From Fermentimonas sp. (lineage in GTDB: Bacteria; Bacteroidota; Bacteroidia; Bacteroidales; Dysgonomonadaceae), in contig JBFLFV010000010.1 of assembly GCA_041859795.1 (NCBI GenBank), positions 19,648 to 83,647 of the forward strand: DNA of 64,000 bases, in the 5' to 3' direction. Of this stretch, positions 1-64,000 are shown in pieces. The notes under the pieces are model-generated. The model searched no databases. It saw only the letters and a program-made list of their open reading frames with translations, and was not told the origin of the DNA. The number at the start of each line of letters is the position of its first letter. Positions within the stretch are counted from its first letter, which is position 1. Both the position numbers and the translations under genes were made by a program.

Positions 1-1634
1 TTTGGTTCGGTTCCGGAAGGACGAATTGATAATTTGGTGCCATCTTCTGTAAAGAATTGCAATACATTTGAGGTTGTTGGCATTTCAAGTGCCATTTGCT
101 CATTTCTAATATAGTCGATAGCTTCGAGTTTCCCGAAATCTTTAAATAAGATAACAGGTGATCCACAGAGTGTTTTAAAAGGCTCTGTCCTGAATTTTTT
201 CATCATTGCTTCAATCTCCTCGGCGCCATCTTTACCTTTTCGTACTAGTGATATTCCAACCTCATTTGAGTATCCAAATTCAAGATAAATATCCTGTAGT
301 AATTCGTATACCGACTTATTGTTGTCTCTTGACCATGCAGCTATTTCTGCAAATAGAGTACAAGCAGAAACCGCATCTTTGTCGCGAACAAAATCACCAG
401 CTAGAAACCCGAAGCTCTCTTCACCACCACCTATATATTTCTTTGTGCTCTCATTTCTGCGAATAATTTCTGCAATCCATTTAAATCCGGTATAGCTGTC
501 AAACATTTCAATACCCTTGCTTTTTGCAATCACTTTTGCAAGTTCTGTAGTAACTATTGTCTTTACGGTAAACTCTTTACCGGTAAGTAGTCCTAGCTCT
601 TCACGTCTTGCCATTAAGTAATATATGCATAGCAGAAAAATTTGATTTCCATTAACAAGGAAGAATTCACCATTTTCGTCGCGAATTGCAGTACCTATAC
701 GATCACAATCAGGATCGGTTGCCATGACCAGGTCTGCTCCTGTTTCTACGGCTTTTTTAATTGCCAAATCAAGTGCAGCCGGTTCTTCCGGATTAGGGGA
801 CTCAACTGTTGGGAAATCACCACTAAGTACATCCTGCTCAGGAACATGAATGATATTGGTGAATCCAATAGCTTTTAATGCATCAGGAACCAGTGTGCCT
901 CCGGTGCCATGAATAGGGGTGTAGACAATCTTTATATCGTTAAAGCGTTTGATGGAGTCAGGCGAAAGGACAAGTTTTTTAACTTCTTCTATGAAAGCCT
1001 TATCCATATCTTTGCCGATTATTTCAATTAGCTTTCTGTTACCTTTGAATTTAATTTCATCAACTGATTTAATTCGGTTTACTTCTGCAATGATATTTCT
1101 GTCGTGTGGAGCCAATACTTGTGCACCATCATTCCAATATGCTTTATATCCATTATACTCCTTCGGGTTGTGAGAAGCAGTGATAACTATACCACTCTGA
1201 CATCCTAACTTCCTGATCGCATAAGATGCTTCAGGGGTGGGGCGAAGGTCTTCAAAAAGATAAACTTTTATACCATTTGCACTGAATATTTCGGCAGATA
1301 TTTCAGCAAATTTACGACTATTGTTGCGGCAATCATGACCTACTACAACTCTGATTTCCTTTAAATCAGCAAACTCTTTTTTTAGATAATTGGATAGTCC
1401 TTGCGTGGCAGAGCCAACAGTATAAATATTCATCCTATTACTACCTGCACCCATTATTCCTCTTAATCCACCTGTCCCAAATTCAAGATCTTTGTAGAAT
1501 GCTTCGATAAGTTCAGTTTTGTCCTCATTATCAAGCATAAGCTGCACCTCATCTTTCGTTTCTGCATCATAGTTTCCTTTAAGCCAAGACATAGCTTTGC
1601 CTGTGACTTGTTCTAAAAGAGTTTCATTTTCCAT
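1..1634 (-). CDS. pgm: Phosphoglucomutase/phosphomannomutase (alpha-D-phosphohexomutase); 3' end runs off the window
   Basis: Not in the ORF track. Manual translation from the ATG at 1634 gives MENETLLEQV...DLEFGTGGLRG, ITASHNP (phosphoserine motif) and DPDCDR (metal-binding loop). Confidence 0.9.
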   Translation of the reverse strand, partial: MENETLLEQVTGKAMSWLKGNYDAETKDEVQLMLDNEDKTELIEAFYKDLEFGTGGLRGIMGAGSNRMNIYTVGSATQGLSNYLKKEFADLKEIRVVVGHDCRNNSRKFAEISAEIFSANGIKVYLFEDLRPTPEASYAIRKLGCQSGIVITASHNPKEYNGYKAYWNDGAQVLAPHDRNIIAEVNRIKSVDEIKFKGNRKLIEIIGKDMDKAFIEEVKKLVLSPDSIKRFNDIKIVYTPIHGTGGTLVPDALKAIGFTNIIHVPEQDVLSGDFPTVESPNPEEPAALDLAIKKAVETGADLVMATDPDCDRIGTAIRDENGEFFLVNGNQIFLLCIYYLMARREELGLLTGKEFTVKTIVTTELAKVIAKSKGIEMFDSYTGFKWIAEIIRRNESTKKYIGGGEESFGFLAGDFVRDKDAVSACTLFAEIAAWSRDNNKSVYELLQDIYLEFGYSNEVGISLVRKGKDGAEEIEAMMKKFRTEPFKTLCGSPVILFKDFGKLEAIDYIRNEQMALEMPTTSNVLQFFTEDGTKLSIRPSGTEP

Positions 1635-1657
1635 AAAAAACTTACTGTTATATACTG

Positions 1658-3304
1658 TTAATCTAATTCAACTGGTGAAACCTTATATTTATCACCTGTT
1701 TGATCTATTATCTTTTGATAATATTCGTTTGAATACCCGGGACGAAGTGGATTTGCAGGCTGCCCATATGGATTACGTTTAAATTCGCCATTTTCAGTCT
1801 GTTTAATAACTCCATCAATATATTTTACCATTAAATATTCACCAAGTTTTTTCCATTCAACTACTCCTTCTTTTACAAGATTATTTGTGTATTGAGTTAG
1901 ATAATCAGTTGTTTCAGACCTTGATTGTAAGTAAAGTGCTGCTGCCTTTTCTTCAACATTGGGTTGTGAGGCAAGAAACTGATTCTCTAGTTTTGATTGT
2001 ATCTTTTTCATATCAATACTCATATCGCTGTATCTTGTATAGACCATGTTCGACACCCAGTTGTGAATCCAAAATGCAGAAGTCCATGAGAAATTTAGCA
2101 GGTCACCATTACCTATTGCCATTTCATGAGGTACTTTGTTATGACTGCAATAGAATGGGTAGTAAATTGTTTGAGCTGCATCATCAATGCCAAACCATAG
2201 GATTCCACCAATTTCATTAGGTAGCCAAGAGCGCATCTGTGCAACAAAAGAAAAAGCAGTCTGCTGTGTAGCGATAGGACGTTCGTTGCAATATTCAATC
2301 CCATCAACTTCGAATGAGAGTGGTGACCATCTGTAGGGTGAGTTAAATGGACCGGCACCAACATCAAATCTCCAATCAAGTTCAGTGCCTTCATAATGGT
2401 CTCTCATCATATTCTGAATATCCTGAGCGCTAAGTTTCATGTCTGCTTTAATATATAAGGGCATTGGGTCTGTTGTTTTACCTTGTGCATATGTAACATA
2501 TTTGCCCATATCTTTATTTACTTTATTAAAAAATGACCATACACGAGCTTCGCAAAAACGCATTCCACCAAAGTCGAGAGGGTTGTAAGTTTTAGCAAAA
2601 CTAAAGTCGGCATCAGTACCATCATAATATCCCATTTCACGAGCAAAAGATATTACATCAGGTGAATAGATGCAGTTTTCAGGATCATCAAGAGGAAATT
2701 GTTGAATTCTTGCTTGGTTGGCATGAGCTGAAACACAATCATCAGGTATACGTACAGCTACCCAAACAGCTCCTTTATTACCAACTCCTTTTCCAGACAT
2801 TTCCATTACCCAAATTTCATTTGGATCTGCAATCGAAAATGATTCGCCACCACTGTAATATCCATGTTCACTTACAAGGTCAGTCATTATTTTTATTGCT
2901 TCACGGGCATTGGTGGCTCGCTGAAGTGTAATATATATCAAACTTCCATAATCCATAATTCCTGTTGAATCTCTTAGTTCACTTCTACCACCAAATGTAG
3001 TTTCAGCTATTGCAAGCTGATGTTCATTCATGTTACCAATTACATTATAAGTATATAATACTTGAGGTATTTTTCCAAGAAATTTACCACTATCCCATTC
3101 ATACACCTCCAACATTTCACCTGTAGGATATGTTTTTGCAGGCCAATGGTACAGTTCTCCATACAATCCATATGAATCTGCTGCATATGATATGAGTGTT
3201 GATCCGTCAGTTGATGCTTTTTTCCCAACTAGTAAATTTGTACAAGGATAAGACATTGTTACGCCTAAAATCACCATTAAGGTTGCAATAAAGATTTTTT
3301 TCAT
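1658..3304 (-). CDS. C69 family dipeptidase (Ntn hydrolase) with signal peptide
   Basis: Signal peptide followed by CTNLLVGKKASTDGS (N-terminal nucleophile Cys), MNEHQLAIAETT and HANQARI motifs. Start is probably MKKIFI at 3304. Confidence 0.9.
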   Translation of the reverse strand: MKKIFIATLMVILGVTMSYPCTNLLVGKKASTDGSTLISYAADSYGLYGELYHWPAKTYPTGEMLEVYEWDSGKFLGKIPQVLYTYNVIGNMNEHQLAIAETTFGGRSELRDSTGIMDYGSLIYITLQRATNAREAIKIMTDLVSEHGYYSGGESFSIADPNEIWVMEMSGKGVGNKGAVWVAVRIPDDCVSAHANQARIQQFPLDDPENCIYSPDVISFAREMGYYDGTDADFSFAKTYNPLDFGGMRFCEARVWSFFNKVNKDMGKYVTYAQGKTTDPMPLYIKADMKLSAQDIQNMMRDHYEGTELDWRFDVGAGPFNSPYRWSPLSFEVDGIEYCNERPIATQQTAFSFVAQMRSWLPNEIGGILWFGIDDAAQTIYYPFYCSHNKVPHEMAIGNGDLLNFSWTSAFWIHNWVSNMVYTRYSDMSIDMKKIQSKLENQFLASQPNVEEKAAALYLQSRSETTDYLTQYTNNLVKEGVVEWKKLGEYLMVKYIDGVIKQTENGEFKRNPYGQPANPLRPGYSNEYYQKIIDQTGDKYKVSPVELD

Positions 3305-3468
3305 AGACAATTTAAATTTCAATTATAACTAATGCGTAAAGATACTTTTTATTGTTTAAATTGCCTAACCTGTATTGTCAATATTTGATTTATTTATTGG
3401 TAATTGGTTGGCGAAAGTAGAAAAAAACTCTATTTTTGTTTTAAAATTTTCCTTCATAAATCGTCGCG

Positions 3469-3783
3469 ATGAAAGATAATATTAGAAAAATTGGAACAAT
3501 CGGAACTAAAAGAATTTTGGGTTTTACTGCAACTCAGATAGCTGTTATTGTAATTATAATCGTTATGTTATTCTTTTTTGGTAACAGTAGTATCCCTAGA
3601 AGAGTTAAACAGAAGTCGCAAATAAGTGAGCTTGAATCACAAATTGAAATTTACAAAAAACAAATAGAAGAGGACTCTGAAAAGCTTGATGAACTTCAAT
3701 CAAAAAAAGAAAATCTTGAAAAGTTTGCTAGAGAAAACTATTATATGAAGAAAGAAAATGAAGAGGTTTTTGTTCTTGAATAA
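3469..3783 (+). CDS. FtsB/DivIC-like septum formation initiator
   Basis: One TM helix, a coiled coil and C-terminal LEKFARENYYMKKENEEVF. Confidence 0.85.
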   Translation: MKDNIRKIGTIGTKRILGFTATQIAVIVIIIVMLFFFGNSSIPRRVKQKSQISELESQIEIYKKQIEEDSEKLDELQSKKENLEKFARENYYMKKENEEVFVLE

Positions 3784-3927
3784 TTTTATTAATTGTAAAA
3801 GTTAAAGACTCATCTTTACCTTAAGAAGATTTTAAAAAATATTGTAACTTTAATAAATGAATTCAGTATCTTTGTATAGATAGGTTTTGGCTATTAGTAC
3901 CAGATAAAATAATAATCTCACAGTTTT

Positions 3928-4254
3928 ATGAAGGATAAAATTTATCGTATATCGGGCATTTTAATTTTGTTTTCTGCAGTTTTATATATGTTTTCGCCCT
4001 CAATTGCTCCATGGATTTTAGCGATTTCAGTAGTAGTTTTTTCTGTTATCACCATATCTAATCCATATCCGGGAAAAAGTATAAGAGGTAAACGACTTTA
4101 TAACTTTCAAATTTTATCATGTCTTTTTATGATTGCTGCTACTTACTTAATGTTTAAGCAACGAAATGAATGGGTTTTAGTAATGATAATAGGTGCAATA
4201 TTACTACTTTATGCAGCTATTGTTATTCCAAAAGAGTTTGAAAAAGAAAAATAA
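3928..4254 (+). CDS. Hypothetical membrane protein (about 4 TM helices)
   Basis: Hydrophobic 108-aa ORF with an upstream TATCTTTG promoter element. Confidence 0.7.
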   Translation: MKDKIYRISGILILFSAVLYMFSPSIAPWILAISVVVFSVITISNPYPGKSIRGKRLYNFQILSCLFMIAATYLMFKQRNEWVLVMIIGAILLLYAAIVIPKEFEKEK

Positions 4255-4303
4255 AGAGTGAATAGTTTTGTCCCTTTTTGCTTTAAACATGATAGTTAAT
4301 AAA

Positions 4304-5596
4304 ATGAGTAAAAGTGTATTAGTTGTTGATGATAATAAAACCATTTGTTTAATGCTTAAGTCATGGCTGCAAAAAAGAGGTTTCGAAGCTGAAACTGCAT
4401 TTGATGTAGAAAATGCAAAACATTTGGTTAAAGAAAATTTTTATGACTTAATTTTAAGTGATATAAAAATGCCTGAAACGGATGGTATGGAATTTTTATC
4501 GTGGGTAAAAAAGTATGATTCAGATATCATGGTAATTATGATGACAGGCTTTGCAGATATTGAGTCGGCTGTTGAATCAATGAAAACAGGTGCGGCAGAT
4601 TATATTTCAAAGCCTATAGATCCGGAAATACTTTTTGAAAAAATTGATGAAGCTTTCAAGGCTCATGAAAATTCAAAAAAGACTAATCATTTATATTATA
4701 AACTAATAAAACCACCAGGCGAAGCTTATGATAAGCTATTCAATCAATTAAATCAAATATCTGAAAATAATAATCACATTTTAATTTTAGGTGATAGAGG
4801 TACAGGGAAGGCATCTGCAGTACTCTTTATTTATGAAAAAGGGTGTCATATTTCGAAACCCCTTGTGAAATTGGACTCTAATGATATTTTATCAAACAAA
4901 CAAAGGAATTTCAACAATGGTGATGGTGAATCAATGTTGATGATAAAATTTAAATCAGCTAAGGGGGGCCTTTTATATATTAGCGAAGTGGATCAGTTAA
5001 GTTACGCAGAGCAAGATGAGTTGCTTTCAATTATTACTAAACAAAAAAAGGATGATGATTTTACTCAAGTTATAATGAGTTCAGAAAAAAGTATTGATGA
5101 GCTTAAAGAACTCCTTTTTCCAAAGCTATTTAATATACTTGTAAAAGATTATTTAACACTACCTAATCTGAAAGGATGTGAGAATCATATTAATTTTCTT
5201 ACTTCATATTTTATCCAATTTGCAAATCATATTTTTAACAAAAAAGTTGAAGGTGTTGATGAATCTTTCCAGAAGTTTCTAATTGAATATAATTGGCCCG
5301 GTAATATTCAGGAACTTAAAAACACTATTGTAAAAGGAGTTTTGCTTACTGAAGAGAAGGTTATTACAAGCAGTATTATTACAAAGCTGTTTGATAAAAA
5401 ACAAACCTATAAGAACGAATTAGTCACTGAAAACAGTATTAAAAGTTTGAGGAAAGAAAATTATGAAAGAGAGAAGATATGTCAAGCTCTTGAACTCTCT
5501 AAAGGAAATAAAACTTTGGCTGCATCCATATTAAATATTGACAGAAAAACATTATACAATAAAATTAAACTTTATAATATAACTTTTCAAAACTGA
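4304..5596 (+). CDS. NtrC/RteB-like response regulator (receiver, degenerate sigma54-type AAA+, Fis HTH)
   Basis: VLVVDD...DLILSDIKMP receiver; GDRGTGK; WPGNIQEL; C-terminal GNKTLAASILNIDRKTLYNKIK. Confidence 0.85.
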   Translation: MSKSVLVVDDNKTICLMLKSWLQKRGFEAETAFDVENAKHLVKENFYDLILSDIKMPETDGMEFLSWVKKYDSDIMVIMMTGFADIESAVESMKTGAADYISKPIDPEILFEKIDEAFKAHENSKKTNHLYYKLIKPPGEAYDKLFNQLNQISENNNHILILGDRGTGKASAVLFIYEKGCHISKPLVKLDSNDILSNKQRNFNNGDGESMLMIKFKSAKGGLLYISEVDQLSYAEQDELLSIITKQKKDDDFTQVIMSSEKSIDELKELLFPKLFNILVKDYLTLPNLKGCENHINFLTSYFIQFANHIFNKKVEGVDESFQKFLIEYNWPGNIQELKNTIVKGVLLTEEKVITSSIITKLFDKKQTYKNELVTENSIKSLRKENYEREKICQALELSKGNKTLAASILNIDRKTLYNKIKLYNITFQN

Positions 5597-5618
5597 CGAC
5601 TAATTTATAAGTTTCGAA

Positions 5619-8243
5619 ATGAATAAAAAAGGAGAGACAAAAGTTAAATATACAGTTATTGCAGGTTATATAATTGTATACTTAATAATGGCAATTGGTC
5701 TTGCCGCTCTATACAAGAATTTAGTGGATTTTTCTGAGAAGAAAGTCAGTAATAAAGATTTATCAGAACTACTGATTGTTGGTAATACACTTGCGCAGTT
5801 ATATGAGGTTGAAAGTGAGCAGAATTTGTTGACTGCAGAAAGTGCATATCAATATTATGTTTCATATGATTCTATTATACCGGTAATAAAATTGAATCTG
5901 GATGAATTGAAGAAAATCTCACAGGATAGTTTACGTATTCTAAAACTAGACTCTATTTTATACCTTATGAGAAATAAGGGTAGTAATTTGCGTAAAGTAG
6001 CAGTATTACTTGATTCTGTCGAAAAAGATCCAAGAATTATTAGAGAGACTGAGAGTAGTTATGTACCGAAAGAATTGAACAGAGAAATTACTAAGTATTT
6101 AAATAGTAAGGATTTAAGCGGAGCTCAAAGTGATACTAGCATTGTTGCAGGTAATCGTAAAGGTTTTTTTGATCGCATAAAGAATGTATTTGTAGCTAAC
6201 CCTGATTCAGTTATCATAATTGAAAACAGGTTGTTGGCTGCAGAGAATAATTTCAAATTAATTGTAGATACAATTGTGAATAAAGTACGTTATTCTGAGA
6301 GGCTGGATCTTAAAAGGCAGAAGGAGTTTCAGAATGCTCTTTATCATAAGCAAGACACGATGAATATAACAAATCGTTTGCTAACCTTACGTATTGATGA
6401 ATTATTAAAAGAAATTGAGCAGGAGGAGATGGATAAATCAATGCAATTAATTATTGACAGGGAAAAAGCATTGTCTCGATCGCAGAATACAATATATGTA
6501 ATTTCAGTCCTTGCTATTCTAGTATCTTTAGTATTTGCCGTACTTTTTGTTTTTGATATAAATAAAAGTCAAAAATATCGCAAACAGTTAGAATCATCAA
6601 ATAAACGTATCACTGATTTATTGGCATCGCGTGAAAAAATGATGCTTACAATTTCACATGATTTAAAAGCGCCATTAAGCTCTGTTATGGGTTTTATAGA
6701 ACTGATAAAAGAATGTGAGATATCTGATGAGAGCGAAGCTTCTATTATCAATGACTATTTGTCAAATATGGAAATATCTTCCGAACATATTATGCAGCTT
6801 GTGACTTCTCTACTGGATTTTCATAAATTGGACTCTGGTAATTGGGAGTTTAATGAGTCCCAATTTAATGTTCATAAATTGATATACGAAACCTCTTCGA
6901 GCTTTTCACCTCTTGCAAAACAAAAAGGTTTAAATTTCAACATTGAGAATAATATTCCTGAAGATTTTAAATGTTATGGTGATTCATATGTGTTAAGACA
7001 AATCATGAGTAATTTGATCTCTAATGCAATTAAATATACTTTTAAAGGAGATATTACAATTGATGCAAAACTCGAAATTGTTGATAAAAATTCGAATTCA
7101 AGTAGTAATAAAAGGAAACCCGAAAAAATATTAGTTTTCTCTGTTGCTGATACCGGAATTGGTATTGATAAAAACGACAGTGAAGTTATATTTGAAGAAT
7201 TCAAACAGTTAAAATCGGGCAACAAAGAGTATGGAAGTGTGGGGGGTACTGGCTTAGGATTAGCTATTACTAAATCATTTGTGGAAAAATTGGAGGGTGA
7301 TATTCAACTGAAATCTGAAAAGGGAGTGGGATCTCAATTTGTTGTTAGGCTTGCTTTGTATACTGATCCCTTAGAAACCATTTATTCTAATGACAATTTT
7401 CAAACCCGTATTTCAAAATACTCAAACATTATAAATAGAGAGTTAAATTCTGTACAGCTTGAAGAGTTAAAAGGTTTATCTATTCTTGTAGTAGATGATG
7501 ATCCAGTGCAACTTAAGATGATTTCTGAGGCGATTGTCAGAAAGAATATGCATTGTACTACTGAATCTAATCCTGATAAAGTATTGCACCTTATTAATAA
7601 TAATATTTTTGAATTAATTTTAATTGATCTTCATCTTGGTTCAACAACAGGATATGACTTGATTGATATAATAAATGAAAATGGTGGAAAACAAAACAAA
7701 TATTTGCCAAAAATTGCACTTTCAGCTAGTTCAGATTTATCATTACAAAAAATAAAGGATTCCGGGTTTACTAATTTTTTAATCAAACCCTTTAAAACTA
7801 TGCAATTGTATAGTTTGATTTATTACTGTGTTAGGGAAGAGGTAAATTCTGATGATTTAAATTTTAATTTTTCAAACATTATACCTGAAGCTAGTAAAGT
7901 GAAAGGTGTATTTAATCTTATTGATTTTATAAAAGAAGACCCAATTGCTTCTACCCAAATCTTACAGTCATTTATTGATGAAGCGGAGAGTAGTTACGCA
8001 GATCTAGAGGTTGCTATGGTAAAAGATGATTATATTACAGCTGCTAATTTAGCTCATAAATTATTGCCATTGTTCATTCTTATTGGAGAAAAAAGAGTGG
8101 TTACTGTATTACGTAATCTTGAAAAAAGTAAAAGTGTTAACGAAAATGAAAAGGAGTATCTGTTGAAAAAGATTAAGCAAAATATTGATGAAGCATTTAT
8201 ACTTAAAAATAATTTAAGTAAACTAGGGGATGACCAAAGATAG
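5619..8243 (+). CDS. Hybrid sensor histidine kinase (2 TM, HisKA, HATPase, receiver, possible Hpt)
   Basis: ISHDLKAPL H-box, NLISNAIKYT N-box, DTGIGI and GTGLGL boxes, ILVVDDD receiver, terminal LAHKL. Confidence 0.9.
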   Translation: MNKKGETKVKYTVIAGYIIVYLIMAIGLAALYKNLVDFSEKKVSNKDLSELLIVGNTLAQLYEVESEQNLLTAESAYQYYVSYDSIIPVIKLNLDELKKISQDSLRILKLDSILYLMRNKGSNLRKVAVLLDSVEKDPRIIRETESSYVPKELNREITKYLNSKDLSGAQSDTSIVAGNRKGFFDRIKNVFVANPDSVIIIENRLLAAENNFKLIVDTIVNKVRYSERLDLKRQKEFQNALYHKQDTMNITNRLLTLRIDELLKEIEQEEMDKSMQLIIDREKALSRSQNTIYVISVLAILVSLVFAVLFVFDINKSQKYRKQLESSNKRITDLLASREKMMLTISHDLKAPLSSVMGFIELIKECEISDESEASIINDYLSNMEISSEHIMQLVTSLLDFHKLDSGNWEFNESQFNVHKLIYETSSSFSPLAKQKGLNFNIENNIPEDFKCYGDSYVLRQIMSNLISNAIKYTFKGDITIDAKLEIVDKNSNSSSNKRKPEKILVFSVADTGIGIDKNDSEVIFEEFKQLKSGNKEYGSVGGTGLGLAITKSFVEKLEGDIQLKSEKGVGSQFVVRLALYTDPLETIYSNDNFQTRISKYSNIINRELNSVQLEELKGLSILVVDDDPVQLKMISEAIVRKNMHCTTESNPDKVLHLINNNIFELILIDLHLGSTTGYDLIDIINENGGKQNKYLPKIALSASSDLSLQKIKDSGFTNFLIKPFKTMQLYSLIYYCVREEVNSDDLNFNFSNIIPEASKVKGVFNLIDFIKEDPIASTQILQSFIDEAESSYADLEVAMVKDDYITAANLAHKLLPLFILIGEKRVVTVLRNLEKSKSVNENEKEYLLKKIKQNIDEAFILKNNLSKLGDDQR

Positions 8244-9129
8244 AGTTATTGATAAATACAAAAGATATTTGTTGCTGGAAAAAGGATTATCCGCTAACAC
8301 AATTGATGCTTATATGCGTGATCTGAAAAAACTCACACTTTTTTCAGAATCAAAAGACATTAAACCGGAAGACCTGCAATTATCAGATATTGAGGAGTTT
8401 CTTGATGAGTTATATGATGAAGGACTTACTCCTAGAACAACCTCAAGGATTATATCGGGATTGAAGTCATTTTTTGGATTTATGATATTAAATAATTATC
8501 GAAAAGATGATCCTACAGAGTTACTGGAATCTCCTAAAGTTGGACTAAAATTGCCTATAGTTCTGACTATCGAGGAGATTGATGCTATATTAGGTGTAAT
8601 TGATTTGTCGACTTCCGAAGGAACAAGAAATTATGCTATTATTGAAACATTGTATAGTTGCGGCTTACGAGTCTCAGAACTGATAAAACTTCGTTTCTCT
8701 GATCTATTTTTTGATGAAGGGTTTATTAGAGTAGACGGAAAGGGTAGTAAGCAGAGACTTGTCCCCATTTCAGATCCTGCGATAGAATCAATAAACAACT
8801 GGTTGATATCTAGAAAACAGTATAATATAAAAAAGGGAAGTGAAGATGTTCTTTTTGTTAGTTCACGAGGTGTATCCATTTCTCGTATAACTGTTTTTTA
8901 TTATGTAAAACAGTATGCAGAGGAAGCTGGAATTAATAAGGATGTTAGTCCGCATGTTTTTCGTCACAGTTTTGCTACTCATTTGTTAGAACGTGGGGCA
9001 AATATTCGTGTAATTCAAGAGATGCTTGGGCATGAGAAAATAACTACTACTGAGATTTATACTCATTTGGACATGCGTTTTTTGAGAGAAGAAATTATCG
9101 AATATCATCCAAGGAATAGAAAATTATAG
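8230..9129 (+). CDS. xerD: Site-specific tyrosine recombinase XerD
   Basis: LYSCGLRVSEL, GKGSKQRLVP, HVFRHSFATHLL, LGHEKITTTEIYTH. Confidence 0.9.
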   Translation: MTKDRVIDKYKRYLLLEKGLSANTIDAYMRDLKKLTLFSESKDIKPEDLQLSDIEEFLDELYDEGLTPRTTSRIISGLKSFFGFMILNNYRKDDPTELLESPKVGLKLPIVLTIEEIDAILGVIDLSTSEGTRNYAIIETLYSCGLRVSELIKLRFSDLFFDEGFIRVDGKGSKQRLVPISDPAIESINNWLISRKQYNIKKGSEDVLFVSSRGVSISRITVFYYVKQYAEEAGINKDVSPHVFRHSFATHLLERGANIRVIQEMLGHEKITTTEIYTHLDMRFLREEIIEYHPRNRKL

Positions 9130-9221
9130 GAGATTCCTATTATAAAAATTAATGAGTAAAAGACTCAAAGCTCCGATATAATTTTATATATTTGCTAAAG
9201 TTTAAAATAAATAATATCATT

Positions 9222-10349
9222 ATGAAATTTGTAGCGTCAAGTGCAACGATGTTAAATCATTTGCAGGCAATTAGCAGAGTTATTAATACCAAAAGCACAT
9301 TACCTATTTTGGATTGCTTTCTATTGGAATTAAAGGATAGTAAATTAACTCTAACTGCAGCTGACAGTGAAACAAGACTGGAAACATGGATTGAAGTTAA
9401 TAACGCAGAAGGTGAAGGTAGCTTGGCTATAAATGCCAGAAATCTTCTTGATCCGCTACGTGAGCTTCCAGATCAACCACTTACTTTCGAAATTAATGAT
9501 GAGACACTGGAGGTGTTTATTTATTATCATAATGGTAAGTATAATTTTGTTGGACTTAAAGGAGATGAATATCCTGATCCAAAACCTTTGAATGAGGATT
9601 CATCAATGAAGATAACATTGGATGCAGAAACACTTCTAACGGGTATTAATCGAACAGTATTTGCAACAGCAGATGATGAGCTTAGACCAGTGATGAATGG
9701 TATTTATTTTGATGTTTCTGCTGATGACCTCACTTTTGTTGCATCTGACGGACATAAGCTGGTTAGAGTAATCACAACTGATGCAAAAGGAGAGAGTCGT
9801 TCCTCTTTTATACTTCCTAAAAAACCTGCAAACTTATTAAAATCGTTGCTGCCAAAGGAAACAGGTACTATTGATATTGATTTTGATGAAAATAATGCAT
9901 TTATAACTATGGGTACATACAAAATGGTTTGTCGTTTTGTAGAAGGAAGATACCCAAACTATAACTCTGTGATTCCTCAAAATAACCCCAATAAAGTAAC
10001 CATTGATAGACTATTACTTTTAAATGCTTTAAAACGTGTTTCTGTTTTTTCAAATCCATCAATTGGGTTAGTAAAATTACAGTTTTCTGAAGATAAAATT
10101 GTGATAACTGCACAAGATATTGATTTTCTAACTTCTGCAGAGGAGACTATAACTTGCATATATGAAGGGAATGTAATGAATATTGGTTTTAAGGCATCTT
10201 TTTTAATTGAGATTATTGATAATATTCCATCTTCAGATATTAGGATTGAGTTGTCAGACCCATCTCGCGCAGGACTTATATTGCCTGTTGAAAAAGAGGA
10301 GAACGAAGACATGTTGACGCTTTTAATGCCTATGATGTTGAATGATTAA
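9222..10349 (+). CDS. dnaN: DNA polymerase III beta sliding clamp
   Basis: RPVMNGIYF, VASDGHKL, EGRYPNY and terminal LLMPM motifs. Confidence 0.97.
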   Translation: MKFVASSATMLNHLQAISRVINTKSTLPILDCFLLELKDSKLTLTAADSETRLETWIEVNNAEGEGSLAINARNLLDPLRELPDQPLTFEINDETLEVFIYYHNGKYNFVGLKGDEYPDPKPLNEDSSMKITLDAETLLTGINRTVFATADDELRPVMNGIYFDVSADDLTFVASDGHKLVRVITTDAKGESRSSFILPKKPANLLKSLLPKETGTIDIDFDENNAFITMGTYKMVCRFVEGRYPNYNSVIPQNNPNKVTIDRLLLLNALKRVSVFSNPSIGLVKLQFSEDKIVITAQDIDFLTSAEETITCIYEGNVMNIGFKASFLIEIIDNIPSSDIRIELSDPSRAGLILPVEKEENEDMLTLLMPMMLND

Positions 10350-10361
10350 TTTAAGTTATTG

Positions 10362-11132
10362 ATGGATTTAAACCTTAAAAATCCGTTGGTTTTCTTTGAT
10401 TTGGAAACTACCGGTATTAATATTACTCGAGATAGGATTGTTGAAATTTCACTTCTAAAGATTTCACCAAACGGTAAAGAGGAGTCTAAAACGCGTCGTA
10501 TTAATCCACAAATGCCGATTCCTCCCGAATCTACAGCAATTCATGGTATTACTGACGAGGATGTAAAAGATTGCCCCACATTTAAGCAGGTAGCAAAATC
10601 ACTTGCAGATCTTTTAGAAGGTTGTGACATGGCAGGATTCAATTCAAGTCGTTTTGATGTTCCGATACTTGCAGAAGAGTTTTTACGTGCCGGTGTAGAC
10701 TTTGATACCTCTAAACGCAAGTTTGTTGATGTTCAGATTATTTTCCATAAAAGAGAGCAAAGAACTCTTGAAGCTGCATACAAGTTTTATTGTAATAAAC
10801 AATTAGAGAATGCTCATTCGGCTGAGGCTGATGCAATTGCGACTTACGAGGTGTTAAAATCACAGCTAGATAGATATCCTGATTTAAAAAATGACATTGA
10901 TATTCTTTCAAAGGAATATTCAAGTTTTAATAATAATGTAGATCTAGCTGGAAGAATAATATTTAACGATGAAGGGGTTGAGGTTTTTAATTTTGGTAAG
11001 CATAAAGGAAAACCAGTAATTGCAGTTTTAGATAAAGAACCAAGTTATTATTCATGGATGATGGATGGAGATTTCCCCCTGAACACCAAACAGGTTCTAA
11101 CAAAAATAAGATTAAAAGAACTAAATAGTTGA
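10362..11132 (+). CDS. DEDDh 3'-5' exonuclease (Pol III epsilon-like)
   Basis: FFDLETTG, FNSSRFDVP, AHSAEADA. Confidence 0.92.
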   Translation: MDLNLKNPLVFFDLETTGINITRDRIVEISLLKISPNGKEESKTRRINPQMPIPPESTAIHGITDEDVKDCPTFKQVAKSLADLLEGCDMAGFNSSRFDVPILAEEFLRAGVDFDTSKRKFVDVQIIFHKREQRTLEAAYKFYCNKQLENAHSAEADAIATYEVLKSQLDRYPDLKNDIDILSKEYSSFNNNVDLAGRIIFNDEGVEVFNFGKHKGKPVIAVLDKEPSYYSWMMDGDFPLNTKQVLTKIRLKELNS

Positions 11133-11159
11133 CTTATTTACTAGTCTGACTAATTTACA

Positions 11160-11909
11160 ATGGCTCGTTATTTCACCTCTTTAGCATTTAATGGCAAAAA
11201 TTATGTTGGATGGCAAATTCAACCTAATGGTATAAGTGTACAGCAAACGTTGCAAGAAGCTTTTTCTACAATTTTAAGAAAAGACATTGAAATTGTTGGT
11301 GCGGGAAGGACCGACTCTGGTGTTCATGCACGAAAAATGACAGCTCATTTTGATATAGATGATGATTTCTTAATTTGTGAAGATTTAATTTTTAAACTTA
11401 ATAATTTTCTTCCAAAGGACATTAAAATACTCTCTATACAAAATGTAAGACCTGATGCACATGCACGCTTTGATGCTATGTCACGTACCTACAGATATTA
11501 TATCACAACAGTAAAAGATCCTTTTTTGCATGAATATACATATAGGGTTCATTTTACACCGGATATTGATATGATGAATAAACTTTCTTTGCAATTATTG
11601 TATTTTAAAGATTTTACCAGCTTTAGTAAAGCACACACCGATGTGAAAACCAATATTTGTAATATTGAATTTGCAAACTGGGAAAGAAAGAATGAATTAT
11701 ACGTATTCACAATTAGAGCTAATCGTTTTTTACGAAACATGATTAGAGCCATTGTGGGCACTTTACTTGAGGGGGGTAGGGGTCGCTTAGATGAAAAGGG
11801 TTTCAGTAGAATTATTGAAGCTAAGAATAGACAGGTTGCAGGAGACTCAGTACCAGGGCATGCACTTTTCCTTGAGGAAATTATTTATCCGGATGATATC
11901 TGGATTTAA
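11160..11909 (+). CDS. truA: tRNA pseudouridine(38-40) synthase
   Basis: GWQIQPN, GAGRTDSGVHA, NRFLRNMIRAIVG. Confidence 0.97.
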   Translation: MARYFTSLAFNGKNYVGWQIQPNGISVQQTLQEAFSTILRKDIEIVGAGRTDSGVHARKMTAHFDIDDDFLICEDLIFKLNNFLPKDIKILSIQNVRPDAHARFDAMSRTYRYYITTVKDPFLHEYTYRVHFTPDIDMMNKLSLQLLYFKDFTSFSKAHTDVKTNICNIEFANWERKNELYVFTIRANRFLRNMIRAIVGTLLEGGRGRLDEKGFSRIIEAKNRQVAGDSVPGHALFLEEIIYPDDIWI

Positions 11910-12016
11910 TATATAGTAAGCATTCGGTCTTGCCCGTATTTTATTCCAAGCTTTCTTAGATTCTTCCAAAAAACCTTTCAAAAACTTGTAAAACATTCGG
12001 AGACGGTTCGGAGTTT

Positions 12017-12386
12017 TTAGGAGGTTTTTCGTAGATAGTTTAAAGGAAGCAGTTCCGCAAGATCCATCGTGTAGTCCTGGTCATAATCGTGGATATGACT
12101 CAAAACATGCACCATCCAGTCACGGAAGTTCACATCTGCAGCTTTGCAGCATCCAAGTAAAGAGTAGATAACTGCAGCATCTTCTGCAGCGTCATGATTT
12201 CCGCAAAACAGGTAATTTTTCCTTCCCAGTGCCAGACCCCTCAGACTGTTTTCAGCAAGGTTGTTATCTATATGATACCTGCCATCCAGATGATAGCGGC
12301 TTAAACGGTGATAGATGTCATAACAGTATTTTATCGCCTTGCCTATCGGGCTTTTTGGTAATACTTTACCGTATTCATTCACCAGC
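12017..12386 (-). pseudogene. IS66 TnpC transposase, C-terminal fragment
   Basis: NEYGKVLPKSPIGKA...DNNLAENSLR...GRKNYLF, nearly identical to the C-terminus of the 32835 ORF. Confidence 0.92.
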
Positions 12387-12460
12387 TTGATATTCCGGTG
12401 ATATGCACCCAGTGATTCCGGTGATACCCACCCACTGGATAAACTATCAATTTGACAAAG

Positions 12461-13180
12461 TTATCTTTTTTTTCTTAAACTATCTCCTTTTAACTCTATT
12501 CTGTGAGACGTATGGATCACTCTGTCCATAAACGCATCAGCAATAGTTTCATCAGTAAACAGATCAAACCAGTTTGCCGGAGGTATCTGACTGGCTATGA
12601 TGGTCGCTTTGCGGGCATGTCTGTCTTCTATTATTTCCATAAAGTCCAACTGCTGCTGACTGTCCATTGTTCCTATTCCAAAGTCGTCAAAGATCAGTAA
12701 ATCAGTCTTTGCTAGCTTCTCAAGGAAGCGTGTCATTACACCTTCTATCCTGGCTATTTTGATTTTTGACATTAACTTTTGCATACTAAAGTAATTTACA
12801 CTAAACCCCTGTTTGCATGCCTGGTAACCAAACGAAGTGGCAATAAAACTTTTGCCGCATCCGGTTGCACCCGTAATTAATATTGACTCTCCGTTACGGA
12901 TGTAATTGCCTGTTGCCAGAGAGAGTACTTGAGACTTGTTCAGACCCCGTGACGTATCGAAGCTAACTTCCTCAAGAGAAGCCTGATATCTGAACGCTGC
13001 ATTTTTTAATAAACGGGCATATCGTTTGGATTCACGCTGATCTCGCTCACCCTGCAAAAGAAGTCTCAGCCCGTCTTGTAAAGAGAGTTCCTGTATTTTT
13101 CTGCTCTCTTGCAGCATCCCTAAGGTCTCTGCCATACCGGACAGACGTAATGTTATCAGTTCTGATTTAATCTGTTCCAT
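12461..13180 (-). CDS. istB: IS21 helper ATPase IstB
   Basis: GATGCGKS Walker A, LLIFDDFG Walker B, DAFMDRVIH. Confidence 0.95.
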   Translation of the reverse strand: MEQIKSELITLRLSGMAETLGMLQESRKIQELSLQDGLRLLLQGERDQRESKRYARLLKNAAFRYQASLEEVSFDTSRGLNKSQVLSLATGNYIRNGESILITGATGCGKSFIATSFGYQACKQGFSVNYFSMQKLMSKIKIARIEGVMTRFLEKLAKTDLLIFDDFGIGTMDSQQQLDFMEIIEDRHARKATIIASQIPPANWFDLFTDETIADAFMDRVIHTSHRIELKGDSLRKKR

Positions 13181-13222
13181 CGTTTTTTAATATTTGTTTT
13201 TAAGTTAATGTGATGTAGGTAA

Positions 13223-14776
13223 TTAACCCACGTAATACTTTTTACCCCTTATGTTTATGTGTTTAATATTCATATTATTCTGATTATCTTCCTGCCACAT
13301 ATCGTGCAGGTACGCTTTGCTGTCAATAACTCTTTTAATTGACTTCAGAGTCAGGATGTCGTTTTCCAGAGCATAACGGCATACATTTTCAAAGGTCACC
13401 GGATCTGTTCTTCGCTGAAGTGCCAGCAGGCCGTCACATCTCTTGTACATGATCTCGGGTACTTCTACTCCCTTAAAAATAGCAGTAAACAGTTCAGAGA
13501 GAGTATCAGAGTGCCTCCCGGCCTGTCTGATATAAAACTCCGGACTTCGACTCTGATAGAAGTTGTGACTTGAGCTCATGTGCTCTTTGCGTGTAGTGTA
13601 CCCGAAGCCTGCAGAGCGTTTGTGTGTAGCAACACATTCTCCCCTGACATATATGCGAACTAAACTCCGGGTATAAACAATATCCGCCTGCTGACCGATA
13701 TATTGGAAGGGCGCCGAGTAGTAATGTTTATCACGTGCAAGATATATGCAGTTGTTTAAAGCAATCTTTAAGCTGGCGTAATATTTTACCTGGAAAGCAT
13801 CTTTCGGGAGCTCTTTAAGCAGTGGCTTTTCTTCTGCCAGGAACTTTTCTTCTCTGCAGTAATCTTTTTGCTGCTGTCGTGTCTGATTGTGTTCACGTGT
13901 CTTCTCTGCAAAGGCTTGATTTATCTCTTCGATGGAGAAGAATGTATGATGCCTGAGTTTTGCATAAACACGCCTGTAGATGATTTTTACCTCGTTCTCA
14001 ACGGCTGCCTTATCTTTTGGTTTAACCGCCCTGGCAGGTATAACGGCTATGCCGTAATGATTGGCAAAATCTTCCATCAGCCTGTTGAGTTCCGGCTCGA
14101 AACGATCAGCTTTAACTACTGCTGCCTTAAGATTATCGGGTACTATGATTTTTGGAGTACCTCCCAGATGATCTAAACAGCAGGTAAGGGCATGAAGAAA
14201 GTCATCGGTTCTCTGCGAAGGCACTGCCTTTATAAAGGTGTAGTCAGAGTATGGAAGACAGGCTACAAAAACCTGAGCCTTTAATACTTCACCTGTTTCA
14301 CGATCAATGTATGATACTGTGTCACCTGCAAAATCTACCAATAACTTCTCAGCAGGGTTGTAATGTATTATACTTCCCGGTTTACGGGCATTAATAACTT
14401 GCTGCAGATGATAACAGAACTGAGAGTAGCTATATCCTTCAGGATGATCCTGGCGATACTCCTGCCATATAATATATCGGGTTACGTGTCTTTTTTTAAG
14501 CTCTTTCTCGAAGTAGGGAATCATCTCTTTGAACTCATCGAACCGCTCCTGTTTGTAGGCAGGATTACCGGCAAACAAAACACGTTCAAGTTCAGGATCT
14601 TCAAGAGCTAAGAGTTCATCAATACTGTACTGTTGATTTGTTATCTTTTGAACGTAGCTATTGACTGTCCCTTTATATATACCCAGAACGGCCGCAATCT
14701 TGCGGTTTGAAACACCTTGCGCGTGTAAACGCAGTACTTGTTTTACCTTGCTCATACTAGTTATTGTTCCTGCCAT
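13223..14776 (-). CDS. istA: IS21 transposase IstA
   Basis: N-terminal HTH, LLVDFAG, PDNLKAAV, PKDKAAVEN. Confidence 0.95.
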   Translation of the reverse strand: MAGTITSMSKVKQVLRLHAQGVSNRKIAAVLGIYKGTVNSYVQKITNQQYSIDELLALEDPELERVLFAGNPAYKQERFDEFKEMIPYFEKELKKRHVTRYIIWQEYRQDHPEGYSYSQFCYHLQQVINARKPGSIIHYNPAEKLLVDFAGDTVSYIDRETGEVLKAQVFVACLPYSDYTFIKAVPSQRTDDFLHALTCCLDHLGGTPKIIVPDNLKAAVVKADRFEPELNRLMEDFANHYGIAVIPARAVKPKDKAAVENEVKIIYRRVYAKLRHHTFFSIEEINQAFAEKTREHNQTRQQQKDYCREEKFLAEEKPLLKELPKDAFQVKYYASLKIALNNCIYLARDKHYYSAPFQYIGQQADIVYTRSLVRIYVRGECVATHKRSAGFGYTTRKEHMSSSHNFYQSRSPEFYIRQAGRHSDTLSELFTAIFKGVEVPEIMYKRCDGLLALQRRTDPVTFENVCRYALENDILTLKSIKRVIDSKAYLHDMWQEDNQNNMNIKHINIRGKKYYVG

Positions 14777-14844
14777 ACGATTGTGTGATTAGATTTTATA
14801 TCACAATCATATGAAAAAATATTTAACTAGTGGGTGGATATGTC

Positions 14845-16735
14845 GGTTCTTCGTCAAATTTGGTGCAGGTTATCCTGAGTTGGAAAGCACTACCTTTCGT
14901 CTTAACAGTTCAAATCCAGCCCTGCCATACATCTCTCTTTTCTTGTTTTTTAATCTGTTTACGTGACCCTCTACAACTCCATTACTCCAAGGGTATTTAA
15001 TGGCGTTTTTTACTGCTTCCAAATCATGATTAATACCATTTATAAAACTTCTAATCTTTTTTATTTCGGTCGACTTATAATTATCAATCCATTGGTCTAA
15101 TCTGAGTTCATCTTTACTGTTTAAAACCTCTCTAAAAGTGTTGTATGCTTCTCTCATTTGTTTTAGTAGCATAGAGGAGTTAATAATCTCCTCTGCCAAT
15201 ATGTGAGACTTGCTGCACTCGCCTGTTTCTTTTGAAACACCCCATTCACTATTTGTTAAATGAATGGCAAGTCTGTTGGGTGACATTCCGCTAAATCGAG
15301 TTACCTCATAAACTATCGGGGAGGAACTTGGCAATCTTTTCTTACTCTGATATTCCGGGAAGTGCCTGTTGAACCACTGATAAAAGGATGTTTGATTACC
15401 CTTGAATCCCCGTTCTTTTATAGAGACAAATATAGTTCTTACATTTAACCCCTGATTACAACACTCCTTAATCAGATCCATAAAATCTCCATAATTATTA
15501 TAATAGATGGCTGTTCGTGGCAACAACTCTTCCATTTCAAAATAATATCTTACAGTATTACGATTAATGTTTAAAGCCTTGGCAATTGCTCTTTGAGAGT
15601 AGTTGTTGTTTTTAAGCTCATGAATCCTGTTAAACAACTCCTGTTTTCTATGGTTAACACTATTGGTGTGTTTGTTATATTGTGAATCGCTGGTATTTTC
15701 GTTATCTCCACTACTTAAACAGCTGTTATTTTCTTTGCTTTTATAAAGACTCTTCCTGTGAGCCAACCAACTGCTTTTAATGGTTTTATACTCCATTCGT
15801 ATTTCATGTGCTATGTGATCTCCCAGATTTTTCACCAAATGAAACCTGTCGGCTATTTGTGACGCCTTGGATGCCCCAGACTTTATAGCATTAGAATAGC
15901 TGCTTGATCGATCCCTGGTTACATACAGTATGGAGTTATGTTCTTTAAGCCAATCTGCAACCTCCTCTTTGTCTCTACTCTTTAGTAGTTCCACGGGACG
16001 GTGGTTAATCGCATTTACAATAATAGTACCATATGATTTGCCTTTCCTGTATGCCCAGTCATCTATACCGATGGTAGTTAGCTCCTGATAATCGGGCATT
16101 CCTATTGACTTAACTATTCTAAGACAGGTGGAACTGCTCTGTTTTATTGATAAGAGATCGCTTATATACTCACCTTTACGAGAGGAGACCTCAATGAGCA
16201 GCCTTTGTAAATAATGACTTGTGCGCTCTGTTAGTCGAGCGTATTTCTGAGTTAATGGCAGATGTTGCTCAGAGAAAATTGTTTGAGTGCAATTACTATT
16301 ACGACATCTAAACTTTCTGACTTGAAGTATAATTTAACAGCTCTGCCAACTGCAGCAAGATCAGTTAATTTGCGCATATATGATGAGTGAACACTTTTAC
16401 TCCTTTTTCCGCAAGAGGGACATTTTGCAGTCTTGCCTTTAAGACGGGCAGATAGAAGAATCAAATCTTCATTTATAAAGGAATCATAAAATACAACACC
16501 CGGGATTCCAAAAATAGCTTGAAGGGAGTGTTTGTTTATAGAAAAGTTATTATCTTTGGTTTGGCTAGTGTAGTTAATCATCTTTAAAACCTTTAGTTTC
16601 AGAGCTTTAAAGATAATAAAAATGATTCGATTATACTAGCTTTTTGTTATTTATTTACCTGTAAATCTGTATAATAAGTCTGTTTTTTTTGAAGATTTAA
16701 GAACTGTTATTTTGCACCAAATTTGACGAAGAACC
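14845..16735 (-). mobile_element. ISL3 family element nested in the IS21 left end
   Basis: 23-bp perfect IR GGTTCTTCGTCAAATTTGGTGCA; 8-bp TSD GATATGTC at 14837-14844 and 16736-16743. Confidence 0.93.
14870..16581 (-). pseudogene. ISL3 transposase, frameshifted (one base missing near 16322)
   Basis: The N-terminal ORF has the CPSCG Zn ribbon. Restoring one A gives LYFKVRKFRCRN..., in frame with IGIDDWAYRKG, ADRFHLVKN and SNGVVEGHVNRLK. Confidence 0.88.
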
Positions 16736-17057
16736 GATATGTCCCGGAATCCATGAATGATAAAAAACAGTAAGAGCTAAATCTTAAAAGACATTATATC
16801 TGAATATTACATCCTAAAAGTGGGTGCACTTGCTCCGGAATCAGATGATTTTTTACGCTACCTTGCAATGCTGGGTGCATATGCTCCGGAATCTGATGCG
16901 TGCCCTCCTTTTTAGCTCATTTTTGCTCTCTTATTTTATCATTATGAAAGCCTTATTATTGGATATGTAGCAAAATGATTGATTATGGAAGACTTAACTG
17001 TCTTCTTAAATCATTGGATTTTGCCCGGAAAGTGGGTGCATATGGTCCGGATTATCT

Positions 17058-18343
17058 ACCAGCCACTTTTCAAAGACAACCATAATGGGATAAGCGTGTG
17101 TCTCTCGTAACCTAGCTCTCTCCTGGTAAGAAAGATTCTTATCATCAGCCTCTCTTTCTACTTCGTATAGAAGTCCGATTTGCTCAAGAGCATATTCAGC
17201 TCTTTCCCTATCATTTTTGAGCGACTCCTCAAACTTTCTTCTTGCATGAGCCCAGCAACCAAGGGGTAGTACATCTTTTTTGTATTCGTACATTTGGTAT
17301 ACACTGTACCCGTCCGTTTGCATGGCACCTCGGAAGTCTTTAAAAAGGGATAATGCTACCTTCTGTGCTCTTGAGCCATTGTCATAATGGAAGAAGACCT
17401 GCTTGTCTATCACAGAGCGCACCATCCACATGTATCCATTTACGGTTTTATGCTTCTCGTTATTTATTATGGGAACGGTGGTTTCATCCACCTGGATATA
17501 ATCGGTGGCAAGAACTATTTCTTTAAGCCGGTAATATAGTGGTCTCAGCAGATCGGCCGTATCCTTGAACCAATCGTTCACCGTTGGCGGAGGAAGATTT
17601 ACACCCATCTGCTTCATCATCTGTATCTGTCGGTAAAAAGGAAGGTGATTAACGTACTTGTTTATCATCAGTTCCGCCAAGAGTGATGCTCCGGCATAAC
17701 TGCGTGCAATTGGTTGGTATTTTGCAGGAAGTGGTGCAGTTATAATAGAAGAAGAGTTCTGTGAATCCTGTTCAGTTTTGCTTTTTACAACATATTTATG
17801 ACGTATAATCTTCCTTACCCAGCATCTTCCGGGTTCATACTCCATAACTTCAGTAATCTCGGGCTCTAACTCTGTCAATGTATCAGAGTTGTCTTTTACC
17901 TCATCGGGATAAAGATGCTCTTCAACCCGGGGAAGATCTTCAGGTAAAGGTTTACGTACAGGTTTTCTTTTTACACGCTCTTTTACTCGCCTTTCTTTGA
18001 AAGTTTCTATATCTGCTTTGGCTGCTTCTGCAAGTTCTTTTTCTTCAGGTAAAAGGTCTATACCTTCAAAGTCGATCATGCGTTGCCTAGGATCTTCTTT
18101 TATAAAGCGTTCACTGGACTTGCCCCATATCCGACGTCTTAAGTAAGCAACCTGCTTTTCTAAATCAAGGATCTTTTCGTCTTTTTTGGATATGGTTTCC
18201 TCATACGAGGTTTTTAATGCATCAACATCCGTGCGATCTTCAAGCTTACCCTTCAGAAGCATGTTCTCCTGATATAAACGGTCGCATTTCTCCAAGAGGA
18301 GTTCTAAAAGCTCGTTAGTATTTTCTTTGTTTTCTTGCATCAT
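17058..18343 (-). pseudogene. IS66 TnpC transposase, N-terminal fragment
   Basis: IWGKSSE, KYVNHLPFYRQ, IQVDETT, MQTDGY, CWAHARRKF; breaks at KWLV at the IS21 junction. Confidence 0.93.
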
Positions 18344-18421
18344 TAATCTGTTAGATAACGAGAGTAAAGATACAAAAACGGTGCAATATATGCAAGTAAA
18401 AAAGAGACTAAAATCGTTTGT

Positions 18422-18772
18422 TTATGCGCCTTTCCATCGTTTTTTATATTTACATTTTTCAGTTTCAATACCCTGTACCATCAGCATAAGTTTCTGCCAA
18501 GAGAAGGGGTGCGATCTTCCATTTTCATCAAAAGAGGGTAATGTAAAATTACCTTTTTCAAGCTTCATATAATAAATTACAAGCCCACCATGTTCCATGT
18601 GCAGGGCCTTCAAACTGGTGCAATGACGGTTAAGAAAGATGAAAACATCTCCGCTTCGTACACTTTGTCCCATCTGATCCGTGACCAATCCGCTTAATGT
18701 GTAAAAACCTTTACGCATATCGGTAGGTTGTGGATAAAGCCAGTAACGCATTGAGTTGTTAAGGTTAAACAT
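18422..18772 (-). CDS. tnpB: IS66 accessory protein TnpB
   Basis: PTDMRKGF...LSGLV...DVFIFLNR...LEKG motif. This is the IS66 accessory protein, not the IS200/IS605 nuclease. Confidence 0.92.
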   Translation of the reverse strand: MFNLNNSMRYWLYPQPTDMRKGFYTLSGLVTDQMGQSVRSGDVFIFLNRHCTSLKALHMEHGGLVIYYMKLEKGNFTLPSFDENGRSHPFSWQKLMLMVQGIETEKCKYKKRWKGA

Positions 18773-18775
18773 GCT

Positions 18776-19135
18776 TTATTGGGTTAGAAGGATTAAAGAG
18801 CGCAGTTGGTTGATGTCTTCACCAGCTTGGACACGTAATTTAACTCCATTGGGATATACTATTTCAAAAACATCACCGGAAGCAGGGTCAGCATGCTCTT
18901 GTAATAGTTTCTGTTGAGCCTTACTTTTTGTCTGCATTTGCGGAGCTGAACCGGTAAAAACAATCGGTACAAAATCAGAAGGTTGTTCTCTAAGTTGATT
19001 ATGCTCATGTAATTTCTTTTTCCAATAGTAAAACTTAGAATGGAGTATGCACTCATTTGCGCAAAAATCTGTAACAGAAAGACCGCTGGATAGGAAGCGA
19101 TCATAAACTAATTTAAACTGCTGTATTGACCACAT
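18776..19135 (-). CDS. tnpA: IS66 accessory protein TnpA (HTH)
   Basis: SGLSVTDFC...SKFYYWKK...FEIVYPNGVKLRV. Confidence 0.9.
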   Translation of the reverse strand: MWSIQQFKLVYDRFLSSGLSVTDFCANECILHSKFYYWKKKLHEHNQLREQPSDFVPIVFTGSAPQMQTKSKAQQKLLQEHADPASGDVFEIVYPNGVKLRVQAGEDINQLRSLILLTQ

Positions 19136-19202
19136 ATCTTTTTGTGGACAAATATAGAGGAGATTAACAGTTAAAATAAGACGTGGTAGACCGAATGCTT
19201 AC

Positions 19203-19235
19203 ATATGGACTTAATATGGACTTAGTATGGACATA
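19203..19235. repeat. Three tandem 11-bp repeats (ATATGGACTTA)
   Basis: ATATGGACTTA ATATGGACTTA GTATGGACATA, directly abutting the IS66 end. Confidence 0.8.
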
Positions 19236-19312
19236 ATCTATCCCAAATTCGGCTTAAAACTAACGCGATAACCGCTTTTCCTAATCGGAAAATGTCTTTT
19301 GTTATCCCGGTA

Positions 19313-19906
19313 TCATATTTCAAAGAGGAAAGGTTTGTTCAGCAACCGATAATACACATCGACTATCGATGCGTTTGCAAAGAGGGTGTCCTTTTCTTTT
19401 TCCATGCCGTATGCATCATGAATATGTCCGAAAAGATGGTATCGGGGACGGATATCCATTACGGTTTGTAACAAATCACGATCGCCATAATGGATATTGG
19501 CGGAGTTGTCCAGTATGCCATAGGGAGGCTGGTGCGTCATTAGGATATCCGTATCATCGGGTATTTTTTGAAAGCTTTCATCGTAGTTCCCCGAGATTAT
19601 ATCTTCCATGAACAGAGGCATTCCATGGAATTTAAGGCCGTCAATCACCACACTTGAATTGTACAGATAAAAACAGTTCTCGGGTAAACCCTCTATATTT
19701 GCTTCATGGAGGCAGTTATCATGGTTGCCAGCAATAAAAACTTTGTAGGTATAGGGCAGCGACGAAAACCATTGGATAAAATCGAACGCTTCATCTTCTG
19801 AACCGGCAAAGGATATGTCCCCGGAGTGCACGATAACGTCGGCTCGCGGCATATCGCTCAATTGATGATGCTGACCATGGGTATCGGAAATGTGAAGAAT
19901 GCGCAT
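19313..19906 (-). CDS. Calcineurin-like metallophosphoesterase (MPPED-like)
   Basis: ISDTH, HSGDIS, IAGNHD, THQPP and FGHIH metal motifs. Confidence 0.93.
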   Translation of the reverse strand: MRILHISDTHGQHHQLSDMPRADVIVHSGDISFAGSEDEAFDFIQWFSSLPYTYKVFIAGNHDNCLHEANIEGLPENCFYLYNSSVVIDGLKFHGMPLFMEDIISGNYDESFQKIPDDTDILMTHQPPYGILDNSANIHYGDRDLLQTVMDIRPRYHLFGHIHDAYGMEKEKDTLFANASIVDVYYRLLNKPFLFEI

Positions 19907-19909
19907 GGA

Positions 19910-20428
19910 CTATACCGATTCATTGGAACGATGAAACAAAGGAGCGGATAAAGCGATTCGGGCACAGGCCTCCGCATCGGCCAATGCATGATGGTGGTTG
20001 TCTAGGTTATACCCAATATGCTTTGCCACAGTCTTCAATTGATAATTCTGTAAGCCTGGAAAATGCTTCTTTGCCGCTCGACAGGTGCAATGAAATGTAT
20101 AATCGGGATACTCTATTCCGTATAGATCGTGTACGGCCTTTAAACAACCGGAATCGAACGGACTATTATGAGCAATCAGTGGCAAATCCTTTAGTTTAGG
20201 CGAAATCTCCTGCCAAACCTCCGGGAATTCAGCTTCATCAAGCGTGTCGTGATAGGTAAGACCGTGAATCCTGGTCGCCCAGAAGGAGTAAAAATTAGGG
20301 CGAGGACGCACGAGCCGGTAAAACTTATCGACTATTATTTCATTCTCCACAATAACGACTCCAACACTGCAAATGCTGGAGCGATTGTGATTGGCCGTCT
20401 CAAAATCAATCGCCGCGAAAGATTTCAT
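19910..20428 (-). CDS. DEDDh 3'-5' exonuclease
   Basis: AIDFETAN, IAHNSPFD, HHALADAEAC. Confidence 0.93.
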   Translation of the reverse strand: MKSFAAIDFETANHNRSSICSVGVVIVENEIIVDKFYRLVRPRPNFYSFWATRIHGLTYHDTLDEAEFPEVWQEISPKLKDLPLIAHNSPFDSGCLKAVHDLYGIEYPDYTFHCTCRAAKKHFPGLQNYQLKTVAKHIGYNLDNHHHALADAEACARIALSAPLFHRSNESV

Positions 20429-20496
20429 AGTTTATTTTTTATTCAATACAAATTTAGCGTAACAATGTGCTTAGTAGCGGTACGATTATAAAGTTT

Positions 20497-21582
20497 TATG
20501 ATTATCCGCAATAGTTCCTATTATAAATTCTTGATTTGAAATCGGGTGTGTAAGTGAGGGCAGCTACCAGAAGCCGGTCAAACTGCTTCTCACCGAAATA
20601 ACGCCTGTTGAACTTGTAACAGAACTGATTTAGATAATATTGTAAGTATTCGGGTTTCATTTTGTAATATACGCCCAATAATTGTCGCTTGGCATTACTT
20701 ATTGCCGTATGGACCCAGGGCAGGACACTGGGGAGCTCCTTGGGTGGGATGACAGATGCCGTATGCGAATGGACATGTTCTTTTAATTGTGTATAGGAAG
20801 TCGAATCATCGGTGGTTAAATCCGCCGTGTTCTCGATGTGTTCTTTGACATTCTTTGTGATTGTATCGGACTTCAAATCGTTGATTACTTTCATTTTCAG
20901 GTATCTGACCTTCTTTGGTTTCTTGCCTGCTTTTGGACTTTCAACTGTTTTGCTTTCAGCCATTACCAATACTTTGGTCTTTTTCTGACTGCCGCGGCCG
21001 CGTTTCAACGGTTTATCCCTGTCTTCAAGGGATATTTCCGTGGAAAAAGAAGGCATCGTCCAGCTCGATGGCACCTTCAAGTGTGTACTCATCATCACGC
21101 TTGCCCATCACGTCACGCAGCTTATTGACCATTTCCCATATCGGCTGATAGCGCTTGTGTCCTAATTGGCGTTGCAGTTCAGCCGTAGAGAAGGAACCCT
21201 TGGTGGCTGTGAGCAGGTGCATGGCGACGAACCAGTAACGGTAAGGCAGGTTGGAGTGTTGCATGACAGTGCCTGAACGCAGGGTTTGGCGGGCATGGCA
21301 ACTCTTGCATTCATAGGCTTGTTTGTTTTGAAGCCAGTAATGTTCTTTACAATTACAATGACGACAAGTTATACCCATTTGCTCTCTTAGTTCTTTGAAT
21401 TTTTTCCGACAGGACTCCTCATCGGGGTAATTTATGGCAAAATCCAGGATATTCATAGCTCGAATTATTTTATTGTTGATGATGTAAATATAATGAATAT
21501 CAATGAATTGTGCAAACATTTTTGAAACTTATTTATAACTTTTTCTCGCTAAATTCTTTAGGAAGAACTGCGGATAATCATA
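20497..21582 (-). mobile_element. IS1595 family element
   Basis: 14-bp IR TATGATTATCCGCA; 8-bp TSD TAAAGTTT at 20489-20496 and 21583-21590. Confidence 0.9.
20502..21458 (-). pseudogene. IS1595 transposase, +1 frameshift in a T run near 21045
   Basis: MNILDFAINYPDEESC...CRHC...CKSC Zn ribbon; ELDDAFF continues as STE...KRGRGSQKK, LTTDD and YLNQFCYKFNRR in another frame. Confidence 0.88.
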
Positions 21583-21598
21583 TAAAGTTTTATCATTT

Positions 21599-22510
21599 CT
21601 ATAATTTTTCGTGATAAACCTTGTATTGTTCAGAAGCAATCTCCTTGAACACGTCACGCAGCCACTTGGGTTCCAGCACCTCTATATCAGCTCCATACGA
21701 TAACAATTCCTGTCGGAAATCAAAGGTAGGCTTGATATAAAAACGGAGTATAGTATAATCCGAAGTAACCTCCTCTTCCTCTTGTGAGGAGTGCAAAGGT
21801 AATGATTTAAAATATCGGTCTTGGCTCCTACCCACTTTAACTCGAACTCTCTCGGCACCTATCTCGTCATCGACAATAATTCCGTAACTATTGGCAAAGA
21901 AGGATTCCCCGTCGAAATCATCCGGTAAATGGAAGCTGTTTCCGGTGATCTGTGTGTTTTTAATCCGATCCAGCCCGTAAATAAGGATACGTTCTTTGTA
22001 GGGACTAAAGGCGATGACATACCATCGTTGCTTGAATATTTTCAGGCAATAGGGATGCACCTCGAACGTGGAAGGAGAATCATTCCAGAAGCTTTGATAC
22101 GTAATTTCCAGAGACAAGCCATCTCTCATAGCCTCAATAATGGGAGTAAGATGCATCTGTCCGGAAGGTATATTCTCGAACAGGATACGTTGTTTGAGCC
22201 GATGGCTTTCATTGATCAGATTATTGACGGCAAACGTGTTCAATAGCCAACTTCGCACACCTCCCCGCTCCATATCCTCTGCATTTTCGATATAGTATCG
22301 ATAACCGTCCCACTTATCGCATTCTATATTGATATCGAACATCTGTTCAATCGCTTTACGATGATTATGGAATGTTCTCAAAGGAATATCGTCGCCCGTA
22401 AGGTTAAGCGAAGACCGTAGCCAATAGTCGTTGATCTCCTCGAAGGTGATTCTTTCCCTCCGGTAGATAATGTCCACCAACCACACGTAGCGGTTAAACA
22501 AATTGGACAT
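21599..22510 (-). CDS. WYL-domain transcriptional regulator 1 (wHTH-WYL-WCX)
   Basis: MSNLFNRYVWLVDII, LRTFHNHR HTH, VHPYCLKIFKQRWYVIA, YGLDRI, ELLSYGADIEVLEP. The ORF track extends upstream to 22558. Confidence 0.92.
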   Translation of the reverse strand: MSNLFNRYVWLVDIIYRRERITFEEINDYWLRSSLNLTGDDIPLRTFHNHRKAIEQMFDINIECDKWDGYRYYIENAEDMERGGVRSWLLNTFAVNNLINESHRLKQRILFENIPSGQMHLTPIIEAMRDGLSLEITYQSFWNDSPSTFEVHPYCLKIFKQRWYVIAFSPYKERILIYGLDRIKNTQITGNSFHLPDDFDGESFFANSYGIIVDDEIGAERVRVKVGRSQDRYFKSLPLHSSQEEEEVTSDYTILRFYIKPTFDFRQELLSYGADIEVLEPKWLRDVFKEIASEQYKVYHEKL

Positions 22511-22563
22511 GCTCTCTTTATTGCTATTTCTTTTTTGCATATCAATTATAAACAACACTACAC

Positions 22564-22582
22564 TACGCCAAATAATGGCGCA
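22564..22582. promoter_or_regulatory. Candidate WYL1 operator TACGCC-N7-GGCGCA
   Basis: CGCCA AATAA TGGCG inverted repeat between a terminator and the WYL1 start. Confidence 0.55.
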
Positions 22583-22600
22583 TCTAAAACAAAATACAAT

Positions 22601-22626
22601 AAAACTGCCCGGAATTGGGCAGCTTT
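22601..22626 (-). terminator. Intrinsic terminator after the zinc-finger gene
   Basis: AAAACTGCCC-GGAATT-GGGCAGCTTT hairpin followed by a U-rich tract on the minus strand. Confidence 0.7.
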
Positions 22627-22642
22627 AGGCCTTACGGCAAAG

Positions 22643-22894
22643 TTATAACGCGGGGGAGTGCTTCCCTTTAGCAAACCCATTGGGATGCCTGGGGCAATTA
22701 TTCACGGTCAATGCCGGCAAATCTTTGAAAGTAAAACCGCAATACTTACACGTGTATTTACTTTTCTCGCTGCCCTCGTACAACTTGTGCTTGCCTTTAC
22801 CAAGCCCGTCAGGATGTCTGGGACAATTATTCGAGGACAAACCCATGGCCGATAAAAATTTCCGACCACAATATTCACAATAATAATTTGCCAT
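22643..22894 (-). CDS. 83-aa protein with two tandem putative zinc-finger repeats
   Basis: Two repeats YxCxYCGxxFxxxxxLxxNNCPRHPxGxxKGKH. Conservation at the protein level with variable spacer residues supports coding. Confidence 0.85.
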   Translation of the reverse strand: MANYYCEYCGRKFLSAMGLSSNNCPRHPDGLGKGKHKLYEGSEKSKYTCKYCGFTFKDLPALTVNNCPRHPNGFAKGKHSPAL

Positions 22895-22928
22895 TTAAAT
22901 ATCAAATTCAAGTTTTTAATCCAAAGCT

Positions 22929-23651
22929 TCACTCCAACGACATATAGTCTTTCACTGCATTGATAATATAATCGCAATATTCTATACGGGTCTCACCTGC
23001 TCTTCTCCATCCATTATTAGGATGATAAGTATCAATCAATAACTTATTTTGGAATTGATAGACCGGGAGCCATTCCGCGATTTTTTCCTTACCCTTAAAA
23101 TAATCCGAAAAGTATCCGAATGTTCCACCAAAAATCATTACATCAGGATCAATAATCTCAATTTGCTCATGTAATAATGTTTTGTACTTATTGTAAAATC
23201 TTTTAATATCATTCATATTCGCGTTGCTTCCACCCGCGTATTTTTTCACGTTAATGTGGGCAATACAGGGCATATATTTCAATACTTCTTGGGCATTTCC
23301 ATTCATTTCTAGAATATCACTCATATTCTTATTTTCAAAAATCCCATAAGTAGCATAGGCGACCGCACGCCATGTAGGTGCCCATAAACGATCCATGACA
23401 TCGGGATTGTCATTATCATTTAATGAGGCGATATTGGGTCTCATATCAGGCAAAGAATCATCATCGCTATGCGCTTCCTTCAAAATCCAAAGAATTTTTA
23501 CCGGAGCCTCCAAATATTTCGATGCATTTACGATTCCATCACGAACAAATGACATTCTTTCTCCCGTTTCTGTATTGATTGGAAGTTCAATAGCATGTTC
23601 AAACCTTACCAGTTGTTCTTCGATTTTTTTCTCGAGCTGTTCCTGTTTCAT
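22929..23651 (-). CDS. Hypothetical protein, probable uracil-DNA-glycosylase-like fold
   Basis: KILWILKE, AHINVKK, EQIEIIDPDVMIFGGT and DTYHP resemble UDG-superfamily motifs. Confidence 0.6.
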   Translation of the reverse strand: MKQEQLEKKIEEQLVRFEHAIELPINTETGERMSFVRDGIVNASKYLEAPVKILWILKEAHSDDDSLPDMRPNIASLNDNDNPDVMDRLWAPTWRAVAYATYGIFENKNMSDILEMNGNAQEVLKYMPCIAHINVKKYAGGSNANMNDIKRFYNKYKTLLHEQIEIIDPDVMIFGGTFGYFSDYFKGKEKIAEWLPVYQFQNKLLIDTYHPNNGWRRAGETRIEYCDYIINAVKDYMSLE

Positions 23652-23750
23652 ATTTGTTCTTTTTTATTCACAATTACTTACACATTCATCACAATTCAGA
23701 TTTTTCATTTCTCCCTAAGTAATAACTTCCCATACAGAAATATCACATTT

Positions 23751-23972
23751 TTAATCCAACTGCACAAACTCAAAATCGTTCTTGTTGCAACACGCTTTCT
23801 GGTAATCAAAACGATACAATCGGAGATAGGCCTCTTTAATCTCTTTGGCTCCGTTATAAAAAGGGTCGTTAGTGTGTTGTTGGGTCGTGATCGTGACCGA
23901 CATCGACGGGGTTAAAACTGTTCCGTTTACTCTCTTAACACGCTTGGGGGTTATTCTAAATACTTTTGCCAT
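23751..23972 (-). CDS. Small hypothetical protein (DUF6140-like, from recall)
   Basis: MAKVFRITPKR...VNGTVLTPSMSVTI...DPFYNG pattern; own TATCTTTG promoter element at 24006-24013. Confidence 0.6.
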   Translation of the reverse strand: MAKVFRITPKRVKRVNGTVLTPSMSVTITTQQHTNDPFYNGAKEIKEAYLRLYRFDYQKACCNKNDFEFVQLD

Positions 23973-24075
23973 AGCAGTTTATCATGAGATTTATTAAATT
24001 TTCATCAAAGATATAGAAACAATTCCACATAACATCATTAAAATTAATATAAAATTCAATGCTTGAGAAGCATTC

Positions 24076-24765
24076 CTAATCAAAATCAGGAATCTCTTCA
24101 ATTTCCGTAAAATATTGATACTGAACATGTACTTCTGCCCACAAATTATTGATTCGCAGAATATCCGGAAAACTCCAACCGGTAGCATGATCGTATATAT
24201 TATGAATTGCTTGCGAGATATAATGATCGTCGAATAAACCTCGGAACCAATGATCTATATTCCAATTTTGCTCCCTGTTTAGCTCCAGTAGATTATCAAG
24301 ATCATTTGTATTGGAAATCGAAGCGGACATATTCCAGTCGTCCCAATTATCCATCAACACTTCTTGGATACCATCCTCTTTTTCGTAGAATTCACCGTCT
24401 TCACAAGCCTCATAGAAATAGGGCGTAACTTTTATTTCTATCTCGAAATCACGTAAAAAATCATCCTCGTTATCGATACGTTGCTGCAGTAAGGCAAGTG
24501 TTGCGGAGGCTTCCGTTTTCAGTTTTTCAAAACAGTCAATCAGCTTCCGGTTCAGAGAGAGAAAACGCTCCTTTTTTTCCGGTGTCCATTCAAAAGATTG
24601 GTTAAGTTTATATTTCCTCTCACCCAACGCTACCTCCACCTTAACCTTGTCTCCTTTCTGGTTTGCCCGAATAGCAATTTCTTCCAATCGTTCGATGGAA
24701 TAAGCCTCGAACTTGTCGCTCAGCCTTAAATACCTTTCTCGATCCTTCTTTTGCATGGTGACCAA
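24076..24765 (-). CDS. Hypothetical protein (229 aa, acidic C-terminal half)
   Basis: Long ORF co-oriented with the cluster; no recognisable motif. Confidence 0.7.
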   Translation of the reverse strand: MVTMQKKDRERYLRLSDKFEAYSIERLEEIAIRANQKGDKVKVEVALGERKYKLNQSFEWTPEKKERFLSLNRKLIDCFEKLKTEASATLALLQQRIDNEDDFLRDFEIEIKVTPYFYEACEDGEFYEKEDGIQEVLMDNWDDWNMSASISNTNDLDNLLELNREQNWNIDHWFRGLFDDHYISQAIHNIYDHATGWSFPDILRINNLWAEVHVQYQYFTEIEEIPDFD

Positions 24766-24774
24766 TCTAAATTT

Positions 24775-25476
24775 TCAACAAAAACCTATTTTTTTCTATC
24801 ATTCTTATAGAATCCCATTTTCACAATAGTACCGTATTCTTTTAAATGATGGCATTGCACCATTCAAGATTGAGTCAACGGTACATTTACGAGCTATATT
24901 TTCTATTTGACCCCCACTTAAATCTTTGGTTCCGGCTAACTCTTGACTCTCTTCTTCGGATAGTGACGTTAGCATCATTTTCCAAATACTTTCTTTAGCC
25001 TCTAAGCTGGGTTTATCAAATTCAATCTTGTACAAAAATCTCCGATCGAATGCCTTATCCACATTTCGAGTAAGGTTAGTGGTTGCAATCAAGATACCTT
25101 TCAGATTCTCTATTTCCTGCAACAGGATATTTTGAATCGTATTCTCTAATTGGTTAATATGGCTGTTTCCTACCTCCCTTCGGCTTCCAATTATCGCGTC
25201 CGCCTCATTAAAAAGTAAGATAGGAGCTACCTCTTTGGCATCAACGTGGTACCGATAGGTGTCGAAAATCTGTTTGATTCTCTTTTCACTTTCTCCATAC
25301 CACATGCTTTTTATCTCGGAGATATCCACACCGTTGTGATTGATAAATCGATGGCAAAAATAAAGCAATAAAGGAAAGATATTTTGCTCATCACACACCT
25401 CCGCGTATTTTTGAAGTTGAATACAAAAAGGTAAAGAGGGGTTGTCTTCTACCAAAGAGCGCAATTCCATTCGCAA
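24775..25476 (-). pseudogene. Decayed AAA+ ATPase paralog (Walker A deleted)
   Basis: Retains KSMWYGESEK, LLFNEADA, LIATTN and DKAFDRRF but lacks GxxGxGKT. A KKIGF tail lies beyond the in-frame stops. Confidence 0.75.
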
Positions 25477-25547
25477 CGGATCACTGGTTATCTCACTTTT
25501 CGTTCAACACGGCGGAATTTACAAAAACAGTGGAAAGAAAAATTTTC

Positions 25548-26450
25548 TTACTGATAAGATGATAATGCCGTTTCCAAAGTCTTTTTTATATCTGCAATCA
25601 AACTTTCAGGCTCAATCACTTTCACATTTTCTCCAAAAAAGAGAATTTCCATAATAAAATCATGCGTAATATAGAGTTTCAACTTTATCCGCAATTCGTC
25701 GTCGTTGTCGGTCAGCACCTCCTGCGTTTCGTGCAGCGGCAGCGATTTGATATATCTTCCTTGAAAAGGAGTGAATGAAAGGATAACATCTTCCGGCTCC
25801 TGCTCTTCGTAAGGGCTTATAACTCCAAAGCAATGACGGAAATACCCATTCAAATCAAAATCGACGGGAAAACGAAAGTGTGTTTTGCTTATTTCCAAAT
25901 TCGAGAGGCGGTCGAGTCCGAAAGTCTTTATTTTGCCGTCTTTCAAATCCTTGCCGAGGACGTACCAACGATTCCGAAATTCTTTCAGCGCATAAGGCTC
26001 GATAGTTCGGTTGCCTGTTTCTTCTTCCCAATATTTCAGGTGGTCAAAACTTATAACAAACCTGTTTTGAACGGCACGAAGCAAGCCGTACAGATTTTCA
26101 AGGCCTTGGGGTTTCCGCTTTTCGAACTGTATATGTTCCGAAACGCGGGAAGCAAGATTCATTGCGTTCAACATATCGAAAGCCTCGAAAAGGCGTTCGT
26201 TTAATTCGGTTTTTTCATCCGACACAATTCGATAGACTTTTGTCGAACGATCGTACTCAATCTCGATATTGTAGAGCGAAGCAATATCCTGCACATCACG
26301 TTGGAAGGTCCGCAGCGAAATATTAAAATTATATTCGTGTATTTCTGATTGCAATTTTAAATATGTCGCTATTTTCTCAAAATTCGAAGGCGTCTTCCGC
26401 AGTTTTTCTATGATCAAACTTTGACGGAATAATGTTTCTCTTTTGGACAT
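25548..26450 (-). CDS. WYL-domain transcriptional regulator 2 (wHTH-WYL-WCX)
   Basis: ISLRTFQRDVQDI HTH, IEPYALKEFRNRWYVLG, TFGLDR, GENVKVIEP. Start is probably MSKRE at 26450. Confidence 0.93.
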   Translation of the reverse strand: MSKRETLFRQSLIIEKLRKTPSNFEKIATYLKLQSEIHEYNFNISLRTFQRDVQDIASLYNIEIEYDRSTKVYRIVSDEKTELNERLFEAFDMLNAMNLASRVSEHIQFEKRKPQGLENLYGLLRAVQNRFVISFDHLKYWEEETGNRTIEPYALKEFRNRWYVLGKDLKDGKIKTFGLDRLSNLEISKTHFRFPVDFDLNGYFRHCFGVISPYEEQEPEDVILSFTPFQGRYIKSLPLHETQEVLTDNDDELRIKLKLYITHDFIMEILFFGENVKVIEPESLIADIKKTLETALSSYQ

Positions 26451-26478
26451 ACCGTGTTGGTTTTTAGCTATTGAAATA

Positions 26479-26520
26479 CGAAGATAAAACTTTACAGCGA
26501 TAAAACATGTCGCCGTAAAG
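26479..26520 (-). promoter_or_regulatory. WYL2 promoter -7 box and palindromic operator candidate
   Basis: TATCTTCG (-7-like, 26479-26486) and the inverted repeat CTTTACAGCGA-N9-TCGCCGTAAAG (core CGAT-N7-GTCG). Confidence 0.65.
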
Positions 26521-26528
26521 TTCATTTT

Positions 26529-28202
26529 TCAAAAACCTATCTTTTTTCTTGTTTTTAAGTTGATTTTTTCTGCATCGCAAAGTCCGCATAATTCACCAAA
26601 AGTAGGATTCTCGCCCGTTAAGATGTTATGAACAGTATATTTTCGGGTTATATTTTCAATTTGTCCTCCGCTGAAATCGTAAGTTTCCGACAGTGTTGTT
26701 AATTCCTCGTCTTTCAATTCGGGAAGCATCGTTTTCCAAATCGCCTGTTTTGCTTCAAGCGAAGGCTTTCCAAATTCTATTTTATAAATAAATCTGCGTT
26801 CAAAAGCCTTGTCTAAATTCTGTATGAGATTGGTTGTGGCGATAAGAATCCCATCTAAATTTTCCATTTCCTGCAAAATAATATTCTGAATGGAATTTTC
26901 CATTTTATCGACAGCCCTGCTTGCGCCTTCGTTGCGGATACCCAACACCGCATCAGCCTCGTTAAACAGAAGTATGGGCGCAATTTCCGATTGTCTTACA
27001 TGCTCTCGGTAAGACTCAAAAGACTCTTTGATATTCTTTTCGCTTTCTCCTACCCACATGCTTTTTATGCGTGAAACATCTATCGGAAAAATATCGCGTC
27101 CCGTTTGTCGTGCAAGCTGATATACCGTTTCAGTTTTACCAGTGCCGGGAGTGCCGTAAAATAAACAGGCAAAACCTTGTCTCATGCCATTTTCTGCAAG
27201 ACGGTTACGGATGTCGTCAAAATTTTCCTGTTTCAGCAAATTGCTTAATTGCTCAATCTGTTTTCGCTCGTTTTCGTTGTAAAACAATTTTTTATCGGCA
27301 ATCGAATCCTGTAAAATAAAATATTTTTTATTCAATGGTTTTCTCCAGTCAATATTCATCTCTGAAAGTAATTCTTTTTTTGCAAAATCAGTCAGTTTGA
27401 AACTTTCTACGTCTATAAACCCATCATTGTAGGCATTTTCTATCAATTTATAGTCAAATAAGGCATTGTATTGTTTTTGCAACGAATTATAGAGACGGCT
27501 GCCCGCATATCTTTCAAAAAAATCTTCAAAATCATAAAGACCTATATTGTCGTCTTTATCGCGCACAAAGAGCAGACAGAAACGTAGTAGCAGCAACTTG
27601 TCCATGCAACCGAGATTATACGCTTCCGTTTTTTCAACAAAAGTCAATTGAGAATTATCTTCAAACAAGGAGTCTATCTCATCTATTAAACCCATGTATG
27701 TCAATTCATTCTCTTTTCTTTCATCAAATAATTTTTCCAATTCCAGAAAAAAATCAGCAAGTGAAATATTTTTTTTATTGGCGGGTATATATTCCTTATC
27801 CTCTATAAACGAGTCGAGAACCTCTCGAGGAACACGGAAATAGGTTTGTTCGCCGTTTCGTCTGCTGCAACGAATCAAGCGTCTCTTCTCCAACACATCA
27901 ATATCACTCATATATTGTAGCAGTTTGATAGTACGGCATCCGATAGTTTTAGAAATTTCGCTGATATAAATACTATGATCCTCGCTTTTATCTATAAAAT
28001 GTGATAACAACACAACCTGCATATCATTTAGTTGTAAGCGCTTTTTAAGCAGATCGATATGCGGTTTTGCCTTTTCAAAAAACTCATTATTTAATTCTGA
28101 GTTTTCTGAAAGCTCCACTATTTTTTCAATATGAGCCAAAACACCAAGATTCATTCCGTCCGTTGCGTCAGACGCTTCTTTTGTTACGTTCAATTGTATC
28201 AT
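26529..28202 (-). CDS. AAA+ ATPase (single Cdc48/SpoVK-like module) with a ~300-aa N-terminal region
   Basis: LFYGTPGTGKT Walker A, LLFNEADA Walker B, LIATTNL sensor, LDKAFERRF arginine finger, terminal KKIGF. Confidence 0.93.
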   Translation of the reverse strand: MIQLNVTKEASDATDGMNLGVLAHIEKIVELSENSELNNEFFEKAKPHIDLLKKRLQLNDMQVVLLSHFIDKSEDHSIYISEISKTIGCRTIKLLQYMSDIDVLEKRRLIRCSRRNGEQTYFRVPREVLDSFIEDKEYIPANKKNISLADFFLELEKLFDERKENELTYMGLIDEIDSLFEDNSQLTFVEKTEAYNLGCMDKLLLLRFCLLFVRDKDDNIGLYDFEDFFERYAGSRLYNSLQKQYNALFDYKLIENAYNDGFIDVESFKLTDFAKKELLSEMNIDWRKPLNKKYFILQDSIADKKLFYNENERKQIEQLSNLLKQENFDDIRNRLAENGMRQGFACLFYGTPGTGKTETVYQLARQTGRDIFPIDVSRIKSMWVGESEKNIKESFESYREHVRQSEIAPILLFNEADAVLGIRNEGASRAVDKMENSIQNIILQEMENLDGILIATTNLIQNLDKAFERRFIYKIEFGKPSLEAKQAIWKTMLPELKDEELTTLSETYDFSGGQIENITRKYTVHNILTGENPTFGELCGLCDAEKINLKTRKKIGF

Positions 28203-28240
28203 AATTGTATTATTTTTTGTGATGATTCAACTTTTGCAAG

Positions 28241-28553
28241 CTACATAAACCCGCTTGTAGTAGGTTTTGAAATCGGCCATTGTTCCGGTGCACTAGTACC
28301 AAAACAGATTTGAGCGTTTGGTCATTCTTTTGCGGCATTTCTTGCCGTATCATTTTTACCTTATGCAGATGTTACCCCAAAAGGCTTGTTCTTTTTTTCT
28401 CTTTTTTAGCAAGCAGATTAAAATCTAAATATAATCAGCATAATGTATAACCTTGAAAACGAAAAAAGAACCAGCACAACTTTGTAATGATTGCCGTACA
28501 TTACATTGTCAGCATTAAGAAAACCGAATTTTTAATCCAAAATGTCAAAGAGC
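28241..28553 (-). ncRNA. Candidate structured leader RNA/ncRNA upstream of the AAA ATPase
   Basis: Nested stems (28384-28413 with 28452-28475, enclosing 28413-28439), hairpins at 28333-28347 and 28241-28260, boxA-like GCTCTTTGACA at 28543-28553, no credible ORF. Confidence 0.4.
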
Positions 28554-28778
28554 GTATGAAACTGAAAATTCTCTCTATGGCTTTTCACTTAAAGTAAAAA
28601 GTTGCTTACTTCTGAAAGTATTATCGCTTCTTTGTGGTGCAACATATTTTTTTGGCTTGTATTTCAAACATATAACTTCTGAATATCAGAGACTTGCCAA
28701 ATTTTAAACATTGCTTTTTTGTAGTAAAAAAGCGAGTTTTGATACCTGCGAAAGTTGAGTTATTTTTGTTTGAGAATA

Positions 28779-28819
28779 CAAAGATGGGGAGAGAGGACGA
28801 CAATCTGTGTCGCTGTAAA
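28779..28819 (-). promoter_or_regulatory. Second copy of the -7 box plus CGAC-N7-GTCG operator candidate
   Basis: CATCTTTG (28779-28786) and CGAC-AATCTGT-GTCGCTGTAAA, with the same 11-bp spacing as at 26479-26520. Confidence 0.6.
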
Positions 28820-28822
28820 TAA

Positions 28823-28850
28823 AAACTGCAACTTTTTTGAGTTGCAGTTT
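28823..28850 (-). terminator. Intrinsic terminator
   Basis: AAACTGCAACT-N6-AGTTGCAGTTT hairpin downstream of the DUF262-like remnant. Confidence 0.7.
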
Positions 28851-28935
28851 AAAGTTGTATATAATTTTCAGAATGGATGATTGTCGATGTATCTTTATCC
28901 TTTTAGTTTGAACGAATAAGGATTTGTTAAAGGTA

Positions 28936-29203
28936 TTAAATAATCTTTTTAACTTGGTCTTCTCTACTTGGTTTTTGTTGCCACGCTAATTTACAATATG
29001 ATTCATTGTTTGGAATAAGAATAAATGTTGCTCCTTCTATCAAATTATCTTTTTCAATTAATCGTTGCTTCCATTCTGGCATATCAGAAGGAATATTATA
29101 ATTAGCAATAATTTGTTGAAAACCTCCTTTGTCAACTAATTGGACAAATAAATCCATTAAATAATCTCTTTTCCAATCCTTACTTTTTGAAAACACCCTC
29201 AAA
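28936..29203 (-). pseudogene. 3' fragment of the IS21-interrupted (DUF262-like) gene
   Basis: Joins in frame to the 31894-32733 fragment when the IS21 and one TSD copy are removed (TVNDL|RVFSKSKDW). Confidence 0.8.
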
Positions 29204-29374
29204 TGTAACAAGAAATTAGAAATACAACAAAATCGGTAATCACAGTGCAACGAAAATGGAAACAAGAATACAACAAAAATGGTAACAATGATGCAGCAAA
29301 AACGGTAACAACGACACATCGTTTTTAATAAATTAATTCCACCTTTGAGTCATAATTTTTAAAGCAAAGGCATT

Positions 29375-30946
29375 ATGACAGAGAAGGATAAAAAATTATT
29401 GGACCGTTACATTATGCATGACACCATTCACAAACTCTATCACGTGCAGCACAAATCGCTGCGATGGATCGCCGTTCATCTTGGCATAAACTTTAGAACA
29501 GTAAAAAAGTTCCTGGACATGGACTCAGGCGAGTTTCAAAAGTATTCCGAGAGCATAAGTACCCGTAACTGCACTCTTGACCCTTACAAAAGTTTTATTG
29601 TAGATCGTCTTAACCTGTTTCAGGATACACCTGCTGCACAGATGCACGACTGGTTAAAAGAGCGCTATCCTTCATTTCCTGAGGTATCTGCAAAAACAGT
29701 TTACAATTACGTGATGAAGATCCGCCAGGAATACAACCTACCAAAACTTAAACCTGTCAATGAACGCGAGTATGGGCCTCTTCCCGATACTCCACCTGGA
29801 AAATATGCACAGGTTGACTTCGGTGAATACAAATTGCGCAAAGGAGATGGCTCAAGAATCAAAGTATACTTCTTTGCCATAATACTTGAATATAGCCGTT
29901 ACAAGTTTATATGGTTCCAGGACAAACCATTCACCAGTGAAAATGCAGTTTACGCTCATGAGCTAGCCTTTCGTTTCTTCCATGGGATACCCGGATTTAT
30001 CGTTTATGATCAGGACTCTGTATTCCTTTATGATGAAAATATAGGAGATTACCGCATGACAGATGTATTTGACAGCTATGTAAAGAGCCGTCCATTTAAG
30101 CCGGTCTTTTGCCGGAGGGCAGATCCTGAAAGCAAAGGCAAAATAGAAAACGTTATCAAATATGTCAAACAGAACTTCTTACTGAACAGATCTTACAGTA
30201 ACATTGACAATCTTAATAAAGATGTAGAAAGCTGGTTGAACAGAACCGGTAATGCAATGGTACATAATACCACCTGTAAAGTTCCCTACGAGGTGTGGTG
30301 CTCAGAATGTAAAGATCTGCAACCCTATGTACCCGTAACCTCTTCAACACTTGAAAAAGGTCATAAGGTGTTAAGCACAAACAAGCTCCGTTATAAAGGA
30401 AGCCTTTACTCTCTTCCCTTTGGTACATACCGTGGTGAGGAGACCAGAGTGCTTGCTCAAGAAGAAGATGGCTCCCTGGTTATTAAAACCATAAATGGAG
30501 AGCTTTTGGCAAAGCATCTTATTGCTGCAGGTCGTGGTGAAAACATTGTAAATAATAATCACCAGCGTGACAGATCAGCAAGCATTGAAAAGCTGAGCGA
30601 ACAGGTAAAGAGCCGGTTCACGGATAAATCCGGTTCTGAAGTCTTCGTTGCAAAGCTACGAGATCGTTATCCCCGTTATATACGGGACCAACTGACTGTT
30701 ATGCTTAACTGCCTTGCAAAATATACACGGCAGGACTGCGATAAAGCGCTTGACCTATGCCTGAGTAAAGGACTTTTCAGTGCTACCGACTTCAAGTCGA
30801 TACTCTCTCAGGTTACTCCTATTATTGAAATCAATGAAGAGGTGGAGATTAAACCACTTGGAACACCGCAAACCAGGTTAATGGTTAATATCAAGCCAAA
30901 CAGGTCAGACATTGATGTGTATCAAAACCTCTTTAAGACCAACTGA
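29375..30946 (+). CDS. istA: IS21 transposase IstA
   Basis: AQVDFG, VYDQD, DPESKGKIEN. Confidence 0.95.
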   Translation: MTEKDKKLLDRYIMHDTIHKLYHVQHKSLRWIAVHLGINFRTVKKFLDMDSGEFQKYSESISTRNCTLDPYKSFIVDRLNLFQDTPAAQMHDWLKERYPSFPEVSAKTVYNYVMKIRQEYNLPKLKPVNEREYGPLPDTPPGKYAQVDFGEYKLRKGDGSRIKVYFFAIILEYSRYKFIWFQDKPFTSENAVYAHELAFRFFHGIPGFIVYDQDSVFLYDENIGDYRMTDVFDSYVKSRPFKPVFCRRADPESKGKIENVIKYVKQNFLLNRSYSNIDNLNKDVESWLNRTGNAMVHNTTCKVPYEVWCSECKDLQPYVPVTSSTLEKGHKVLSTNKLRYKGSLYSLPFGTYRGEETRVLAQEEDGSLVIKTINGELLAKHLIAAGRGENIVNNNHQRDRSASIEKLSEQVKSRFTDKSGSEVFVAKLRDRYPRYIRDQLTVMLNCLAKYTRQDCDKALDLCLSKGLFSATDFKSILSQVTPIIEINEEVEIKPLGTPQTRLMVNIKPNRSDIDVYQNLFKTN

Positions 30947-30947
30947 T

Positions 30948-31739
30948 ATGACAGCAAATAAAACAACAGCCATACGAGGATATGCAAAGAGGTTAAGGCT
31001 ATCGGGGTTGACTCTCAATGCTCAGGATATCCTACTCAAAGCACAACAGGAATCACCAAGTTATGATGATTTTCTTAGACATATATTGGAGATGGAAATA
31101 AAGGGACGTGAAGAAAAGCAGAGGCTTTTACGCTTAAAAGCAGCCAGACTTCCTTTGGCACATAATCTGGATCAATATGACCACAGTATATCAAATGGTC
31201 TGAGTGTTACCCAGCTAAATCAGCTCAGAGAACTGCATTGGATTGATGATAGCTATAATCTTATGCTCACCGGACCTTGCGGTGTAGGCAAAACCTTTAT
31301 TGCTGCCGGCCTTTGTGCAGATGCCATTGACAAGGGATATAAAGCCTACTTCAGGAGCATTGATGAAATACTAACCACATTGAAACTGAAAGATATAGTT
31401 GCCAGTGCAAAAAAGGATTATAAAAATATCGCCACTGCTGATGTTATAGTCATAGATGATCTGATGAATATACCTGTCAGCCGTGATGACGGAAGCCTTC
31501 TCTTTGTATTTATAAACAGCATATATGAATCTACGTCACTTATAATCACCACTAACAAATCACCTGCAGAGTGGGCTCGTTCACTTGATGATGAAGTGTT
31601 GGCAACAGCACTCCTGGACAGGATTTTATATAAATGTGAACTCTTGCAGTTATCCGGGAACAGCTATCGTATGACTAACAGAAAAACTATTTTTAAAGAT
31701 GAACAGAAAAAAGAAATTGGGCAAAAAACAAAAATATAG
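30948..31739 (+). CDS. istB: IS21 helper ATPase IstB
   Basis: GPCGVGKT, IVIDDL, ALLDRIL. Confidence 0.95.
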   Translation: MTANKTTAIRGYAKRLRLSGLTLNAQDILLKAQQESPSYDDFLRHILEMEIKGREEKQRLLRLKAARLPLAHNLDQYDHSISNGLSVTQLNQLRELHWIDDSYNLMLTGPCGVGKTFIAAGLCADAIDKGYKAYFRSIDEILTTLKLKDIVASAKKDYKNIATADVIVIDDLMNIPVSRDDGSLLFVFINSIYESTSLIITTNKSPAEWARSLDDEVLATALLDRILYKCELLQLSGNSYRMTNRKTIFKDEQKKEIGQKTKI

Positions 31740-31893
31740 AATGAGAATATTAACGAATAAATTATCTTTGCAACTGATGCACTATTGTTACTGAATATGC
31801 TGCATCATTGTTACCGAAAGTGTTGCATTGTTGTTGCCAAAAACGCTGCACTCTAAATTACCGAAAATGCTGCATTCTTAATTACCGTTTACA

Positions 31894-32733
31894 TCAAATC
31901 ATTAACGGTTTCTAATAACCATCTTTTATGACAATCAAAACTGTATGACCAACTTCCCCAAACTTCATAATAGTTATTTTTCCTGATCGTTAAAAATGCT
32001 CGTTTAAAATCGTCAGAAAGTTTGGTGTTTGCATCTTCAAAATTGCTGGTAATTACCGATAATATCTTTTCCAACTTAACCTTATCAAATGTGGTTGGAT
32101 CTGAATCTTCAATGTCATAATCAGTACAATACAAAGCAAAATCAATTCTTCCCTTACAGAAATTTGCATCTTCCATATCGTGGATAACTTGTTTTGAATC
32201 AGGACTTTTAACGATTATTTTTGCTTTCTCTATTTCTTCTTTTATTTGGCTTTGACGGTGACCTGATTTGATCGTGTTTTCAGAGAGAAAGCCATAAATA
32301 TTTAAACAGCCAGCTGAAAGTTCTTGAATTAAGTTTACTGCCGAAATGAAAGTTGTAGCACTATCAATAGTTGAGTTTTCTACAATATTTCGTATAACTC
32401 GCATCCAATCATTGAAAGTATTTACATCAAATTCAGAGTTTAACAGATATACAGTTTGGGCATAAAAAATAACCCTGTTTTGCCATTCCAATTTTTCATT
32501 TTGAATAATATCCTTGAATAGAGTTTCGTTACAATATTTCCATAAATCAACATTAGTCTTTAGTTCTGAATAATCATCTTGAGAATACTTATCAAAACAT
32601 TTTACTAAATATTCAAATGCTTTTTTTGTCGAAAAATCATTAGGTGCAATTTCATTTGGGTTATTAAACAGAATAACCATTCTACGCTCAATTCTTTCTC
32701 GTTTTATAGCATTATCTGAAATATTTTTATTTT
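31894..32733 (-). pseudogene. Internal fragment of a large protein resembling the C-terminal region of DUF262/GmrSD-type proteins; 5'-truncated by IS66
   Basis: The frame is open up to the IS66 boundary (NKNISDNAIKRERIERRMVILF). DWMRVIRNIVEN...EEIEKAKII...FCKGRIDFAL resembles DUF262 protein C-termini (from recall). Confidence 0.55.
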
Positions 32734-32834
32734 GTAAGCATTCGGTCTTGCCCGTATTTTATTCCAAGCTTTCTTAGATTCTTCCAAAAAACCTTTCAAA
32801 AACTTGTAAAACATTCGGAGACGGTTCGGAGTTT

Positions 32835-34916
32835 TTAGGAGGTTTTTCGTAACCAATTTAAAGGAAGCAGTTCAGCAAGATCCATTGTGTAGTCCTGATC
32901 ATAATCGTGGATATGACTCAAAACATGTACCATCCAGTCACGGAAGTTCACTTCTGCAGCCTTACAGCATCCAAGTAAAGAGTAGATAACTGCAGCATCT
33001 TCTGCAGCGTCATGATTTCCGCAAAACAGGTAGTTCTTCCTGCCAAGCGCCAGACCTCTCAGACTATTTTCGGCAAGGTTATTATCTATATGGTACCTTC
33101 CATCCAGATGATAACGACTTAAACGGTGATAGATGTCATAACAGTATTTTATCGCCTTGCCTATCGGGCTTTTTGGTAACACTTTACCGTATTCATTTAC
33201 CAGCCATTTTTCAAAGACAACCATAATGGGGTAAGCGTGTGTCTCTCGCAGCTTGGCTCTCTCCTGGTAAGAAAGATTCTTATCATCAGCCTCTCTTTCT
33301 ACTTCGTATAGAAGTCCGATTTGCTCAAGAGCATATTCAGCTCTTTCCCTATCATTTTTGAGCGACTCCTCAAACTTTCTTCTTGCATGAGCCCAACAAC
33401 CAAGGGGTAGTACATCTTTTTTGTATTCGTACATTTGGTATACACTGTACCCGTCTGTCTGCATTGCACCTCGGAAGTCTTTTAAAAGTGATAATGCTAC
33501 CTTCTGTGCTCTTGAGCCTTGATCATAATGGAAGAAGACCTGCTTGTCCATCGCAGAGCGCACCATCCACATGTATCCATTTACGGTTTTATGCTTCTCG
33601 TTATTTATTATGGGAACGGTGGTTTCATCCACCTGGATATAATCCGTGTCAAGAACTATTTCTTTAAGTCGGTAATATAATGGTCTCAACAAGTCGGCAG
33701 TATCCTTGAACCAATCGTTCACCGTTGGTGGTGGAAGATTTACACCCACCTGCTTCATCATCTGTATCTGACGATAAAAAGGAAGGTGGTTCACGTACTT
33801 GTTTATCATCAGTTCCGCCAAGAGTGATGCTCCGGCATAACTGCGTGCAATAGGCTGATATTTTGCAGGAAGTGGTGCAGTTATAATAGAAGAAGAGTTC
33901 TGTGAATCCTGTTCAGTTTTGCTTTTTACAACATATTTATGACGTATAATCTTCCTTACCCAGCATCTTCCGGGTTCATACTCCATAACTTCAGTAATCT
34001 CGGGCTCTAACTCTGTCAATGTATCAGAGTTGTCTTTTACCTCATCGGGATAAAGATGCTCTTCAACCCGGGGAAGATCTTCAGGTAAAGGTTTACGTAC
34101 AGGTTTTCTTTTTACACGCTCTTTTACTCGCCTTTCTTTGAAAGTTTCTATATCTGCTTTGGCTGCTTCTGCAAGTTCTTTTTCTTCAGGTAAAAGGTCT
34201 ATACCTTCAAAGTCGATCATGCGTTGCCTAGGATCTTCTTTTATAAAGCGTTCACTGGACTTGCCCCATATCCGACGTCTTAAGTAAGCAACCTGCTTTT
34301 CTAAATCAAGGATCTTTTCGTCTTTTTTGGATATGGTTTCCTCATACGAGGTTTTTAATGCATCAACATCCGTGCGATCTTCAAGCTTACCCTTCAGAAG
34401 CATGTTCTCCTGATATAAACGGTCGCATTTCTCCAAGAGGAGTTCTAAAAGCTCGTTAGTATTTTCTTTGTTTTCTTGCATCATTAACCTGTTAGATAAC
34501 GAGAGTAAAGATACAAAAACGGTGCAATATATGCAAGTAAAAAAAGAGACTAAAAACCGTTTGTTTATGCGCCTTTCCATCGTTTTTTTATATTTACATT
34601 TTTCAGTTTCAATACCCTGTACCATCAGCATAAGTTTCTGCCAAGAGAAGGGGTGCGATCTTCCATTTTCATCAAAAGAGGGTAATGTAAAATTACCTTT
34701 TTCAAGCTTCATATAATAAATCACAAGCCCACCATGTTCCATGTGCAGAGCCTTCAAACTGGTGCAATGACGGTTCAGAAAGATGAAAACATCTCCGCTG
34801 CGTACATTCTGTCCCATATGATCCGTGACCAATCCGCTTAATGTGTAAAAACCTTTGCGCATATCAGTAGGCTGTGGATAAAGCCAGTAACGCATCGAGT
34901 TGTTAAGGTTAAACAT
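32835..34916 (-). CDS. IS66 TnpB-TnpC in-frame fusion ORF
   Basis: TnpB motifs followed by full TnpC (DETT, TDGY, CWAHARR, DNNLAEN). Three extra homopolymer bases relative to copy 1 bypass the tnpB stop. Confidence 0.85.
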   Translation of the reverse strand: MFNLNNSMRYWLYPQPTDMRKGFYTLSGLVTDHMGQNVRSGDVFIFLNRHCTSLKALHMEHGGLVIYYMKLEKGNFTLPSFDENGRSHPFSWQKLMLMVQGIETEKCKYKKTMERRINKRFLVSFFTCIYCTVFVSLLSLSNRLMMQENKENTNELLELLLEKCDRLYQENMLLKGKLEDRTDVDALKTSYEETISKKDEKILDLEKQVAYLRRRIWGKSSERFIKEDPRQRMIDFEGIDLLPEEKELAEAAKADIETFKERRVKERVKRKPVRKPLPEDLPRVEEHLYPDEVKDNSDTLTELEPEITEVMEYEPGRCWVRKIIRHKYVVKSKTEQDSQNSSSIITAPLPAKYQPIARSYAGASLLAELMINKYVNHLPFYRQIQMMKQVGVNLPPPTVNDWFKDTADLLRPLYYRLKEIVLDTDYIQVDETTVPIINNEKHKTVNGYMWMVRSAMDKQVFFHYDQGSRAQKVALSLLKDFRGAMQTDGYSVYQMYEYKKDVLPLGCWAHARRKFEESLKNDRERAEYALEQIGLLYEVEREADDKNLSYQERAKLRETHAYPIMVVFEKWLVNEYGKVLPKSPIGKAIKYCYDIYHRLSRYHLDGRYHIDNNLAENSLRGLALGRKNYLFCGNHDAAEDAAVIYSLLGCCKAAEVNFRDWMVHVLSHIHDYDQDYTMDLAELLPLNWLRKTS

Positions 34917-34919
34917 GCT

Positions 34920-35279
34920 TTATTGGGTTAAGAGGATTAAAGATCGCAGCTGGTTGATGTCTGCACCAACGGGAACACGTAATTTAACTCCATTGGGATA
35001 AACAATTTCAAAAACATCACCGGCAACCTGGTCAGCATTCTCTGGCAATAGTTTCTGTTGAGCCTTTCTTTTTGTCTGCATTTGTGAAGTTGAACCGGTA
35101 AAAACAATCGGTACAAAATTGGACGGTTGTTCTTTATGTCGGTTATTCTTTATTGATTTATTTTTCCAATAATAAAACTTAGACTGAAGTATACACTCAT
35201 TTTCGCAAAAATCTTTAACAGATAAACCACTGGATTGGAAGCGATCATAAACTAACTCAAACTGCTGTATTGTCCACAT
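34920..35279 (-). CDS. tnpA: IS66 accessory protein TnpA
   Basis: Close homolog of 18776-19135. Confidence 0.9.
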   Translation of the reverse strand: MWTIQQFELVYDRFQSSGLSVKDFCENECILQSKFYYWKNKSIKNNRHKEQPSNFVPIVFTGSTSQMQTKRKAQQKLLPENADQVAGDVFEIVYPNGVKLRVPVGADINQLRSLILLTQ

Positions 35280-35406
35280 ATCTTTTTGAGGACAAATATA
35301 GAGGAGTTAAATAGTTAAATTAAGACGGGGTAGACCGAATGCTTACAATATATAAGTAAATATTAAAAGATATTTGTTTTTGTTTCGACAGGATTTTGAG
35401 TAAAAA

Positions 35407-35437
35407 AACGCGGTGTGACCATGAAATCCACCGCGTT
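35407..35437 (-). terminator. Intrinsic terminator downstream of rho
   Basis: AACGCGGTG...CACCGCGTT stem with a U-run on the minus strand. Confidence 0.7.
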
Positions 35438-35472
35438 AATTATTTGATTTAAATAATGCTTAAATTAAAAAG

Positions 35473-37386
35473 CTAATCATTCATTGAAATCAGAAACTCC
35501 TCATTATTCTTAGTACGTCTTAAACGCTGGAGTAGAAATTCCATTGCTTCAACTGAATTCATATCAGCTAGGAAGTTACGTAATACCCACATTCTATTTA
35601 ATGTTTCTTCAGATAGCAGTAAATCGTCGCGACGAGTACTTGAGGCTACTATGTCAACTGATGGGAATATTCGTTTGTTTGATAGTTTTCTATCAAGTTG
35701 TAACTCCATGTTGCCTGTACCCTTGAACTCTTCAAATATAACATCATCCATTTTAGAGCCTGTATCAGTAAGAGCAGTTGCAATAATAGTTAAAGAACCA
35801 CCATTTTCAATATTTCTAGCTGCTCCAAAGAAACGTTTAGGTTTATGAAGTGCATTTGCATCAACACCACCAGAGAGTACTTTTCCTGAGGCAGGTTGAA
35901 CTGTATTGTATGCACGTGCAAGACGAGTAATTGAATCCAATAATATTACCACATCATGACCACACTCAACTAAACGGCGAGCCTTATTTAAAACAATCTC
36001 AGCTATTTTTACATGTTGATCTGCAGGCTCATCAAAAGTTGAAGCAATCACTTCTGCGTTAACACTTCGCTCCATATCAGTCACCTCTTCGGGTCTTTCA
36101 TCAATTAGAAGTATTATCATATATACTTCAGGATGATTGTCGGCAATAGCGTTTGCAATATCTTTAAGCAAAACAGTTTTACCTGTTTTTGGTTGTGCTA
36201 CAATTAGTCCACGCTGTCCTTTTCCAATTGGTGTGAACATATCAACCACTCTGCAAGACAGGTTATCATTATGACCCTTTGTAAGATTAAATTTCTCATC
36301 AGGGAACAATGGTTTTAAGTGATCAAAGGGAACACGATCTCTTACAGCGTCGGGATTACGTCCATTTAATTTATCTACTTTTACTAATGGGAAAAACTTT
36401 TCTCCCTCCTTGGGTGGTCTAATAGGCCCTTCTACTACATCACCTGTTTTGAGTCCAAAAAGGCGAATTTGTGATTGAGATACATATATATCATCCGGAG
36501 ATGACATATAGTTATAGTCTGAAGATCGAAGAAATCCATATCCATCAGACATGATTTCCAGAACACCTGAAGCATCTAATATACCGTCAAAGTCATAGGC
36601 AGGGTCTTTTACTTTCTCTTTTTCTTTCTCCTTTTCCCTTTCCTTTTGCTTTTGTTGAATATTTGGACCTTTTGCTTTATCTTGTTGAGATTGTTGCTGT
36701 TTGGGTTGAATTGGTGAAGGAGTTACAAGATCTAATATCGAAACTCTTTCTCCAATCTGTGAAACATCTTTTTTTAACTTTTCAGCATTTTGATCTTGAG
36801 AATCTTCTGAAATTACAGGAGGTAAAGTAATTGGAGAAGGTGTGTTTTTCTTCTCTTCTTTTCTATGTTTTGATCTAAACACTAATTGAATTGGTTTACC
36901 ACTTGTTTTTTGATCTGCTGACTTATCATCAGATGCTTTTGAATTAACAGGTTTTTGCTCAGTAGATGAATTTTCAGCAACCTGAGTATTCTTTATTTCC
37001 TGTCTTATGTTCTCTTTTATTCTCTGAGGTTGAGGTTTTTCAGGTTCTTTTGTAGTTTGGACAGCTTCGATTTTAGGTTGAGTTTTTTGTTCTACTTTTT
37101 TAACTTCAGCTTTCTTTGTTTCAGCCTTTTGTGGCTCTACTTTTTTAACTTCAGCCTTTCTAGATTCAATCTTTTTAGCTTCGGCCCTTTTTGCTGTAGT
37201 TTTACTTTTTTTACTACCACTGTCGGCACTTAACTTTTTAGTTTCTGCAATTGCTTGTTCATCTAGAATTTTATAAATAAGTTCTTCTTTTTTGTATGCA
37301 TCAGGTCGTCTGATACCCATTTCTTTGGCAAGAACCCGTAATTCTGTTGTAAGCTTTTCGTTTAGCTCAATAATGTTATAAGCCAT
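35473..37386 (-). CDS. rho: Transcription termination factor Rho with a long N-terminal low-complexity insertion
   Basis: [46 protein letters not shown]. Confidence 0.98.
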
Positions 37387-37661
37387 ATAGTTGTTTTGAA
37401 ATTCGTTATGGATTTTAGAAAAATGATATAATAAATTATATCCAGTTTCGATTATGGTATCATTACCATACTAATGTAACAAAAAGGAGGATATAATAGT
37501 TTGAAATGAATTAAAAATAATTAACAGTAGTATGAGACAAATTACTGTTTTAGATTCACGACAAAGATACTATTTTTTTTGAAATCTAGATAAATATTTA
37601 TAGTTTTTTTAAAGAATAATGCAATTATAGCCTGAATACTATAAAAAAACAGCCAAAACAC

Positions 37662-38711
37662 TTATTCATTTTGCATATTTATCTTATTTGATGTATCAAG
37701 ACGTCTTTTAATTTCATTCTTATATATTAAAGATCTTCTTCTTTCTAGAGAATTAGGAGAAGTTGACTCATTAAAAAGATTATTTGCCTCCTCTGCCCAT
37801 TTAAATGATGTCTCCATATCATCAAGCATCTCGTAAGCGAGTGCTATATTGTTTGCAGCTTTTGCTTTATTGACTTTTTTTGACTGTGAATTATAAAATG
37901 TTTCCCACTTTTCAATTGCCTGTAGCCATTCAGCTTTTTCAGCACTTACTTCTCCTTCACGCATCTTTGAGTTTGGTAATGTGTAAAACCATCTATCTTG
38001 TCTTTCCCAGTGAGGAGCAAACACATAAGACATTTTCTCTGCAGCTCTCACTGCTAATATCTTCATAGCTTCTTCTCTAGATGGAAGCATTACTTCAGCA
38101 TATGCATTTCCATCTTGAATGTCAAACCCTTCCCACTTAAGGCTGTCTAAATACTGAACTACGGGAATTTTACCCTCTAGAGTAGGAAGATATACTCTTA
38201 CAATAGAATTTATATTACCAGTCAAATCACCATATATATAACCTTGCTGTTTGAAATGTTCTCTCTTTCTTGTTTCTATTAATAGCTTATCCAAAGAGAT
38301 TATTGCATCTGCACCTGTCTCCTCTCTAATCCGGTTCATTATTTGAGGGTCCAATCCTTGTTCCTGGAAAAAATCTTTATCATTTCTCAATGGATTATTG
38401 TATAATGTAACCCACTGAAAATAATCTTCTTCATTCAAAAACTGTGTAAGTGCTTCTGTATAAAAAATTGAGATACTATCAGAAGATGCCTTCTCGCGAT
38501 CAATTTCTTTACTGCCTATCTTCTTGAGATTATGCCCAATATCATCAGGTTGCTGCACAACATTATTTACAACTGTAATTTTAAGTACATTAGGTGGAAG
38601 TATTACTTGTGCAGGCTCATGAGTTTCCACTGTCAGGTATTTTATTCCTGAACAACTGCCAAAAAGGAATACTATAAATAAAAAAATTAAGCAAGTGGTT
38701 GTTCTATTCAT
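37662..38711 (-). CDS. Lipoprotein with C-terminal TPR (DUF6340-like)
   Basis: LFGSC lipobox, AANNIALAYE TPR-like helices. Confidence 0.75.
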   Translation of the reverse strand: MNRTTTCLIFLFIVFLFGSCSGIKYLTVETHEPAQVILPPNVLKITVVNNVVQQPDDIGHNLKKIGSKEIDREKASSDSISIFYTEALTQFLNEEDYFQWVTLYNNPLRNDKDFFQEQGLDPQIMNRIREETGADAIISLDKLLIETRKREHFKQQGYIYGDLTGNINSIVRVYLPTLEGKIPVVQYLDSLKWEGFDIQDGNAYAEVMLPSREEAMKILAVRAAEKMSYVFAPHWERQDRWFYTLPNSKMREGEVSAEKAEWLQAIEKWETFYNSQSKKVNKAKAANNIALAYEMLDDMETSFKWAEEANNLFNESTSPNSLERRRSLIYKNEIKRRLDTSNKINMQNE

Positions 38712-38913
38712 ATTGGCCAATTTATCTTGGTCTATTATTAAATGTAATACAAAGATATCACATTTAATTAACATATTCAGGAGCATAATTGTTTTTTCAA
38801 TTTATAAAAAACATTATTTAATCTAATACTATTAGTGTGATTTTTGTGTATATTTGCAGTTCGCTTAAAATATTGTAATCAAACAAAAATATAGTAATCA
38901 AACAAACTAAAAC

Positions 38914-39786
38914 ATGGCATTTAACATTATCGTTTTGGCTAAGCAAGTTCCTGATACTCGCAATGTAGGGAAGAATGCAATGAAAGTCGATGGTACAGTA
39001 AACAGAGCAGCCCTTCCGGCAATATTTAATCCTGAAGATCTTAATGCTTTAGAACAGGCATTAGAGATTAAGGACCGATTTCCGGGTTCACAAATCACCA
39101 TGCTAACCATGGGTCCGGTACGTGCAGCCGAAATTTTGCGAGAAGGACTTTTCCGTGGAGCAGATGATGGAGTATTGTTAACTGATAGAGCTTTTGCCGG
39201 TGCTGATACACTAGCAACCTCATATGCATTATCAAAAGCAATTCAAAAAATTGGTAACTTTAACATAATTGTTTCAGGTCGTCAAGCAATTGATGGTGAC
39301 ACAGCTCAAGTTGGCCCCCAAGTTGCAGAAAAACTTGGAATTCCACAAATCACATACTCAGAGGAGATTATTGATATTGATAAGGATAAACTACAAATAA
39401 AAAGGCGACTTGATAACGGGGTTGAGATTGTAGAGAGTCCACTTCCAGTACTTATCACAGTTAATGGTACTTCTCGTCCTTGCAGATCTAGAAATGCAAA
39501 ACTTTTATTGAAATTCAAGCATGCAAAAACTGTGACAGAACGTCAGGTAGAAAATCTAGATTATATTGATATCTATGATAGTCGACCATATTTAAACTTA
39601 ACCGAATGGAGTGTTGCAGATGTTGACGCTGATCCGGCAGAGTGCGGTCTTTCAGGTTCACCAACTAAGGTAAAGAAAACCGAGAATGTTGTTTTTCAAA
39701 CTAAGGAAAGCAAACATATTTCAGAGAGTGATTATGATATTGATGAGCTAATGAAAGAGTTAATCGAAAATCACACTATTGGTTAA
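38914..39786 (+). CDS. etfB: Electron transfer flavoprotein beta subunit
   Basis: KQVPDT, NPEDLNALE, GADTLATS, GRQAIDGDTAQVG. Confidence 0.96.
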   Translation: MAFNIIVLAKQVPDTRNVGKNAMKVDGTVNRAALPAIFNPEDLNALEQALEIKDRFPGSQITMLTMGPVRAAEILREGLFRGADDGVLLTDRAFAGADTLATSYALSKAIQKIGNFNIIVSGRQAIDGDTAQVGPQVAEKLGIPQITYSEEIIDIDKDKLQIKRRLDNGVEIVESPLPVLITVNGTSRPCRSRNAKLLLKFKHAKTVTERQVENLDYIDIYDSRPYLNLTEWSVADVDADPAECGLSGSPTKVKKTENVVFQTKESKHISESDYDIDELMKELIENHTIG

Positions 39787-39877
39787 TTCAACAAATTACT
39801 ATTTTTTTAAGTCATTCTATGACTGAGAAATATTAGAAGTCTGTTTTAAATTAAGAATTAAGAGTAAAAATTATACA

Positions 39878-40897
39878 ATGAATAACTTATTTGTTTATTT
39901 AGAAATTGAAGATGGTGTTGTAGCCGATGTTAGCTTGGAATTACTTACCAAAGGGCGTAATTTGGCCAACCAATTAAACTGTAAACTTGAAGCCATAGCT
40001 GCTAGCGCAGTTATTGATAATATAGATCAGCAGGTATTTCCATATGGAGTTGATGTTTTGCATATATTTAAAGATGAACGTCTTTCTCCATATACAACTC
40101 TTCCACACACATCAATACTTGTAGAATTATTTAAAGTAGAGAAACCTCAAATTTGTCTTTTGGGAGCAACAATAGTTGGGCGTGACCTTGGCCCCAGAGT
40201 TTCTTCAGCTCTGGGAAGTGGGCTTACTGCTGACTGTACATCACTTGAAATTGGTAATCACGAAAACAAAAAAGAGGGAAAAGTTTATGAAAACTTACTT
40301 TATCAAATACGCCCTGCTTTTGGAGGTAATATTGTAGCAAATATTATTAACCCGGATCATCGCCCTCAAATGGCAACTGTGCGCGAAGGGGTAATGAAAA
40401 AAGAGATCTTTAATCTAAACTACAAGGGTGAAATTGTTGAGCATGATGTAAATGACTATGTGAAAGATGAGGATTTTGTAGTGAAAATTATTGATCGCCA
40501 TATCGAGAAATCAAAAGTTAATATTAAAAATTCACCAATAATTATTTCTGGTGGATATGGGGTTGGATCAAAAGAAAATTTCGATTTACTATATAAACTT
40601 GCTGATATTCTTGGTGCTGAAGTAGGTGCATCTCGAGCAGCCGTAGATGCCGGCTTTGCAGAACAAGAACGTCAAATTGGTCAAACAGGAGTAACTGTAC
40701 GTCCTAAAGTATACATAGCTTGTGGTATATCAGGTCAGATACAACATATAGCCGGTATGCAAGAGAGCTCTATTATCATATCAGTAAACAGTGATAAAGA
40801 TGCACCCATTAATTCAATTGCTGATTATGTGATAAATGGGGAAGTAGAAACTGTAATACCAAAGATGATAAAATATTACAAAAAAAATACAAAGTAA
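39878..40897 (+). CDS. etfA: Electron transfer flavoprotein alpha subunit
   Basis: GLTADCT, RPAFGGN, GASRAAVD, QIGQTG, GISGQIQH. Confidence 0.96.
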   Translation: MNNLFVYLEIEDGVVADVSLELLTKGRNLANQLNCKLEAIAASAVIDNIDQQVFPYGVDVLHIFKDERLSPYTTLPHTSILVELFKVEKPQICLLGATIVGRDLGPRVSSALGSGLTADCTSLEIGNHENKKEGKVYENLLYQIRPAFGGNIVANIINPDHRPQMATVREGVMKKEIFNLNYKGEIVEHDVNDYVKDEDFVVKIIDRHIEKSKVNIKNSPIIISGGYGVGSKENFDLLYKLADILGAEVGASRAAVDAGFAEQERQIGQTGVTVRPKVYIACGISGQIQHIAGMQESSIIISVNSDKDAPINSIADYVINGEVETVIPKMIKYYKKNTK

Positions 40898-40985
40898 CAA
40901 CCGATTAAATGTTATGATTATTTGCATTATGTAAGTAAGCAAATGGAGTAACTATTAATGGAGTAACTATTAAAGAAGAATAAAT

Positions 40986-42713
40986 ATGGCAAACTTTTAT
41001 ACAGATACACCGCAATTTCGTCATTATCTTAGTCATCCTTTAATGAAAAGAATAGTGGAATTGAGAGAAAAAAACTATACTGAAAGTGAAATATATGATT
41101 ATGCTCCCATTGATTTTGAAGATGCAATGGATAGTTATGATAAGATATTGGAGGTTGTAGGTGAAATATGCTCAGAGATAATTGATCCTAATGCAGAGGA
41201 GGTAGATCATATTGGGCCTACTGTGGATAATGGACGTGTAACGTATGCTGACAAAACTCAAGAGAATCTTGATGTACTTACTAAAGCCGGATTAATGGGA
41301 ATGCGTTTTGGTCGTAAATATGGTGGACTTAACTTCTCAATGGTCCCATATATGATGAGTGCCGACATAGTAAGTCGTGCCGACGCCAGCTTTCAAAATA
41401 TTTGGATGTTACAAGATTGCGGCGAAACAATTTATGAGTTTGGAAATGAAGAGCAGAAAAACGAATATATTCCAAGAGTTGTAAATGGCGAGACAATGTC
41501 AATGGATTTGACAGAACCAGATGCAGGATCAGATCTTCAAGCTGTAATGTTAAAAGCAACATATAATGAAAAAGAAGATCAGTGGTATCTAAATGGAGTA
41601 AAACGTTTCATCACAAATGGTGACGCTGATATTCACCTTGTACTTGCAAGATCAGAAGAAGGCACTAAAGACGCACGTGGTTTATCAATGTTTGTCTACG
41701 ACAAGAATAACGGTGGTGTTAATGTTCGTCGTATCGAAAATAAAATGGGTATAAAGGGTGCTCCAACTTGTGAGTTAGTATACAAAAATGCAAAAGCTGA
41801 ATTAGTTGGAAGTCGTCGTTTAGGTTTGATACGATACGTAATGTCACTTATGAATGGTGCTCGACTCGGCATTATAGCACAATCAGTAGGTATTTCAGAG
41901 GCAGCAACACGCGAAGCTCATAAATATGCAATAGAGCGACGTCAATTTGGCAAAGCAATTATTAACTTCCCTCCTGTTTATGAAATGCTAGCAAATATGA
42001 GAGCAAAAACTGATGCATCTCGTACTTTGTTATATGAAACTAGTCGTTTCGTTGACATGTACAAAACACTTGAAGATATTTCAAAAGAACGCAAACTCAC
42101 ACCCGAAGAAAGAGCTGAAATGAAATATTACTCAAAATTAGCAGATGCATTTACTCCGCTTGGAAAAGGAATGACAAGTGAGTATGCCAATCAAAATGCA
42201 TACGATGCTATACAAATTCATGGCGGTTCGGGATATATGAAAGATTATAAATGTGAGCGTTTATATCGTGATGCACGTATTACAAATATTTATGAAGGGA
42301 CAACTCAGCTTCAAGTAATTGCAGCAATACGTCATGTAACTACCGGAACATATCTGCAGAGAATTAAAGAATATGAAGCAATGTTAGTTTTGCCGGAGCT
42401 AGAACCACTTAAGCGTTCTCTATCAGAAATGACTCAAATGTACGAACAGCTTGTGGAAATTGTAACTTCTCCTAAAAATGAGGAATATCTTGATTTTCAC
42501 TCACGTCGTCTTGTTGAATGTGCAGCACATATTATTGGTGGACATCTACTGTTACAGGATGCAAATCATAATCAAGACCTTTTCCGTCGCAGCGCTGAGG
42601 TTTATATTCATTATGGTCAGATTGAAGTAATCAAAAACTATAATTTTATCTCTGAATCACGGTTGGAAGATATTGCTTATTATAAACCAAGTGATTTCTC
42701 TGAAGTAAAATAA
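40986..42713 (+). CDS. Acyl-CoA dehydrogenase
   Basis: LTEPDAGSD, GVKRFITNG, QIHGGSGY, YEGTTQLQ; in an operon with etfBA. Confidence 0.95.
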   Translation: MANFYTDTPQFRHYLSHPLMKRIVELREKNYTESEIYDYAPIDFEDAMDSYDKILEVVGEICSEIIDPNAEEVDHIGPTVDNGRVTYADKTQENLDVLTKAGLMGMRFGRKYGGLNFSMVPYMMSADIVSRADASFQNIWMLQDCGETIYEFGNEEQKNEYIPRVVNGETMSMDLTEPDAGSDLQAVMLKATYNEKEDQWYLNGVKRFITNGDADIHLVLARSEEGTKDARGLSMFVYDKNNGGVNVRRIENKMGIKGAPTCELVYKNAKAELVGSRRLGLIRYVMSLMNGARLGIIAQSVGISEAATREAHKYAIERRQFGKAIINFPPVYEMLANMRAKTDASRTLLYETSRFVDMYKTLEDISKERKLTPEERAEMKYYSKLADAFTPLGKGMTSEYANQNAYDAIQIHGGSGYMKDYKCERLYRDARITNIYEGTTQLQVIAAIRHVTTGTYLQRIKEYEAMLVLPELEPLKRSLSEMTQMYEQLVEIVTSPKNEEYLDFHSRRLVECAAHIIGGHLLLQDANHNQDLFRRSAEVYIHYGQIEVIKNYNFISESRLEDIAYYKPSDFSEVK

Positions 42714-42752
42714 TATATTCTAATGGAGTAGTATTAAAAATCATATAATTAC

Positions 42753-42780
42753 AAAAAGGGCTTTTTAAACGCCCTTTTTT
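42753..42780 (+). terminator. Intrinsic terminator of the etfBA-ACAD operon
   Basis: AAAAAGGGC-N9-GCCCTTTTT followed by a long T run. Confidence 0.75.
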
Positions 42781-42987
42781 TTATTTTTTTTGCATAATAT
42801 GTTTTTTTTATTTTTCTTTGTTACTGATAAATAATAAAAGCTAAATATTAATTGCCTATAAGTCCTCTTTACTCAACTTAATTAACATAACTATTTCAAT
42901 TAGTATAACATGTACATACATGTTAGCTTAAGTATTGTTGTATACTTAAATAGTTAGAATTTATAGAAAATTTTAAGTAGTAAAGAT

Positions 42988-43581
42988 ATGGACAATTTAA
43001 CTTCAAAAACCGATGAAAAATTGGTTGCCATGTATGTCAACGGCTCTGACTTTGCATTTGACATTCTCCTAAACAGGCATAAACAATTATTATATAACTA
43101 TATATTATTTAAGGTTAGAGACTCCGACCTAGCAGAAGACATTTTTCAGGACACATTTATTAAAGCTATAATAACTATCAAACAGGGAAAGTATATTGAA
43201 TCAGGAAAATTCAAAGCATGGATTATGAGAATAGCACATAATCTTATAATTGATTATTTCCGACAAAAGAGTGCTGAAAGCACCATTTCAAATGATCAGT
43301 ACGAAGTTGATTTGTTAAATAACCCTGCTCTTTGTGAAGAAACTATTGAGACAATAATGGTTAAGAGGCAAGTTATTGATGATATTAAAAAACTTATTTG
43401 CTTACTTCCTGAAACTCAGCGTGAAGTTTTAGAAATGAGGTATTATAAAGATATGAGTTTTAAGGAAATATCAGACATTACAGGTGTCAGCATCAATACA
43501 GCACTTGGAAGGATGCGATATGCAATTTTAAATATCCGCAAAATGGCATCTGACAACAAGATGATCTTAACTCTAAATTAA
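42988..43581 (+). CDS. ECF RNA polymerase sigma-70 factor
   Basis: AEDIFQDTFIK, WIMRIAHNLIIDYFR, SFKEISDITGVSINTALGRMRYA. Confidence 0.93.
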   Translation: MDNLTSKTDEKLVAMYVNGSDFAFDILLNRHKQLLYNYILFKVRDSDLAEDIFQDTFIKAIITIKQGKYIESGKFKAWIMRIAHNLIIDYFRQKSAESTISNDQYEVDLLNNPALCEETIETIMVKRQVIDDIKKLICLLPETQREVLEMRYYKDMSFKEISDITGVSINTALGRMRYAILNIRKMASDNKMILTLN

Positions 43582-43674
43582 AAGAAGTTTTGGGCATCAT
43601 TGATATAAATTTCCACACTATCAAGTCAAACTGTAATAGCTAACCATAAAATTTTAAGTGTTGAAACAAAAAAA

Positions 43675-45486
43675 GGGCTGTCTCAAAAGGTAGACAGTCT
43701 CTTTTTTTTATTTAAAATTTTCTGCAAAAAAACTATATACATCGTTGTTGTTTTAAACACTTTTACTTATCTTTATGTCTGTATATCAAACATATAAGAT
43801 ATGGCTAAACCTAAATTCAAATCTTATAACCAGGGTCAGGTTACTCTTTTTCCTCCCAGTTTGGATGAAAAAGTACCTGAAAACTCACCCGCCCGTATTA
43901 TTAATCAAATAGTAGATAGCCTAGATTTGAGTAAAGTCTTTGACACTTACAAAGGCGGTGGTACTACAGCCTATAATCCACGTATGATGCTTAAAGTTGT
44001 TCTATACAGCTATTTGAATAATATTTATTCCAGTCGTAAAATAGAACAGGCTCTCACAGACCGTGTCAGCTTCATGTGGTTATCGGGCAACCAGACTCCT
44101 GATCACAACACCATTAACCGTTTCCGCTCGTCTCATTTAAAAGACTCAATACATGAGGTTTTTACTCAGGTCGTTGTGATGCTTGTTGAAATGGGATGTT
44201 TAAGTCTTGAAGTGGCTTATGTTGACGGCACCAAGATTGAATCAAGATCTAATCGTTACACCTTTGTCTGGCGTAAGTCGATTGAAAAATACAAAGATAG
44301 ATTAGAAGAAAAGATCCATAAAATACTGGGAATGATTGAAGAAGGTATAGCCGGTGATAATAACCCTGATTATGATCCACCGAGACCATTCAACAGTGAA
44401 GAGATAAAAAAGCGTGTTGCTCAGATTAATCGGGAGAACAGAAGCAAAGAGGAACAAAAGGCAATTAAAACACTTGAGGATAAGCTTTTACCTAAATTTG
44501 AAGAGTATGAGCGCCATTTAGATACTCTGGCCAATCGCAATAGTTATTCTAAAACCGACACTGATGCAACTTTTATGCGCATGAAAGAGGATCATATGCT
44601 CAACGGCCAACTCAAGCCTGCATATAACGTTCAGATAAGTACAGAGAATCAGTTTATAAGCCATTATGATTTTTACCCAAATCCTACAGATACATTAACC
44701 TTGATTCCTTTTTTAAATAGCTTCGAGAACCGTTATAACATTTTGCCGGGTAAGGTAGTGGCTGATTCCGGTTACGGTAGTGAAGAGAATTATGAGTTTA
44801 TGCAGGAGAATGATATTGAGCCGTTTGTAAAGTTTAATTACTTCCATAAAGAACAGAAAAGAGCATTTAAAAAGAATGGCTTTCTCTCTCAGAACCTTTA
44901 CTATAACTCAGAAGAAGATTATTATGTTTGTCCAATGGGGCAGCATATGAACAAGGTAGGAAAAAAGAGAAACAAAACAGCTAGTGGATACAAATCAACA
45001 TCAACTCTTTACGAGGCAAAAAACTGTAACGGTTGTCCTTTGAAATGTCTCTGTACTAATGCAAAAGGTAACAGAAGAATAGAGGTGAATCATAACCTTA
45101 ACCGGCATAAACAGAGAATCAGAGAGCTACTGACTTCAGAAGAAGGAATTTATCATCGAAGTCAGCGTCCAATAGAGCCTGAGTCAGTGTTTGGACAAAC
45201 CAAATCAAACAAACATTACAACAGATTCAGGCATTTTAAAAAAGACAAGGTTTTAATGGACTTTGCGATCTTCGCTATTGCATTTAATATTGGAAAACTA
45301 CACTTGAAAGGGTTAGATAATAAAGGAATATGGGCTATTTTGGGGAAATATGATCAAAAAGGTGGTGTTATTTTATTTTTAGTGAAAATAGGGGTGAACT
45401 TTAAAAATTTCTCTTCAGTTAATAACTACAATCAGAAAATAGCAGCTTGAAAAATTAAAAAAGGAGCTGCCCTTTTGGAACAGCTC
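43675..45486 (+). mobile_element. IS1182 family element (ends approximate)
   Basis: Imperfect IRs GGGCTGTCTCAAAAGG / CCTTTTGGAACAGCTC; no clear TSD. Confidence 0.75.
43801..45450 (+). CDS. IS1182 family transposase
   Basis: AYNPRMMLKV, SSRKIE, PDHNTINRFR, VDGTKIE, YSKTDTDA, KPAYNVQ, ADSGY, IEPESVFG. Confidence 0.95.
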   Translation: MAKPKFKSYNQGQVTLFPPSLDEKVPENSPARIINQIVDSLDLSKVFDTYKGGGTTAYNPRMMLKVVLYSYLNNIYSSRKIEQALTDRVSFMWLSGNQTPDHNTINRFRSSHLKDSIHEVFTQVVVMLVEMGCLSLEVAYVDGTKIESRSNRYTFVWRKSIEKYKDRLEEKIHKILGMIEEGIAGDNNPDYDPPRPFNSEEIKKRVAQINRENRSKEEQKAIKTLEDKLLPKFEEYERHLDTLANRNSYSKTDTDATFMRMKEDHMLNGQLKPAYNVQISTENQFISHYDFYPNPTDTLTLIPFLNSFENRYNILPGKVVADSGYGSEENYEFMQENDIEPFVKFNYFHKEQKRAFKKNGFLSQNLYYNSEEDYYVCPMGQHMNKVGKKRNKTASGYKSTSTLYEAKNCNGCPLKCLCTNAKGNRRIEVNHNLNRHKQRIRELLTSEEGIYHRSQRPIEPESVFGQTKSNKHYNRFRHFKKDKVLMDFAIFAIAFNIGKLHLKGLDNKGIWAILGKYDQKGGVILFLVKIGVNFKNFSSVNNYNQKIAA

Positions 45487-46307
45487 CTTTTTTTTTAGGA
45501 AGGAGTTCTCATCTTTTTGCACTGATCTGATGCATATGATGATTTGTATTCAATTCTAATAATGTTTTTAAATAATCAAAGAATTTGAATATAAACTTTT
45601 TAGGTTTATACTCTCAAGTCTTTAAGCTAATACTTCAGAATTCAGATACCTTAAAAAACATCTTAGACAGTGTTTGAAGTTGACTAAGCTATCATAAAAA
45701 GCATTATATATCATTCGGCTCGATAACATTGATTCGTTTGATATTAATTTTCTGGATTTTGAAGCAGAATTAAATTACATTTTACTGTAGTTTTGTATTC
45801 AGCTTTTTGAATTCATACCATCAAATATTTTCCACAAAGGTAATTAAATGATGTATTATGGATTCGATTATTAAAAAATCATTATAGCATTTACAATCAG
45901 ATGGTTACATATATGATTAAAATTCAAAACTTTGAGGTTCTGAAAAAATATAATAAGTAATTCAAATGTTGTTACAAATACCATAATCTTAAGATATTCC
46001 ATTCAGTTCAATTGAAAATAAAAATTTTAATCTTTAATTCAAAAACATTGGAGATAGAACAAACAAGTTTGCTCTTCTCTAGAATGAAAATCTTACAGTC
46101 GGTACAAAATGTCAAAGAACTCCTAATATTTTTCAAGTACAATTTTAGTACTCATTGTTCCTATCTGTTACTTGCAAATATAGCATAAGATTTAAAACAT
46201 GTGCAAATATTTTCAGCTCTATTTATGTACAACTTGTGAACAGGTTATTAACAAGTTGTAAACAGCGCCCTGTAAGCAAGAATTGGAGCTGGTTATAAGA
46301 ATCTTAA

Positions 46308-47813
46308 GGTAGTGTAAATTAAACTGTGTCAGGTTTCATTTTTATAATTAATTTGGCATCATTTATTAATGGGTAATGCCGAGACCTGAGTTTTAGTTGG
46401 TCAAAAACGGTTAGGGGTCGATCCCCTAATCGTTTTTAACTATCAATGGTTCAAAGCTTCGCCATCGTTTTGTTGGTCATCAGCAAAACTAATTAAATAT
46501 ATTGAAATCCTTGTATTATTATTTAATTAAAATCAATAATTTAAATCTTTCAGGAAAAAGAATAGCCAGCTGCTGTGCTGTCTGACCCCAGTTGTGTAGT
46601 GGCATTACCCATTTTTTTCGGATATTGCGATAAGCCAGGTAGACTAGTTTTTTCCAATGCGGTATCGTTGGTGAATACTCCCTTATTTTTGGTCACCTTT
46701 CGTATTTGGCGATGATACCCTTCAACTATGTTGGTAGTATATATAAGACGCCTGATTGAGTCTGTATATTGAAAATAAGATGATAATTTATGCCAGTTGT
46801 CGCGCCAAGATTTAATAACCAATGGATATTGCTCACCCCAGTTCACCTCTAAATTGTCTAATTCATCTTCTGCTGTTTCACGGTTTATAGCCTGATAAAC
46901 CAGCTTGAGGTCTTTCATGAAAGCCTTTTGATACTTACTGGCAACATATTTAAGTGAGTTGCGTATCTGATGAACAATGCAGCTCTGAACAATAGTTTCA
47001 GGAAAAACGCTATTAATGGCATCCGAGAAGCCTGTCAGATTATCGGTACTGGCTATTAAAATATCTTGTACTCCACGAGTCTGCAAATCTGTAAGGACAG
47101 ATAGCCAAAAATTGGCTCCTTCACTCTTGGAGATATACATTCCTAACAGGTCTTTATGTCCGTTGCGATCAACACCAAGTACATTATAAATAGCACGAGT
47201 AGCAGGACGATTCTTGTCATCCATCACTTTGTAATGAATAGCATCCATCCATACAATGGGATAAACCGGATCAAGTGGACGAGTACGCCAGGACTGAAGC
47301 TCAGGTAGCACACGGTCAGTAATGGAGCTTATTGTGTCGGCTGAAACACGATTGCCAAGGTTCTCCTCCATCCAGTCACTGATCTCTCTGGTGCTGTTTC
47401 CAAGAGCGTATAAACCGATGATACGGTCCGCTACACCTTCTGCCAATATACGTTCGCGCTTCTTTATAAACTCAGGTTCAAACCGAGATTCTCTGTCACG
47501 AGGGGTTTGAACCGTTACCTCGCCAAGTGAGGTCTGAACTTGTTTACGGTTATAACCATTGCGGCGGTTACCACTTAAACGCTCTTCATCATCCATGTGA
47601 GCATCCATTTCACCTTCAAGAGCAGCATTAAGAAGGTTTTCCAATAAAGGGGCAAATGCACCGTCTTTGCCCAAGAGAGGCTTGCCCGATTTTAACTGCT
47701 CCAGCGCCTTAGCTTGAAAGGACTTGTAATCAAAATCTTCCATAATATAAACTGTTTAGTAAAAGTAATAAAAAATTGTTTTTATTCTTTGACACAGTTT
47801 AATTTACAGTCTC
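46308..47813 (-). mobile_element. IS256 family element
   Basis: About 24-bp IR with core TGTAAATTAAACTGTGTCA; 8-bp TSD AATCTTAA at 46300-46307 and 47814-47821. Confidence 0.93.
46550..47743 (-). pseudogene. IS256 transposase with a +1 frameshift near the C-terminus
   Basis: RRNGY, PRDR, WMDAIHYK, QSCIVHQIRN, YTTNIVE. An extra A near 46650 turns EKLVYLAY into EKTSLPG. Confidence 0.88.
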
Positions 47814-47836
47814 AATCTTAATAATAATTTTAATAT

Positions 47837-50800
47837 CTATTCATTCCAGCTTTGATAGATAATGCTTCCATTTTCGTCATCATTTTCAATTCTCAGATGA
47901 ACTTCAATTTCCTGCTGCATCTCCTCAACATGTGAAATCACTCCAACAATTCGGTTTTCTTTTCTAAGTGATTTTAATGTATCAAAAACAATATTTAGTG
48001 ACTCTTTATCAAGTGTTCCAAAACCTTCGTCAAGGAAAAAAAAGTTTTGATTTGAGTGAGTTGTTTTTTGAATATTATCAGCTAATGCCAGAGCAAGAGA
48101 TAGGGAAGCCTGAAAAGTTTGACCACCTGAAAGAGTTTTTACGCCTCTTACTTTACCCGAATTCATAAAATCTCTTATTTGGAAGTTGTTGTCTGAAGTA
48201 ATTTCAAGACTCAATTTTTGTCTTGTAAGTTGGAAAAAACGATCATTTGCAGCATTACATAAATTTTGCAGATAAACAGAAGATATATAGTTTACAAAGC
48301 CGTTTGCATTAAACAGTGTTCTCATCGTCCGTATGTTATCTGCTCTTTTTACTAGTTCTTTTAGTTCATTGCGAAGAGAAGACTGACTCTGTAATTTTTT
48401 CTTTAAATCTTCTAAACGTTCTGTTATCTTACCCTTTTCGTTAGATTTTTCTTGTTTTTCAATATTCAATAGATCTATTTTAGTTATAAGCTCCTTATGT
48501 CTCTCAGAATCATAACTCTTATCTCCAATCTCAATAATCAATTGATCAAACTCTGTTTTACTCTTTAATAAACTTTCATTATACTCTTTAATCCTTTGCT
48601 TTTCAGTATTTAAATCAATTGATTCAGATAAAATTCTTTCAACTTCATTTAATGAATTGAAGTCTGATTTCCTCAACTCTTCATTAATACTGTTTTCTAA
48701 TTTTAAAATTGTCGTTTTTTCATTCTGTAATTCTTTTTCATTGCTCTCAATTTTAACAACTAATTTATCTTTTTCATTTCTGTGCTTAATTAACTTTTCA
48801 ATACCCGAATTATATTCTCTTTCTATAAAATCAAAACGACTTGATAATTTATGTTTTTCTTCCTCAATATCTTCAATAGTTGTCTCATTATATTCTTCAG
48901 GTGTAACAACTCTAAGTTGTTTGATTAAAGTTTCAAATTCAGTATTATGTTTTGTAAGTACATTTCGTAAACTTTCAAGCCTCTCTCTTGCTTGTTCTCT
49001 TTTTTTCTCATGTAAAGCCAACTTATCAGAAACTAGAGTTATTTTCTTTTCTAAATTTGTAATCTCATTTTTTAACCTGTCAGCTTCAAAAAATGCATTG
49101 TCAAGCTCATCCTTATTCACATATTTATTCCAAACAAACTTTTTTTTATGAATATCAATCAAACGTAGTAGTTTTTCTTTATTGCTTTGATATTCAATCT
49201 TGTCACTTAAGATTATCTCAATATTATCCTCTATCTTTTCAATACTTTTATTTAGAGCTAAAATTATATTTAGTCTCTCTTCTAACTTGATAGACTCTTT
49301 TCTTATATCGTCAAGTTTGTCTTTAATATCTTCACTTTTGTTAGGTTCAGGGTGATGGAGAGAACCGCAAACCGGACAAGGAAATCCCTCTTTTAGATCT
49401 TCGGCATAAAATTTCAACTTTTCTTTAACACGCAAATGTGTTGTTTGTTCTAAAAGTTTAGTCTGTTTGTTTTTTATATTTAGCTCTTCTAATTTTAAAT
49501 AATCTCTGCAAGTTTTTAAAGTAACTTCATTAACAAGTGTTTCAAAAAATGGATTACTTATAATAAGTATTCTTTCTTTTTCAATATCTTCTTCCTTTTT
49601 TGTTGTGTTGTTTATATTGTTAGTTAATTCTGACATTTGTTTATCTAAATGCAGCATTTCGATGTGCCAGGTATTGATAGCAGACAAGAGAGAGAGGTCG
49701 GGCATATTATTACGTAAAACCTTTAATTTATCATCCAGAGTCTGCATAAGAGCTTTTAATTCTTCAACCTCCTTATTGCAGTCGGACCAAAAAGACCTCC
49801 CAATTTCCACTCTTTTCGTTTTCTCAGAAATAGCATCTTCCAATTTCTTTATATTTAATAAATTGTCAAGATCATCCACTTTAACCTTAAGATCATTTCT
49901 TTTTTCAAAATCTGGTTTTAACTTGTTTATGAATTGTTCAAGTCGCTCAATTACAAGATGCACAGAACGTAATTTCTCTTTATCTGAAACAATATCATTA
50001 TTTCTTTCTACTAATTTCTCATTGTTTTCTTGTATTCTATCGATAAGATTTTTAAATCGGTTAACACAAAGTTCATAAAGTTTTACTCTATTTTCCAGAG
50101 AAATAAAATAATCTTTTTGTTCTAATAAAATAGTAAGCTTATTCTCAGCATAAGACTTTTTTTGTATAAGTTCTTTTAAGCCTCTTAATTGCTCCTCAAG
50201 TTCACTGCTTTTTTTATGTTCTAAATTATGATTCTCAATTTCCTCTTCAAGCTTTAATAACTGGTTGCTATATGTTTCAATCAATTCCGGATTAATATCA
50301 CCCAAATTCATTAGTTGACCTTCAGCTCTGTTTTTTTGTTCGTTGTTTTTCTTTTCTAAGATGGATACTTTATTTGATAAATCATACTTTTCAAGATTGA
50401 AAAGCTCTTTCATCATCAAGGTTCTGTCTTTGTTCCCTAACTGGAGAAACTCCTGAAATTGGCCCTGGGGAATAATTACTGTTCGTTTGAAATTATTATA
50501 ACTCAAACTAATTACATCCACAAGTTCTCCTAACTCAATAACCTCCCATTTATCATCAGTTTTTTTTGAAGCTGTTCGTGTAATTACTCTTACATCATCA
50601 AAATTCTTGCTATTACGTCTTCCTTTAACAGTTGAACGATATGTTTTCTCATCTTTTCCTGCTTTAAAAATGAAATCGATTAGCAATTCATTCGATTTCA
50701 AGTTCATCATATTATAATTTCGATTATCTCTTTTGTTCAATCTGTCGGTCTCTCCATAAATAGCAAAAGTAATTGCTTCAATAATTGATGATTTACCACT

Positions 50801-50914
50801 TCCAACGCCACCAAATATCCCAAATAAACCGGCATCTGTTAGTTTTGTGAAATCGATAATTTGCTTCTTCTGATATGAATATAAACCTTGTATTGTAAGT
50901 TCAATAGGTATCAT
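47837..50914 (-). CDS. sbcC: SbcC/Rad50-like SMC nuclease ATPase subunit
   Basis: GGVGSGKSS, long coiled coil, LSGGQ signature, FFLDEGFG. Confidence 0.95.
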   Translation of the reverse strand: MIPIELTIQGLYSYQKKQIIDFTKLTDAGLFGIFGGVGSGKSSIIEAITFAIYGETDRLNKRDNRNYNMMNLKSNELLIDFIFKAGKDEKTYRSTVKGRRNSKNFDDVRVITRTASKKTDDKWEVIELGELVDVISLSYNNFKRTVIIPQGQFQEFLQLGNKDRTLMMKELFNLEKYDLSNKVSILEKKNNEQKNRAEGQLMNLGDINPELIETYSNQLLKLEEEIENHNLEHKKSSELEEQLRGLKELIQKKSYAENKLTILLEQKDYFISLENRVKLYELCVNRFKNLIDRIQENNEKLVERNNDIVSDKEKLRSVHLVIERLEQFINKLKPDFEKRNDLKVKVDDLDNLLNIKKLEDAISEKTKRVEIGRSFWSDCNKEVEELKALMQTLDDKLKVLRNNMPDLSLLSAINTWHIEMLHLDKQMSELTNNINNTTKKEEDIEKERILIISNPFFETLVNEVTLKTCRDYLKLEELNIKNKQTKLLEQTTHLRVKEKLKFYAEDLKEGFPCPVCGSLHHPEPNKSEDIKDKLDDIRKESIKLEERLNIILALNKSIEKIEDNIEIILSDKIEYQSNKEKLLRLIDIHKKKFVWNKYVNKDELDNAFFEADRLKNEITNLEKKITLVSDKLALHEKKREQARERLESLRNVLTKHNTEFETLIKQLRVVTPEEYNETTIEDIEEEKHKLSSRFDFIEREYNSGIEKLIKHRNEKDKLVVKIESNEKELQNEKTTILKLENSINEELRKSDFNSLNEVERILSESIDLNTEKQRIKEYNESLLKSKTEFDQLIIEIGDKSYDSERHKELITKIDLLNIEKQEKSNEKGKITERLEDLKKKLQSQSSLRNELKELVKRADNIRTMRTLFNANGFVNYISSVYLQNLCNAANDRFFQLTRQKLSLEITSDNNFQIRDFMNSGKVRGVKTLSGGQTFQASLSLALALADNIQKTTHSNQNFFFLDEGFGTLDKESLNIVFDTLKSLRKENRIVGVISHVEEMQQEIEVHLRIENDDENGSIIYQSWNE

Positions 50915-52140
50915 TTGGCATCCTCCTCAGCTGAAATAATTTCATTGAAAAGATTCATAATATCCTCATTCGGATACTGACCATTTTCAAATTTAAAATA
51001 GTCTCGAAAAAGATCTTCCATACTTTGATTTAGATTGATTTTAGATTTTGTACGACCTGTTAATAAGTCCACATCTCTTACTTCTGGAATTATTGAAACT
51101 ATTCCTGAATGAGCAGAATTTATTCTTTTCCTGTCACTTACAGACAAAAATGTTTCAGACACTAATGTTAGCTCAACAAGTGAATTCTTGTTTTCTTTAA
51201 GCCATATAATTGCTTCTTCAACACTTTCTGCTCTTTTTTTTAGTAGTGGTTTAACTTCAGTAAGCTGTATTTTACTAACCTTGGCAATTTCCCCCGGTTT
51301 AGTTTCAACCATCAAAACAAACTTCTTTTGATTTGCTTCTGCAAAACTATAGGAGATAGGGCTGCCACTATAGTAGATTGGACAAGGAGTTGAGTCAACT
51401 TCCTGCATTCTGTGTAGATGACCCATTGCTACATATTGTATCATTTTAGGAATATTATCAGAATATATTTCTTGTGCACCACCCACATATAGAATTGGCT
51501 TTTCATCTTCAGGCTCCTCTGGTATTCGACCACCTTTTTTCACTAAAAACAGATGTGAAATTAAAAGATTTACACCTTTATCATCACAATGTCTTTCAGC
51601 CAGACTACTCCAATGATTATTCAGTAAATTACGTAATTCCTTATCACCATCCTCAACACCAAGAAAAGTTTTCAGTCTATATTCATTAGCATAAGGTGTA
51701 AACAAAATCCTTAAAGGATAGTTGATATCAGGCAATTTAAGCTCAAGAAAACCCTCTTCACTTTTCAAAACCTTCAGTCCTGTTTCAAGTTCAAAAATTG
51801 GTACAACAGAGTAAGGAAAACCGGCAAATATAATTCCGCACTCTCGGGCAAGCGGATCAGGTGATTCAATACGGTCAGGTGAATCATGATTACCTGCAAT
51901 AGCTATAACAGGTCTGTTTCCACCATTTGAAAGTCGCTTTAATGTTTTATAAAATAGATCCACAGCCTCGGTAGGAGGATTATATGTATCAAACAAATCG
52001 CCGGAAATAACAACAACATCAGCTTTCTCTCTTTCAGCAATTTCACATATTTCCTGCAGTACTTTTTCTTGCTCTTCAAGTCTCGAAAAATTCTCTAATC
52101 GTTTCCCTAGGTGCCAGTCAGATGTATGTAAAATTCTCAT
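50911..52140 (-). CDS. sbcD: SbcD/Mre11-like nuclease subunit
   Basis: HTSDWHLG, SGDLFD, IAGNHDS, MGHLH, YSGSP. Confidence 0.96.
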   Translation of the reverse strand: MRILHTSDWHLGKRLENFSRLEEQEKVLQEICEIAEREKADVVVISGDLFDTYNPPTEAVDLFYKTLKRLSNGGNRPVIAIAGNHDSPDRIESPDPLARECGIIFAGFPYSVVPIFELETGLKVLKSEEGFLELKLPDINYPLRILFTPYANEYRLKTFLGVEDGDKELRNLLNNHWSSLAERHCDDKGVNLLISHLFLVKKGGRIPEEPEDEKPILYVGGAQEIYSDNIPKMIQYVAMGHLHRMQEVDSTPCPIYYSGSPISYSFAEANQKKFVLMVETKPGEIAKVSKIQLTEVKPLLKKRAESVEEAIIWLKENKNSLVELTLVSETFLSVSDRKRINSAHSGIVSIIPEVRDVDLLTGRTKSKINLNQSMEDLFRDYFKFENGQYPNEDIMNLFNEIISAEEDAK

Positions 52141-52149
52141 AAAAATTAT

Positions 52150-53406
52150 TTATTCAAATTGTATAGATTTAGAAGGAGTAATTTTTGCAACCAAGTATGA
52201 CGGACCGATCATCATCAATAATGAAACTATAAGAGTGCCAATGTTTAAAAGAATAATATAAAAAGGATTCAAATCAATAGGTACAGCTGAAAGATAATAG
52301 GTTGATGGATCCAGTTTTAATACTTGATACCTATCTTGGATAAAGCAGAAAATAAGTGCTGTTAAATTCCCCCATAACATGCCTTTTCCAATTAAGAATA
52401 CTGAAAGATAAAGAAACACTTTACGTATAGAAAAATCTCTTGCACCCATTGATTTTAGAATACCAATCATATTAGTACGTTCCAAGATAATAATTAGTAA
52501 TCCTGATATCATAGTAAACCCGGACACTATAAGCATAAGAATAATAACAACCCACACATTCATGTCAAGTAAATTTAGCCAGTTGAAAATCATTGGATTT
52601 ATATCTTTAATCGAGCGTGTATATAGCGCATTGCCAAAACGATCTTTATGTTTTGCCATTTCAAAGAAAAGATCCTGAGATATTAAATCAAGATTATCAT
52701 AATCATTAACTAAAACTTCAATACCACTTGCCATATCATCGTCCCAACCATTTAAATTTGCCAATACCTCCTTATTAGTTATAATAAAAAGCTGATCATA
52801 ATCTTTAAAATTGGTTTCGTATACACCCACAATATCAAATCTTCGGGCACGTACAGGATCCTGAATGAAATAACAAGTAAACTTATCTCCAAGCTTTAAA
52901 TGTAATTTGTCAGCGATATTTTTTGAAATAATTGCTTGACCACCACCAATAGTATCATTTATCTGTATAATATTTCCATCTATAAGGTTAGTTTTGAAGA
53001 AATCCCAATTATAACTTTCCGAGACACCCTTTAAAACTACGCCCATAAAATTTTCATCTGTTTTTACAATTCCCGGCTTTATAATAAACTCCTGAAAATG
53101 GGCGATATCTTTATTTGAACTAAGGTTTAACTTAAGATTATCATCAACAGCAATTGGTGAATGCTCATATGATGTATTGTTTTCAAAAGAAGTTATTTGG
53201 ATATGTGAACCAAAGCCAATAACTTTTCCTCTAACTTCATTTTTAAATCCAATAATTATACAAACTGCAACAATCATCACCGCAAGTCCAAGTGCTATTC
53301 CAATAATGGCAATCTTGATAGCAGGAGAAGATACCTGTTTTTTATTATTACTCTCTCCTTTATAAATCCTTCTAGCTATGAAAAGTTCTGTATTCACCGG
53401 TGTCAA
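52150..53406 (-). CDS. LolE/FtsX-like ABC transporter permease
   Basis: N-terminal TM, periplasmic domain, LERTNMIGILKSMGA and C-terminal TMs. Confidence 0.88.
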   Translation of the reverse strand: MTPVNTELFIARRIYKGESNNKKQVSSPAIKIAIIGIALGLAVMIVAVCIIIGFKNEVRGKVIGFGSHIQITSFENNTSYEHSPIAVDDNLKLNLSSNKDIAHFQEFIIKPGIVKTDENFMGVVLKGVSESYNWDFFKTNLIDGNIIQINDTIGGGQAIISKNIADKLHLKLGDKFTCYFIQDPVRARRFDIVGVYETNFKDYDQLFIITNKEVLANLNGWDDDMASGIEVLVNDYDNLDLISQDLFFEMAKHKDRFGNALYTRSIKDINPMIFNWLNLLDMNVWVVIILMLIVSGFTMISGLLIIILERTNMIGILKSMGARDFSIRKVFLYLSVFLIGKGMLWGNLTALIFCFIQDRYQVLKLDPSTYYLSAVPIDLNPFYIILLNIGTLIVSLLMMIGPSYLVAKITPSKSIQFE

Positions 53407-53573
53407 TAGTTATTTAGACAAAGATAATAAAAAGGTGGAAAAAATTAGATGTGATTCTTTCCAATACTTGATTTTTGAATGTTTAACACAAATTTTCTAT
53501 GTTTGGTGTTTTGATTATAAGATAATGACTACTTTTGTCCTTTGATGAAAAAATCTAATAAATTAAATACTTT

Positions 53574-54380
53574 ATGAAAAGGAATTGGATCCTAATACTA
53601 ATTATTCTATCAACCGGACTGTTAACATCATGTTTTCAGGATAGCAAGAAAAATAACGGAAGTTACAGGAAAGGTTGGACCCTTATCTGGGAGGAAAATT
53701 TTGATGAATCAATTAGTGAAACTGCATGGACTAAAATACCTAGAGGTACACTTCACTCTTACAGATACATGAGTGATAGTGCTGCTCTATATAATACTCT
53801 TAATGGATCCCTTGTTTTAAGTGCTATTTCGAATCCTAATGAAGACCCCAAATTGCCATTTCTTACTGGAGGTATTAATAGGAATGGGATATCTTCAGGA
53901 GAAATAAGAAGAATAGAAGTACGAGCCAGAATTACACCAACTCCTGGAGTTACACCATATGTCTCACTTGTTCCTTCGGATGGAACTGAAAGCATTGGAA
54001 TTGATATTGTAGAACAATATGGTACAGATGATTTTATATATCAGTCAATTTCTTCAGAATATACAACAACTCATGGAATGGCCGATAATCCACCATCCAC
54101 AACATTGATTGGAGTAAATCCTTACGACTACCATACATTTGGAGTAGAAAAATATCCGGACAGTATTGTATTTATAGTTAACAATCTACGAACAAAAAAG
54201 TATCCCCGTATACCTACGGAGATACCGGGACAATTTCCTTTTGATGACTATGACTTAGAGTTACTAATTGGCTTAAGGATCAACAAAGACACTGACCCCG
54301 AACTATTACCTGTTAATTTTGAAATTGACTGGGTCAGGTATTATGAGCTTGACGAACAAGTAGCAACAGTTAATGAGTAA
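53574..54380 (+). CDS. GH16-like lipoprotein (catalytic motif degenerate)
   Basis: LLTSC lipobox; WTLIWEENF, RIEVRAR, GIDIVE, YHTFGVEK, VDW-like EIDWVRYY. Confidence 0.75.
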   Translation: MKRNWILILIILSTGLLTSCFQDSKKNNGSYRKGWTLIWEENFDESISETAWTKIPRGTLHSYRYMSDSAALYNTLNGSLVLSAISNPNEDPKLPFLTGGINRNGISSGEIRRIEVRARITPTPGVTPYVSLVPSDGTESIGIDIVEQYGTDDFIYQSISSEYTTTHGMADNPPSTTLIGVNPYDYHTFGVEKYPDSIVFIVNNLRTKKYPRIPTEIPGQFPFDDYDLELLIGLRINKDTDPELLPVNFEIDWVRYYELDEQVATVNE

Positions 54381-54393
54381 TAATCAAGACTAA

Positions 54394-54852
54394 CTATAAG
54401 GGAAAGCTATGAGACAATAGTCTATCTTCCGCAAGTTTTTGAAATTTTGTATTTTCTCTTCCCCAATTTACATATGGGTAAATACTAATTCCTCCGCGTG
54501 GAGTAAAAATACCGGTAACTTCAATATACTTTGGATTCATAAGTTTGATTAAATCTTTCATAATAATATTGACACAATCTTCATGAAATGAACCATGATT
54601 TCTGAAACTGAATAGATATAACTTCAAACTCTTACTTTCAACCATTTTGATGTCCGGGATATAATCAATTCTAATTGTTGCAAAATCAGGTTGACTTGTA
54701 ATAGGGCATAGGCTTGTAAACTCAGGGCAATCAAAAGTCACCCAATAATCGTTTCCTTGATGCTTATTTTCGAATGCTTCCAGTACCTCCGGAGCATAAT
54801 CCTGTTTATACTCTGTCTTGCTCCCCAAATGAGTTAATCCTTTTTCTTCCAT
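54394..54852 (-). CDS. queF: preQ0 reductase QueF (type I)
   Basis: [37 protein letters not shown]. Confidence 0.97.
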
Positions 54853-54897
54853 TATTAACTGTTTAAATATTGCTGCTAATTATTGCTGCTAATTATT

Positions 54898-55560
54898 TCA
54901 CCTTGTTCTTAAAAACTCCTCCAACCCTTTATTCCTAAGAAGACAAGCCGGACAATGTCCGCATCCATCTGCCATAACACCATTATAACATGTAAGAGTC
55001 TCATCCTTTACAATATCAAAAACACCAAGTTCATCTGCTAATTGCCAAATCTTCTTTTTATCAAGCCACATAAGTGGAGTGTGAATTATAAACTGACGAT
55101 CCATTGCTAAATTAAGAGTTGTATTTGCTGATCGGATAAAAGTATCTCTACAATCGGGATAACCACTGTAATCCGCTTCAGATACACCGGTAACTATATG
55201 TTTAATTCCCTCTTCATATGCCAATGTGGCTGCAAAAGTAAGGAAAAGTAAATTTCTTCCCGGTACAAAAGTATTAGGATGCGAGTGCGCTGGTTTCTCA
55301 TTATCCATATCAAGCGAGCTATCAGTTAATGAATTCTTGGCCAACTTTGAAATCACACTTGTATCCAGTACTCTAAATGGCACATCTGCTTTAAATGCAA
55401 GGTTTCGTGCATTTTCTACCTCCTGTGAATGTCTCTGTCCATATATGAAACAAATTGCAGATACTTTTTCAAAATTCTGTTTTGCCCAATATAAGCAAGT
55501 AGTAGAGTCTTGTCCACCTGAAAAGAGAACAAGTGCTTCATCTTTATTATCATCTATCAT
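54898..55560 (-). CDS. queC: 7-cyano-7-deazaguanine synthase QueC
   Basis: [34 protein letters not shown]...[10 protein letters not shown]. Start is probably 55560. Confidence 0.97.
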
Positions 55561-55562
55561 AA

Positions 55563-55600
55563 ATCTTTGTTTTTTAATGTGGTTCCCTAAGATACACAGT
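55563..55600 (-). ncRNA. Probable preQ1 class I riboswitch aptamer
   Basis: UGUG-UAUCUUAGGGAAC-CACA-UUAAAAAAC-AAAGAU: P1 stem, loop from U to AAC, A-rich tail, loop-tail pseudoknot pairing; directly upstream of queC. Confidence 0.7.
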
Positions 55601-55989
55601 AAAATTGATGTTTTACATTGCAAAAATATACATAATTTTGATAGCTGTCAATTTAATATTATTCTTAGAATCAGGTATAATTAACATAATAATGTAATTG
55701 ATATATAATCTGGAGAGTATAGATTTAGTTGTATTAACATATTTTGCAATTTTAAGATCATATATAATATGAATAGAAGTAAAATAAGCCGTCCAAATTT
55801 CACAATTCGAACGGCTCCACAATTAAGGTGTCATATAAAAATGACAGTGTCACAAAAATAATTCTTTTTTGTCTACTTTCTAAGCTTTTAACAAAAAACT
55901 TGTATTTAGATGTAAAAATCATTTCAAGTTGATTTATTTAGTATATAATACCATATTGTAAATTAAAGTAAATTATTCAGCCATTTGCT

Positions 55990-56048
55990 TTCGTAGCAAA
56001 ATCGTAACAAAAATGTAGCAGAAATGTTACTTACAAATTGTATTTTTG
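55990..56048 (+). promoter_or_regulatory. Pho-box-like 11-bp direct repeats and pstS -7 box
   Basis: TTCGTAGCAAA ATCGTAACAAA AATGTAGCAGA AATGTTACTTA, then TATTTTTG at 56041. Confidence 0.6.
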
Positions 56049-56087
56049 CATAGAATCTTTGAAACAAGTTAATTTAGGTTTAGTTTA

Positions 56088-57164
56088 ATGAGGAAATTGT
56101 TTTTGATTTTACTCTTCTCTGCCTTACTTTGTTCTTGTAACAATAGTATGTCAAAACAGGGAGGAAGCAATACACGAAGTTCTATATCGGGAGCCGGCGC
56201 AACATTCCCATATCCATTTTACAATATTATATTCCGTGATTTCATGAAAGTGAATCAAGGAACTACAGTTAACTATGGAGCTATAGGTAGTGGTGGAGGT
56301 ATAAGAAGTTTGCGTGACCACTCTGTTGATTTTGGTGCAACTGATGCTTTTCTTAATAATAATGAAATTAAATCCATGAAAGACGAAGTTATTCATATAG
56401 CAACATGTATGGGTGGCGTAGTAATGGCATATTCATTAGAAAATGTAGATAGCTTGAGGTTGACCGGACCATTAATTTCAGATATATATTTAGGAAATAT
56501 AAAAAGATGGAATGACCCCCGTTTATCAGCTATTAATCCTTCTGTTAATTTACCGGATCTTGAAATTACTCCGGTATATAGATCGGATGGCAGCGGAACA
56601 ACTTTCAATTTTTCAGAATACCTTTCGGTTGTAAGCAATGAATGGAGTCAAAATATGGGAAAAGGGAAGTCATTGAAATGGCCAGTTGGAATTGCAGCTA
56701 AAGGTAATCCCGGAGTAGCCGGTATAGTGCAACAAACAAACGGATCAATTGGATATATTGGATCTGAATATGCACTTACATTAAGACTGCCATCTGCTAA
56801 ATTAAAAAATAAAGCAGGTAACTATGTAGATGCAAATTTAGAAACCATTTCTGCATCAGCAAATGTATCATTGCCTGACGATATGCGTGCTACAATAACT
56901 AACTCAGACGACCCTAATGCATATCCAATAAGTCTTTTTACTTGGATATTGGTATATAAAAATCAACAATATGATAACAGATCTCCCGAAGAAGCATATA
57001 AATTGGTAGAACTACTCGAGTATATCATTAGTCCTGATGCTCAAAAAGTAGCTACTCAAATTAATTTTGCACCACTTCCGGAAGAAGCAATAAATAAAAA
57101 CAGGAAACTTATCGATCAGATTAATTATGGAGGAGCAGAAATATTAAAATCTGAGAATCTTTAA
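56088..57164 (+). CDS. pstS: Phosphate ABC transporter binding lipoprotein
   Basis: GAGATFPYP, GSGGG, RSDGSGTT, GSIGY, YPISLFTW. Confidence 0.96.
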   Translation: MRKLFLILLFSALLCSCNNSMSKQGGSNTRSSISGAGATFPYPFYNIIFRDFMKVNQGTTVNYGAIGSGGGIRSLRDHSVDFGATDAFLNNNEIKSMKDEVIHIATCMGGVVMAYSLENVDSLRLTGPLISDIYLGNIKRWNDPRLSAINPSVNLPDLEITPVYRSDGSGTTFNFSEYLSVVSNEWSQNMGKGKSLKWPVGIAAKGNPGVAGIVQQTNGSIGYIGSEYALTLRLPSAKLKNKAGNYVDANLETISASANVSLPDDMRATITNSDDPNAYPISLFTWILVYKNQQYDNRSPEEAYKLVELLEYIISPDAQKVATQINFAPLPEEAINKNRKLIDQINYGGAEILKSENL

Positions 57165-57169
57165 AAATA

Positions 57170-58027
57170 ATGAAGGACAAGATATTTAAGACCTTTCTTT
57201 TTATAGCAGCAATAATTGTTTTGTTGCTGACAGCTGCTGTTGTTTATGCACTTGTAAACAGGTCCGCAGATGCTTTTAACGAGTATGGTGTTTGGGGATT
57301 TATTACAAACTCCGAATGGGACCCTCGTCCTGCCACAGAAGAGTATGGTGCATTATCATTTATAATCGGCACATTATATACAGCATTTTTTGCACTTCTT
57401 CTTTGTATTCCCTTTTCACTTGCAGTAGCTCTTTTTAACGGTGAATACTTTAAAGGAAAGAAGATTTCTTCGATTGTAAGATCAGTTGTTGATTTGTTAG
57501 CAGGAATTCCTTCAATAGTTTACGGACTGTGGGGATTTTATGCGGTGCGACCAATTGTAATTGAACTAGGAATAAATGCACAGGGATTTGGTATATTTTT
57601 GTCATCTTTTGTTCTGGCCATCATGATCATACCTTACGCATCTTCCCTAAGTACAGAATTTATATCTATGGTACCCAACAATCTAAAAGAGGGTGCTTAT
57701 AGCCTGGGAGCAACAAGGTTAGAAGTAATACAAAACATAAGCCTGCCAACCGCAAGCTCAGGAATTGTTTCTGCTTATATACTGGCTTTGGGACGTGCAT
57801 TAGGAGAAACAATGGCTGTAACAATGCTTATAGGTAATACTGATAGAATTCCACAAGGCATTCGCGACACCGGCAATACAATGGCCAGTGTTATAGCTAA
57901 TCAGTTTGGTGAAGCAGACGGAGTGAAACTTAGTTCACTTATAGCTATTGGATTATTGCTGTTTATTTTAACAGCAATAATAAATTTGATAGCAAAATTA
58001 ATAATGAAAAGAACATCTCGTGTATGA
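57170..58027 (+). CDS. pstC: Phosphate ABC permease
   Basis: LLAGIPSIVYG, ALGRALGETMAV. Confidence 0.95.
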   Translation: MKDKIFKTFLFIAAIIVLLLTAAVVYALVNRSADAFNEYGVWGFITNSEWDPRPATEEYGALSFIIGTLYTAFFALLLCIPFSLAVALFNGEYFKGKKISSIVRSVVDLLAGIPSIVYGLWGFYAVRPIVIELGINAQGFGIFLSSFVLAIMIIPYASSLSTEFISMVPNNLKEGAYSLGATRLEVIQNISLPTASSGIVSAYILALGRALGETMAVTMLIGNTDRIPQGIRDTGNTMASVIANQFGEADGVKLSSLIAIGLLLFILTAIINLIAKLIMKRTSRV

Positions 58028-58899
58028 GTACAGGTATAACAAAATCATTTAACTTCAGAAGAATTAAAAGCAATCTATTATTTTGGATAGTTTGTCTGTT
58101 TTCTTTTATGGCAATGATTCCATTATTTTTAATTTTATGGGAAGTTGTATCAGAGGGATATAAAAATTTCAATATAAGATTATTTACTGAAGTAACGCCT
58201 TCTTCAATGGATGCTTTATTGGCAAAGATGAACGGTGAATCAATACCCGGCGGTATACTAAATGGTATCACCGGAACCATTCTAATTGTTGGTTTAGCAA
58301 TCTTATTTTCTGTACCTTTGGGATTATTCATCGGAATATATCTTTCGGATAATAGAGATAAAAAATTTGCTAAAGTAGTAAGTTTTCTAACTGATCTACT
58401 TCAAGGTATGCCATCTATTGTTGTCGGAATTATCGCGTACGCTTGGGTAGTAAAAAGCCTTGGCAGTTATTCCGCATTAGCCGGGAGTGTAGCATTAACA
58501 ATAATGATGTTACCAATGATTGTGCGTTCAACAGAAGAAACTTTAAAAATGCTGCCTCGTTCATATAAAGAGGCGGGGCTTGCTTTAGGGTCCTCTTATA
58601 CAAATGTAGTGTTTAACATACTGCTTCCTTCTGGTTTTGGAGGTATTTTCACAGGTATCTTACTGGCAATATCACGCATAATGGGCGAATCTGCTCCACT
58701 CATGTTAACTGCTTTGGGGGCATCTGTAGTAAACTGGAGTGTTATGGAGCCTACAAGTGCAATACCATTGCTTATTTGGGAGTTTTATAATGATCCCAAT
58801 CTTGTAGATCTTGTATGGTCTTCATCACTTTTATTATTAATATTCATATTCCTTTTAAACTGGATAGCTAAAATAGTAGCAAATAAATGGAAAATATAA
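58024..58899 (+). CDS. pstA: Phosphate ABC permease
   Basis: [20 protein letters not shown]. Confidence 0.95.
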
Positions 58900-59672
58900 A
58901 AACATCAAATGCAGAAAAGCCCATCCTTCAACTAAAGGACGTGTCTGTATCTTATTCACCCGGTACATTTGCTGTTAAAAATGTATCAACTGATATATCC
59001 CCAAATACTATTACCGCCATCATGGGACCTTCGGGATGTGGAAAGAGTACACTACTTCGTGCAATAAACAGATTGCATGATCTATATGCAAATATAAGTA
59101 CTACAGGAGAGATTATTCTGGATGGCGAAAATGTTCTTAACATGGACCCTATGAAAGTGCGTCGTATAGCCGGAATGGTTTTTCAACAGCCAAATCCTTT
59201 CCCTACTATGAGCATTTATGAAAATGTTTTAGCAGGGTATAAGCTAAATGGAATACGACTAAAAAAAAGGGAAAAAGATCAAATTGTGGAAGAGAGCTTA
59301 AAAAGTGTTGCACTGTGGAATGAAGTGAAAGATGTAATGAGTAAGCGTGGATCCTTTCTCTCGGGAGGTCAGCAACAACGCCTTTGTATTGCACGAACAC
59401 TTGCTTTAAAGCCGGATCTGCTGCTTATGGACGAACCCACTTCTGCTCTTGATCCAATCTCAACGAACAAAGTTGAAGAATTATTGTTGGAATTGAAGAG
59501 GAATTACACAATTATCGTTGTGACTCACAACATGTCACAAGCTGCACGAATTTCTGATAATTCTATGTTTATGTATTTGGGAGAGCTAGTTGAGCATGGA
59601 AATACAACACAAATGTTTACTAAACCAAAGAATAAACGAACTGAAGAGTATCTGACAGGAGTATTTGGATAA
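58887..59672 (+). CDS. pstB: Phosphate ABC ATPase
   Basis: [40 protein letters not shown]. Confidence 0.97.
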
Positions 59673-59728
59673 TTCAGTAAATGAGACAAATACTTAAATG
59701 ACTTTATATATGTACTTTTGATAAAATA

Positions 59729-60496
59729 ATGTCGCTAATGGAAACACATAACAAAAATAATGAATCAACCAAGGTTGTTGGTATCAAAGATAAATATCTT
59801 AATCAACTACACAGTGATTTTCAATTGCTTTCTGAGATAGTTCTCACACAGATGATTAAAGCTGATGAATTAGTATACGAAAATCACAACAATGATGTTA
59901 TCTCGATATTAAAAAGGAACGAGAAAATAATAAACTCCTTAGATATTACAATCAGAGAGAAAGTTATAAACGCTATAATGCTTTTCACTCCAAGAGCATC
60001 GGATTTGCGTAGGTTGATGGCATATCACGACATAACAATTTCTATGGAAAGGGTAGGCGATTTAATCGAAAATATCAGCTTAGCCCTACAGGAAATGGAT
60101 TTCACATATCAAGGATTTGGCAATTACCAAAAACTGTTGAGTAAAATGTTTACTCAGACAGACAAAATGCTTAGACAGGCTGTTTACGCATTTTCGGGAG
60201 TGAGTCATGAGATGGCATATGACACTATTTTAATGGATGATAAAGTTGATAAGCTAGAGCGTAAAATTGAACGAAAACTTGCAAGTGATTTTAATGGGCA
60301 AGTATTAGACTCCCAGACACTAGTTAACATTATGAATTTGAGCAATATATCTTATTATCTCGAGCGAATAGGCGATAAAGCAGTTGATATTGCAGAATCT
60401 GCAGTTTATCTAATAGAGGGAAAGGATATACGTCATGATAAAGTAGTGAAAGTTGATAATAAATCAAACAATAAAGAAGATAAAAAGAACGAGTAA
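59729..60496 (+). CDS. phoU: Phosphate signalling protein PhoU
   Basis: ERVGDLIENI / LERIGDKAVDIAE repeats; located after pstB. Confidence 0.92.
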   Translation: MSLMETHNKNNESTKVVGIKDKYLNQLHSDFQLLSEIVLTQMIKADELVYENHNNDVISILKRNEKIINSLDITIREKVINAIMLFTPRASDLRRLMAYHDITISMERVGDLIENISLALQEMDFTYQGFGNYQKLLSKMFTQTDKMLRQAVYAFSGVSHEMAYDTILMDDKVDKLERKIERKLASDFNGQVLDSQTLVNIMNLSNISYYLERIGDKAVDIAESAVYLIEGKDIRHDKVVKVDNKSNNKEDKKNE

Positions 60497-60518
60497 GTTT
60501 TTATTAATACTTTAAATA

Positions 60519-61214
60519 ATGGAAGAGAGGATTTTGGTTGTTGATGATGAAAAAGATATTTGCGATATTCTTCACTTCAATCTCGAAAAAGCAGGATATA
60601 TTGTAGATGTTGCATCATCAGGAGAAGAAGCATTAGAAGTATTAACAGATGTACATCAACTTATTATACTTGACGTAATGATGGATGGTATATCGGGATT
60701 TAAGTTTGCGGAAAAATTAAGGAAAAATAATAACTTCACACCCATTATTTTTCTAACTGCCAAAAACACCGAAAACGATGTGCTTACGGGATTCTCCCTT
60801 GGAGGTGATGATTATATTGCAAAGCCATTTTCAATAAAAGAGGTTATTGCCCGTGTAAAAGCACTTATAAAACGAACGTCAATAATTTCACAGCCTGCCG
60901 AGACAAAATGGTCTTATAAAGGATTTACCGTTGATATTCCTGCTAATCGTGTTGCAATTGACGATGTTGAGATTTCGTTAACTAAAAAAGAATTTGAAAT
61001 CCTAACACTATTGGTGCAGGCATCACCCAATATACTTACCAGATCTGAAATACTTAACAGTGTATGGGGTGATAATGAATATGTTCTTGATCGAACGGTT
61101 GACGTTCATATAACTCGTTTGAGGAAAAAGCTTGGAGACTATGCATCAATTATTGTAAATAGATCAGGATTTGGATACTACTTGAATCTTGATGAGAAAA
61201 CTGAGGGTGAGTAA
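60519..61214 (+). CDS. OmpR-family response regulator (PhoB/PhoP-like)
   Basis: Receiver domain plus winged helix (RTVDVHITRLRKKLG); pst context. Confidence 0.9.
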   Translation: MEERILVVDDEKDICDILHFNLEKAGYIVDVASSGEEALEVLTDVHQLIILDVMMDGISGFKFAEKLRKNNNFTPIIFLTAKNTENDVLTGFSLGGDDYIAKPFSIKEVIARVKALIKRTSIISQPAETKWSYKGFTVDIPANRVAIDDVEISLTKKEFEILTLLVQASPNILTRSEILNSVWGDNEYVLDRTVDVHITRLRKKLGDYASIIVNRSGFGYYLNLDEKTEGE

Positions 61215-61229
61215 AAAATCACAAATTGT

Positions 61230-62981
61230 ATGAAAAAGAAAATATCCTTTAAAAGACGTATTCTGATTAATTTTTCTGTTGTAATTGCCTTGTTCACAGT
61301 GGGGCTTATTCTCTTTGAACAGGCCCAGATAAAAAATGAGCGCACTAACAGCTTAGAACGTATGCTTGAGAACAATGCTGATATTTTACATGCATTCATT
61401 GAGGAAAACAATTTATCACCTCAGGATGATACAGCAAAGGTTGAGCAGGCATTAAATTATATGAAGCCTGAGCTGCGCCTTACAATAATTAACTGGCAAG
61501 GAGATGTATTATATGATAATATTCTTGACGAAAGCTCCATGGAAAACCATATGCAGCGACCAGAAATTCAAAAAGCTGTAGGGTTTGGAGAAGGCTCCAA
61601 TATTCGTTTATCAAATAGTAACAATATAGAATATCTCTATTATGTCAAGGAGTATAAAGAGGGATATTTTATTCGTATGGCCCTCCCTTATGATGTTCAG
61701 CTAGAGTCTTTCATAAATTCAGAAAATAGCTTTGTATATTTTATACTCTTCTTTTTTATTGTTTGTGTTTTGATGATGCTCTACTTCACAAATAGATTTA
61801 CCAAATCTATCAGAGAACTAAGAGAGTTCTCGTTAAGCCTTAAGCAGGGAAAACAAATTCCAGATGATTTTCAATTTGCCGATAGCGAAGTAGGGGAGGT
61901 AAGTGCTGATATTGTGGAAAACTATAATCTGCTTCAAGATAACAGAAGAAAACTCGCTGCAGAACGCGAAAAACTGTTACAACACTTTCACTACTCAGAA
62001 GAAGGAATAGCAATATTCTCAGAAGATCGTAAAAAAATATATAATAACTCACATTTTCTGCAATATTTAAATATAATTCTTGATAAACCCACACTTGAGG
62101 TAGAAAATATTTTTAATAATTCGATTTTCAATAATTTAAATGATTTTCTGGATAATGAAAATCGCAAAGGAAACTTATACACTCAGAGATTCGAAAAAAG
62201 CGGAAAACTGTTTAATGTCAGACTTATAATTTTTGATGATAAATTTTTTGAGCTATACATAAGTGATATAACTAAATCAGAGAAAACACGTCTCCTTAAA
62301 CAGGAGATGACAAACAATATTGCTCATGAACTGCGTACTCCTGTAACAAGTATCCGTGGATATCTTGAAACTATGATAAATATGAATGAAAGTGAAGAAA
62401 ACTGTGATAACATTCATAATTTCCTTGACAGGGCATATACACAAGTAATTCGACTATCGGAGCTAATACAGGACATAAGTATGTTAACCAAGATAGAAGA
62501 GGCATCCGATAGATTTGAACTTGAGCCTGTTCGCATCAAAGAGATACTTACTGAGCTTAAAACTGAACTTAACGATGCGCTAATAGAAAAAAGAGACAAT
62601 TTTATTATTGATGTAAAAGACAATGTAATAATACATGGTAGTCGCACTCTCCTTTACTCAATATTCAGAAATTTAATAGAAAACTCACTTTCATATGCGG
62701 GTGAAAATGTTGAAATAGTAGTACGTTGCCATAGTGAAAACGAGGAAGCTTTTTACTTTGAGTTTTATGATAATGGAACTGGAATAGAAGAGAAACATCT
62801 TGCACGAATATTTGAACGTTTCTATAGAATTAATGAGGGTCGCACGCGTAACAGCGGCGGTTCCGGGTTGGGGCTATCTATTGTAAAGAATGCAGTACTG
62901 TTTCATAATGGTAGTATAATGGCAAAAAACCGTTCAGAAGGTGGGCTGATTTTTTTAATAACTTTTCCTAAAAACAGATAA
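61230..62981 (+). CDS. Sensor histidine kinase (PhoR-like)
   Basis: [44 protein letters not shown]. Confidence 0.92.
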
Positions 62982-62982
62982 T

Positions 62983-63828
62983 ATGAAGTATGTAGGAGCA
63001 CATGTAAGTGCATCTGGTGGTGTAGAAAATGCTCCGTTAAATGCAAATAAGATTGGAGCAAAAGCATTTGCTTTTTTCACTAAAAATCAACGTCAGTGGT
63101 TTGCCTCTCCTTATAAAGAGGAAAATATAGTGAAATTCAAAGCACGATGTGAAGAATTTGGATACTTACCCGATCACATTTTACCACACAGTAGTTACTT
63201 GATAAATTTAGGCAATCCCACAGAAGAGGGAATTGATAAATCACGTCAAGCCTTCTTTGATGAGATGCAACGATGCGAACAACTTGGTATAAATAGATTA
63301 AACTTTCATCCCGGTAGTCATCTAAACGAAATTTCAATAGATGATTGTCTTTCAAGAATTGCTGAATCAATCAATATGGCTCTCGACAGAACCACGCATG
63401 TATGTGCAGTTCTCGAAAATACTGCCGGTCAGGGTACTAATCTTGGCCATACATTTGACCAACTAGCATTTATTATAGATAAGGTAGAAGATAAGAGCAG
63501 GGTAGGTGTTTGCCTTGATACTGCTCACACACTTGCAGCCGGATATGAAATTCGTACACGAGAAACATATGACGAAACCTTTAATAAATTTGAAGAAATA
63601 GTTGGTTTCAAGTACTTAAAAGGTATGCATATTAACGACTCAAAGAAAGAGCTCGCAACACGTGTCGATCGGCATGATAGTCTTGGTAAGGGATTAATGA
63701 ACATGGATCTATTTACTTTTATTATGAATGACCCCCGATTTGATAATATGCCACTTGTTCTTGAAACACCCGACGAGTCACTTTGGGAAGAAGAAATTAA
63801 ATTACTCTACTCGTTACAAAATTTATAG
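62983..63828 (+). CDS. nfo: Endonuclease IV
   Basis: [43 protein letters not shown]. Confidence 0.97.
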
Positions 63829-63840
63829 ACACACATTAGA

Positions 63841-63877
63841 ATATTTATTGAACAAAAATTCTTTGTTCAATAAATAT
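63841..63877. repeat. Perfect 16-bp inverted repeat (5-nt loop)
   Basis: ATATTTATTGAACAAA-AATTC-TTTGTTCAATAAATAT. Confidence 0.85.
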
Positions 63878-63925
63878 GACTAGTTCCAACTAACCGCTAC
63901 AGGTTTTACAAAACTAGTTATTTCT

Positions 63926-63963
63926 ATCCATAAGTTTGAAGATTAACCTTCAAACTTATGGAT
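63926..63963. repeat. Perfect 16-bp inverted repeat (6-nt loop)
   Basis: ATCCATAAGTTTGAAG-ATTAAC-CTTCAAACTTATGGAT. Confidence 0.85.
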
Positions 63964-64000
63964 TTCTTTTTATAGGTACGATAGGCAAACTCAGATTAGC

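Follow-up and report, generated by a model that had tools for sequence, protein, structure and literature searches.

The truA-rho spacer of Fermentimonas sp. carries a 23.4-kb insertion bounded by two IS66 copies in direct orientation, and an 8-bp target-site duplication surrounds the whole block. The earlier note had read this arrangement as a composite transposon that moved as one unit. Analysis of the window (the whole stretch of 64,000 nucleotides) upheld the insertion, both IS66 copies and the duplication, but not the movement as a unit, because the two arms appear to be reciprocal chimeras. The block most likely entered by homologous recombination with an IS66 already present between truA and rho, and not as a composite transposon. 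This essentially favours what the note had offered as its alternative, a rearrangement between two insertions, in the form of a resident IS66 and recombination via a second IS66. The block is made up of the following features:

11908-11915, no strand: left 8-bp target-site duplication AATATATA, overlapping the truA stop codon
11916-19202, minus strand: IS66 copy 1 (Pfam DDE_Tnp_IS66, TnpB_IS66 and LZ_Tnp_IS66), with inverted repeats and a mosaic pattern
12387-17056, minus strand: IS21-family element in tnpC of copy 1 (istA 13223-14776, istB 12461-13180)
14836-16744, minus strand: ISL3-family element inside this IS21-family element, with 32-nt inverted repeats
19203-32733, minus strand: 13.5-kb cargo, a candidate defence island fragment according to Pfam and PADLOC
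19313-19906: cargo gene, metallophosphoesterase PDC-S10
19910-20428: cargo gene, DEDDh exonuclease
20504-21580, minus strand: IS1595-family insertion in the cargo, transposase frameshifted, four copies in the genome
21599-22558 and 25548-26525: cargo genes, WYL/WCX regulators
22929-23651 and 24076-24765: cargo genes of unknown kind
26529-28202: cargo gene, IetA-like AAA ATPase, with a truncated paralogue at 24805-25476
29205-31893, plus strand: second IS21-family element, unrelated to the first (istA 29375-30946, istB 30912-31739)
31894-32733, minus strand: central part of a gene (at least 495 aa) without a family match, its 5' side cut by IS66 copy 2
32734-35346, minus strand: IS66 copy 2, 2613 bp, with inverted repeats and a mosaic pattern
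35347-35354, no strand: right 8-bp duplication AATATATA, ahead of the rho terminator region

The outer inverted repeats of the block were intact. The IS66 end GTAAGCATTCGG starts at 11916, immediately after the left AATATATA, and the opposite end, ...CCGAATGCTTAC, ends at 35346, immediately before the right AATATATA. The inner flanks, described in the note as unrelated, indeed differ, with ATATGGAC (19203-19210) at copy 1 and TTTATTTT (32726-32733) at copy 2, and no matching duplication is found at the inner junctions. The empty site that the note had predicted, truA-AATATATA-AGTAAATATT-rho, was found letter for letter in three conspecific metagenome contigs (L022-L024), where a single AATATATA reads ...CTGGATTTAATATATAAGTAAATATTAAAAG.... 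After removal of the block, the window was collinear with these contigs over 11.5 kb at 99.89% identity and with 0 gaps. Because the empty-site contigs carry one copy of AATATATA, the identical 8-mers at the two outer ends are a real duplication and not a chance match, and the block has been inserted between truA and rho. Short-read contigs with an occupied site (L021, L025, and L026) end at the IS, and the junctions in these independent assemblies matched those of the window (truA|IS66 in L021 and IS66|rho in L025). In a further contig (L044) the cargo is joined to the inner end of copy 1 (154 bp), again in agreement with the window.

Both copies possess the characteristic traits of the IS66 family, namely tnpA, tnpB (PF05717), and tnpC with DDE_Tnp_IS66 (PF03050), as well as GTAAGC... 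terminal inverted repeats and an 8-bp duplication; in intact relatives the three ORFs measure 119/116/549 aa. Copy 1 has the ends and genes of an IS66 (tnpA 18776-19135, tnpB 18422-18772, and tnpC in two pieces at 17006-18343 and 12017-12382) but is not the plain element that had been supposed: unlike usual IS66 it is 7.3 kb long, its tnpC being interrupted by the IS21-family element, which in turn carries the ISL3-family element. The IS21-family element is the sole copy in the genome and shows an ACCAGC repeat at its flanks, and in the ISL3-family element two ORFs, of 109 and 409 aa, make up the split transposase. Copy 2 encodes tnpA (34920-35279) and, also unlike usual IS66, a tnpB fused in frame to tnpC (693 aa, 32835-34916). 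The genome contains two other full IS66 copies, termed X type, which are identical to each other and each lie inside a contig (C1 and C2); they are flanked by the duplications AATGCTCT and GCTGCAGC, respectively, and six metagenome IS66 copies each have an 8-bp duplication of their own, which bears out the duplication length assumed for this family. In other metagenomes, four of the related IS66 copies have no duplication, and their flanks are shared in pairs, which indicates that IS66-by-IS66 recombination is common in these bacteria.

For comparison of the arms, four full IS66 copies (copies 1 and 2 and the X-type copies on C1 and C2) were aligned. In this alignment, 57 of the 58 private sites of copy 1 lie at IS positions 141-1125 and 74 of the 78 private sites of copy 2 at IS positions 1756-2588, so that a single breakpoint fits 131/136 private sites (Mann-Whitney p = 8e-18). 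At positions 141-1125 copy 2 is 100% and copy 1 94.2% identical to the C1/C2 copies; at positions 1756-2590 copy 1 is 99.6% and copy 2 90.8% identical to the C1 copy. The 630-bp tract in between (positions 1126-1755) is identical in copies 1 and 2. Copy 1 is accordingly a chimera whose sequence is non-X ("Y") at 141-1125 and of X type between 1756 and its inner end, and copy 2 one whose sequence is of X type at 141-1125 and non-X ("Y'") between 1756 and its outer end, the linkage of the halves within each arm being taken from this one assembly. The alignment thus points to reciprocal recombinants with non-X outer (chromosome-proximal) halves and X-type inner (cargo-proximal) halves, which would have switched within the 630-bp shared tract.

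The Y sequence represents a diverged, selected lineage rather than a product of decay, since 48 of the 57 copy-1 private sites in tnpC fall at one codon position. A third lineage, Z, differs from copy 1 over positions 901-1130 at 1 site (X at 18 sites) and from copy 2 over positions 1961-2615 at 0 sites (X at 67 sites); such Z-lineage segments in both outer halves are consistent with an origin of both from one parent. A complete "pure Y" element was found neither by k-mer in the metagenome contigs, where Y-specific 36-mers and 24-mers from the left half of copy 1 gave 0 matches, nor in 62 genomes of the genus, where nothing scored above the genome's own X-type copies (95%) and the best match in other species reached 93%. 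The X-type sequence of copy 1 extends to about 25 bp from its inner terminus. Because this tract nearly reaches the terminus, only a crossover that exchanges flanks explains it; gene conversion from the C1/C2 copies was rejected as the main cause of the X-type inner halves, no flanking homology being present at that terminus. In another sample, the mosaic of the rho-side IS66 is a different one: the sequence is X-like as far as position 2542, and just the last ~57 nt are Y', in a k=119 assembly in which no 119-mer is common across the switch. At least one further conversion or independent event therefore took place, and the history was not a single clean step.

The cargo appears, by its gene content and its occurrence elsewhere, to be a piece of a widespread candidate defence island. 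Other contexts, free of IS66, contain this module at 99-100% identity, and ten other contigs carry the island running past ATATGGAC without IS66. That copy 2 cuts a gene, as the note had stated, was borne out by a metagenome contig (L050) in which nothing interrupts the gene of at least 495 aa; its sequence matches at 100% as far as the TTTATTTT junction and runs on for 386 bp beyond, without IS66. In the window the frame of this gene is open up to the boundary of copy 2, and the 3' piece is found at 28936-29204, on the far side of the second IS21-family element, which splits the truncated gene, has the duplication TCAAAT and is missing from L050. The 386 bp beyond the TTTATTTT junction had no match in this genome, so the missing 5' part is absent from it, and the sequence which in other samples immediately follows the ATATGGAC junction had no match in this genome either. 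A donor site within this genome was therefore rejected, since the continuations of the island past both IS66 insertion points are absent here. Farther beyond ATATGGAC, the matches in the genome comprised just short repeats, an IS3-like stretch of ~78-80% identity, and an IS66 end fragment. The note had proposed a search for the cargo at other loci with the same boundaries; no block of this kind was found at a second site in the collections searched. Beyond the species' own locus (L044/L047, which share their sample with the occupied-site contig L025), the only occurrences of the cargo were without IS66 at either junction. In L044/L047 (sample ERZ27283060) the cargo is otherwise identical and lacks the IS1595-family insertion.

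From the non-X outer and X-type inner halves we infer a Campbell/Hfr-type crossover in which a resident IS66 recombined with a cargo-linked X-type IS66, with the following order of events. A single Y-type IS66 would have transposed into the truA-rho spacer and generated the AATATATA duplication. Two X-type IS66 would have inserted independently into the defence island at a different location, almost certainly on another replicon or in another genome, one at ATATGGAC, downstream of the metallophosphoesterase gene, and the other at TTTATTTT, inside the gene of at least 495 aa. The X-linked segment between them would then have been taken up into the resident Y copy through RecA-type homologous recombination in the 630-bp tract, either as a circle with one IS66 through a single Campbell/Hfr-type crossover or as linear IS66-cargo-IS66 DNA through two crossovers. 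The product would be Y-left/X-right - cargo - X-left/Y-right with the duplication of the resident outside, mimicking a composite transposon. The IS1595-family insertion and possibly the tnpB-tnpC fusion of copy 2 would have arisen later in the lineage. As expected of a Campbell/Hfr-type event, the chromosome-proximal halves trace to one parent and the insert-proximal halves to the other (131/136 sites; shared Z segments), no matching inner duplication is present, and the recipient lacks the donor flanks. A solo Y-type IS66 at truA|rho, the intermediate state of such a history, was not encountered in any strain, the occupied-site contigs breaking off at the IS.

Composite transposition, in which IS66-cargo-IS66 would have been moved by IS66 transposase acting at the outermost inverted repeats and thereby have generated AATATATA, is unlikely. 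It accounts for the intact outer repeats, the duplication around the whole block, the empty site exactly as predicted, and the unrelated inner flanks, which are expected from two earlier independent insertions; the intact IS66 copy on C2 (119/116/549 aa) could moreover act in trans. However, the duplication around the block and the one-copy empty site are equally predicted by a solo resident IS66 and subsequent recombination and do not discriminate between the two. The arms do: instead of whole, independent IS elements they are reciprocal chimeras with one breakpoint interval, which composite transposition does not predict, and it would need extra steps, first an identical recombination at some earlier site and then a transposition of 23 kb. 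No second location of the block is known from our searches, the inner junction IS66|ATATGGAC gave 0 matches in the genome contigs, the cargo occurs elsewhere without IS66 at both junctions, and the transposase genes are now damaged in both arms. That the block is, or became, a functional IS66 composite transposon which carries a WYL / IetA-like AAA / PDC-S10 / DEDDh fragment of the defence island and is mobilised in trans by the intact IS66 copy of the genome, with AATATATA stemming from the unit move and the chimeric arms being older and formed at another site, seems quite improbable.

The mosaic might also have been created by assembly or polishing if the true arms were uniform and the consensus had switched copies inside the 630-bp identical tract. 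Exact look-ups of the 693-aa fusion of copy 2 and of a 445-aa ORF of copy 1 gave no independent record, and contig C20 terminates in one dangling IS66 end, so that IS66 was not fully resolved in the assembly; both would fit such an error, which we nevertheless judge very improbable. Each of the identical C1 and C2 copies was resolved inside a contig together with a duplication of its own, which speaks for spanning reads, the junctions in L021, L025, and L044 come from independent assemblies and agree with the window, orphan contigs with donor flanks, expected after a switch error, are absent, and a chimeric rho-side arm was also recovered from the other sample. An integration in the manner of IS26, by which one IS66 plus cargo would have joined beside the resident IS66 by a targeted conservative reaction without new duplication, predicts the same gross layout of direct copies with the resident duplication outside and none inside. 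Yet in that reaction the IS termini are joined and both copies stay whole and non-chimeric, and here the switch lies mid-element and the transposase belongs to the IS66 family; to our knowledge this reaction has been described for the IS6/IS26 family and not for IS66, and we regard it as extremely improbable for this block. A replicative-transposition cointegrate was rejected, as it predicts identical arms and a shared 8-bp repeat at the inner junctions, neither of which was seen.

Recombination with a resident IS66, the preferred reading, is a textbook mechanism and represents ordinary IS-mediated plasticity. The locus is a natural case in which an IS-typical duplication enclosing IS-cargo-IS could wrongly be taken as proof of composite transposition. 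In annotation pipelines where paired IS elements and a flanking duplication serve to call composite transposons, comparison of the arms with other copies is a cheap discriminating test. The locus also suggests that a candidate defence-island fragment may spread among anaerobic-digester Bacteroidales via IS66 homology.

The composite transposons Tn5, Tn9, and Tn10 share with the block the paired IS, the intact outer inverted repeats, and the IS-typical duplication; unlike in these transposons, the arms here are reciprocal chimeras, the transposases are damaged, and nothing indicates that the block ever moved as a unit. In the IS26 model, a translocatable unit joins a pre-existing IS copy and forms a pseudo-compound transposon without new duplication (PMC4196232, PMC4894685). 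The block resembles this in that one IS plus cargo would have joined a pre-existing IS copy, but the exchange lies within the element, in the manner of RecA-type recombination, and the IS belongs to another family. Our observations come closest to Hfr/Campbell-type integration. There, circular DNA recombines at IS homology, as the F plasmid does via IS2, IS3, or gamma-delta. Although the IS66 family, the Bacteroidales host, and an insert which has no replication or transfer genes and resembles a piece of a defence island cut between two IS66 insertions set the block apart from this example, the two have in common direct IS copies, a resident duplication outside, reciprocal recombinant arms, and no new duplication.

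The genome (2.65 Mb in 21 contigs, about 36% G+C) includes the window at C10:19648-83647, and its related records were anaerobic-digester MAGs assigned to Bacteroidales and Proteiniphilum. In the window, truA and rho are convergent and face, from either side, a block containing six IS elements.

Features of the truA-rho locus
11160-11909, plus strand, truA
11908-11915, left copy of the 8-bp repeat AATATATA
11916-19202, IS66 copy 1 (minus-strand tnpA, tnpB and tnpC)
12387-17056, IS21-family element within tnpC of copy 1
14836-16744, ISL3-family element within that IS21 element
19203-32733, cargo (13.5 kb)
20504-21580, IS1595-family element in the cargo
29205-31893, second IS21-family element in the cargo, unrelated to the first
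32734-35346, IS66 copy 2 (2613 bp)
35347-35354, right copy of AATATATA
35473-37386, minus strand, rho

The first IS21 element, the sole copy in the genome, broke tnpC at IS position ~470 and has 23-nt repeats at its ends (16817, 16868, 17029); 11916-19202 is a three-level nest of ISL3 in IS21 in tnpC of IS66 copy 1. Rho (637 aa) carries a long lysine/glutamate/glutamine-rich low-complexity insertion after its N-terminal domain, with 45-nt tandem repeats in the coding region (37083-37172). Bacteroidota typically have large insertions in Rho.

All sequence statements of the earlier note were correct on re-check of the window. The 8-bp duplication that it ascribed to IS66 elements was borne out for this IS66 by the other full copies in the genome at C1:22265-24875 (AATGCTCT) and C2:56077-58686 (GCTGCAGC) and by six related copies on metagenome contigs, each with its own 8-bp repeat. 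The empty site that it predicted was present in three conspecific contigs (L022, L023, L024) retrieved by exact-protein look-up of Rho, which contained a single AATATATA, a truA-rho spacing of 124 bp and exactly the predicted junction (...CTGGATTTAATATATAAGTAAATATTAAAAG... in L022). After removal of 11916-35354, the window aligned with these contigs over 11.5 kb with 99.89% identity, 13 mismatches and no gap. Both genes are also adjacent in four more-distant congeneric species (L004, L005, L006, L012; TruA 66-73% identical). The occupied site was found in other samples: contig L021 runs from truA through AATATATA into IS66 and ends 61 bp in, and in contig L025 229 bp of IS66 are followed by AATATATA and rho. 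Short-read contigs break at this site, and none showed a solo IS66 there. The gene cut by copy 2 was likewise confirmed: in contig L050, whose DNA here is 100% identical but lacks both IS66 and the second IS21 element, the ORF (at least 495 aa) extends 386 bp beyond the copy 2 junction.

Copy 1 (nested insertion taken out) and copy 2 were aligned with the C1 and C2 copies, which differ solely by a single one-base insertion and together define type X.

Comparison of both IS66 arms with type X (IS positions)
141-1125: copy 1 94.2% identical to X, 57 private sites; copy 2 100% identical to X
1126-1755: copies 1 and 2 identical; only difference from X a 1-base insertion private to the C1 copy
1756-2590: copy 1 99.6% identical to X; copy 2 90.8% identical to X, 74 private sites

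One breakpoint accounted for 131 of the 136 private sites (Mann-Whitney p = 8e-18). The non-X halves, Y in copy 1 and Y' in copy 2, lie on the truA side and the rho side, respectively, and both X halves face the cargo. Since 48 of the 57 private sites that copy 1 has in tnpC fall at one codon position, the non-X sequence represents a diverged, selected IS lineage rather than decay. A third lineage, Z, comprises intact 2610-bp IS66 elements in JGI metagenome contigs L027-L036. Copy 1 differed from it at one site in IS 901-1130 (from X at 18) and copy 2 at none in IS 1961-2615 (from X at 67), as would be expected if both outer halves had once been one element. Searches of metagenome contigs and genus genomes found no complete Y element, and neither chimeric arm had an independent record in exact look-ups. 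The linkage of the halves within each arm rests on this one assembly, in which identical IS66 copies were resolved inside contigs and junctions match independent assemblies.

In copy 2, tnpB and tnpC are fused in frame (693 aa; 32835-34916, minus strand): compared with X, two bases are gained at IS positions 1817-1818 and one at 1851, which removes the tnpB stop. In intact relatives the products are separate (116 and 549 aa). The genome also contains a ~700-bp IS66 derivative with an internal deletion (C2:331823-332528; both ends and interior pieces, no duplication) and, at the end of C20 (9280-9438), a fifth IS66 left end with the variant inverted repeat GGTGTCGTCC, sharing an ACCAA patch with copy 2 (IS positions 119-123).

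On these observations, the block was most likely captured by homologous recombination via a resident IS66. If a resident non-X element and an X-type IS66 on a cargo circle crossed over once, the product would be exactly Y-left/X-right, cargo, X-left/Y-right, with the duplication of the resident element kept on the outside; a linear IS66-cargo-IS66 donor and two crossovers would lead to the same product. The earlier note had proposed that the whole block moved as one composite transposon. Insertion and empty site stand, but transposition as a unit does not predict chimeric arms and is unlikely. Gene conversion was rejected as the main cause, because the X-type tract reaches to within ~25 bp of the inner terminus and conversion cannot bring X sequence that far when there is no homology beyond. 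A replicative cointegrate would give identical arms and a common inner 8-bp repeat, neither of which was found.

The metallophosphoesterase (PADLOC PDC-S10), DEDDh exonuclease and first WYL gene of the cargo recurred in many contigs with 99-99.8% DNA identity (the collection indexes the exact protein in 221 blocks), as part of a larger island with two GmrSD-like genes, an AAA ATPase, small ORFs and DUF6140. In nine of ten fetched loci ...GTCCATAT continues into TCTCTCCGTAG... without IS66, the tenth (L044) being this species' own IS66-bounded copy. Sequence search of this genome found neither the immediate continuation past GTCCATAT nor that past TTTATTTT, and none of its IS66 copies has the partner flanks; the donor configuration, with X-type elements inserted independently at two points of the island, was therefore almost certainly in another genome or replicon, from which the segment was transferred horizontally. 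Each of those insertions had its own older duplication, of which one half survives as an inner flank (ATATGGAC and TTTATTTT).

Three imperfect tandem 11-bp units (ATATGGACTTA ATATGGACTTA GTATGGACATA; 19203-19240) directly adjoin copy 1 on its cargo side; they belong to the island and not to the IS because they also occur in the IS-free contigs L037-L046. Cargo region 19313-28202 encodes two proteins of PADLOC candidate systems (the PDC-S10 phosphoesterase and the PDC-S48-like DEDDh exonuclease) together with IetA-like AAA ATPases and two WYL/WCX regulators. In L037-L046 the right part (phosphoesterase, exonuclease, WYL) is constant and the left parts vary (GmrSD-like pairs, type I restriction enzyme); cargo and contigs look like a candidate modular defence island. 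Contig L037, an unrelated metagenome contig, has a lone 123-bp IS66 end (~10051-10173) 1.35 kb outside the island, which matches the copy 2 outer end at 100% identity.

In sample ERZ27283060 (L044/L047), this cargo abuts the inner end of copy 1 as it does in the window, but without the IS1595 element, and the rho-side IS66 resembles X as far as position 2542 and Y' in just the last ~57 nt. This reflects either copy 1-to-copy 2 conversion after integration or an independent integration with another crossover point. A Y' terminus anchored at rho with a variable interior fits a resident element. The IS1595 element has a frameshifted transposase, and the direct repeat on either side of it, (T)ATAAAGTTTTAT, measures 12-13 bp where 8 bp is usual in the family. 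Its absence from the otherwise identical ERZ27283060 cargo and three further copies on C3 (99.3-99.9% identical) indicate a recent insertion.

Among the Z elements in L027-L036, six have clean 8-bp duplications. The four without one are those in L028, L033, L035 and L036, and here flanks recur in pairs: L028 and L035 on the left, L028 and L031 on the right, and L035 and L033/L036 on the right. These shared flanks show that IS66-by-IS66 rearrangements have occurred repeatedly among strains, and recombination among IS66 copies is evidently frequent in these bacteria.

The biology involved is already known. Integration of F to form Hfr strains uses the mechanism proposed here, a crossover at IS homology that leaves the integrated DNA between IS copies. 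The targeted conservative reaction of IS26, in contrast, joins at the termini and leaves the copies whole (PMC4196232, PMC4894685); an IS26-like reaction is very unlikely here since the arms of this block are chimeric.

What the first reader, a model, noticed from the sequence alone, without database searches (positions are those of the whole stretch)
22643..22894. Bacterial microprotein with two eukaryote-like zinc-finger repeats
Seen: both repeats fit Y-x-C-x2-C-x3-F-x5-L, the hydrophobic-core spacing of classical C2H2 fingers, but continue as x4-C-x2-H-x8-H (NNCPRHPxGxxKGKH), offering C3H or C2H2 coordination with a spare ligand. Inference: a nucleic-acid- or redox-sensing tandem zinc finger, possibly a WYL co-effector. 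It is small enough to be missed by annotation.
Basis: partly seen in the sequence, partly recalled or inferred. Interest (0 to 1): 0.7.

Follow-up and report, generated by a model that had tools for sequence, protein, structure and literature searches.

The report
Bacterial tandem CCCH zinc-finger microprotein
A real, conserved 83-residue bacterial protein made of two zinc fingers that start like classical eukaryotic C2H2 fingers and finish differently; its uncharacterised, horizontally scattered family sits among nuclease genes in WYL-controlled defence islands, and its function is still unknown.

Summary
ORF 22643-22894 (-) encodes 83 aa with two repeats of Y-x-C-x2-C-x3-F-x5-L-x4-C-x2-H-x8-H. 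It is a real gene (dN/dS 0.12). The family has at least 955 clusters at 90% identity, nearly all 83 aa, and occurs sporadically in Bacteroidota and Spirochaetota (2 of 301 genomes of the phylum) and on plasmids.

Only the front half and the TGEKP-like linker resemble classical C2H2 fingers. Family variation points to a CCCH site (C6, C9, C24 and the distal H36), with H27-P28 as the spare residue. The AlphaFold model (pLDDT 82) shows a beta-hairpin and a short helix per repeat. No solved or viral structure matches it.

The gene lies in nuclease-rich defence islands. WYL genes are within four genes in 25 of 83 loci, alongside GmrSD/DUF262, DEDDh exonuclease, AAA ATPase and PD-(D/E)XK genes. No partner is fixed. 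The gene usually heads an operon. In this window it is the last gene of a 6.2-kb unit that starts at a WYL-type operator-promoter and ends at a terminator. WYL1 has its own promoter.

Homologues fused to membrane proteins, or carrying signal peptides, argue against a purely DNA-binding role. The best guess is a basic, two-faced nucleic-acid-binding accessory factor (confidence about 0.45). It is a new variant of a known kind, and it is not missed by annotation.

The parts
22643..22894 (-). Gene for the 83-aa tandem zinc-finger protein (stop codon included)
   Evidence: ORF. Homologues. dN/dS 0.12.
22787..22885 (-). Finger 1 (residues 4-36): Y-x-C-x2-C-x3-F-x5-L-x4-C-x2-H-P-x-G-x2-K-G-x-H. Likely zinc ligands are C6, C9, C24 and H36.
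   Evidence: Conservation. Ligand inference. AlphaFold strands 4-6 and 12-13 and helix 16-21.
22757..22786 (-). Linker (residues 37-46), K-L-Y-E-G-S-E-K-S-K, which resembles the classical H-TGEKP-Y-x-C linker
   Evidence: L38, Y39, E40, G41, E43 and K44 are at least 94% conserved. Pfam zf-H2C2_2 matches residues 43-57.
22658..22756 (-). Finger 2 (residues 47-79), with the same pattern. Likely ligands are C49, C52, C67 and H79.
22600..22627 (-). Intrinsic-terminator-like hairpin (11-bp stem plus T-tract) 16 nt after the zinc-finger stop codon
   Evidence: Scan. Fold of -21 kcal/mol, z = -4.2.
22564..22582 (-). Inverted repeat CGCCA-N5-TGGCG between the terminator and WYL1: a candidate WYL1 operator, separate from the zinc-finger unit
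   Evidence: Sequence read. Same geometry as CGACA-N5-TGTCG.
21599..22558 (-). WYL1 (WYL plus WCX domains), the next gene downstream, which starts its own unit
   Evidence: Pfam. PADLOC WYL.
22929..23651 (-). 240-aa protein of unknown function (UDG-like motif order), 34 bp upstream of the zinc-finger gene. It is absent at this position in the closest relative, L005.
25548..28202 (-). AAA ATPase (26529-28202) plus WYL2 (25548-26525), a pair that recurs next to zinc-finger genes in other genomes
   Evidence: Pfam and PADLOC. Recurrence.
28779..28812 (-). Operator-promoter CGACACAGATTGTCG-N12-CATCTTTG at the head of the co-oriented unit that ends with the zinc-finger gene. It is the only such site in the genome.
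   Evidence: The same architecture precedes zinc-finger genes in at least 12 other genomes.
28823..28850 (-). Terminator-like hairpin that closes the preceding unit, so that 28812..22600 reads as one transcription unit

Best explanation
Shown:
- The ORF is a genuine gene for a small, strongly basic protein without a signal peptide (net charge +8, pI 9.3).
- The protein has two tandem zinc-finger units joined by a TGEKP-like linker. Each unit has the beta-hairpin and short helix of a classical C2H2 finger. The two helix histidines are replaced by a Cys just after the helix and a distal His at the end of an 11-residue loop, giving C-x2-C-x14-C-x11-H (CCCH). A conserved His-Pro (H27/H70) is left over.
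- It belongs to a large, uncharacterised accessory family spread horizontally through Bacteroidota and Spirochaetota.
- The family lives in nuclease-rich defence islands governed by WYL regulators.
- In this window it is the last gene of a 6.2-kb unit that begins at a WYL-type operator-promoter and ends at a terminator right after it.

Inferred:
- The gene is expressed together with the island.
- The two fingers are kept alike within each protein. Each offers a helix face that varies at the classical -1/+2/+3/+6 positions, next to invariant Lys/Arg loops.
- With these it binds a repetitive polyanion, most likely DNA or RNA. It then acts as an accessory nucleic-acid-binding factor (sensor, recruiter or regulator) for whichever nuclease or NTPase genes lie beside it. 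It is not a dedicated partner of the WYL protein.
For: Real gene and family.

Finger anatomy:
- Pfam zf-C2H2 and zf-H2C2_2 match the front half and the linker. The best PDB profile hits are classical C2H2 fingers.
- The AlphaFold model has pLDDT 82, with a hairpin and helix 16-21 or 59-64 in each repeat.
- Ligand set: 58 of 526 fingers lack His at C24+3, and all 58 keep the distal His or Cys. Only 4 lack the distal ligand. A protein with at least 11 fingers has Ser at the H27 position throughout. H36 is replaced only by Cys.

Binding faces:
- Variable positions 17, 18 and 21 are helix +2, +3 and +6. They are 65% identical between the two fingers of one protein and 23% identical between proteins.
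- Family net charge averages +7.2.

Context:
- WYL is near the gene in 25 of 83 loci. GmrSD/DUF262 is in 24 (plus 16 with the N-domain only), DEDDh in 12, an IetA-like AAA ATPase in 10, metallophosphoesterase in 8 and PD-(D/E)XK in 6. Dynamin-like, KAP NTPase and ion-channel genes also occur.
- The Myroides plasmid pFM-G13 carries the zinc-finger gene followed by DUF262.
- The gene is usually promoter-proximal: the median gap is 27 bp downstream and 113 bp upstream.
- The own genome has only two WYL genes, both in this cluster.
- The promoter architecture is shared between the window's AAA-WYL2 unit and zinc-finger genes elsewhere.
- Terminators bracket the unit.
- BrxR (a WYL protein) and BrxU (DUF262/GmrSD) sharing a defence island is a published precedent (PMC8565348).
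Against:
- About a third of the 50%-identity clusters attach the same fingers to the C-terminus of membrane proteins: SH3_3-TM, DUF805, TM2, DnaJ-6TM and Sel1-TM. Others place them behind cleavable-looking signal peptides. This is hard to reconcile with a nucleic-acid ligand for the whole family.
- Residues at the variable helix positions are mostly Ser, Ala, Thr, Gly or Asn rather than the Arg, Asp, Gln or His typical of base reading.
- The conserved upstream DNA and RNA elements do not co-vary with the finger signature.
- No structural neighbour gives a functional lead.
- Part of the likeness between the two fingers comes from DNA-level copying: codon identity is 0.51 against a background of 0.30.
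Confidence: 0.45

Rival explanations
1. The finger pair is a protein- or ligand-binding adaptor that works close to the membrane. Its target would be a protein, a phospholipid or another phosphate-rich envelope molecule, not nucleic acid. The 83-aa form is then the free-standing version of a module that elsewhere forms the tail of membrane proteins.
For: - Two or three fingers sit at the extreme C-terminus of proteins with 1-9 predicted TM segments.
- Recurrent architectures are SP-SH3_3-TM-linker-ZF in four clusters, plus DUF805-ZF, TM2-ZF, DnaJ-6TM-ZF and Sel1-TM-ZF.
- About 20 clusters have AxA-type signal peptides directly in front of finger 1. In L047 the long form starts with an ATGA overlap on the upstream gene.
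- The variable face is made of small polar residues.
Against: - The window protein and most of the family have no hydrophobic segment.
- The genomic company consists of nucleases and NTPases that act on DNA.
- No gene for a candidate protein partner travels consistently with the zinc-finger gene.
- Membrane-tethered nucleic-acid-binding domains are known to exist (ToxR-type regulators, from general knowledge).
- The TM predictions here come from a crude hydropathy scan.
Confidence: 0.3
2. It is a sequence-specific, autoregulatory transcription factor for the operon it heads. Each variant recognises its own repeated operator through the variable helix residues.
For: - It is typically the first gene, with its own promoter, followed within 30 bp by variable cargo genes.
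- It is basic.
- Variability falls at the classical recognition positions.
- The fingers are kept identical, as expected for a repeated half-site.
Against: - In this window it is the last gene of its unit, not the first.
- The upstream regions of group A are conserved across very different finger signatures.
- No repeat or palindrome shared with the signature was found.
- The recognition residues are small and uncharged.
- Exported and membrane forms exist.
Confidence: 0.15
3. It is a metal- or redox-responsive switch, or a zinc buffer. The five conserved Cys/His per repeat would allow ligand exchange on oxidation or metal stress.
For: - There is one spare conserved His per repeat.
- Forms on both sides of the membrane would fit a ligand as ubiquitous as a metal ion.
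Against: - No metal-homeostasis or redox genes occur in any of the 83 neighbourhoods.
- The distribution is rare and patchy, which is typical of accessory defence cargo.
- The spare His is dispensable in 11% of fingers.
Confidence: 0.05
4. It is a chance ORF or a pseudogene with no function.
For: None beyond its small size.
Against: - There are hundreds of orthologues of identical length.
- dN/dS is 0.12.
- Ligand columns are invariant.
- Translation signals are adapted to the host.
Confidence: 0.01

Closest known systems
Classical C2H2 (TFIIIA/Zif268-type) tandem zinc fingers, Pfam PF00096 / PF13465
   Same: - The Y-x-C-x2-C-x3-F-x5-L front half, with a beta-hairpin and then a helix.
- Tandem units about 43 residues apart.
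- A linker of the form H-x4-G-x-E-K-x2-Y-x-C, like H-TGEKP-Y-x-C.
- Variability concentrated at helix positions +2, +3 and +6.

   Different: - There is no H-x3-5-H in the helix. Asn occupies the place of the first His.
- Ligands 3 and 4 are a Cys two residues after the helix and a His 11 residues further on, with an extra conserved H-P-x-G-x2-K-G loop.
- Only model positions 1-17 of 23 match.
- It is bacterial, with two to three fingers and no other domain.
Ros/MucR prokaryotic zinc-finger family (PMC9779718)
   Same: A bacterial protein with a C2H2-like zinc site. It is the only well-studied prokaryotic relative of eukaryotic fingers.
   Different: - Ros/MucR has one finger inside a roughly 58-residue globular domain, oligomerises and acts like H-NS in alpha-proteobacteria.
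- The window protein did not match the Ros/MucR Pfam model.
- The fingers here are tandem, with a different ligand spacing, a different phylum and an accessory rather than core distribution.
WYL-regulated defence islands such as BrxR/BrxU on pEFER (PMC8565348)
   Same: A WYL regulator and a DUF262/DUF1524 (GmrSD-family) nuclease share an island. Operator-bearing promoters are a common feature.
   Different: No small zinc-finger gene is described there. The zinc-finger family is absent from PADLOC-DB 2.0.
Small cytoplasmic zinc ribbons fused to DUF805/TM2/RDD-type membrane modules (from memory of Pfam architectures, not tested)
   Same: The zinc-finger module is fused to DUF805, TM2 and DnaJ-TM proteins, as those ribbons are.
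   Different: The fold here is hairpin-helix, not a two-knuckle ribbon. The module sits at the C-terminus, and most members are free-standing.

Membership tests
Classical C2H2 zinc finger (PF00096) | C-x2-4-C knuckle in a beta-hairpin with conserved aromatic and Leu core spacing | tested here: met
   Both repeats have Y-x-C-x2-C-x3-F-x5-L. The columns are conserved.
Classical C2H2 zinc finger (PF00096) | Two His ligands, H-x3-5-H, on the helix 12 residues after the second Cys | tested here: not met
   Position 22 is Asn, Gly, Ser or Ala. The helix (16-21) has no His pair. Ligands 3 and 4 are C24 and H36.
Classical C2H2 zinc finger (PF00096) | Pfam score above the gathering threshold over the whole model | tested here: inconclusive
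   The summed score is 25.4 bits against 25.2, but each repeat matches only model positions 1-17 of 23.
Classical C2H2 zinc finger (PF00096) | Beta-beta-alpha fold superimposable on solved fingers | tested here: inconclusive
Classical C2H2 zinc finger (PF00096) | Zinc actually bound | not testable with these tools
   Needs ICP-MS or spectroscopy.
Ros/MucR | Match to the ROS_MucR domain; a single finger in a roughly 58-aa globular domain | tested here: not met
   It does not appear among the Pfam matches at E up to 1. The architecture is tandem.
Dedicated WYL partner ('co-effector') | Conserved adjacency or co-transcription with a WYL gene across the family | tested here: not met
   WYL lies within four genes in 25 of 83 loci, in any position and on either strand. 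In the window a terminator and a separate operator intervene.
WYL-island regulon member | Enrichment near WYL genes and a shared operator-promoter | tested here: met
   30% of loci have a WYL gene nearby, against about 1% expected. Both WYL genes of the genome flank it. The CGACA-N4-ATTGKC-N12 -7-box promoter precedes zinc-finger genes elsewhere and the window's unit. Regulation itself was not tested.
Known anti-phage defence system component (PADLOC-DB 2.0) | Match to a defence-system HMM | tested here: not met
   There are no PADLOC hits for the zinc-finger protein. Its neighbours hit WYL, IetA-like, PDC-S01/S10/S26/S48 and HEC-06.
Zinc ribbon / rubredoxin-like | Two CxxC-type knuckles on two hairpins, with no helix between them | tested here: not met
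   A helix follows the first knuckle. The C-P-x-H 'second knuckle' loses its His in 11% of fingers while the distal His stays.

The most novel reading that the evidence does not exclude
This is a bacterial lineage of true classical-type tandem zinc fingers, with a beta-beta-alpha front half and a TGEKP-like linker. The helix face would diversify like a recognition code and be kept identical across the fingers of one protein. The result would be a programmable nucleic-acid (or repeat-polymer) recognition module used by defence islands, fused to membrane effectors in some lineages and expanded to at least 11 fingers in others. It would be a prokaryotic counterpart, or relative, of eukaryotic poly-zinc-finger proteins.
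Probability: 0.12. Interest if true: 0.85.

Novelty: new variant of a known kind. Interest (0 to 1): 0.55.

Why it matters
Apart from Ros/MucR, bacteria are thought to lack eukaryote-style zinc fingers, and tandem fingers with TGEKP-like linkers are regarded as a eukaryotic hallmark. This family has about a thousand 90%-identity clusters, no Pfam, NCBIfam or PADLOC family of its own, and no structural neighbour. It combines a classical front half with a new CCCH back half.

The family travels with WYL-regulated nuclease islands across two phyla. If it binds nucleic acid, it adds a new small recognition module to phage-defence biology and a data point on the origin of C2H2 fingers. If it binds something else, the membrane-fused and exported forms point to an unrecognised small zinc domain that works on both sides of the membrane.

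In either case the protein is 9 kDa, soluble-looking and easy to test.

Tried and rejected
- **Family libraries.** NCBIfam, PHROGs and PADLOC gave nothing significant for the zinc-finger protein.
- **Phage genomes.** No match, so an anti-defence gene of sequenced phages is unlikely.
- **Fixed partner gene.** Clustering 561 neighbour proteins found none. The 240-aa upstream gene recurs in only 2 other loci. It is at best distantly related to the c9 group next to other zinc-finger genes (hhalign 25%).
- **Operators upstream of the zinc-finger gene.** A scan for perfect palindromes gave no consistent site.
- **Gene conversion between the fingers.** Recent conversion as the sole cause of their likeness is rejected. 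Nucleotide identity between repeats averages 62%, and codon identity at sites with the same amino acid is 0.50 against 0.40-0.45. Some older copying remains likely, at 0.51 against 0.30 at variable sites.
- **Positive selection at variable codons.** Not seen (omega 0.26).
- **DUF805b leader as a specific link to DUF805.** Weakened. The motif precedes very diverse genes, and the DUF805-ZF fusion is a singleton.
- **His-Me/HNH nuclease idea.** This came from weak HNH hits. Only the CxxC knuckle matches and there is no catalytic His on the strand.
- **Literature.** Searches found nothing on this family.

Full report
**The observation**

The window holds an ATG-initiated ORF at 22643..22894 on the minus strand that encodes 83 residues.
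- Repeat 1: Y4-x-C6-x2-C9-x3-F13-x5-L19-x4-C24-x2-H27-x8-H36.
- Repeat 2: the same pattern shifted by 43 residues (Y47, C49, C52, F56, L62, C67, H70, H79).

NNCPRHPxGxxKGKH occurs in both repeats.

**It is a real gene**

- A word-indexed search found 955 clusters at 90% identity, almost all exactly 83 aa.
- An exhaustive HMMER search of 50%-identity representatives found 441 clusters at E up to 0.001, and 228 at E up to 1e-10.
- Across 236 distinct sequences, these positions are 96-100% conserved: C6, C9, G10, L19, C24, H27, P28, G30, G34, H36, L38, Y39, G41, and their repeat-2 equivalents.
- Whole-gene dN/dS over 12 close pairs is 0.12.
- Copies in spirochaetes have AGGAG ribosome-binding sites and copies in Bacteroidota do not.
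- RefSeq and GenBank annotate members as hypothetical proteins, and UniRef names one a 'C2H2-type domain-containing protein'. The gene is therefore not missed by annotation.

**What kind of finger it is**

Only the front half resembles a classical C2H2 finger.
- Pfam zf-C2H2 reaches 25.4 bits against a cut-off of 25.2, but each repeat matches only model positions 1-17 of 23.
- zf-H2C2_2 matches the linker and the start of finger 2.
- A family profile searched against PDB sequences finds classical fingers (Teashirt, ZBTB17, Gfi-1) at E of about 6e-4, again only over the front half.
- The linker H36-K-L-Y-E-G-S-E-K-S-K-Y-T-C49 parallels H-TGEKP-Y-x-C.
- Arthropod-type poly-zinc-finger proteins appear in the exhaustive search through many partial matches. 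Their L-x2-H-x4-H-P aligns with L19...N22...H27-P28.

The AlphaFold2 model was built on 101 sequences and has mean pLDDT 82.3. Each repeat has strands at 4-6 and 12-13, a six-residue helix (16-21 or 59-64) and then a loop bridged back to residue 23.

Nothing in the structure libraries matches significantly:

| Library | Best result |
|---|---|
| Foldseek, PDB | E = 2.0 |
| BFVD viral structures | E = 0.42 |

The non-significant top hits are C2H2 fingers.

**Which residues hold the zinc**

There are five candidate ligands per repeat. Natural variation separates them.
- H36/H79 is 98-99% conserved, and almost its only substitute is Cys. H27/H70 is replaced by Asn, Ser, Arg or Tyr in 3-4% of sequences.
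- A 1494-aa relative carries at least 11 tandem fingers that read C-x2-S-P-x3-4-H. The SH3_3-fused relatives do the same.
- Of 526 fingers, 58 lack His at the C24+3 position and all 58 keep a distal His or Cys. Only 4 lack the distal ligand.

The site is therefore most likely CCCH, made of C6, C9, C24 and H36, that is C-x2-C-x14-C-x11-H. H27-P28 is a conserved non-ligand. Zinc binding itself remains untested.

**The two fingers are kept alike**

- The variable columns are 11, 13, 17, 18, 21-23, 25, 31 and 32. Counting from F13 as in Zif268, positions 17, 18 and 21 are helix positions +2, +3 and +6.
- At these columns the two fingers of one protein are 65% identical, while fingers of different proteins are 23% identical. 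Three-finger relatives show the same homogeneity.
- This is not recent gene conversion. The repeats are only 62% identical in DNA, and codon identity at sites with the same amino acid is 0.50 against 0.40-0.45 between genes.
- Some older copying is likely. At variable sites codon identity is 0.51, against 0.30 for the same amino acids at non-homologous sites.
- The residues used are mostly Ser, Ala, Thr, Gly and Asn.
- The protein is basic, with net charge +8 and pI 9.3, against a family mean of +7.2.

**Distribution**

- The genome has one copy.
- Only 2 of 301 sampled genomes of the phylum carry the gene.
- Of the 80 best loci in species-representative genomes, about 54 are Bacteroidota and 16 are Spirochaetota (Treponema, Brachyspira, Brevinema, Turneriella). 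The rest are scattered metagenome bins that may be mis-binned.
- It occurs on plasmids of Myroides, Hymenobacter and Calditerrivibrio.
- It occurs in no sequenced phage.

This is the signature of horizontally moving accessory cargo.

**Neighbourhood**

I called ORFs in 83 loci and clustered 561 neighbours within four genes.

| Recurrent neighbour family | Loci |
|---|---|
| WYL/WCX regulators | 25 |
| GmrSD-like DUF262+DUF1524 | 24 |
| 750-aa GmrSD N-domain protein | 16 |
| DEDDh exonuclease | 12 |
| IetA-like AAA ATPase, usually followed by WYL | 10 |
| Metallophosphoesterase (PDC-S10) | 8 |
| PD-(D/E)XK (PDC-S26) | 6 |
| AAA_14/DUF4143 (PDC-S01) | 4 |

Singletons include dynamin-like GTPases, a KAP NTPase, another GmrSD and an ion channel.

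No family is a constant neighbour, and order and strand vary. The zinc-finger gene is usually promoter-proximal. The same-strand gap is a median of 27 bp downstream (30 of 57 at 30 bp or less) and 113 bp upstream.

WYL enrichment is far above chance. The window's genome has only two WYL genes, and both lie within 4 kb of the zinc-finger gene. A WYL regulator (BrxR) sharing an island with a DUF262/GmrSD enzyme (BrxU) is a published precedent (PMC8565348).

**Anatomy in the window**

On the minus strand two 11-bp-stem terminator-like hairpins, at 28850-28823 and 22627-22600, bracket one co-oriented block. The block runs in this order:
1. Promoter CGACACAGATTGTCG-N12-CATCTTTG (28812-28779)
2. Long leader
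3. AAA ATPase
4. WYL2
5. Truncated AAA copy
6. 229-aa protein
7. DUF6140
8. 240-aa protein
9. The zinc-finger gene

That promoter pattern occurs once in the 2.65-Mb genome. After the zinc-finger terminator comes CGCCA-N5-TGGCG and then WYL1. The zinc-finger gene and WYL1 are therefore separate units.

In at least 12 other genomes the zinc-finger gene has its own promoter with the same architecture: (G/T)YGACA-N4-ATTGGC-N12-TAnnTTTG. Fully palindromic versions (GCGACAT...ATGTCGC) sit in front of WYL and AAA genes in the same loci. This supports membership of a WYL-type regulon. It does not support a physical WYL partnership.

**Evidence that complicates a nucleic-acid role**

Among 50%-identity representatives, two or three copies of the finger form the extreme C-terminus of membrane proteins:
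- SP-SH3_3-TM-Ser-rich linker-ZF, in four clusters
- DUF805-ZF
- TM2-ZF
- DnaJ-6TM-ZF
- Sel1-TM-ZF

In the SH3_3 and DnaJ cases the fingers should be cytoplasmic.

About 20 further clusters have classical AxA signal peptides immediately before finger 1. One is in a Bacteroides isolate whose long ORF overlaps the upstream stop codon by ATGA. Those fingers should be exported. I cannot reconcile the two locations and record this as unexplained. The TM calls come from a simple hydropathy window.

**Most likely mechanism**

The steps that are shown:
- It is a real gene.
- It has a tandem finger architecture with a C2H2-like front half.
- It has a CCCH ligand pattern, inferred from family variation.
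- It has a defence-island and WYL context.
- Its transcription-unit anatomy in the window is as described above.

The inferred step is that it is co-expressed with the island and binds a repetitive polyanion, most likely DNA or RNA, through two equivalent faces. On that reading it serves the neighbouring nucleases or NTPases as a sensor, recruiter or regulator. I give this 0.45.

| Rival explanation | Confidence |
|---|---|
| Protein- or lipid-binding adaptor near the membrane | 0.30 |
| Sequence-specific autoregulator | 0.15 |
| Metal or redox switch | 0.05 |
| Spurious ORF | 0.01 |

**Comparison with known families**

- It works most like a classical C2H2 tandem finger, but it fails that family's defining H-x3-5-H feature.
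- It is not Ros/MucR.
- It is not in PADLOC, and it has no Pfam or NCBIfam family of its own.
- I class it as a new variant of a known kind.

**Limits**

- No complex prediction was possible.

Noticed in passing
L006-L009, L012, L017, L018, L036, L039, L040, L042, L049, L053, L058, L067, L069 (20-23 nt upstream of the zinc-finger ATG); not in the window: The Rfam DUF805b RNA motif (RF02914) sits at a fixed 20-23 nt before the start codon of the zinc-finger gene in at least 16 loci, just downstream of a TAnnTTTG -7 box. The stem covaries (AAGG/CTTT, GGGG/CCCC). The loop GCC/GCU appears to covary with the tail GGC/AGC, which suggests a pseudoknot.
   Followed up: partly
L088-L117 (genomes of the same phylum): DUF805b is found in 119 of 401 Bacteroidota genomes, with up to 15 copies per genome, often in tandem gene arrays. 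It precedes very diverse genes at 20-32 nt: signal-peptide proteins, GG-leader bacteriocin-like Cys-rich peptides and repeat proteins. It therefore looks like a general 5'-leader element rather than a DUF805-specific one.
   Followed up: partly
P0180 (1494 aa, unnamed metagenome protein): A giant relative with at least 11 tandem fingers of this type at its C-terminus. These fingers differ from each other, unlike those of the 2-3-finger proteins. It has no Pfam domain in its first 1000 residues or so.
   Followed up: partly
P0147, P0154, P0142, P0200, P0218, P0195, P0163, P0173; L047:5926-6255: A subset of the family has cleavable-looking signal peptides directly before finger 1, which implies exported zinc fingers. 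Other members (SH3_3-TM-ZF, DnaJ-6TM-ZF) place the fingers in the cytoplasm. This is unexplained.
   Followed up: partly
window 24805-25476 (-): The 223-aa AAA ORF is a truncated copy. Its orthologue in the closest relative (L005) is 580 aa, and the two aligned pieces cover only the C-terminal part. L005 also lacks the 240-aa gene, so DUF6140 abuts the zinc-finger gene there with a 19-bp gap.
   Followed up: partly
window 20502-21519 (-): An IS1595-family element lies between WYL1 and the DEDDh exonuclease/metallophosphoesterase pair. Its transposase is split into two overlapping ORFs: a zinc-ribbon part of 164 aa and a DDE part of 198 aa. It probably interrupts an older WYL1-DEDDh-Mphos unit.
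   Followed up: no
window 22929-23651 (-); L047:5300-5929, L052:4015-4650, L075:6266-6922, L010:3877-4563: The 240-aa protein upstream of the zinc-finger gene and a 211-aa group (c9) next to zinc-finger genes elsewhere share a motif order: a beta-strand followed by (G/K)E(S/A)H, then PD(V/I)II, then YHP(S/N). They align weakly (hhalign probability 25%, E 7.5e-4), which is compatible with a divergent UDG-like fold.
   Followed up: partly
L001 (Flavobacterium magnum CP028811, 3108620-3124871): The zinc-finger gene lies in an array of more than 20 same-strand, mostly unannotated small genes separated by spacers of about 150-400 bp (FRG, ParE, DinB and YcxB domains among them). It looks like a cassette-type variable region.
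   Followed up: no
window 28779-28812 and 26477-26519 (-); L049:6284-6304, L025:4915-4935, L012:9663-9683, L069:10497-10517: Palindromes of the type GCGACA-N5-7-TGTCGC lie immediately upstream of WYL and AAA-WYL genes in several phylogenetically distant loci. This is a candidate conserved operator for this WYL clade.
   Followed up: partly

Follow-up and report, generated by a model that had tools for sequence, protein, structure and literature searches.

A putative WYL-regulator operator at a fixed 11-bp distance from the −7 box in a Fermentimonas gene cluster and in other Bacteroidota

Introduction

DriD of Caulobacter crescentus is a homodimeric WYL activator which is itself activated by ssDNA. 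Its consensus site is ATACGAC(N7)GTCGTAT, in which CGNC-N7-GNCG is conserved (PMC10853764); the core CGAC-N7-GTCG, which an earlier note on the DNA described here had given, is correct according to the same paper. DriD boxes overlap the −35 position and keep a single, fixed distance to the −10 element (PMC13004042), a distance that amounts to ~11 bp in our own reading of the printed promoter sequences. An arginine of DriD contacts the operator G that corresponds to the position called G12 below. The key ssDNA-binding residues of the protein are Y168, R176, R178, Y192, R204 and R207 (PMC9186387).

Other WYL regulators differ in their targets and in the direction of their effect. DdaA of Acinetobacter baylyi, described in 2026, is an activator of the DNA damage response, and the mycobacterial PafBC is an activator that acts by sigma adaptation at RecA-NDp promoters. 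BrxR and CapW, the regulators of BREX and CBASS systems, are repressors. No paper describing an operator for a WYL regulator from Bacteroidota was found in the literature.

Results

Two putative operator–promoter sites in one gene cluster

The window analysed here is a stretch of 64,000 nucleotides from Fermentimonas sp., in which the earlier note had described one promoter–operator architecture occurring twice. This observation is confirmed: the 43-bp pattern matches at exactly 26477-26519 (S1) and 28777-28819 (S2), these are its sole matches within the window even when three mismatches are allowed, and 100 shuffles gave no match (chance expectation 0 vs 2 found). Read on the minus strand, each site consists of CGAC-N7-(G/A)TCG followed, after 11 bp, by a −7 box of the type TAnnTTTG. 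The placing of a palindrome exactly 11 bp upstream of a Bacteroidetes −7 box likewise holds at both sites, with one mismatch per box and an A at G12 in S1. The features are as follows.

28798..28812, minus strand: S2 operator core CGACACAGATTGTCG, a perfect CGNC-N7-GNCG palindrome, scoring 28.6 bits with the composite PWM and 21.2 bits with the operator-only PWM, both the best in the genome
28779..28786, minus strand: S2 −7 box CATCTTTG, TAnnTTTG with one mismatch, 11-nt spacer (28787-28797) from the operator
26498..26512, minus strand: S1 operator core CGACATGTTTTATCG, with A at the G12 position, composite PWM 20.4 bits, second in the genome
26479..26486, minus strand: S1 −7 box TATCTTCG, one mismatch, 11-nt spacer (26487-26497), with the WYL2 ATG 28 nt further on
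25548..26450, minus strand: WYL2, 300 aa, wHTH-linker-WYL-WCX by Pfam (WYL and WCX) and Foldseek, presumed binder of S1 and S2
26529..28202, minus strand: AAA ATPase, 557 aa, with an IetA-like AAA domain, first gene downstream of S2
28203..28778, minus strand: non-coding leader, ~575 nt long, separating the S2 promoter from the AAA gene, unique to this genome
28823..28850, minus strand: terminator hairpin of the upstream 127-aa ORF, ending 3 nt before the S2 module

S1 thus precedes WYL2, and S2 precedes the 575-nt leader and the IetA-like AAA gene. WYL2 starts at the ATG at 26450 and not at 26525, which makes S1 intergenic, between the AAA stop (26529) and WYL2. The S1 core is embedded in a longer palindrome of 29 bp (26491-26519), with 9 of 11 arm positions paired; the A in its right half-site stands where G is invariant in the 44 family sites described below. 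The hairpin at 28823..28850 insulates the S2 module from upstream transcription.

Promoter architecture

The sigma-A promoters of Bacteroidetes carry a −33 element TTTG and a −7 element TAnnTTTG at an optimal spacing of 19 nt. S1 and S2 possess the second of these, with one mismatch each, and lack a −33 TTG ~19 nt upstream: none is found at spacings of 18-25 nt from the −7 box in either site. A canonical −33 TTG is in fact impossible, because the invariant C-A-Y at operator positions 4-6 lies there. The only conserved TTG stands at a spacing of 14 nt, inside the operator.

Among the WYL2-orthologue loci of other genomes, 24 of 27 exact palindrome/box pairs have an operator-to-box distance of exactly 11 bp, with unrelated spacer sequences, and the −7 boxes of orthologous sites are followed by start codons 17-40 nt further on. 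The family operator is a 15-bp palindrome, R-CGNCA-Y-N3-TTGNCG-Y, with 11 bp between its end and the TA of the −7 box. The DriD box likewise lies over a missing −35/−33 element at a fixed distance from a −10-type element, although the −7 TAnnTTTG promoter type and the phylum, Bacteroidota, are different. With one fixed distance for DriD (PMC13004042) and 11 bp here, the earlier suggestion that the operator geometry is conserved across phyla is borne out.

Few sites, all in one cluster

A scan of the whole genome (2.65 Mb) for the motif, proposed in the earlier note, returned only S2 and S1 as composite sites. A shorter pattern, with up to one mismatch, found no further place in the genome, and the composite PWM ranked S2 and S1 first and second, followed by a hit at 14.4 bits; the minimum among the training sites (17.5 bits) lies below S1 and above this third hit. 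The operator-only PWM adds one site, S3, in the same cluster.

22565..22581, minus strand: S3 GCGCCATTATTTGGCGT, upstream of WYL1, fitting all conserved operator positions, operator-only PWM 21.1 bits, second-best in the genome and approximately tied with S2

S3 has no box at 11 bp; −7-like boxes stand 5 or 15 nt away. A third match to CGAC-N7-GTCG, at 41363, falls within coding sequence, lacks a box and was dismissed. The predicted regulon is local, with two to three sites in this genome, none of them at recA or other repair genes. A genome-wide DNA-damage regulon of the recA, ssb and uvrA type is absent from the whole-genome PWM scan, in contrast to DdaA, which governs recA, ssb, uvrA and aciT genome-wide. 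The local regulon also sets WYL2 apart from DriD, and so do its presumed targets, which are AAA/nuclease modules and not a cell-division inhibitor. In other genomes, remote sites precede AAA, RmuC, GmrSD and exonuclease genes, and not recA.

Conservation across Bacteroidota

Composite sites, 44 in all, occur in 29 of 40 WYL2-orthologue loci. Several positions that played no part in their selection are conserved nonetheless, namely A5 and T11 (each 43/44), R0 (41/44), Y16 (40/44) and T10 (36/44), while position 3 is free (A 22, C 10 and T 12 of 44). In 401 genomes of the same order, 75 exact matches were found in 49 genomes, and a reversed control pattern gave none. A WYL2-like gene is present in 43 of the 49 genomes with sites vs 117 of the 352 without (Fisher p = 2e-13). 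The distance to such a gene is <5 kb for at least 43 of the 75 sites. In many genomes the operator-plus-box module precedes a WYL2 orthologue, an AAA-WYL2 operon or a neighbouring gene. The WYL2-like gene is the only constant neighbour of the module; AAA and other genes come and go, and loci without an AAA gene also carry sites. These positions, together with the Fisher result, support the proposal of the earlier note that WYL2 controls both itself and the leader-AAA transcript.

Plasmids of Hymenobacter carry the same module, and Chryseobacterium has variants of it. At one Hymenobacter locus a sigma-factor gene lies between the site and the WYL gene. Two closely related genomes carry a recognition-helix variant, Q50H, together with operators of the form GGAC-N7-GTCC, the box again 11 bp away.

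AAA homologues were rejected as guides to the module: a search with this protein led to 80 loci whose regulators resemble WYL1 and not WYL2, and the motif is absent from these loci, so that they were used as a negative control. In 662 kb of control loci holding WYL1-type regulators there was no exact palindrome/box pair at 11 bp.

The WYL2 protein

WYL2 matches the Pfam families WYL (E = 1e-12) and WCX (E = 2e-10), and its AF2 model has an N-terminal wHTH followed by helices and then the WYL barrel; the model is only moderate, with a pLDDT of 75.8 and linker residues 86-115 below 50. In a Foldseek search with WYL2 the top eight hits were all DriD, over its full length (E = 2e-13), ahead of PafBC, CapW and BrxR, the last two occupying ranks 16-31. 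DriD is thus the best PDB match and has the same wHTH-linker-WYL-WCX fold and the same R-T-x-x-R recognition motif, but its sequence identity to WYL2 is ~17%. Neither a full nor an N-terminal profile yielded a HMMER alignment of the WYL2 wHTH to DriD, so that R47 and R51 can be equated with R37 and R41, the base-reading arginines of the DriD recognition helix, only by the shared motif and by the numbering of DdaA, in which R47 and R51 are essential and identically numbered. In WYL2 both lie within S-x-R-T-F-Q-R-D and show no variation in sets of 21 and 17 orthologues. The residues aligned to the DriD ssDNA contacts are Y140, R148, I150, Y163, K175 and G178, of which three are identical, one is a conservative exchange and two, unlike in DriD, are lost.

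WYL1 has no equivalent of R51, and WYL1 orthologues show different palindromes. A scheme of orthogonal operators for WYL1 and WYL2 (CGCC vs CGAC) was unsupported, position 3 being free in the family.

The leader, the AAA gene and downstream genes

In the canonical loci, those of WYL2 orthologues, 17-19 nt separate the operator-linked −7 box from the start codon of the AAA homologue, as against 577 nt between S2 and the AAA gene here; this distance makes the coupling of S2 to the AAA gene uncertain in this genome. The intervening leader holds a second −7 box, which is perfect (TATGTTTG, 28665-28672). It matches no Rfam family, has no homologue beyond roughly 100 nt among 60 relatives, and contains no repeat and no sequence copied elsewhere in the genome. 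A pseudogene remnant was rejected as its origin, as neither type-2 AAA genes nor the usual upstream neighbours of type-1 AAA genes have left a trace in it. Nor was it taken for an RNA gene on its fold, a z-score of −2.4 being insufficient by itself.

Downstream of S1 the first terminator-like structure lies well beyond WYL2.

22600..22627, minus strand: first terminator-like hairpin downstream of S1, from a minus-strand hairpin search

Its position means that S1 may drive WYL2 and the following genes through to an 83-aa zinc-ribbon gene (25548 down to 22643). Homologues of the 83-aa gene and of a 240-aa gene stand directly behind the same module in other genomes. PADLOC reported IetA similarity at the level of the AAA domain and generic WYL models only, with no complete known defence system; the neighbouring genes, in this and other genomes, look defence-like (GmrSD/DUF262, nucleases, AAA).

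Discussion

Comparison with described WYL systems

The operator shares with the DriD site the CGNC-N7-GNCG core with an AT-rich centre, and in both systems one site lies in the promoter region of the regulator's own gene. It differs from the DriD site in being asymmetric, through an additional, promoter-oriented T10 (TTG). The DdaA sites CGACAATATGTGTCG and CGTCATGTTATGTCG fit the core CGNCA-N5-TGNCG, as do the sites here, but they too are without this T10, and the aciT site lies ~160 bp upstream of aciT. PafBC is similar as a WYL activator which is triggered by ssDNA and whose site, directly upstream of the −10 element and replacing the −35, keeps a fixed spacing; it differs in being a heterodimer or a fusion protein, in recognising a non-palindromic site, and in needing RNA polymerase in order to bind DNA. 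BrxR and CapW have the same domain order, and are encoded beside the genes they control in defence-like islands. However, they repress, their fold similarity to WYL2 is lower, a fixed single-base operator-to-−10 distance is not reported for them, and none of the systems under their control is present here.

A putative activator operator in place of the −33 element

What the in silico analysis shows directly is a motif with a fixed spacing that occurs at just two places in the genome, is conserved across Bacteroidota and co-localises there with WYL2-like genes. The reading that we favour, and hold to be reasonably probable given these patterns and the analogy with DriD, is that S1 and S2 are operators for a WYL2 dimer in Bacteroidetes sigma-A promoters which WYL2 activates. 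A WYL2 dimer would occupy both sites, built into promoters of the Bacteroidetes type. The palindrome ends 11 bp before the −7 box, which places the operator centre near −31, and the operator would thus take the place of the −33 element missing from these promoters. By analogy with DriD and DdaA, a nucleic-acid ligand in the WYL domain, for which ssDNA is the leading candidate, would cause WYL2 to dock and recruit RNA polymerase. Two units would then be switched on: the leader-AAA transcript from S2, and WYL2 from S1, where transcription would probably run on through the following genes to the terminator at 22600-22627. The identity of the binder, activation as the direction of control and the nature of the ligand are inferences.

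The main competing explanation retains both operator and binder, but casts WYL2 as a repressor like BrxR or CapW, which would occupy −38 to −24 and block RNA polymerase until released by a ligand derived from phage or DNA damage. CapW and BrxR share the WYL2 fold, and CapW also binds ssDNA (PDB title). Furthermore, the apparent targets in this and other genomes (IetA-like AAA, DEDDh exonuclease, RmuC, GmrSD/DUF262, PD-(D/E)XK nuclease and dynamin-like GTPase) suggest defence or nucleic-acid stress, and such a neighbourhood is the usual context of WYL repressors of this kind; the Bacteroidetes −7 box holds most of the promoter information, so a promoter lacking a −33 element could fire alone. 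For a repressor, however, overlap would suffice, yet the spacing is almost always exactly 11 bp over >100 sites with unrelated spacers, and the operator never covers the −7 box or start site. A layout directly upstream of the −10 element is that of the known activators DriD, PafBC and SiwR, and DriD and PafBC outrank CapW and BrxR in the fold search. Repression is on balance unlikely, though it deserves to be kept in view.

It is far less probable that the element is read by something else, perhaps an alternative sigma factor or some other product of a nearby gene, with WYL2 merely travelling alongside. The sigma-factor gene of the Hymenobacter locus fits such a scheme, and binding by WYL2 is a prediction. 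However, the element is a two-fold symmetric palindrome with half-sites one turn apart, of the kind that dimeric HTH proteins typically bind, and it is followed by the housekeeping −7 motif. The WYL2-like gene alone is a constant neighbour, and the homologous folds of DriD and DdaA bind the same core; the Q50H variant is also accompanied by a matching symmetric change in the operator. A recent, functionless duplication of a promoter segment inside the cluster might account for the flank TTTAC-R-G, which S1 and S2 share and which is not conserved in other genomes, but this is most improbable, as the N7 and N11 stretches of the two sites are without similarity while the family-conserved positions all match, and dozens of unrelated genomes share the conserved module.

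Implications

WYL regulators are common in Bacteroidota, and the present analysis provides a precise candidate operator for them with a strict spacing rule, together with >100 natural sites and a list of target gene families. Several genes of the cluster with no known role, those for the AAA ATPase, the 240-aa protein and the 83-aa zinc-ribbon protein, are linked by it to one putative regulatory signal, and the module may offer a compact, potentially inducible promoter unit for Bacteroides. The operator and promoter geometry of DriD and DdaA, which belong to Proteobacteria, are extended to a phylum whose promoters are built differently, and their occurrence in both argues for an ancient, rigid contact between regulator and RNA polymerase. 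More tentatively, WYL2-like proteins may be ssDNA-sensing activators throughout Bacteroidota which contact RNA polymerase in the 11-bp register of DriD despite a divergent sigma-A and −7/−33 code. They might switch on mobile, modular genes for nucleic-acid stress or defence (AAA ATPases, DEDDh exonuclease with zinc-ribbon microprotein, RmuC and GmrSD), and would then form a LexA-independent alarm circuit for DNA damage or phage in gut Bacteroidales.

The putative operator-promoter sites S1 and S2

The 43-bp pattern described in the earlier note occurs exactly at both positions assigned to it, with no further match in the window at up to three mismatches and none in 100 shuffles. At each of these two sites, S1 and S2, a palindrome is followed after 11 nt by a -7 box. 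A scan of the 2.65-Mb genome with a shortened pattern, TTTACRGCGAC-N7-RTCG with up to one mismatch, returns S1 and S2 only. The sites and their surrounding genes are as follows.

28777-28819, minus (gene) strand: S2, TTTACA-GCGAC-ACAGATT-GTCGT, 11 nt, CATCTTTG
26529-28202, minus strand: ATPase of 557 aa with a classical AAA domain; IetA likeness at domain level only
26477-26519, minus (gene) strand: S1, TTTACG-GCGAC-ATGTTTT-ATCGC, 11 nt, TATCTTCG
25548-26450, minus strand: the regulator WYL2, with WYL and WCX domains
Downstream of WYL2, same strand: first a fragment of a second AAA gene, then genes for 229-, 73-, 240- and 83-aa proteins
22600-22627: terminator-like hairpin after the 83-aa gene
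Beyond this hairpin, in order: a second WYL gene, WYL1; an IS1595 element; a DEDDh exonuclease gene and a phosphoesterase gene

S1 lies within the 78-nt gap between the AAA stop codon and the WYL2 ATG at 26450; a longer WYL2 ORF reaching 26525 was rejected as the gene. S2 directly follows a terminator hairpin (28823-28850), and the AAA start codon is 577 nt downstream of S2.

The AAA fragment is a 223-aa ORF (24805-25476) with 61% identity to residues 374-543 of the intact AAA protein, lacking the Walker A part. In three other genomes the first gene directly behind the operator-promoter module encodes a homologue of the 83-aa double zinc-ribbon protein (22643-22894), and the next one a DEDDh (RNase_T) exonuclease; in the window, WYL1 and the IS1595 insertion (20502-21519) come between the 83-aa gene and that for the exonuclease (19910-20428). 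The 240-aa protein (22929-23651; no Pfam match) has a homologue, judged by eye from sequence, in one other genome, 68 nt behind an exact operator-promoter site (locus L173). Window-type AAA genes often have, about 75 nt upstream on the same strand, a gene of about 201 aa with a GGQ motif (L030, L035, L042-L045, L051 and others), whose product looks by eye like a release-factor or peptidyl-tRNA-hydrolase domain. TnpB_IS66 (Orf2) and the IS66 DDE transposase are usually separate genes; at 32835-34916 a 693-aa ORF carries both domains in one reading frame.

Conservation of the module

Orthologues of WYL2 (45-60% identity) are widespread across the order. When 40 of their loci were extended and searched for the composite form (CGNC-N7-GNCG, 11 nt, TAnnTTTG, at most one mismatch), 44 sites were found in 29 loci. 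These lie upstream of WYL2 orthologues (51-75 nt before the ATG), upstream of AAA-WYL2 operons (AAA ATG 17-19 nt after the box) and also upstream of other neighbouring genes. Several positions are conserved though unused in site selection: A5 and T11 (43/44 each), T10 (36/44), a purine at position 0 (41/44) and a pyrimidine at position 16 (40/44), giving the consensus R-CGNCA-Y-N3-TTGNCG-Y. T10 is kept although palindrome symmetry predicts a purine (sites of L098-L151); the result is a TTG in promoter orientation, which lies 14 nt ahead of the -7 box and is too near to serve as a -33 element. The AAA-protein homologues, from 80 loci (45-55% identity), are paired with WYL1-like regulators, lack the motif and were used as a control.

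In an unbiased count of exact palindromes with an exact box within 0-30 nt, the spacing is exactly 11 nt in 24 of 27 pairs, while no pair at 11 nt occurs in the 662-kb control set. The spacer sequences are unrelated to one another. Across the order, 49 of 401 genomes contain the exact 34-nt pattern, with 75 occurrences in total, and none contains it read backwards. A WYL2-like gene is present in 43 of the 49 genomes with sites versus 117 of the 352 without (Fisher p = 2e-13), and no fewer than 43 of the 75 sites have a gene of this kind within 5 kb, counting regulators only 30-40% identical to WYL2. Plasmids from other Bacteroidota classes carry two loci with perfect operators and the box 11 nt away (Hymenobacter) and two with variant operators (Chryseobacterium). 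In one genome, near-identical sites 145-157 nt from three contig ends suggest that the module is part of a repeated element there (G386; contigs C43, C65 and C89).

The candidate binder and its predicted regulon

The sole constant neighbour of the sites is a WYL2-like gene, and sites also occur in loci without an AAA gene. In two closely related genomes the regulator carries Q50H in its recognition helix (S-E-R-T-F-H-R-D) and the operators read GGAC-N7-GTCC (cGGACACACTTTGTCCg; L098 at -75 and L118 at -581 relative to the WYL start). The outermost operator position is thus altered symmetrically, and the 11-nt distance to the box is kept. This pairing may point to a WYL2-type binder; it is only suggestive, because it counts as one evolutionary event. 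A Q50K variant (L149) is paired with the operator TGCC-N7-GGCC.

With a composite PWM built from the 44 sites, S2 (28.6 bits) and S1 (20.4 bits) rank first and second in the whole genome; the third match, at 14.4 bits, falls below the weakest training site (17.5 bits). With the operator-only PWM, S2 (21.2 bits) and a site upstream of WYL1 (21.1 bits) lead and S1 is fifth; of the five top operator matches in 2.65 Mb, three thus share a stretch of 6.3 kb. The predicted WYL2 regulon in this genome is local. The WYL1-upstream match (22565-22581, GCGCCATTATTTGGCGT) agrees with the WYL2-family operator wherever the latter is conserved; its -7-like boxes are at 5 or 15 nt, not 11. WYL1 itself has no R51 equivalent (helix L-R-T-F-H-N-H-R).

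The leader between S2 and the AAA gene

The distance from box to AAA start is 575 nt here, versus 17-19 nt in canonical loci. This leader is single-copy in the genome, is not conserved, and has no Rfam match or recognisable gene remnant. It contains another perfect -7 box (TATGTTTG, 28665-28672) and an AT-rich hairpin with 15-nt arms (28706-28740), about 40-70 nt after the S2 box. The C-rich S2 spacer is similar to type-2 AAA promoters, but the AAA gene behind it is type 1; a rearrangement is therefore plausible. S2 is a candidate promoter of the AAA gene, with a transcript that may reach across the leader.

Comparison with DriD and DdaA

The Caulobacter activator DriD recognises ATACGAC(N7)GTCGTAT, with conserved CGNC-N7-GNCG, in agreement with the core given in the earlier note; the two guanines are recognised by its R37 and R41, and C1 by E40 (PMC10853764). 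In Acinetobacter, DdaA has CGACAATATGTGTCG and CGTCATGTTATGTCG as binding sites and depends on R47 and R51 (PMC13010146). WYL2 has an invariant S45-x-R47-T-F-Q50-R51-D52. By HMMER, only the WYL-WCX part of WYL2 aligns to DriD and its wHTH domain gives no alignment, so residue equivalence is motif-based. The eight best PDB matches of an AF2 model of WYL2 (pLDDT 75.8) are DriD (E = 2e-13, full length), followed by PafBC and then CapW and BrxR. At the six key ssDNA contacts of DriD, WYL2 has three identical residues and one conservative replacement.

DriD boxes cover the place of the -35 element, at a constant distance from the -10 element (PMC13004042). In published DriD promoters, GNCG is followed after 11 nt by CAATCT, CAAGGT or CAAGCC. 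The TTGACA engineered in the DriD study occupies box positions 4-9, and, given a 17-bp spacer, it too yields 11 nt. Read from the printed promoter sequences, the DriD box-to-element distance would thus be 11 nt, a value which could be off by one.

Activation or repression

Activation by WYL2 at these promoters is considered roughly twice as probable as repression. Repression is suggested by the presumed targets, here and elsewhere, which resemble defence or nucleic-acid-stress genes: type-2 AAA, AAA-M41 peptidase, DnaB_C-like ATPase, RmuC, GmrSD/DUF262, the DEDDh exonuclease behind the 83-aa zinc-ribbon gene, and the homologue of the window's 240-aa protein. Such a setting is the usual one for the repressors BrxR and CapW. 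Activation is favoured by the single-base invariance of spacing in many unrelated promoters, by an operator which never covers the -7 box, by a fold ranking that places DriD and PafBC ahead of CapW and BrxR, and by the absence of a -33 element; a -33 TTG is impossible at canonical spacing, since operator positions 4-6 are invariant C-A-Y.

The earlier note had proposed that WYL2 controls both itself and the leader-AAA transcript and that the operator geometry may be shared across phyla, and this reading is supported in silico. On the same in silico support, WYL2 with S1 and S2 represents a regulator-operator pair of the DriD/DdaA kind from Bacteroidota, in which the operator is joined to this phylum's own -7 type of promoter.
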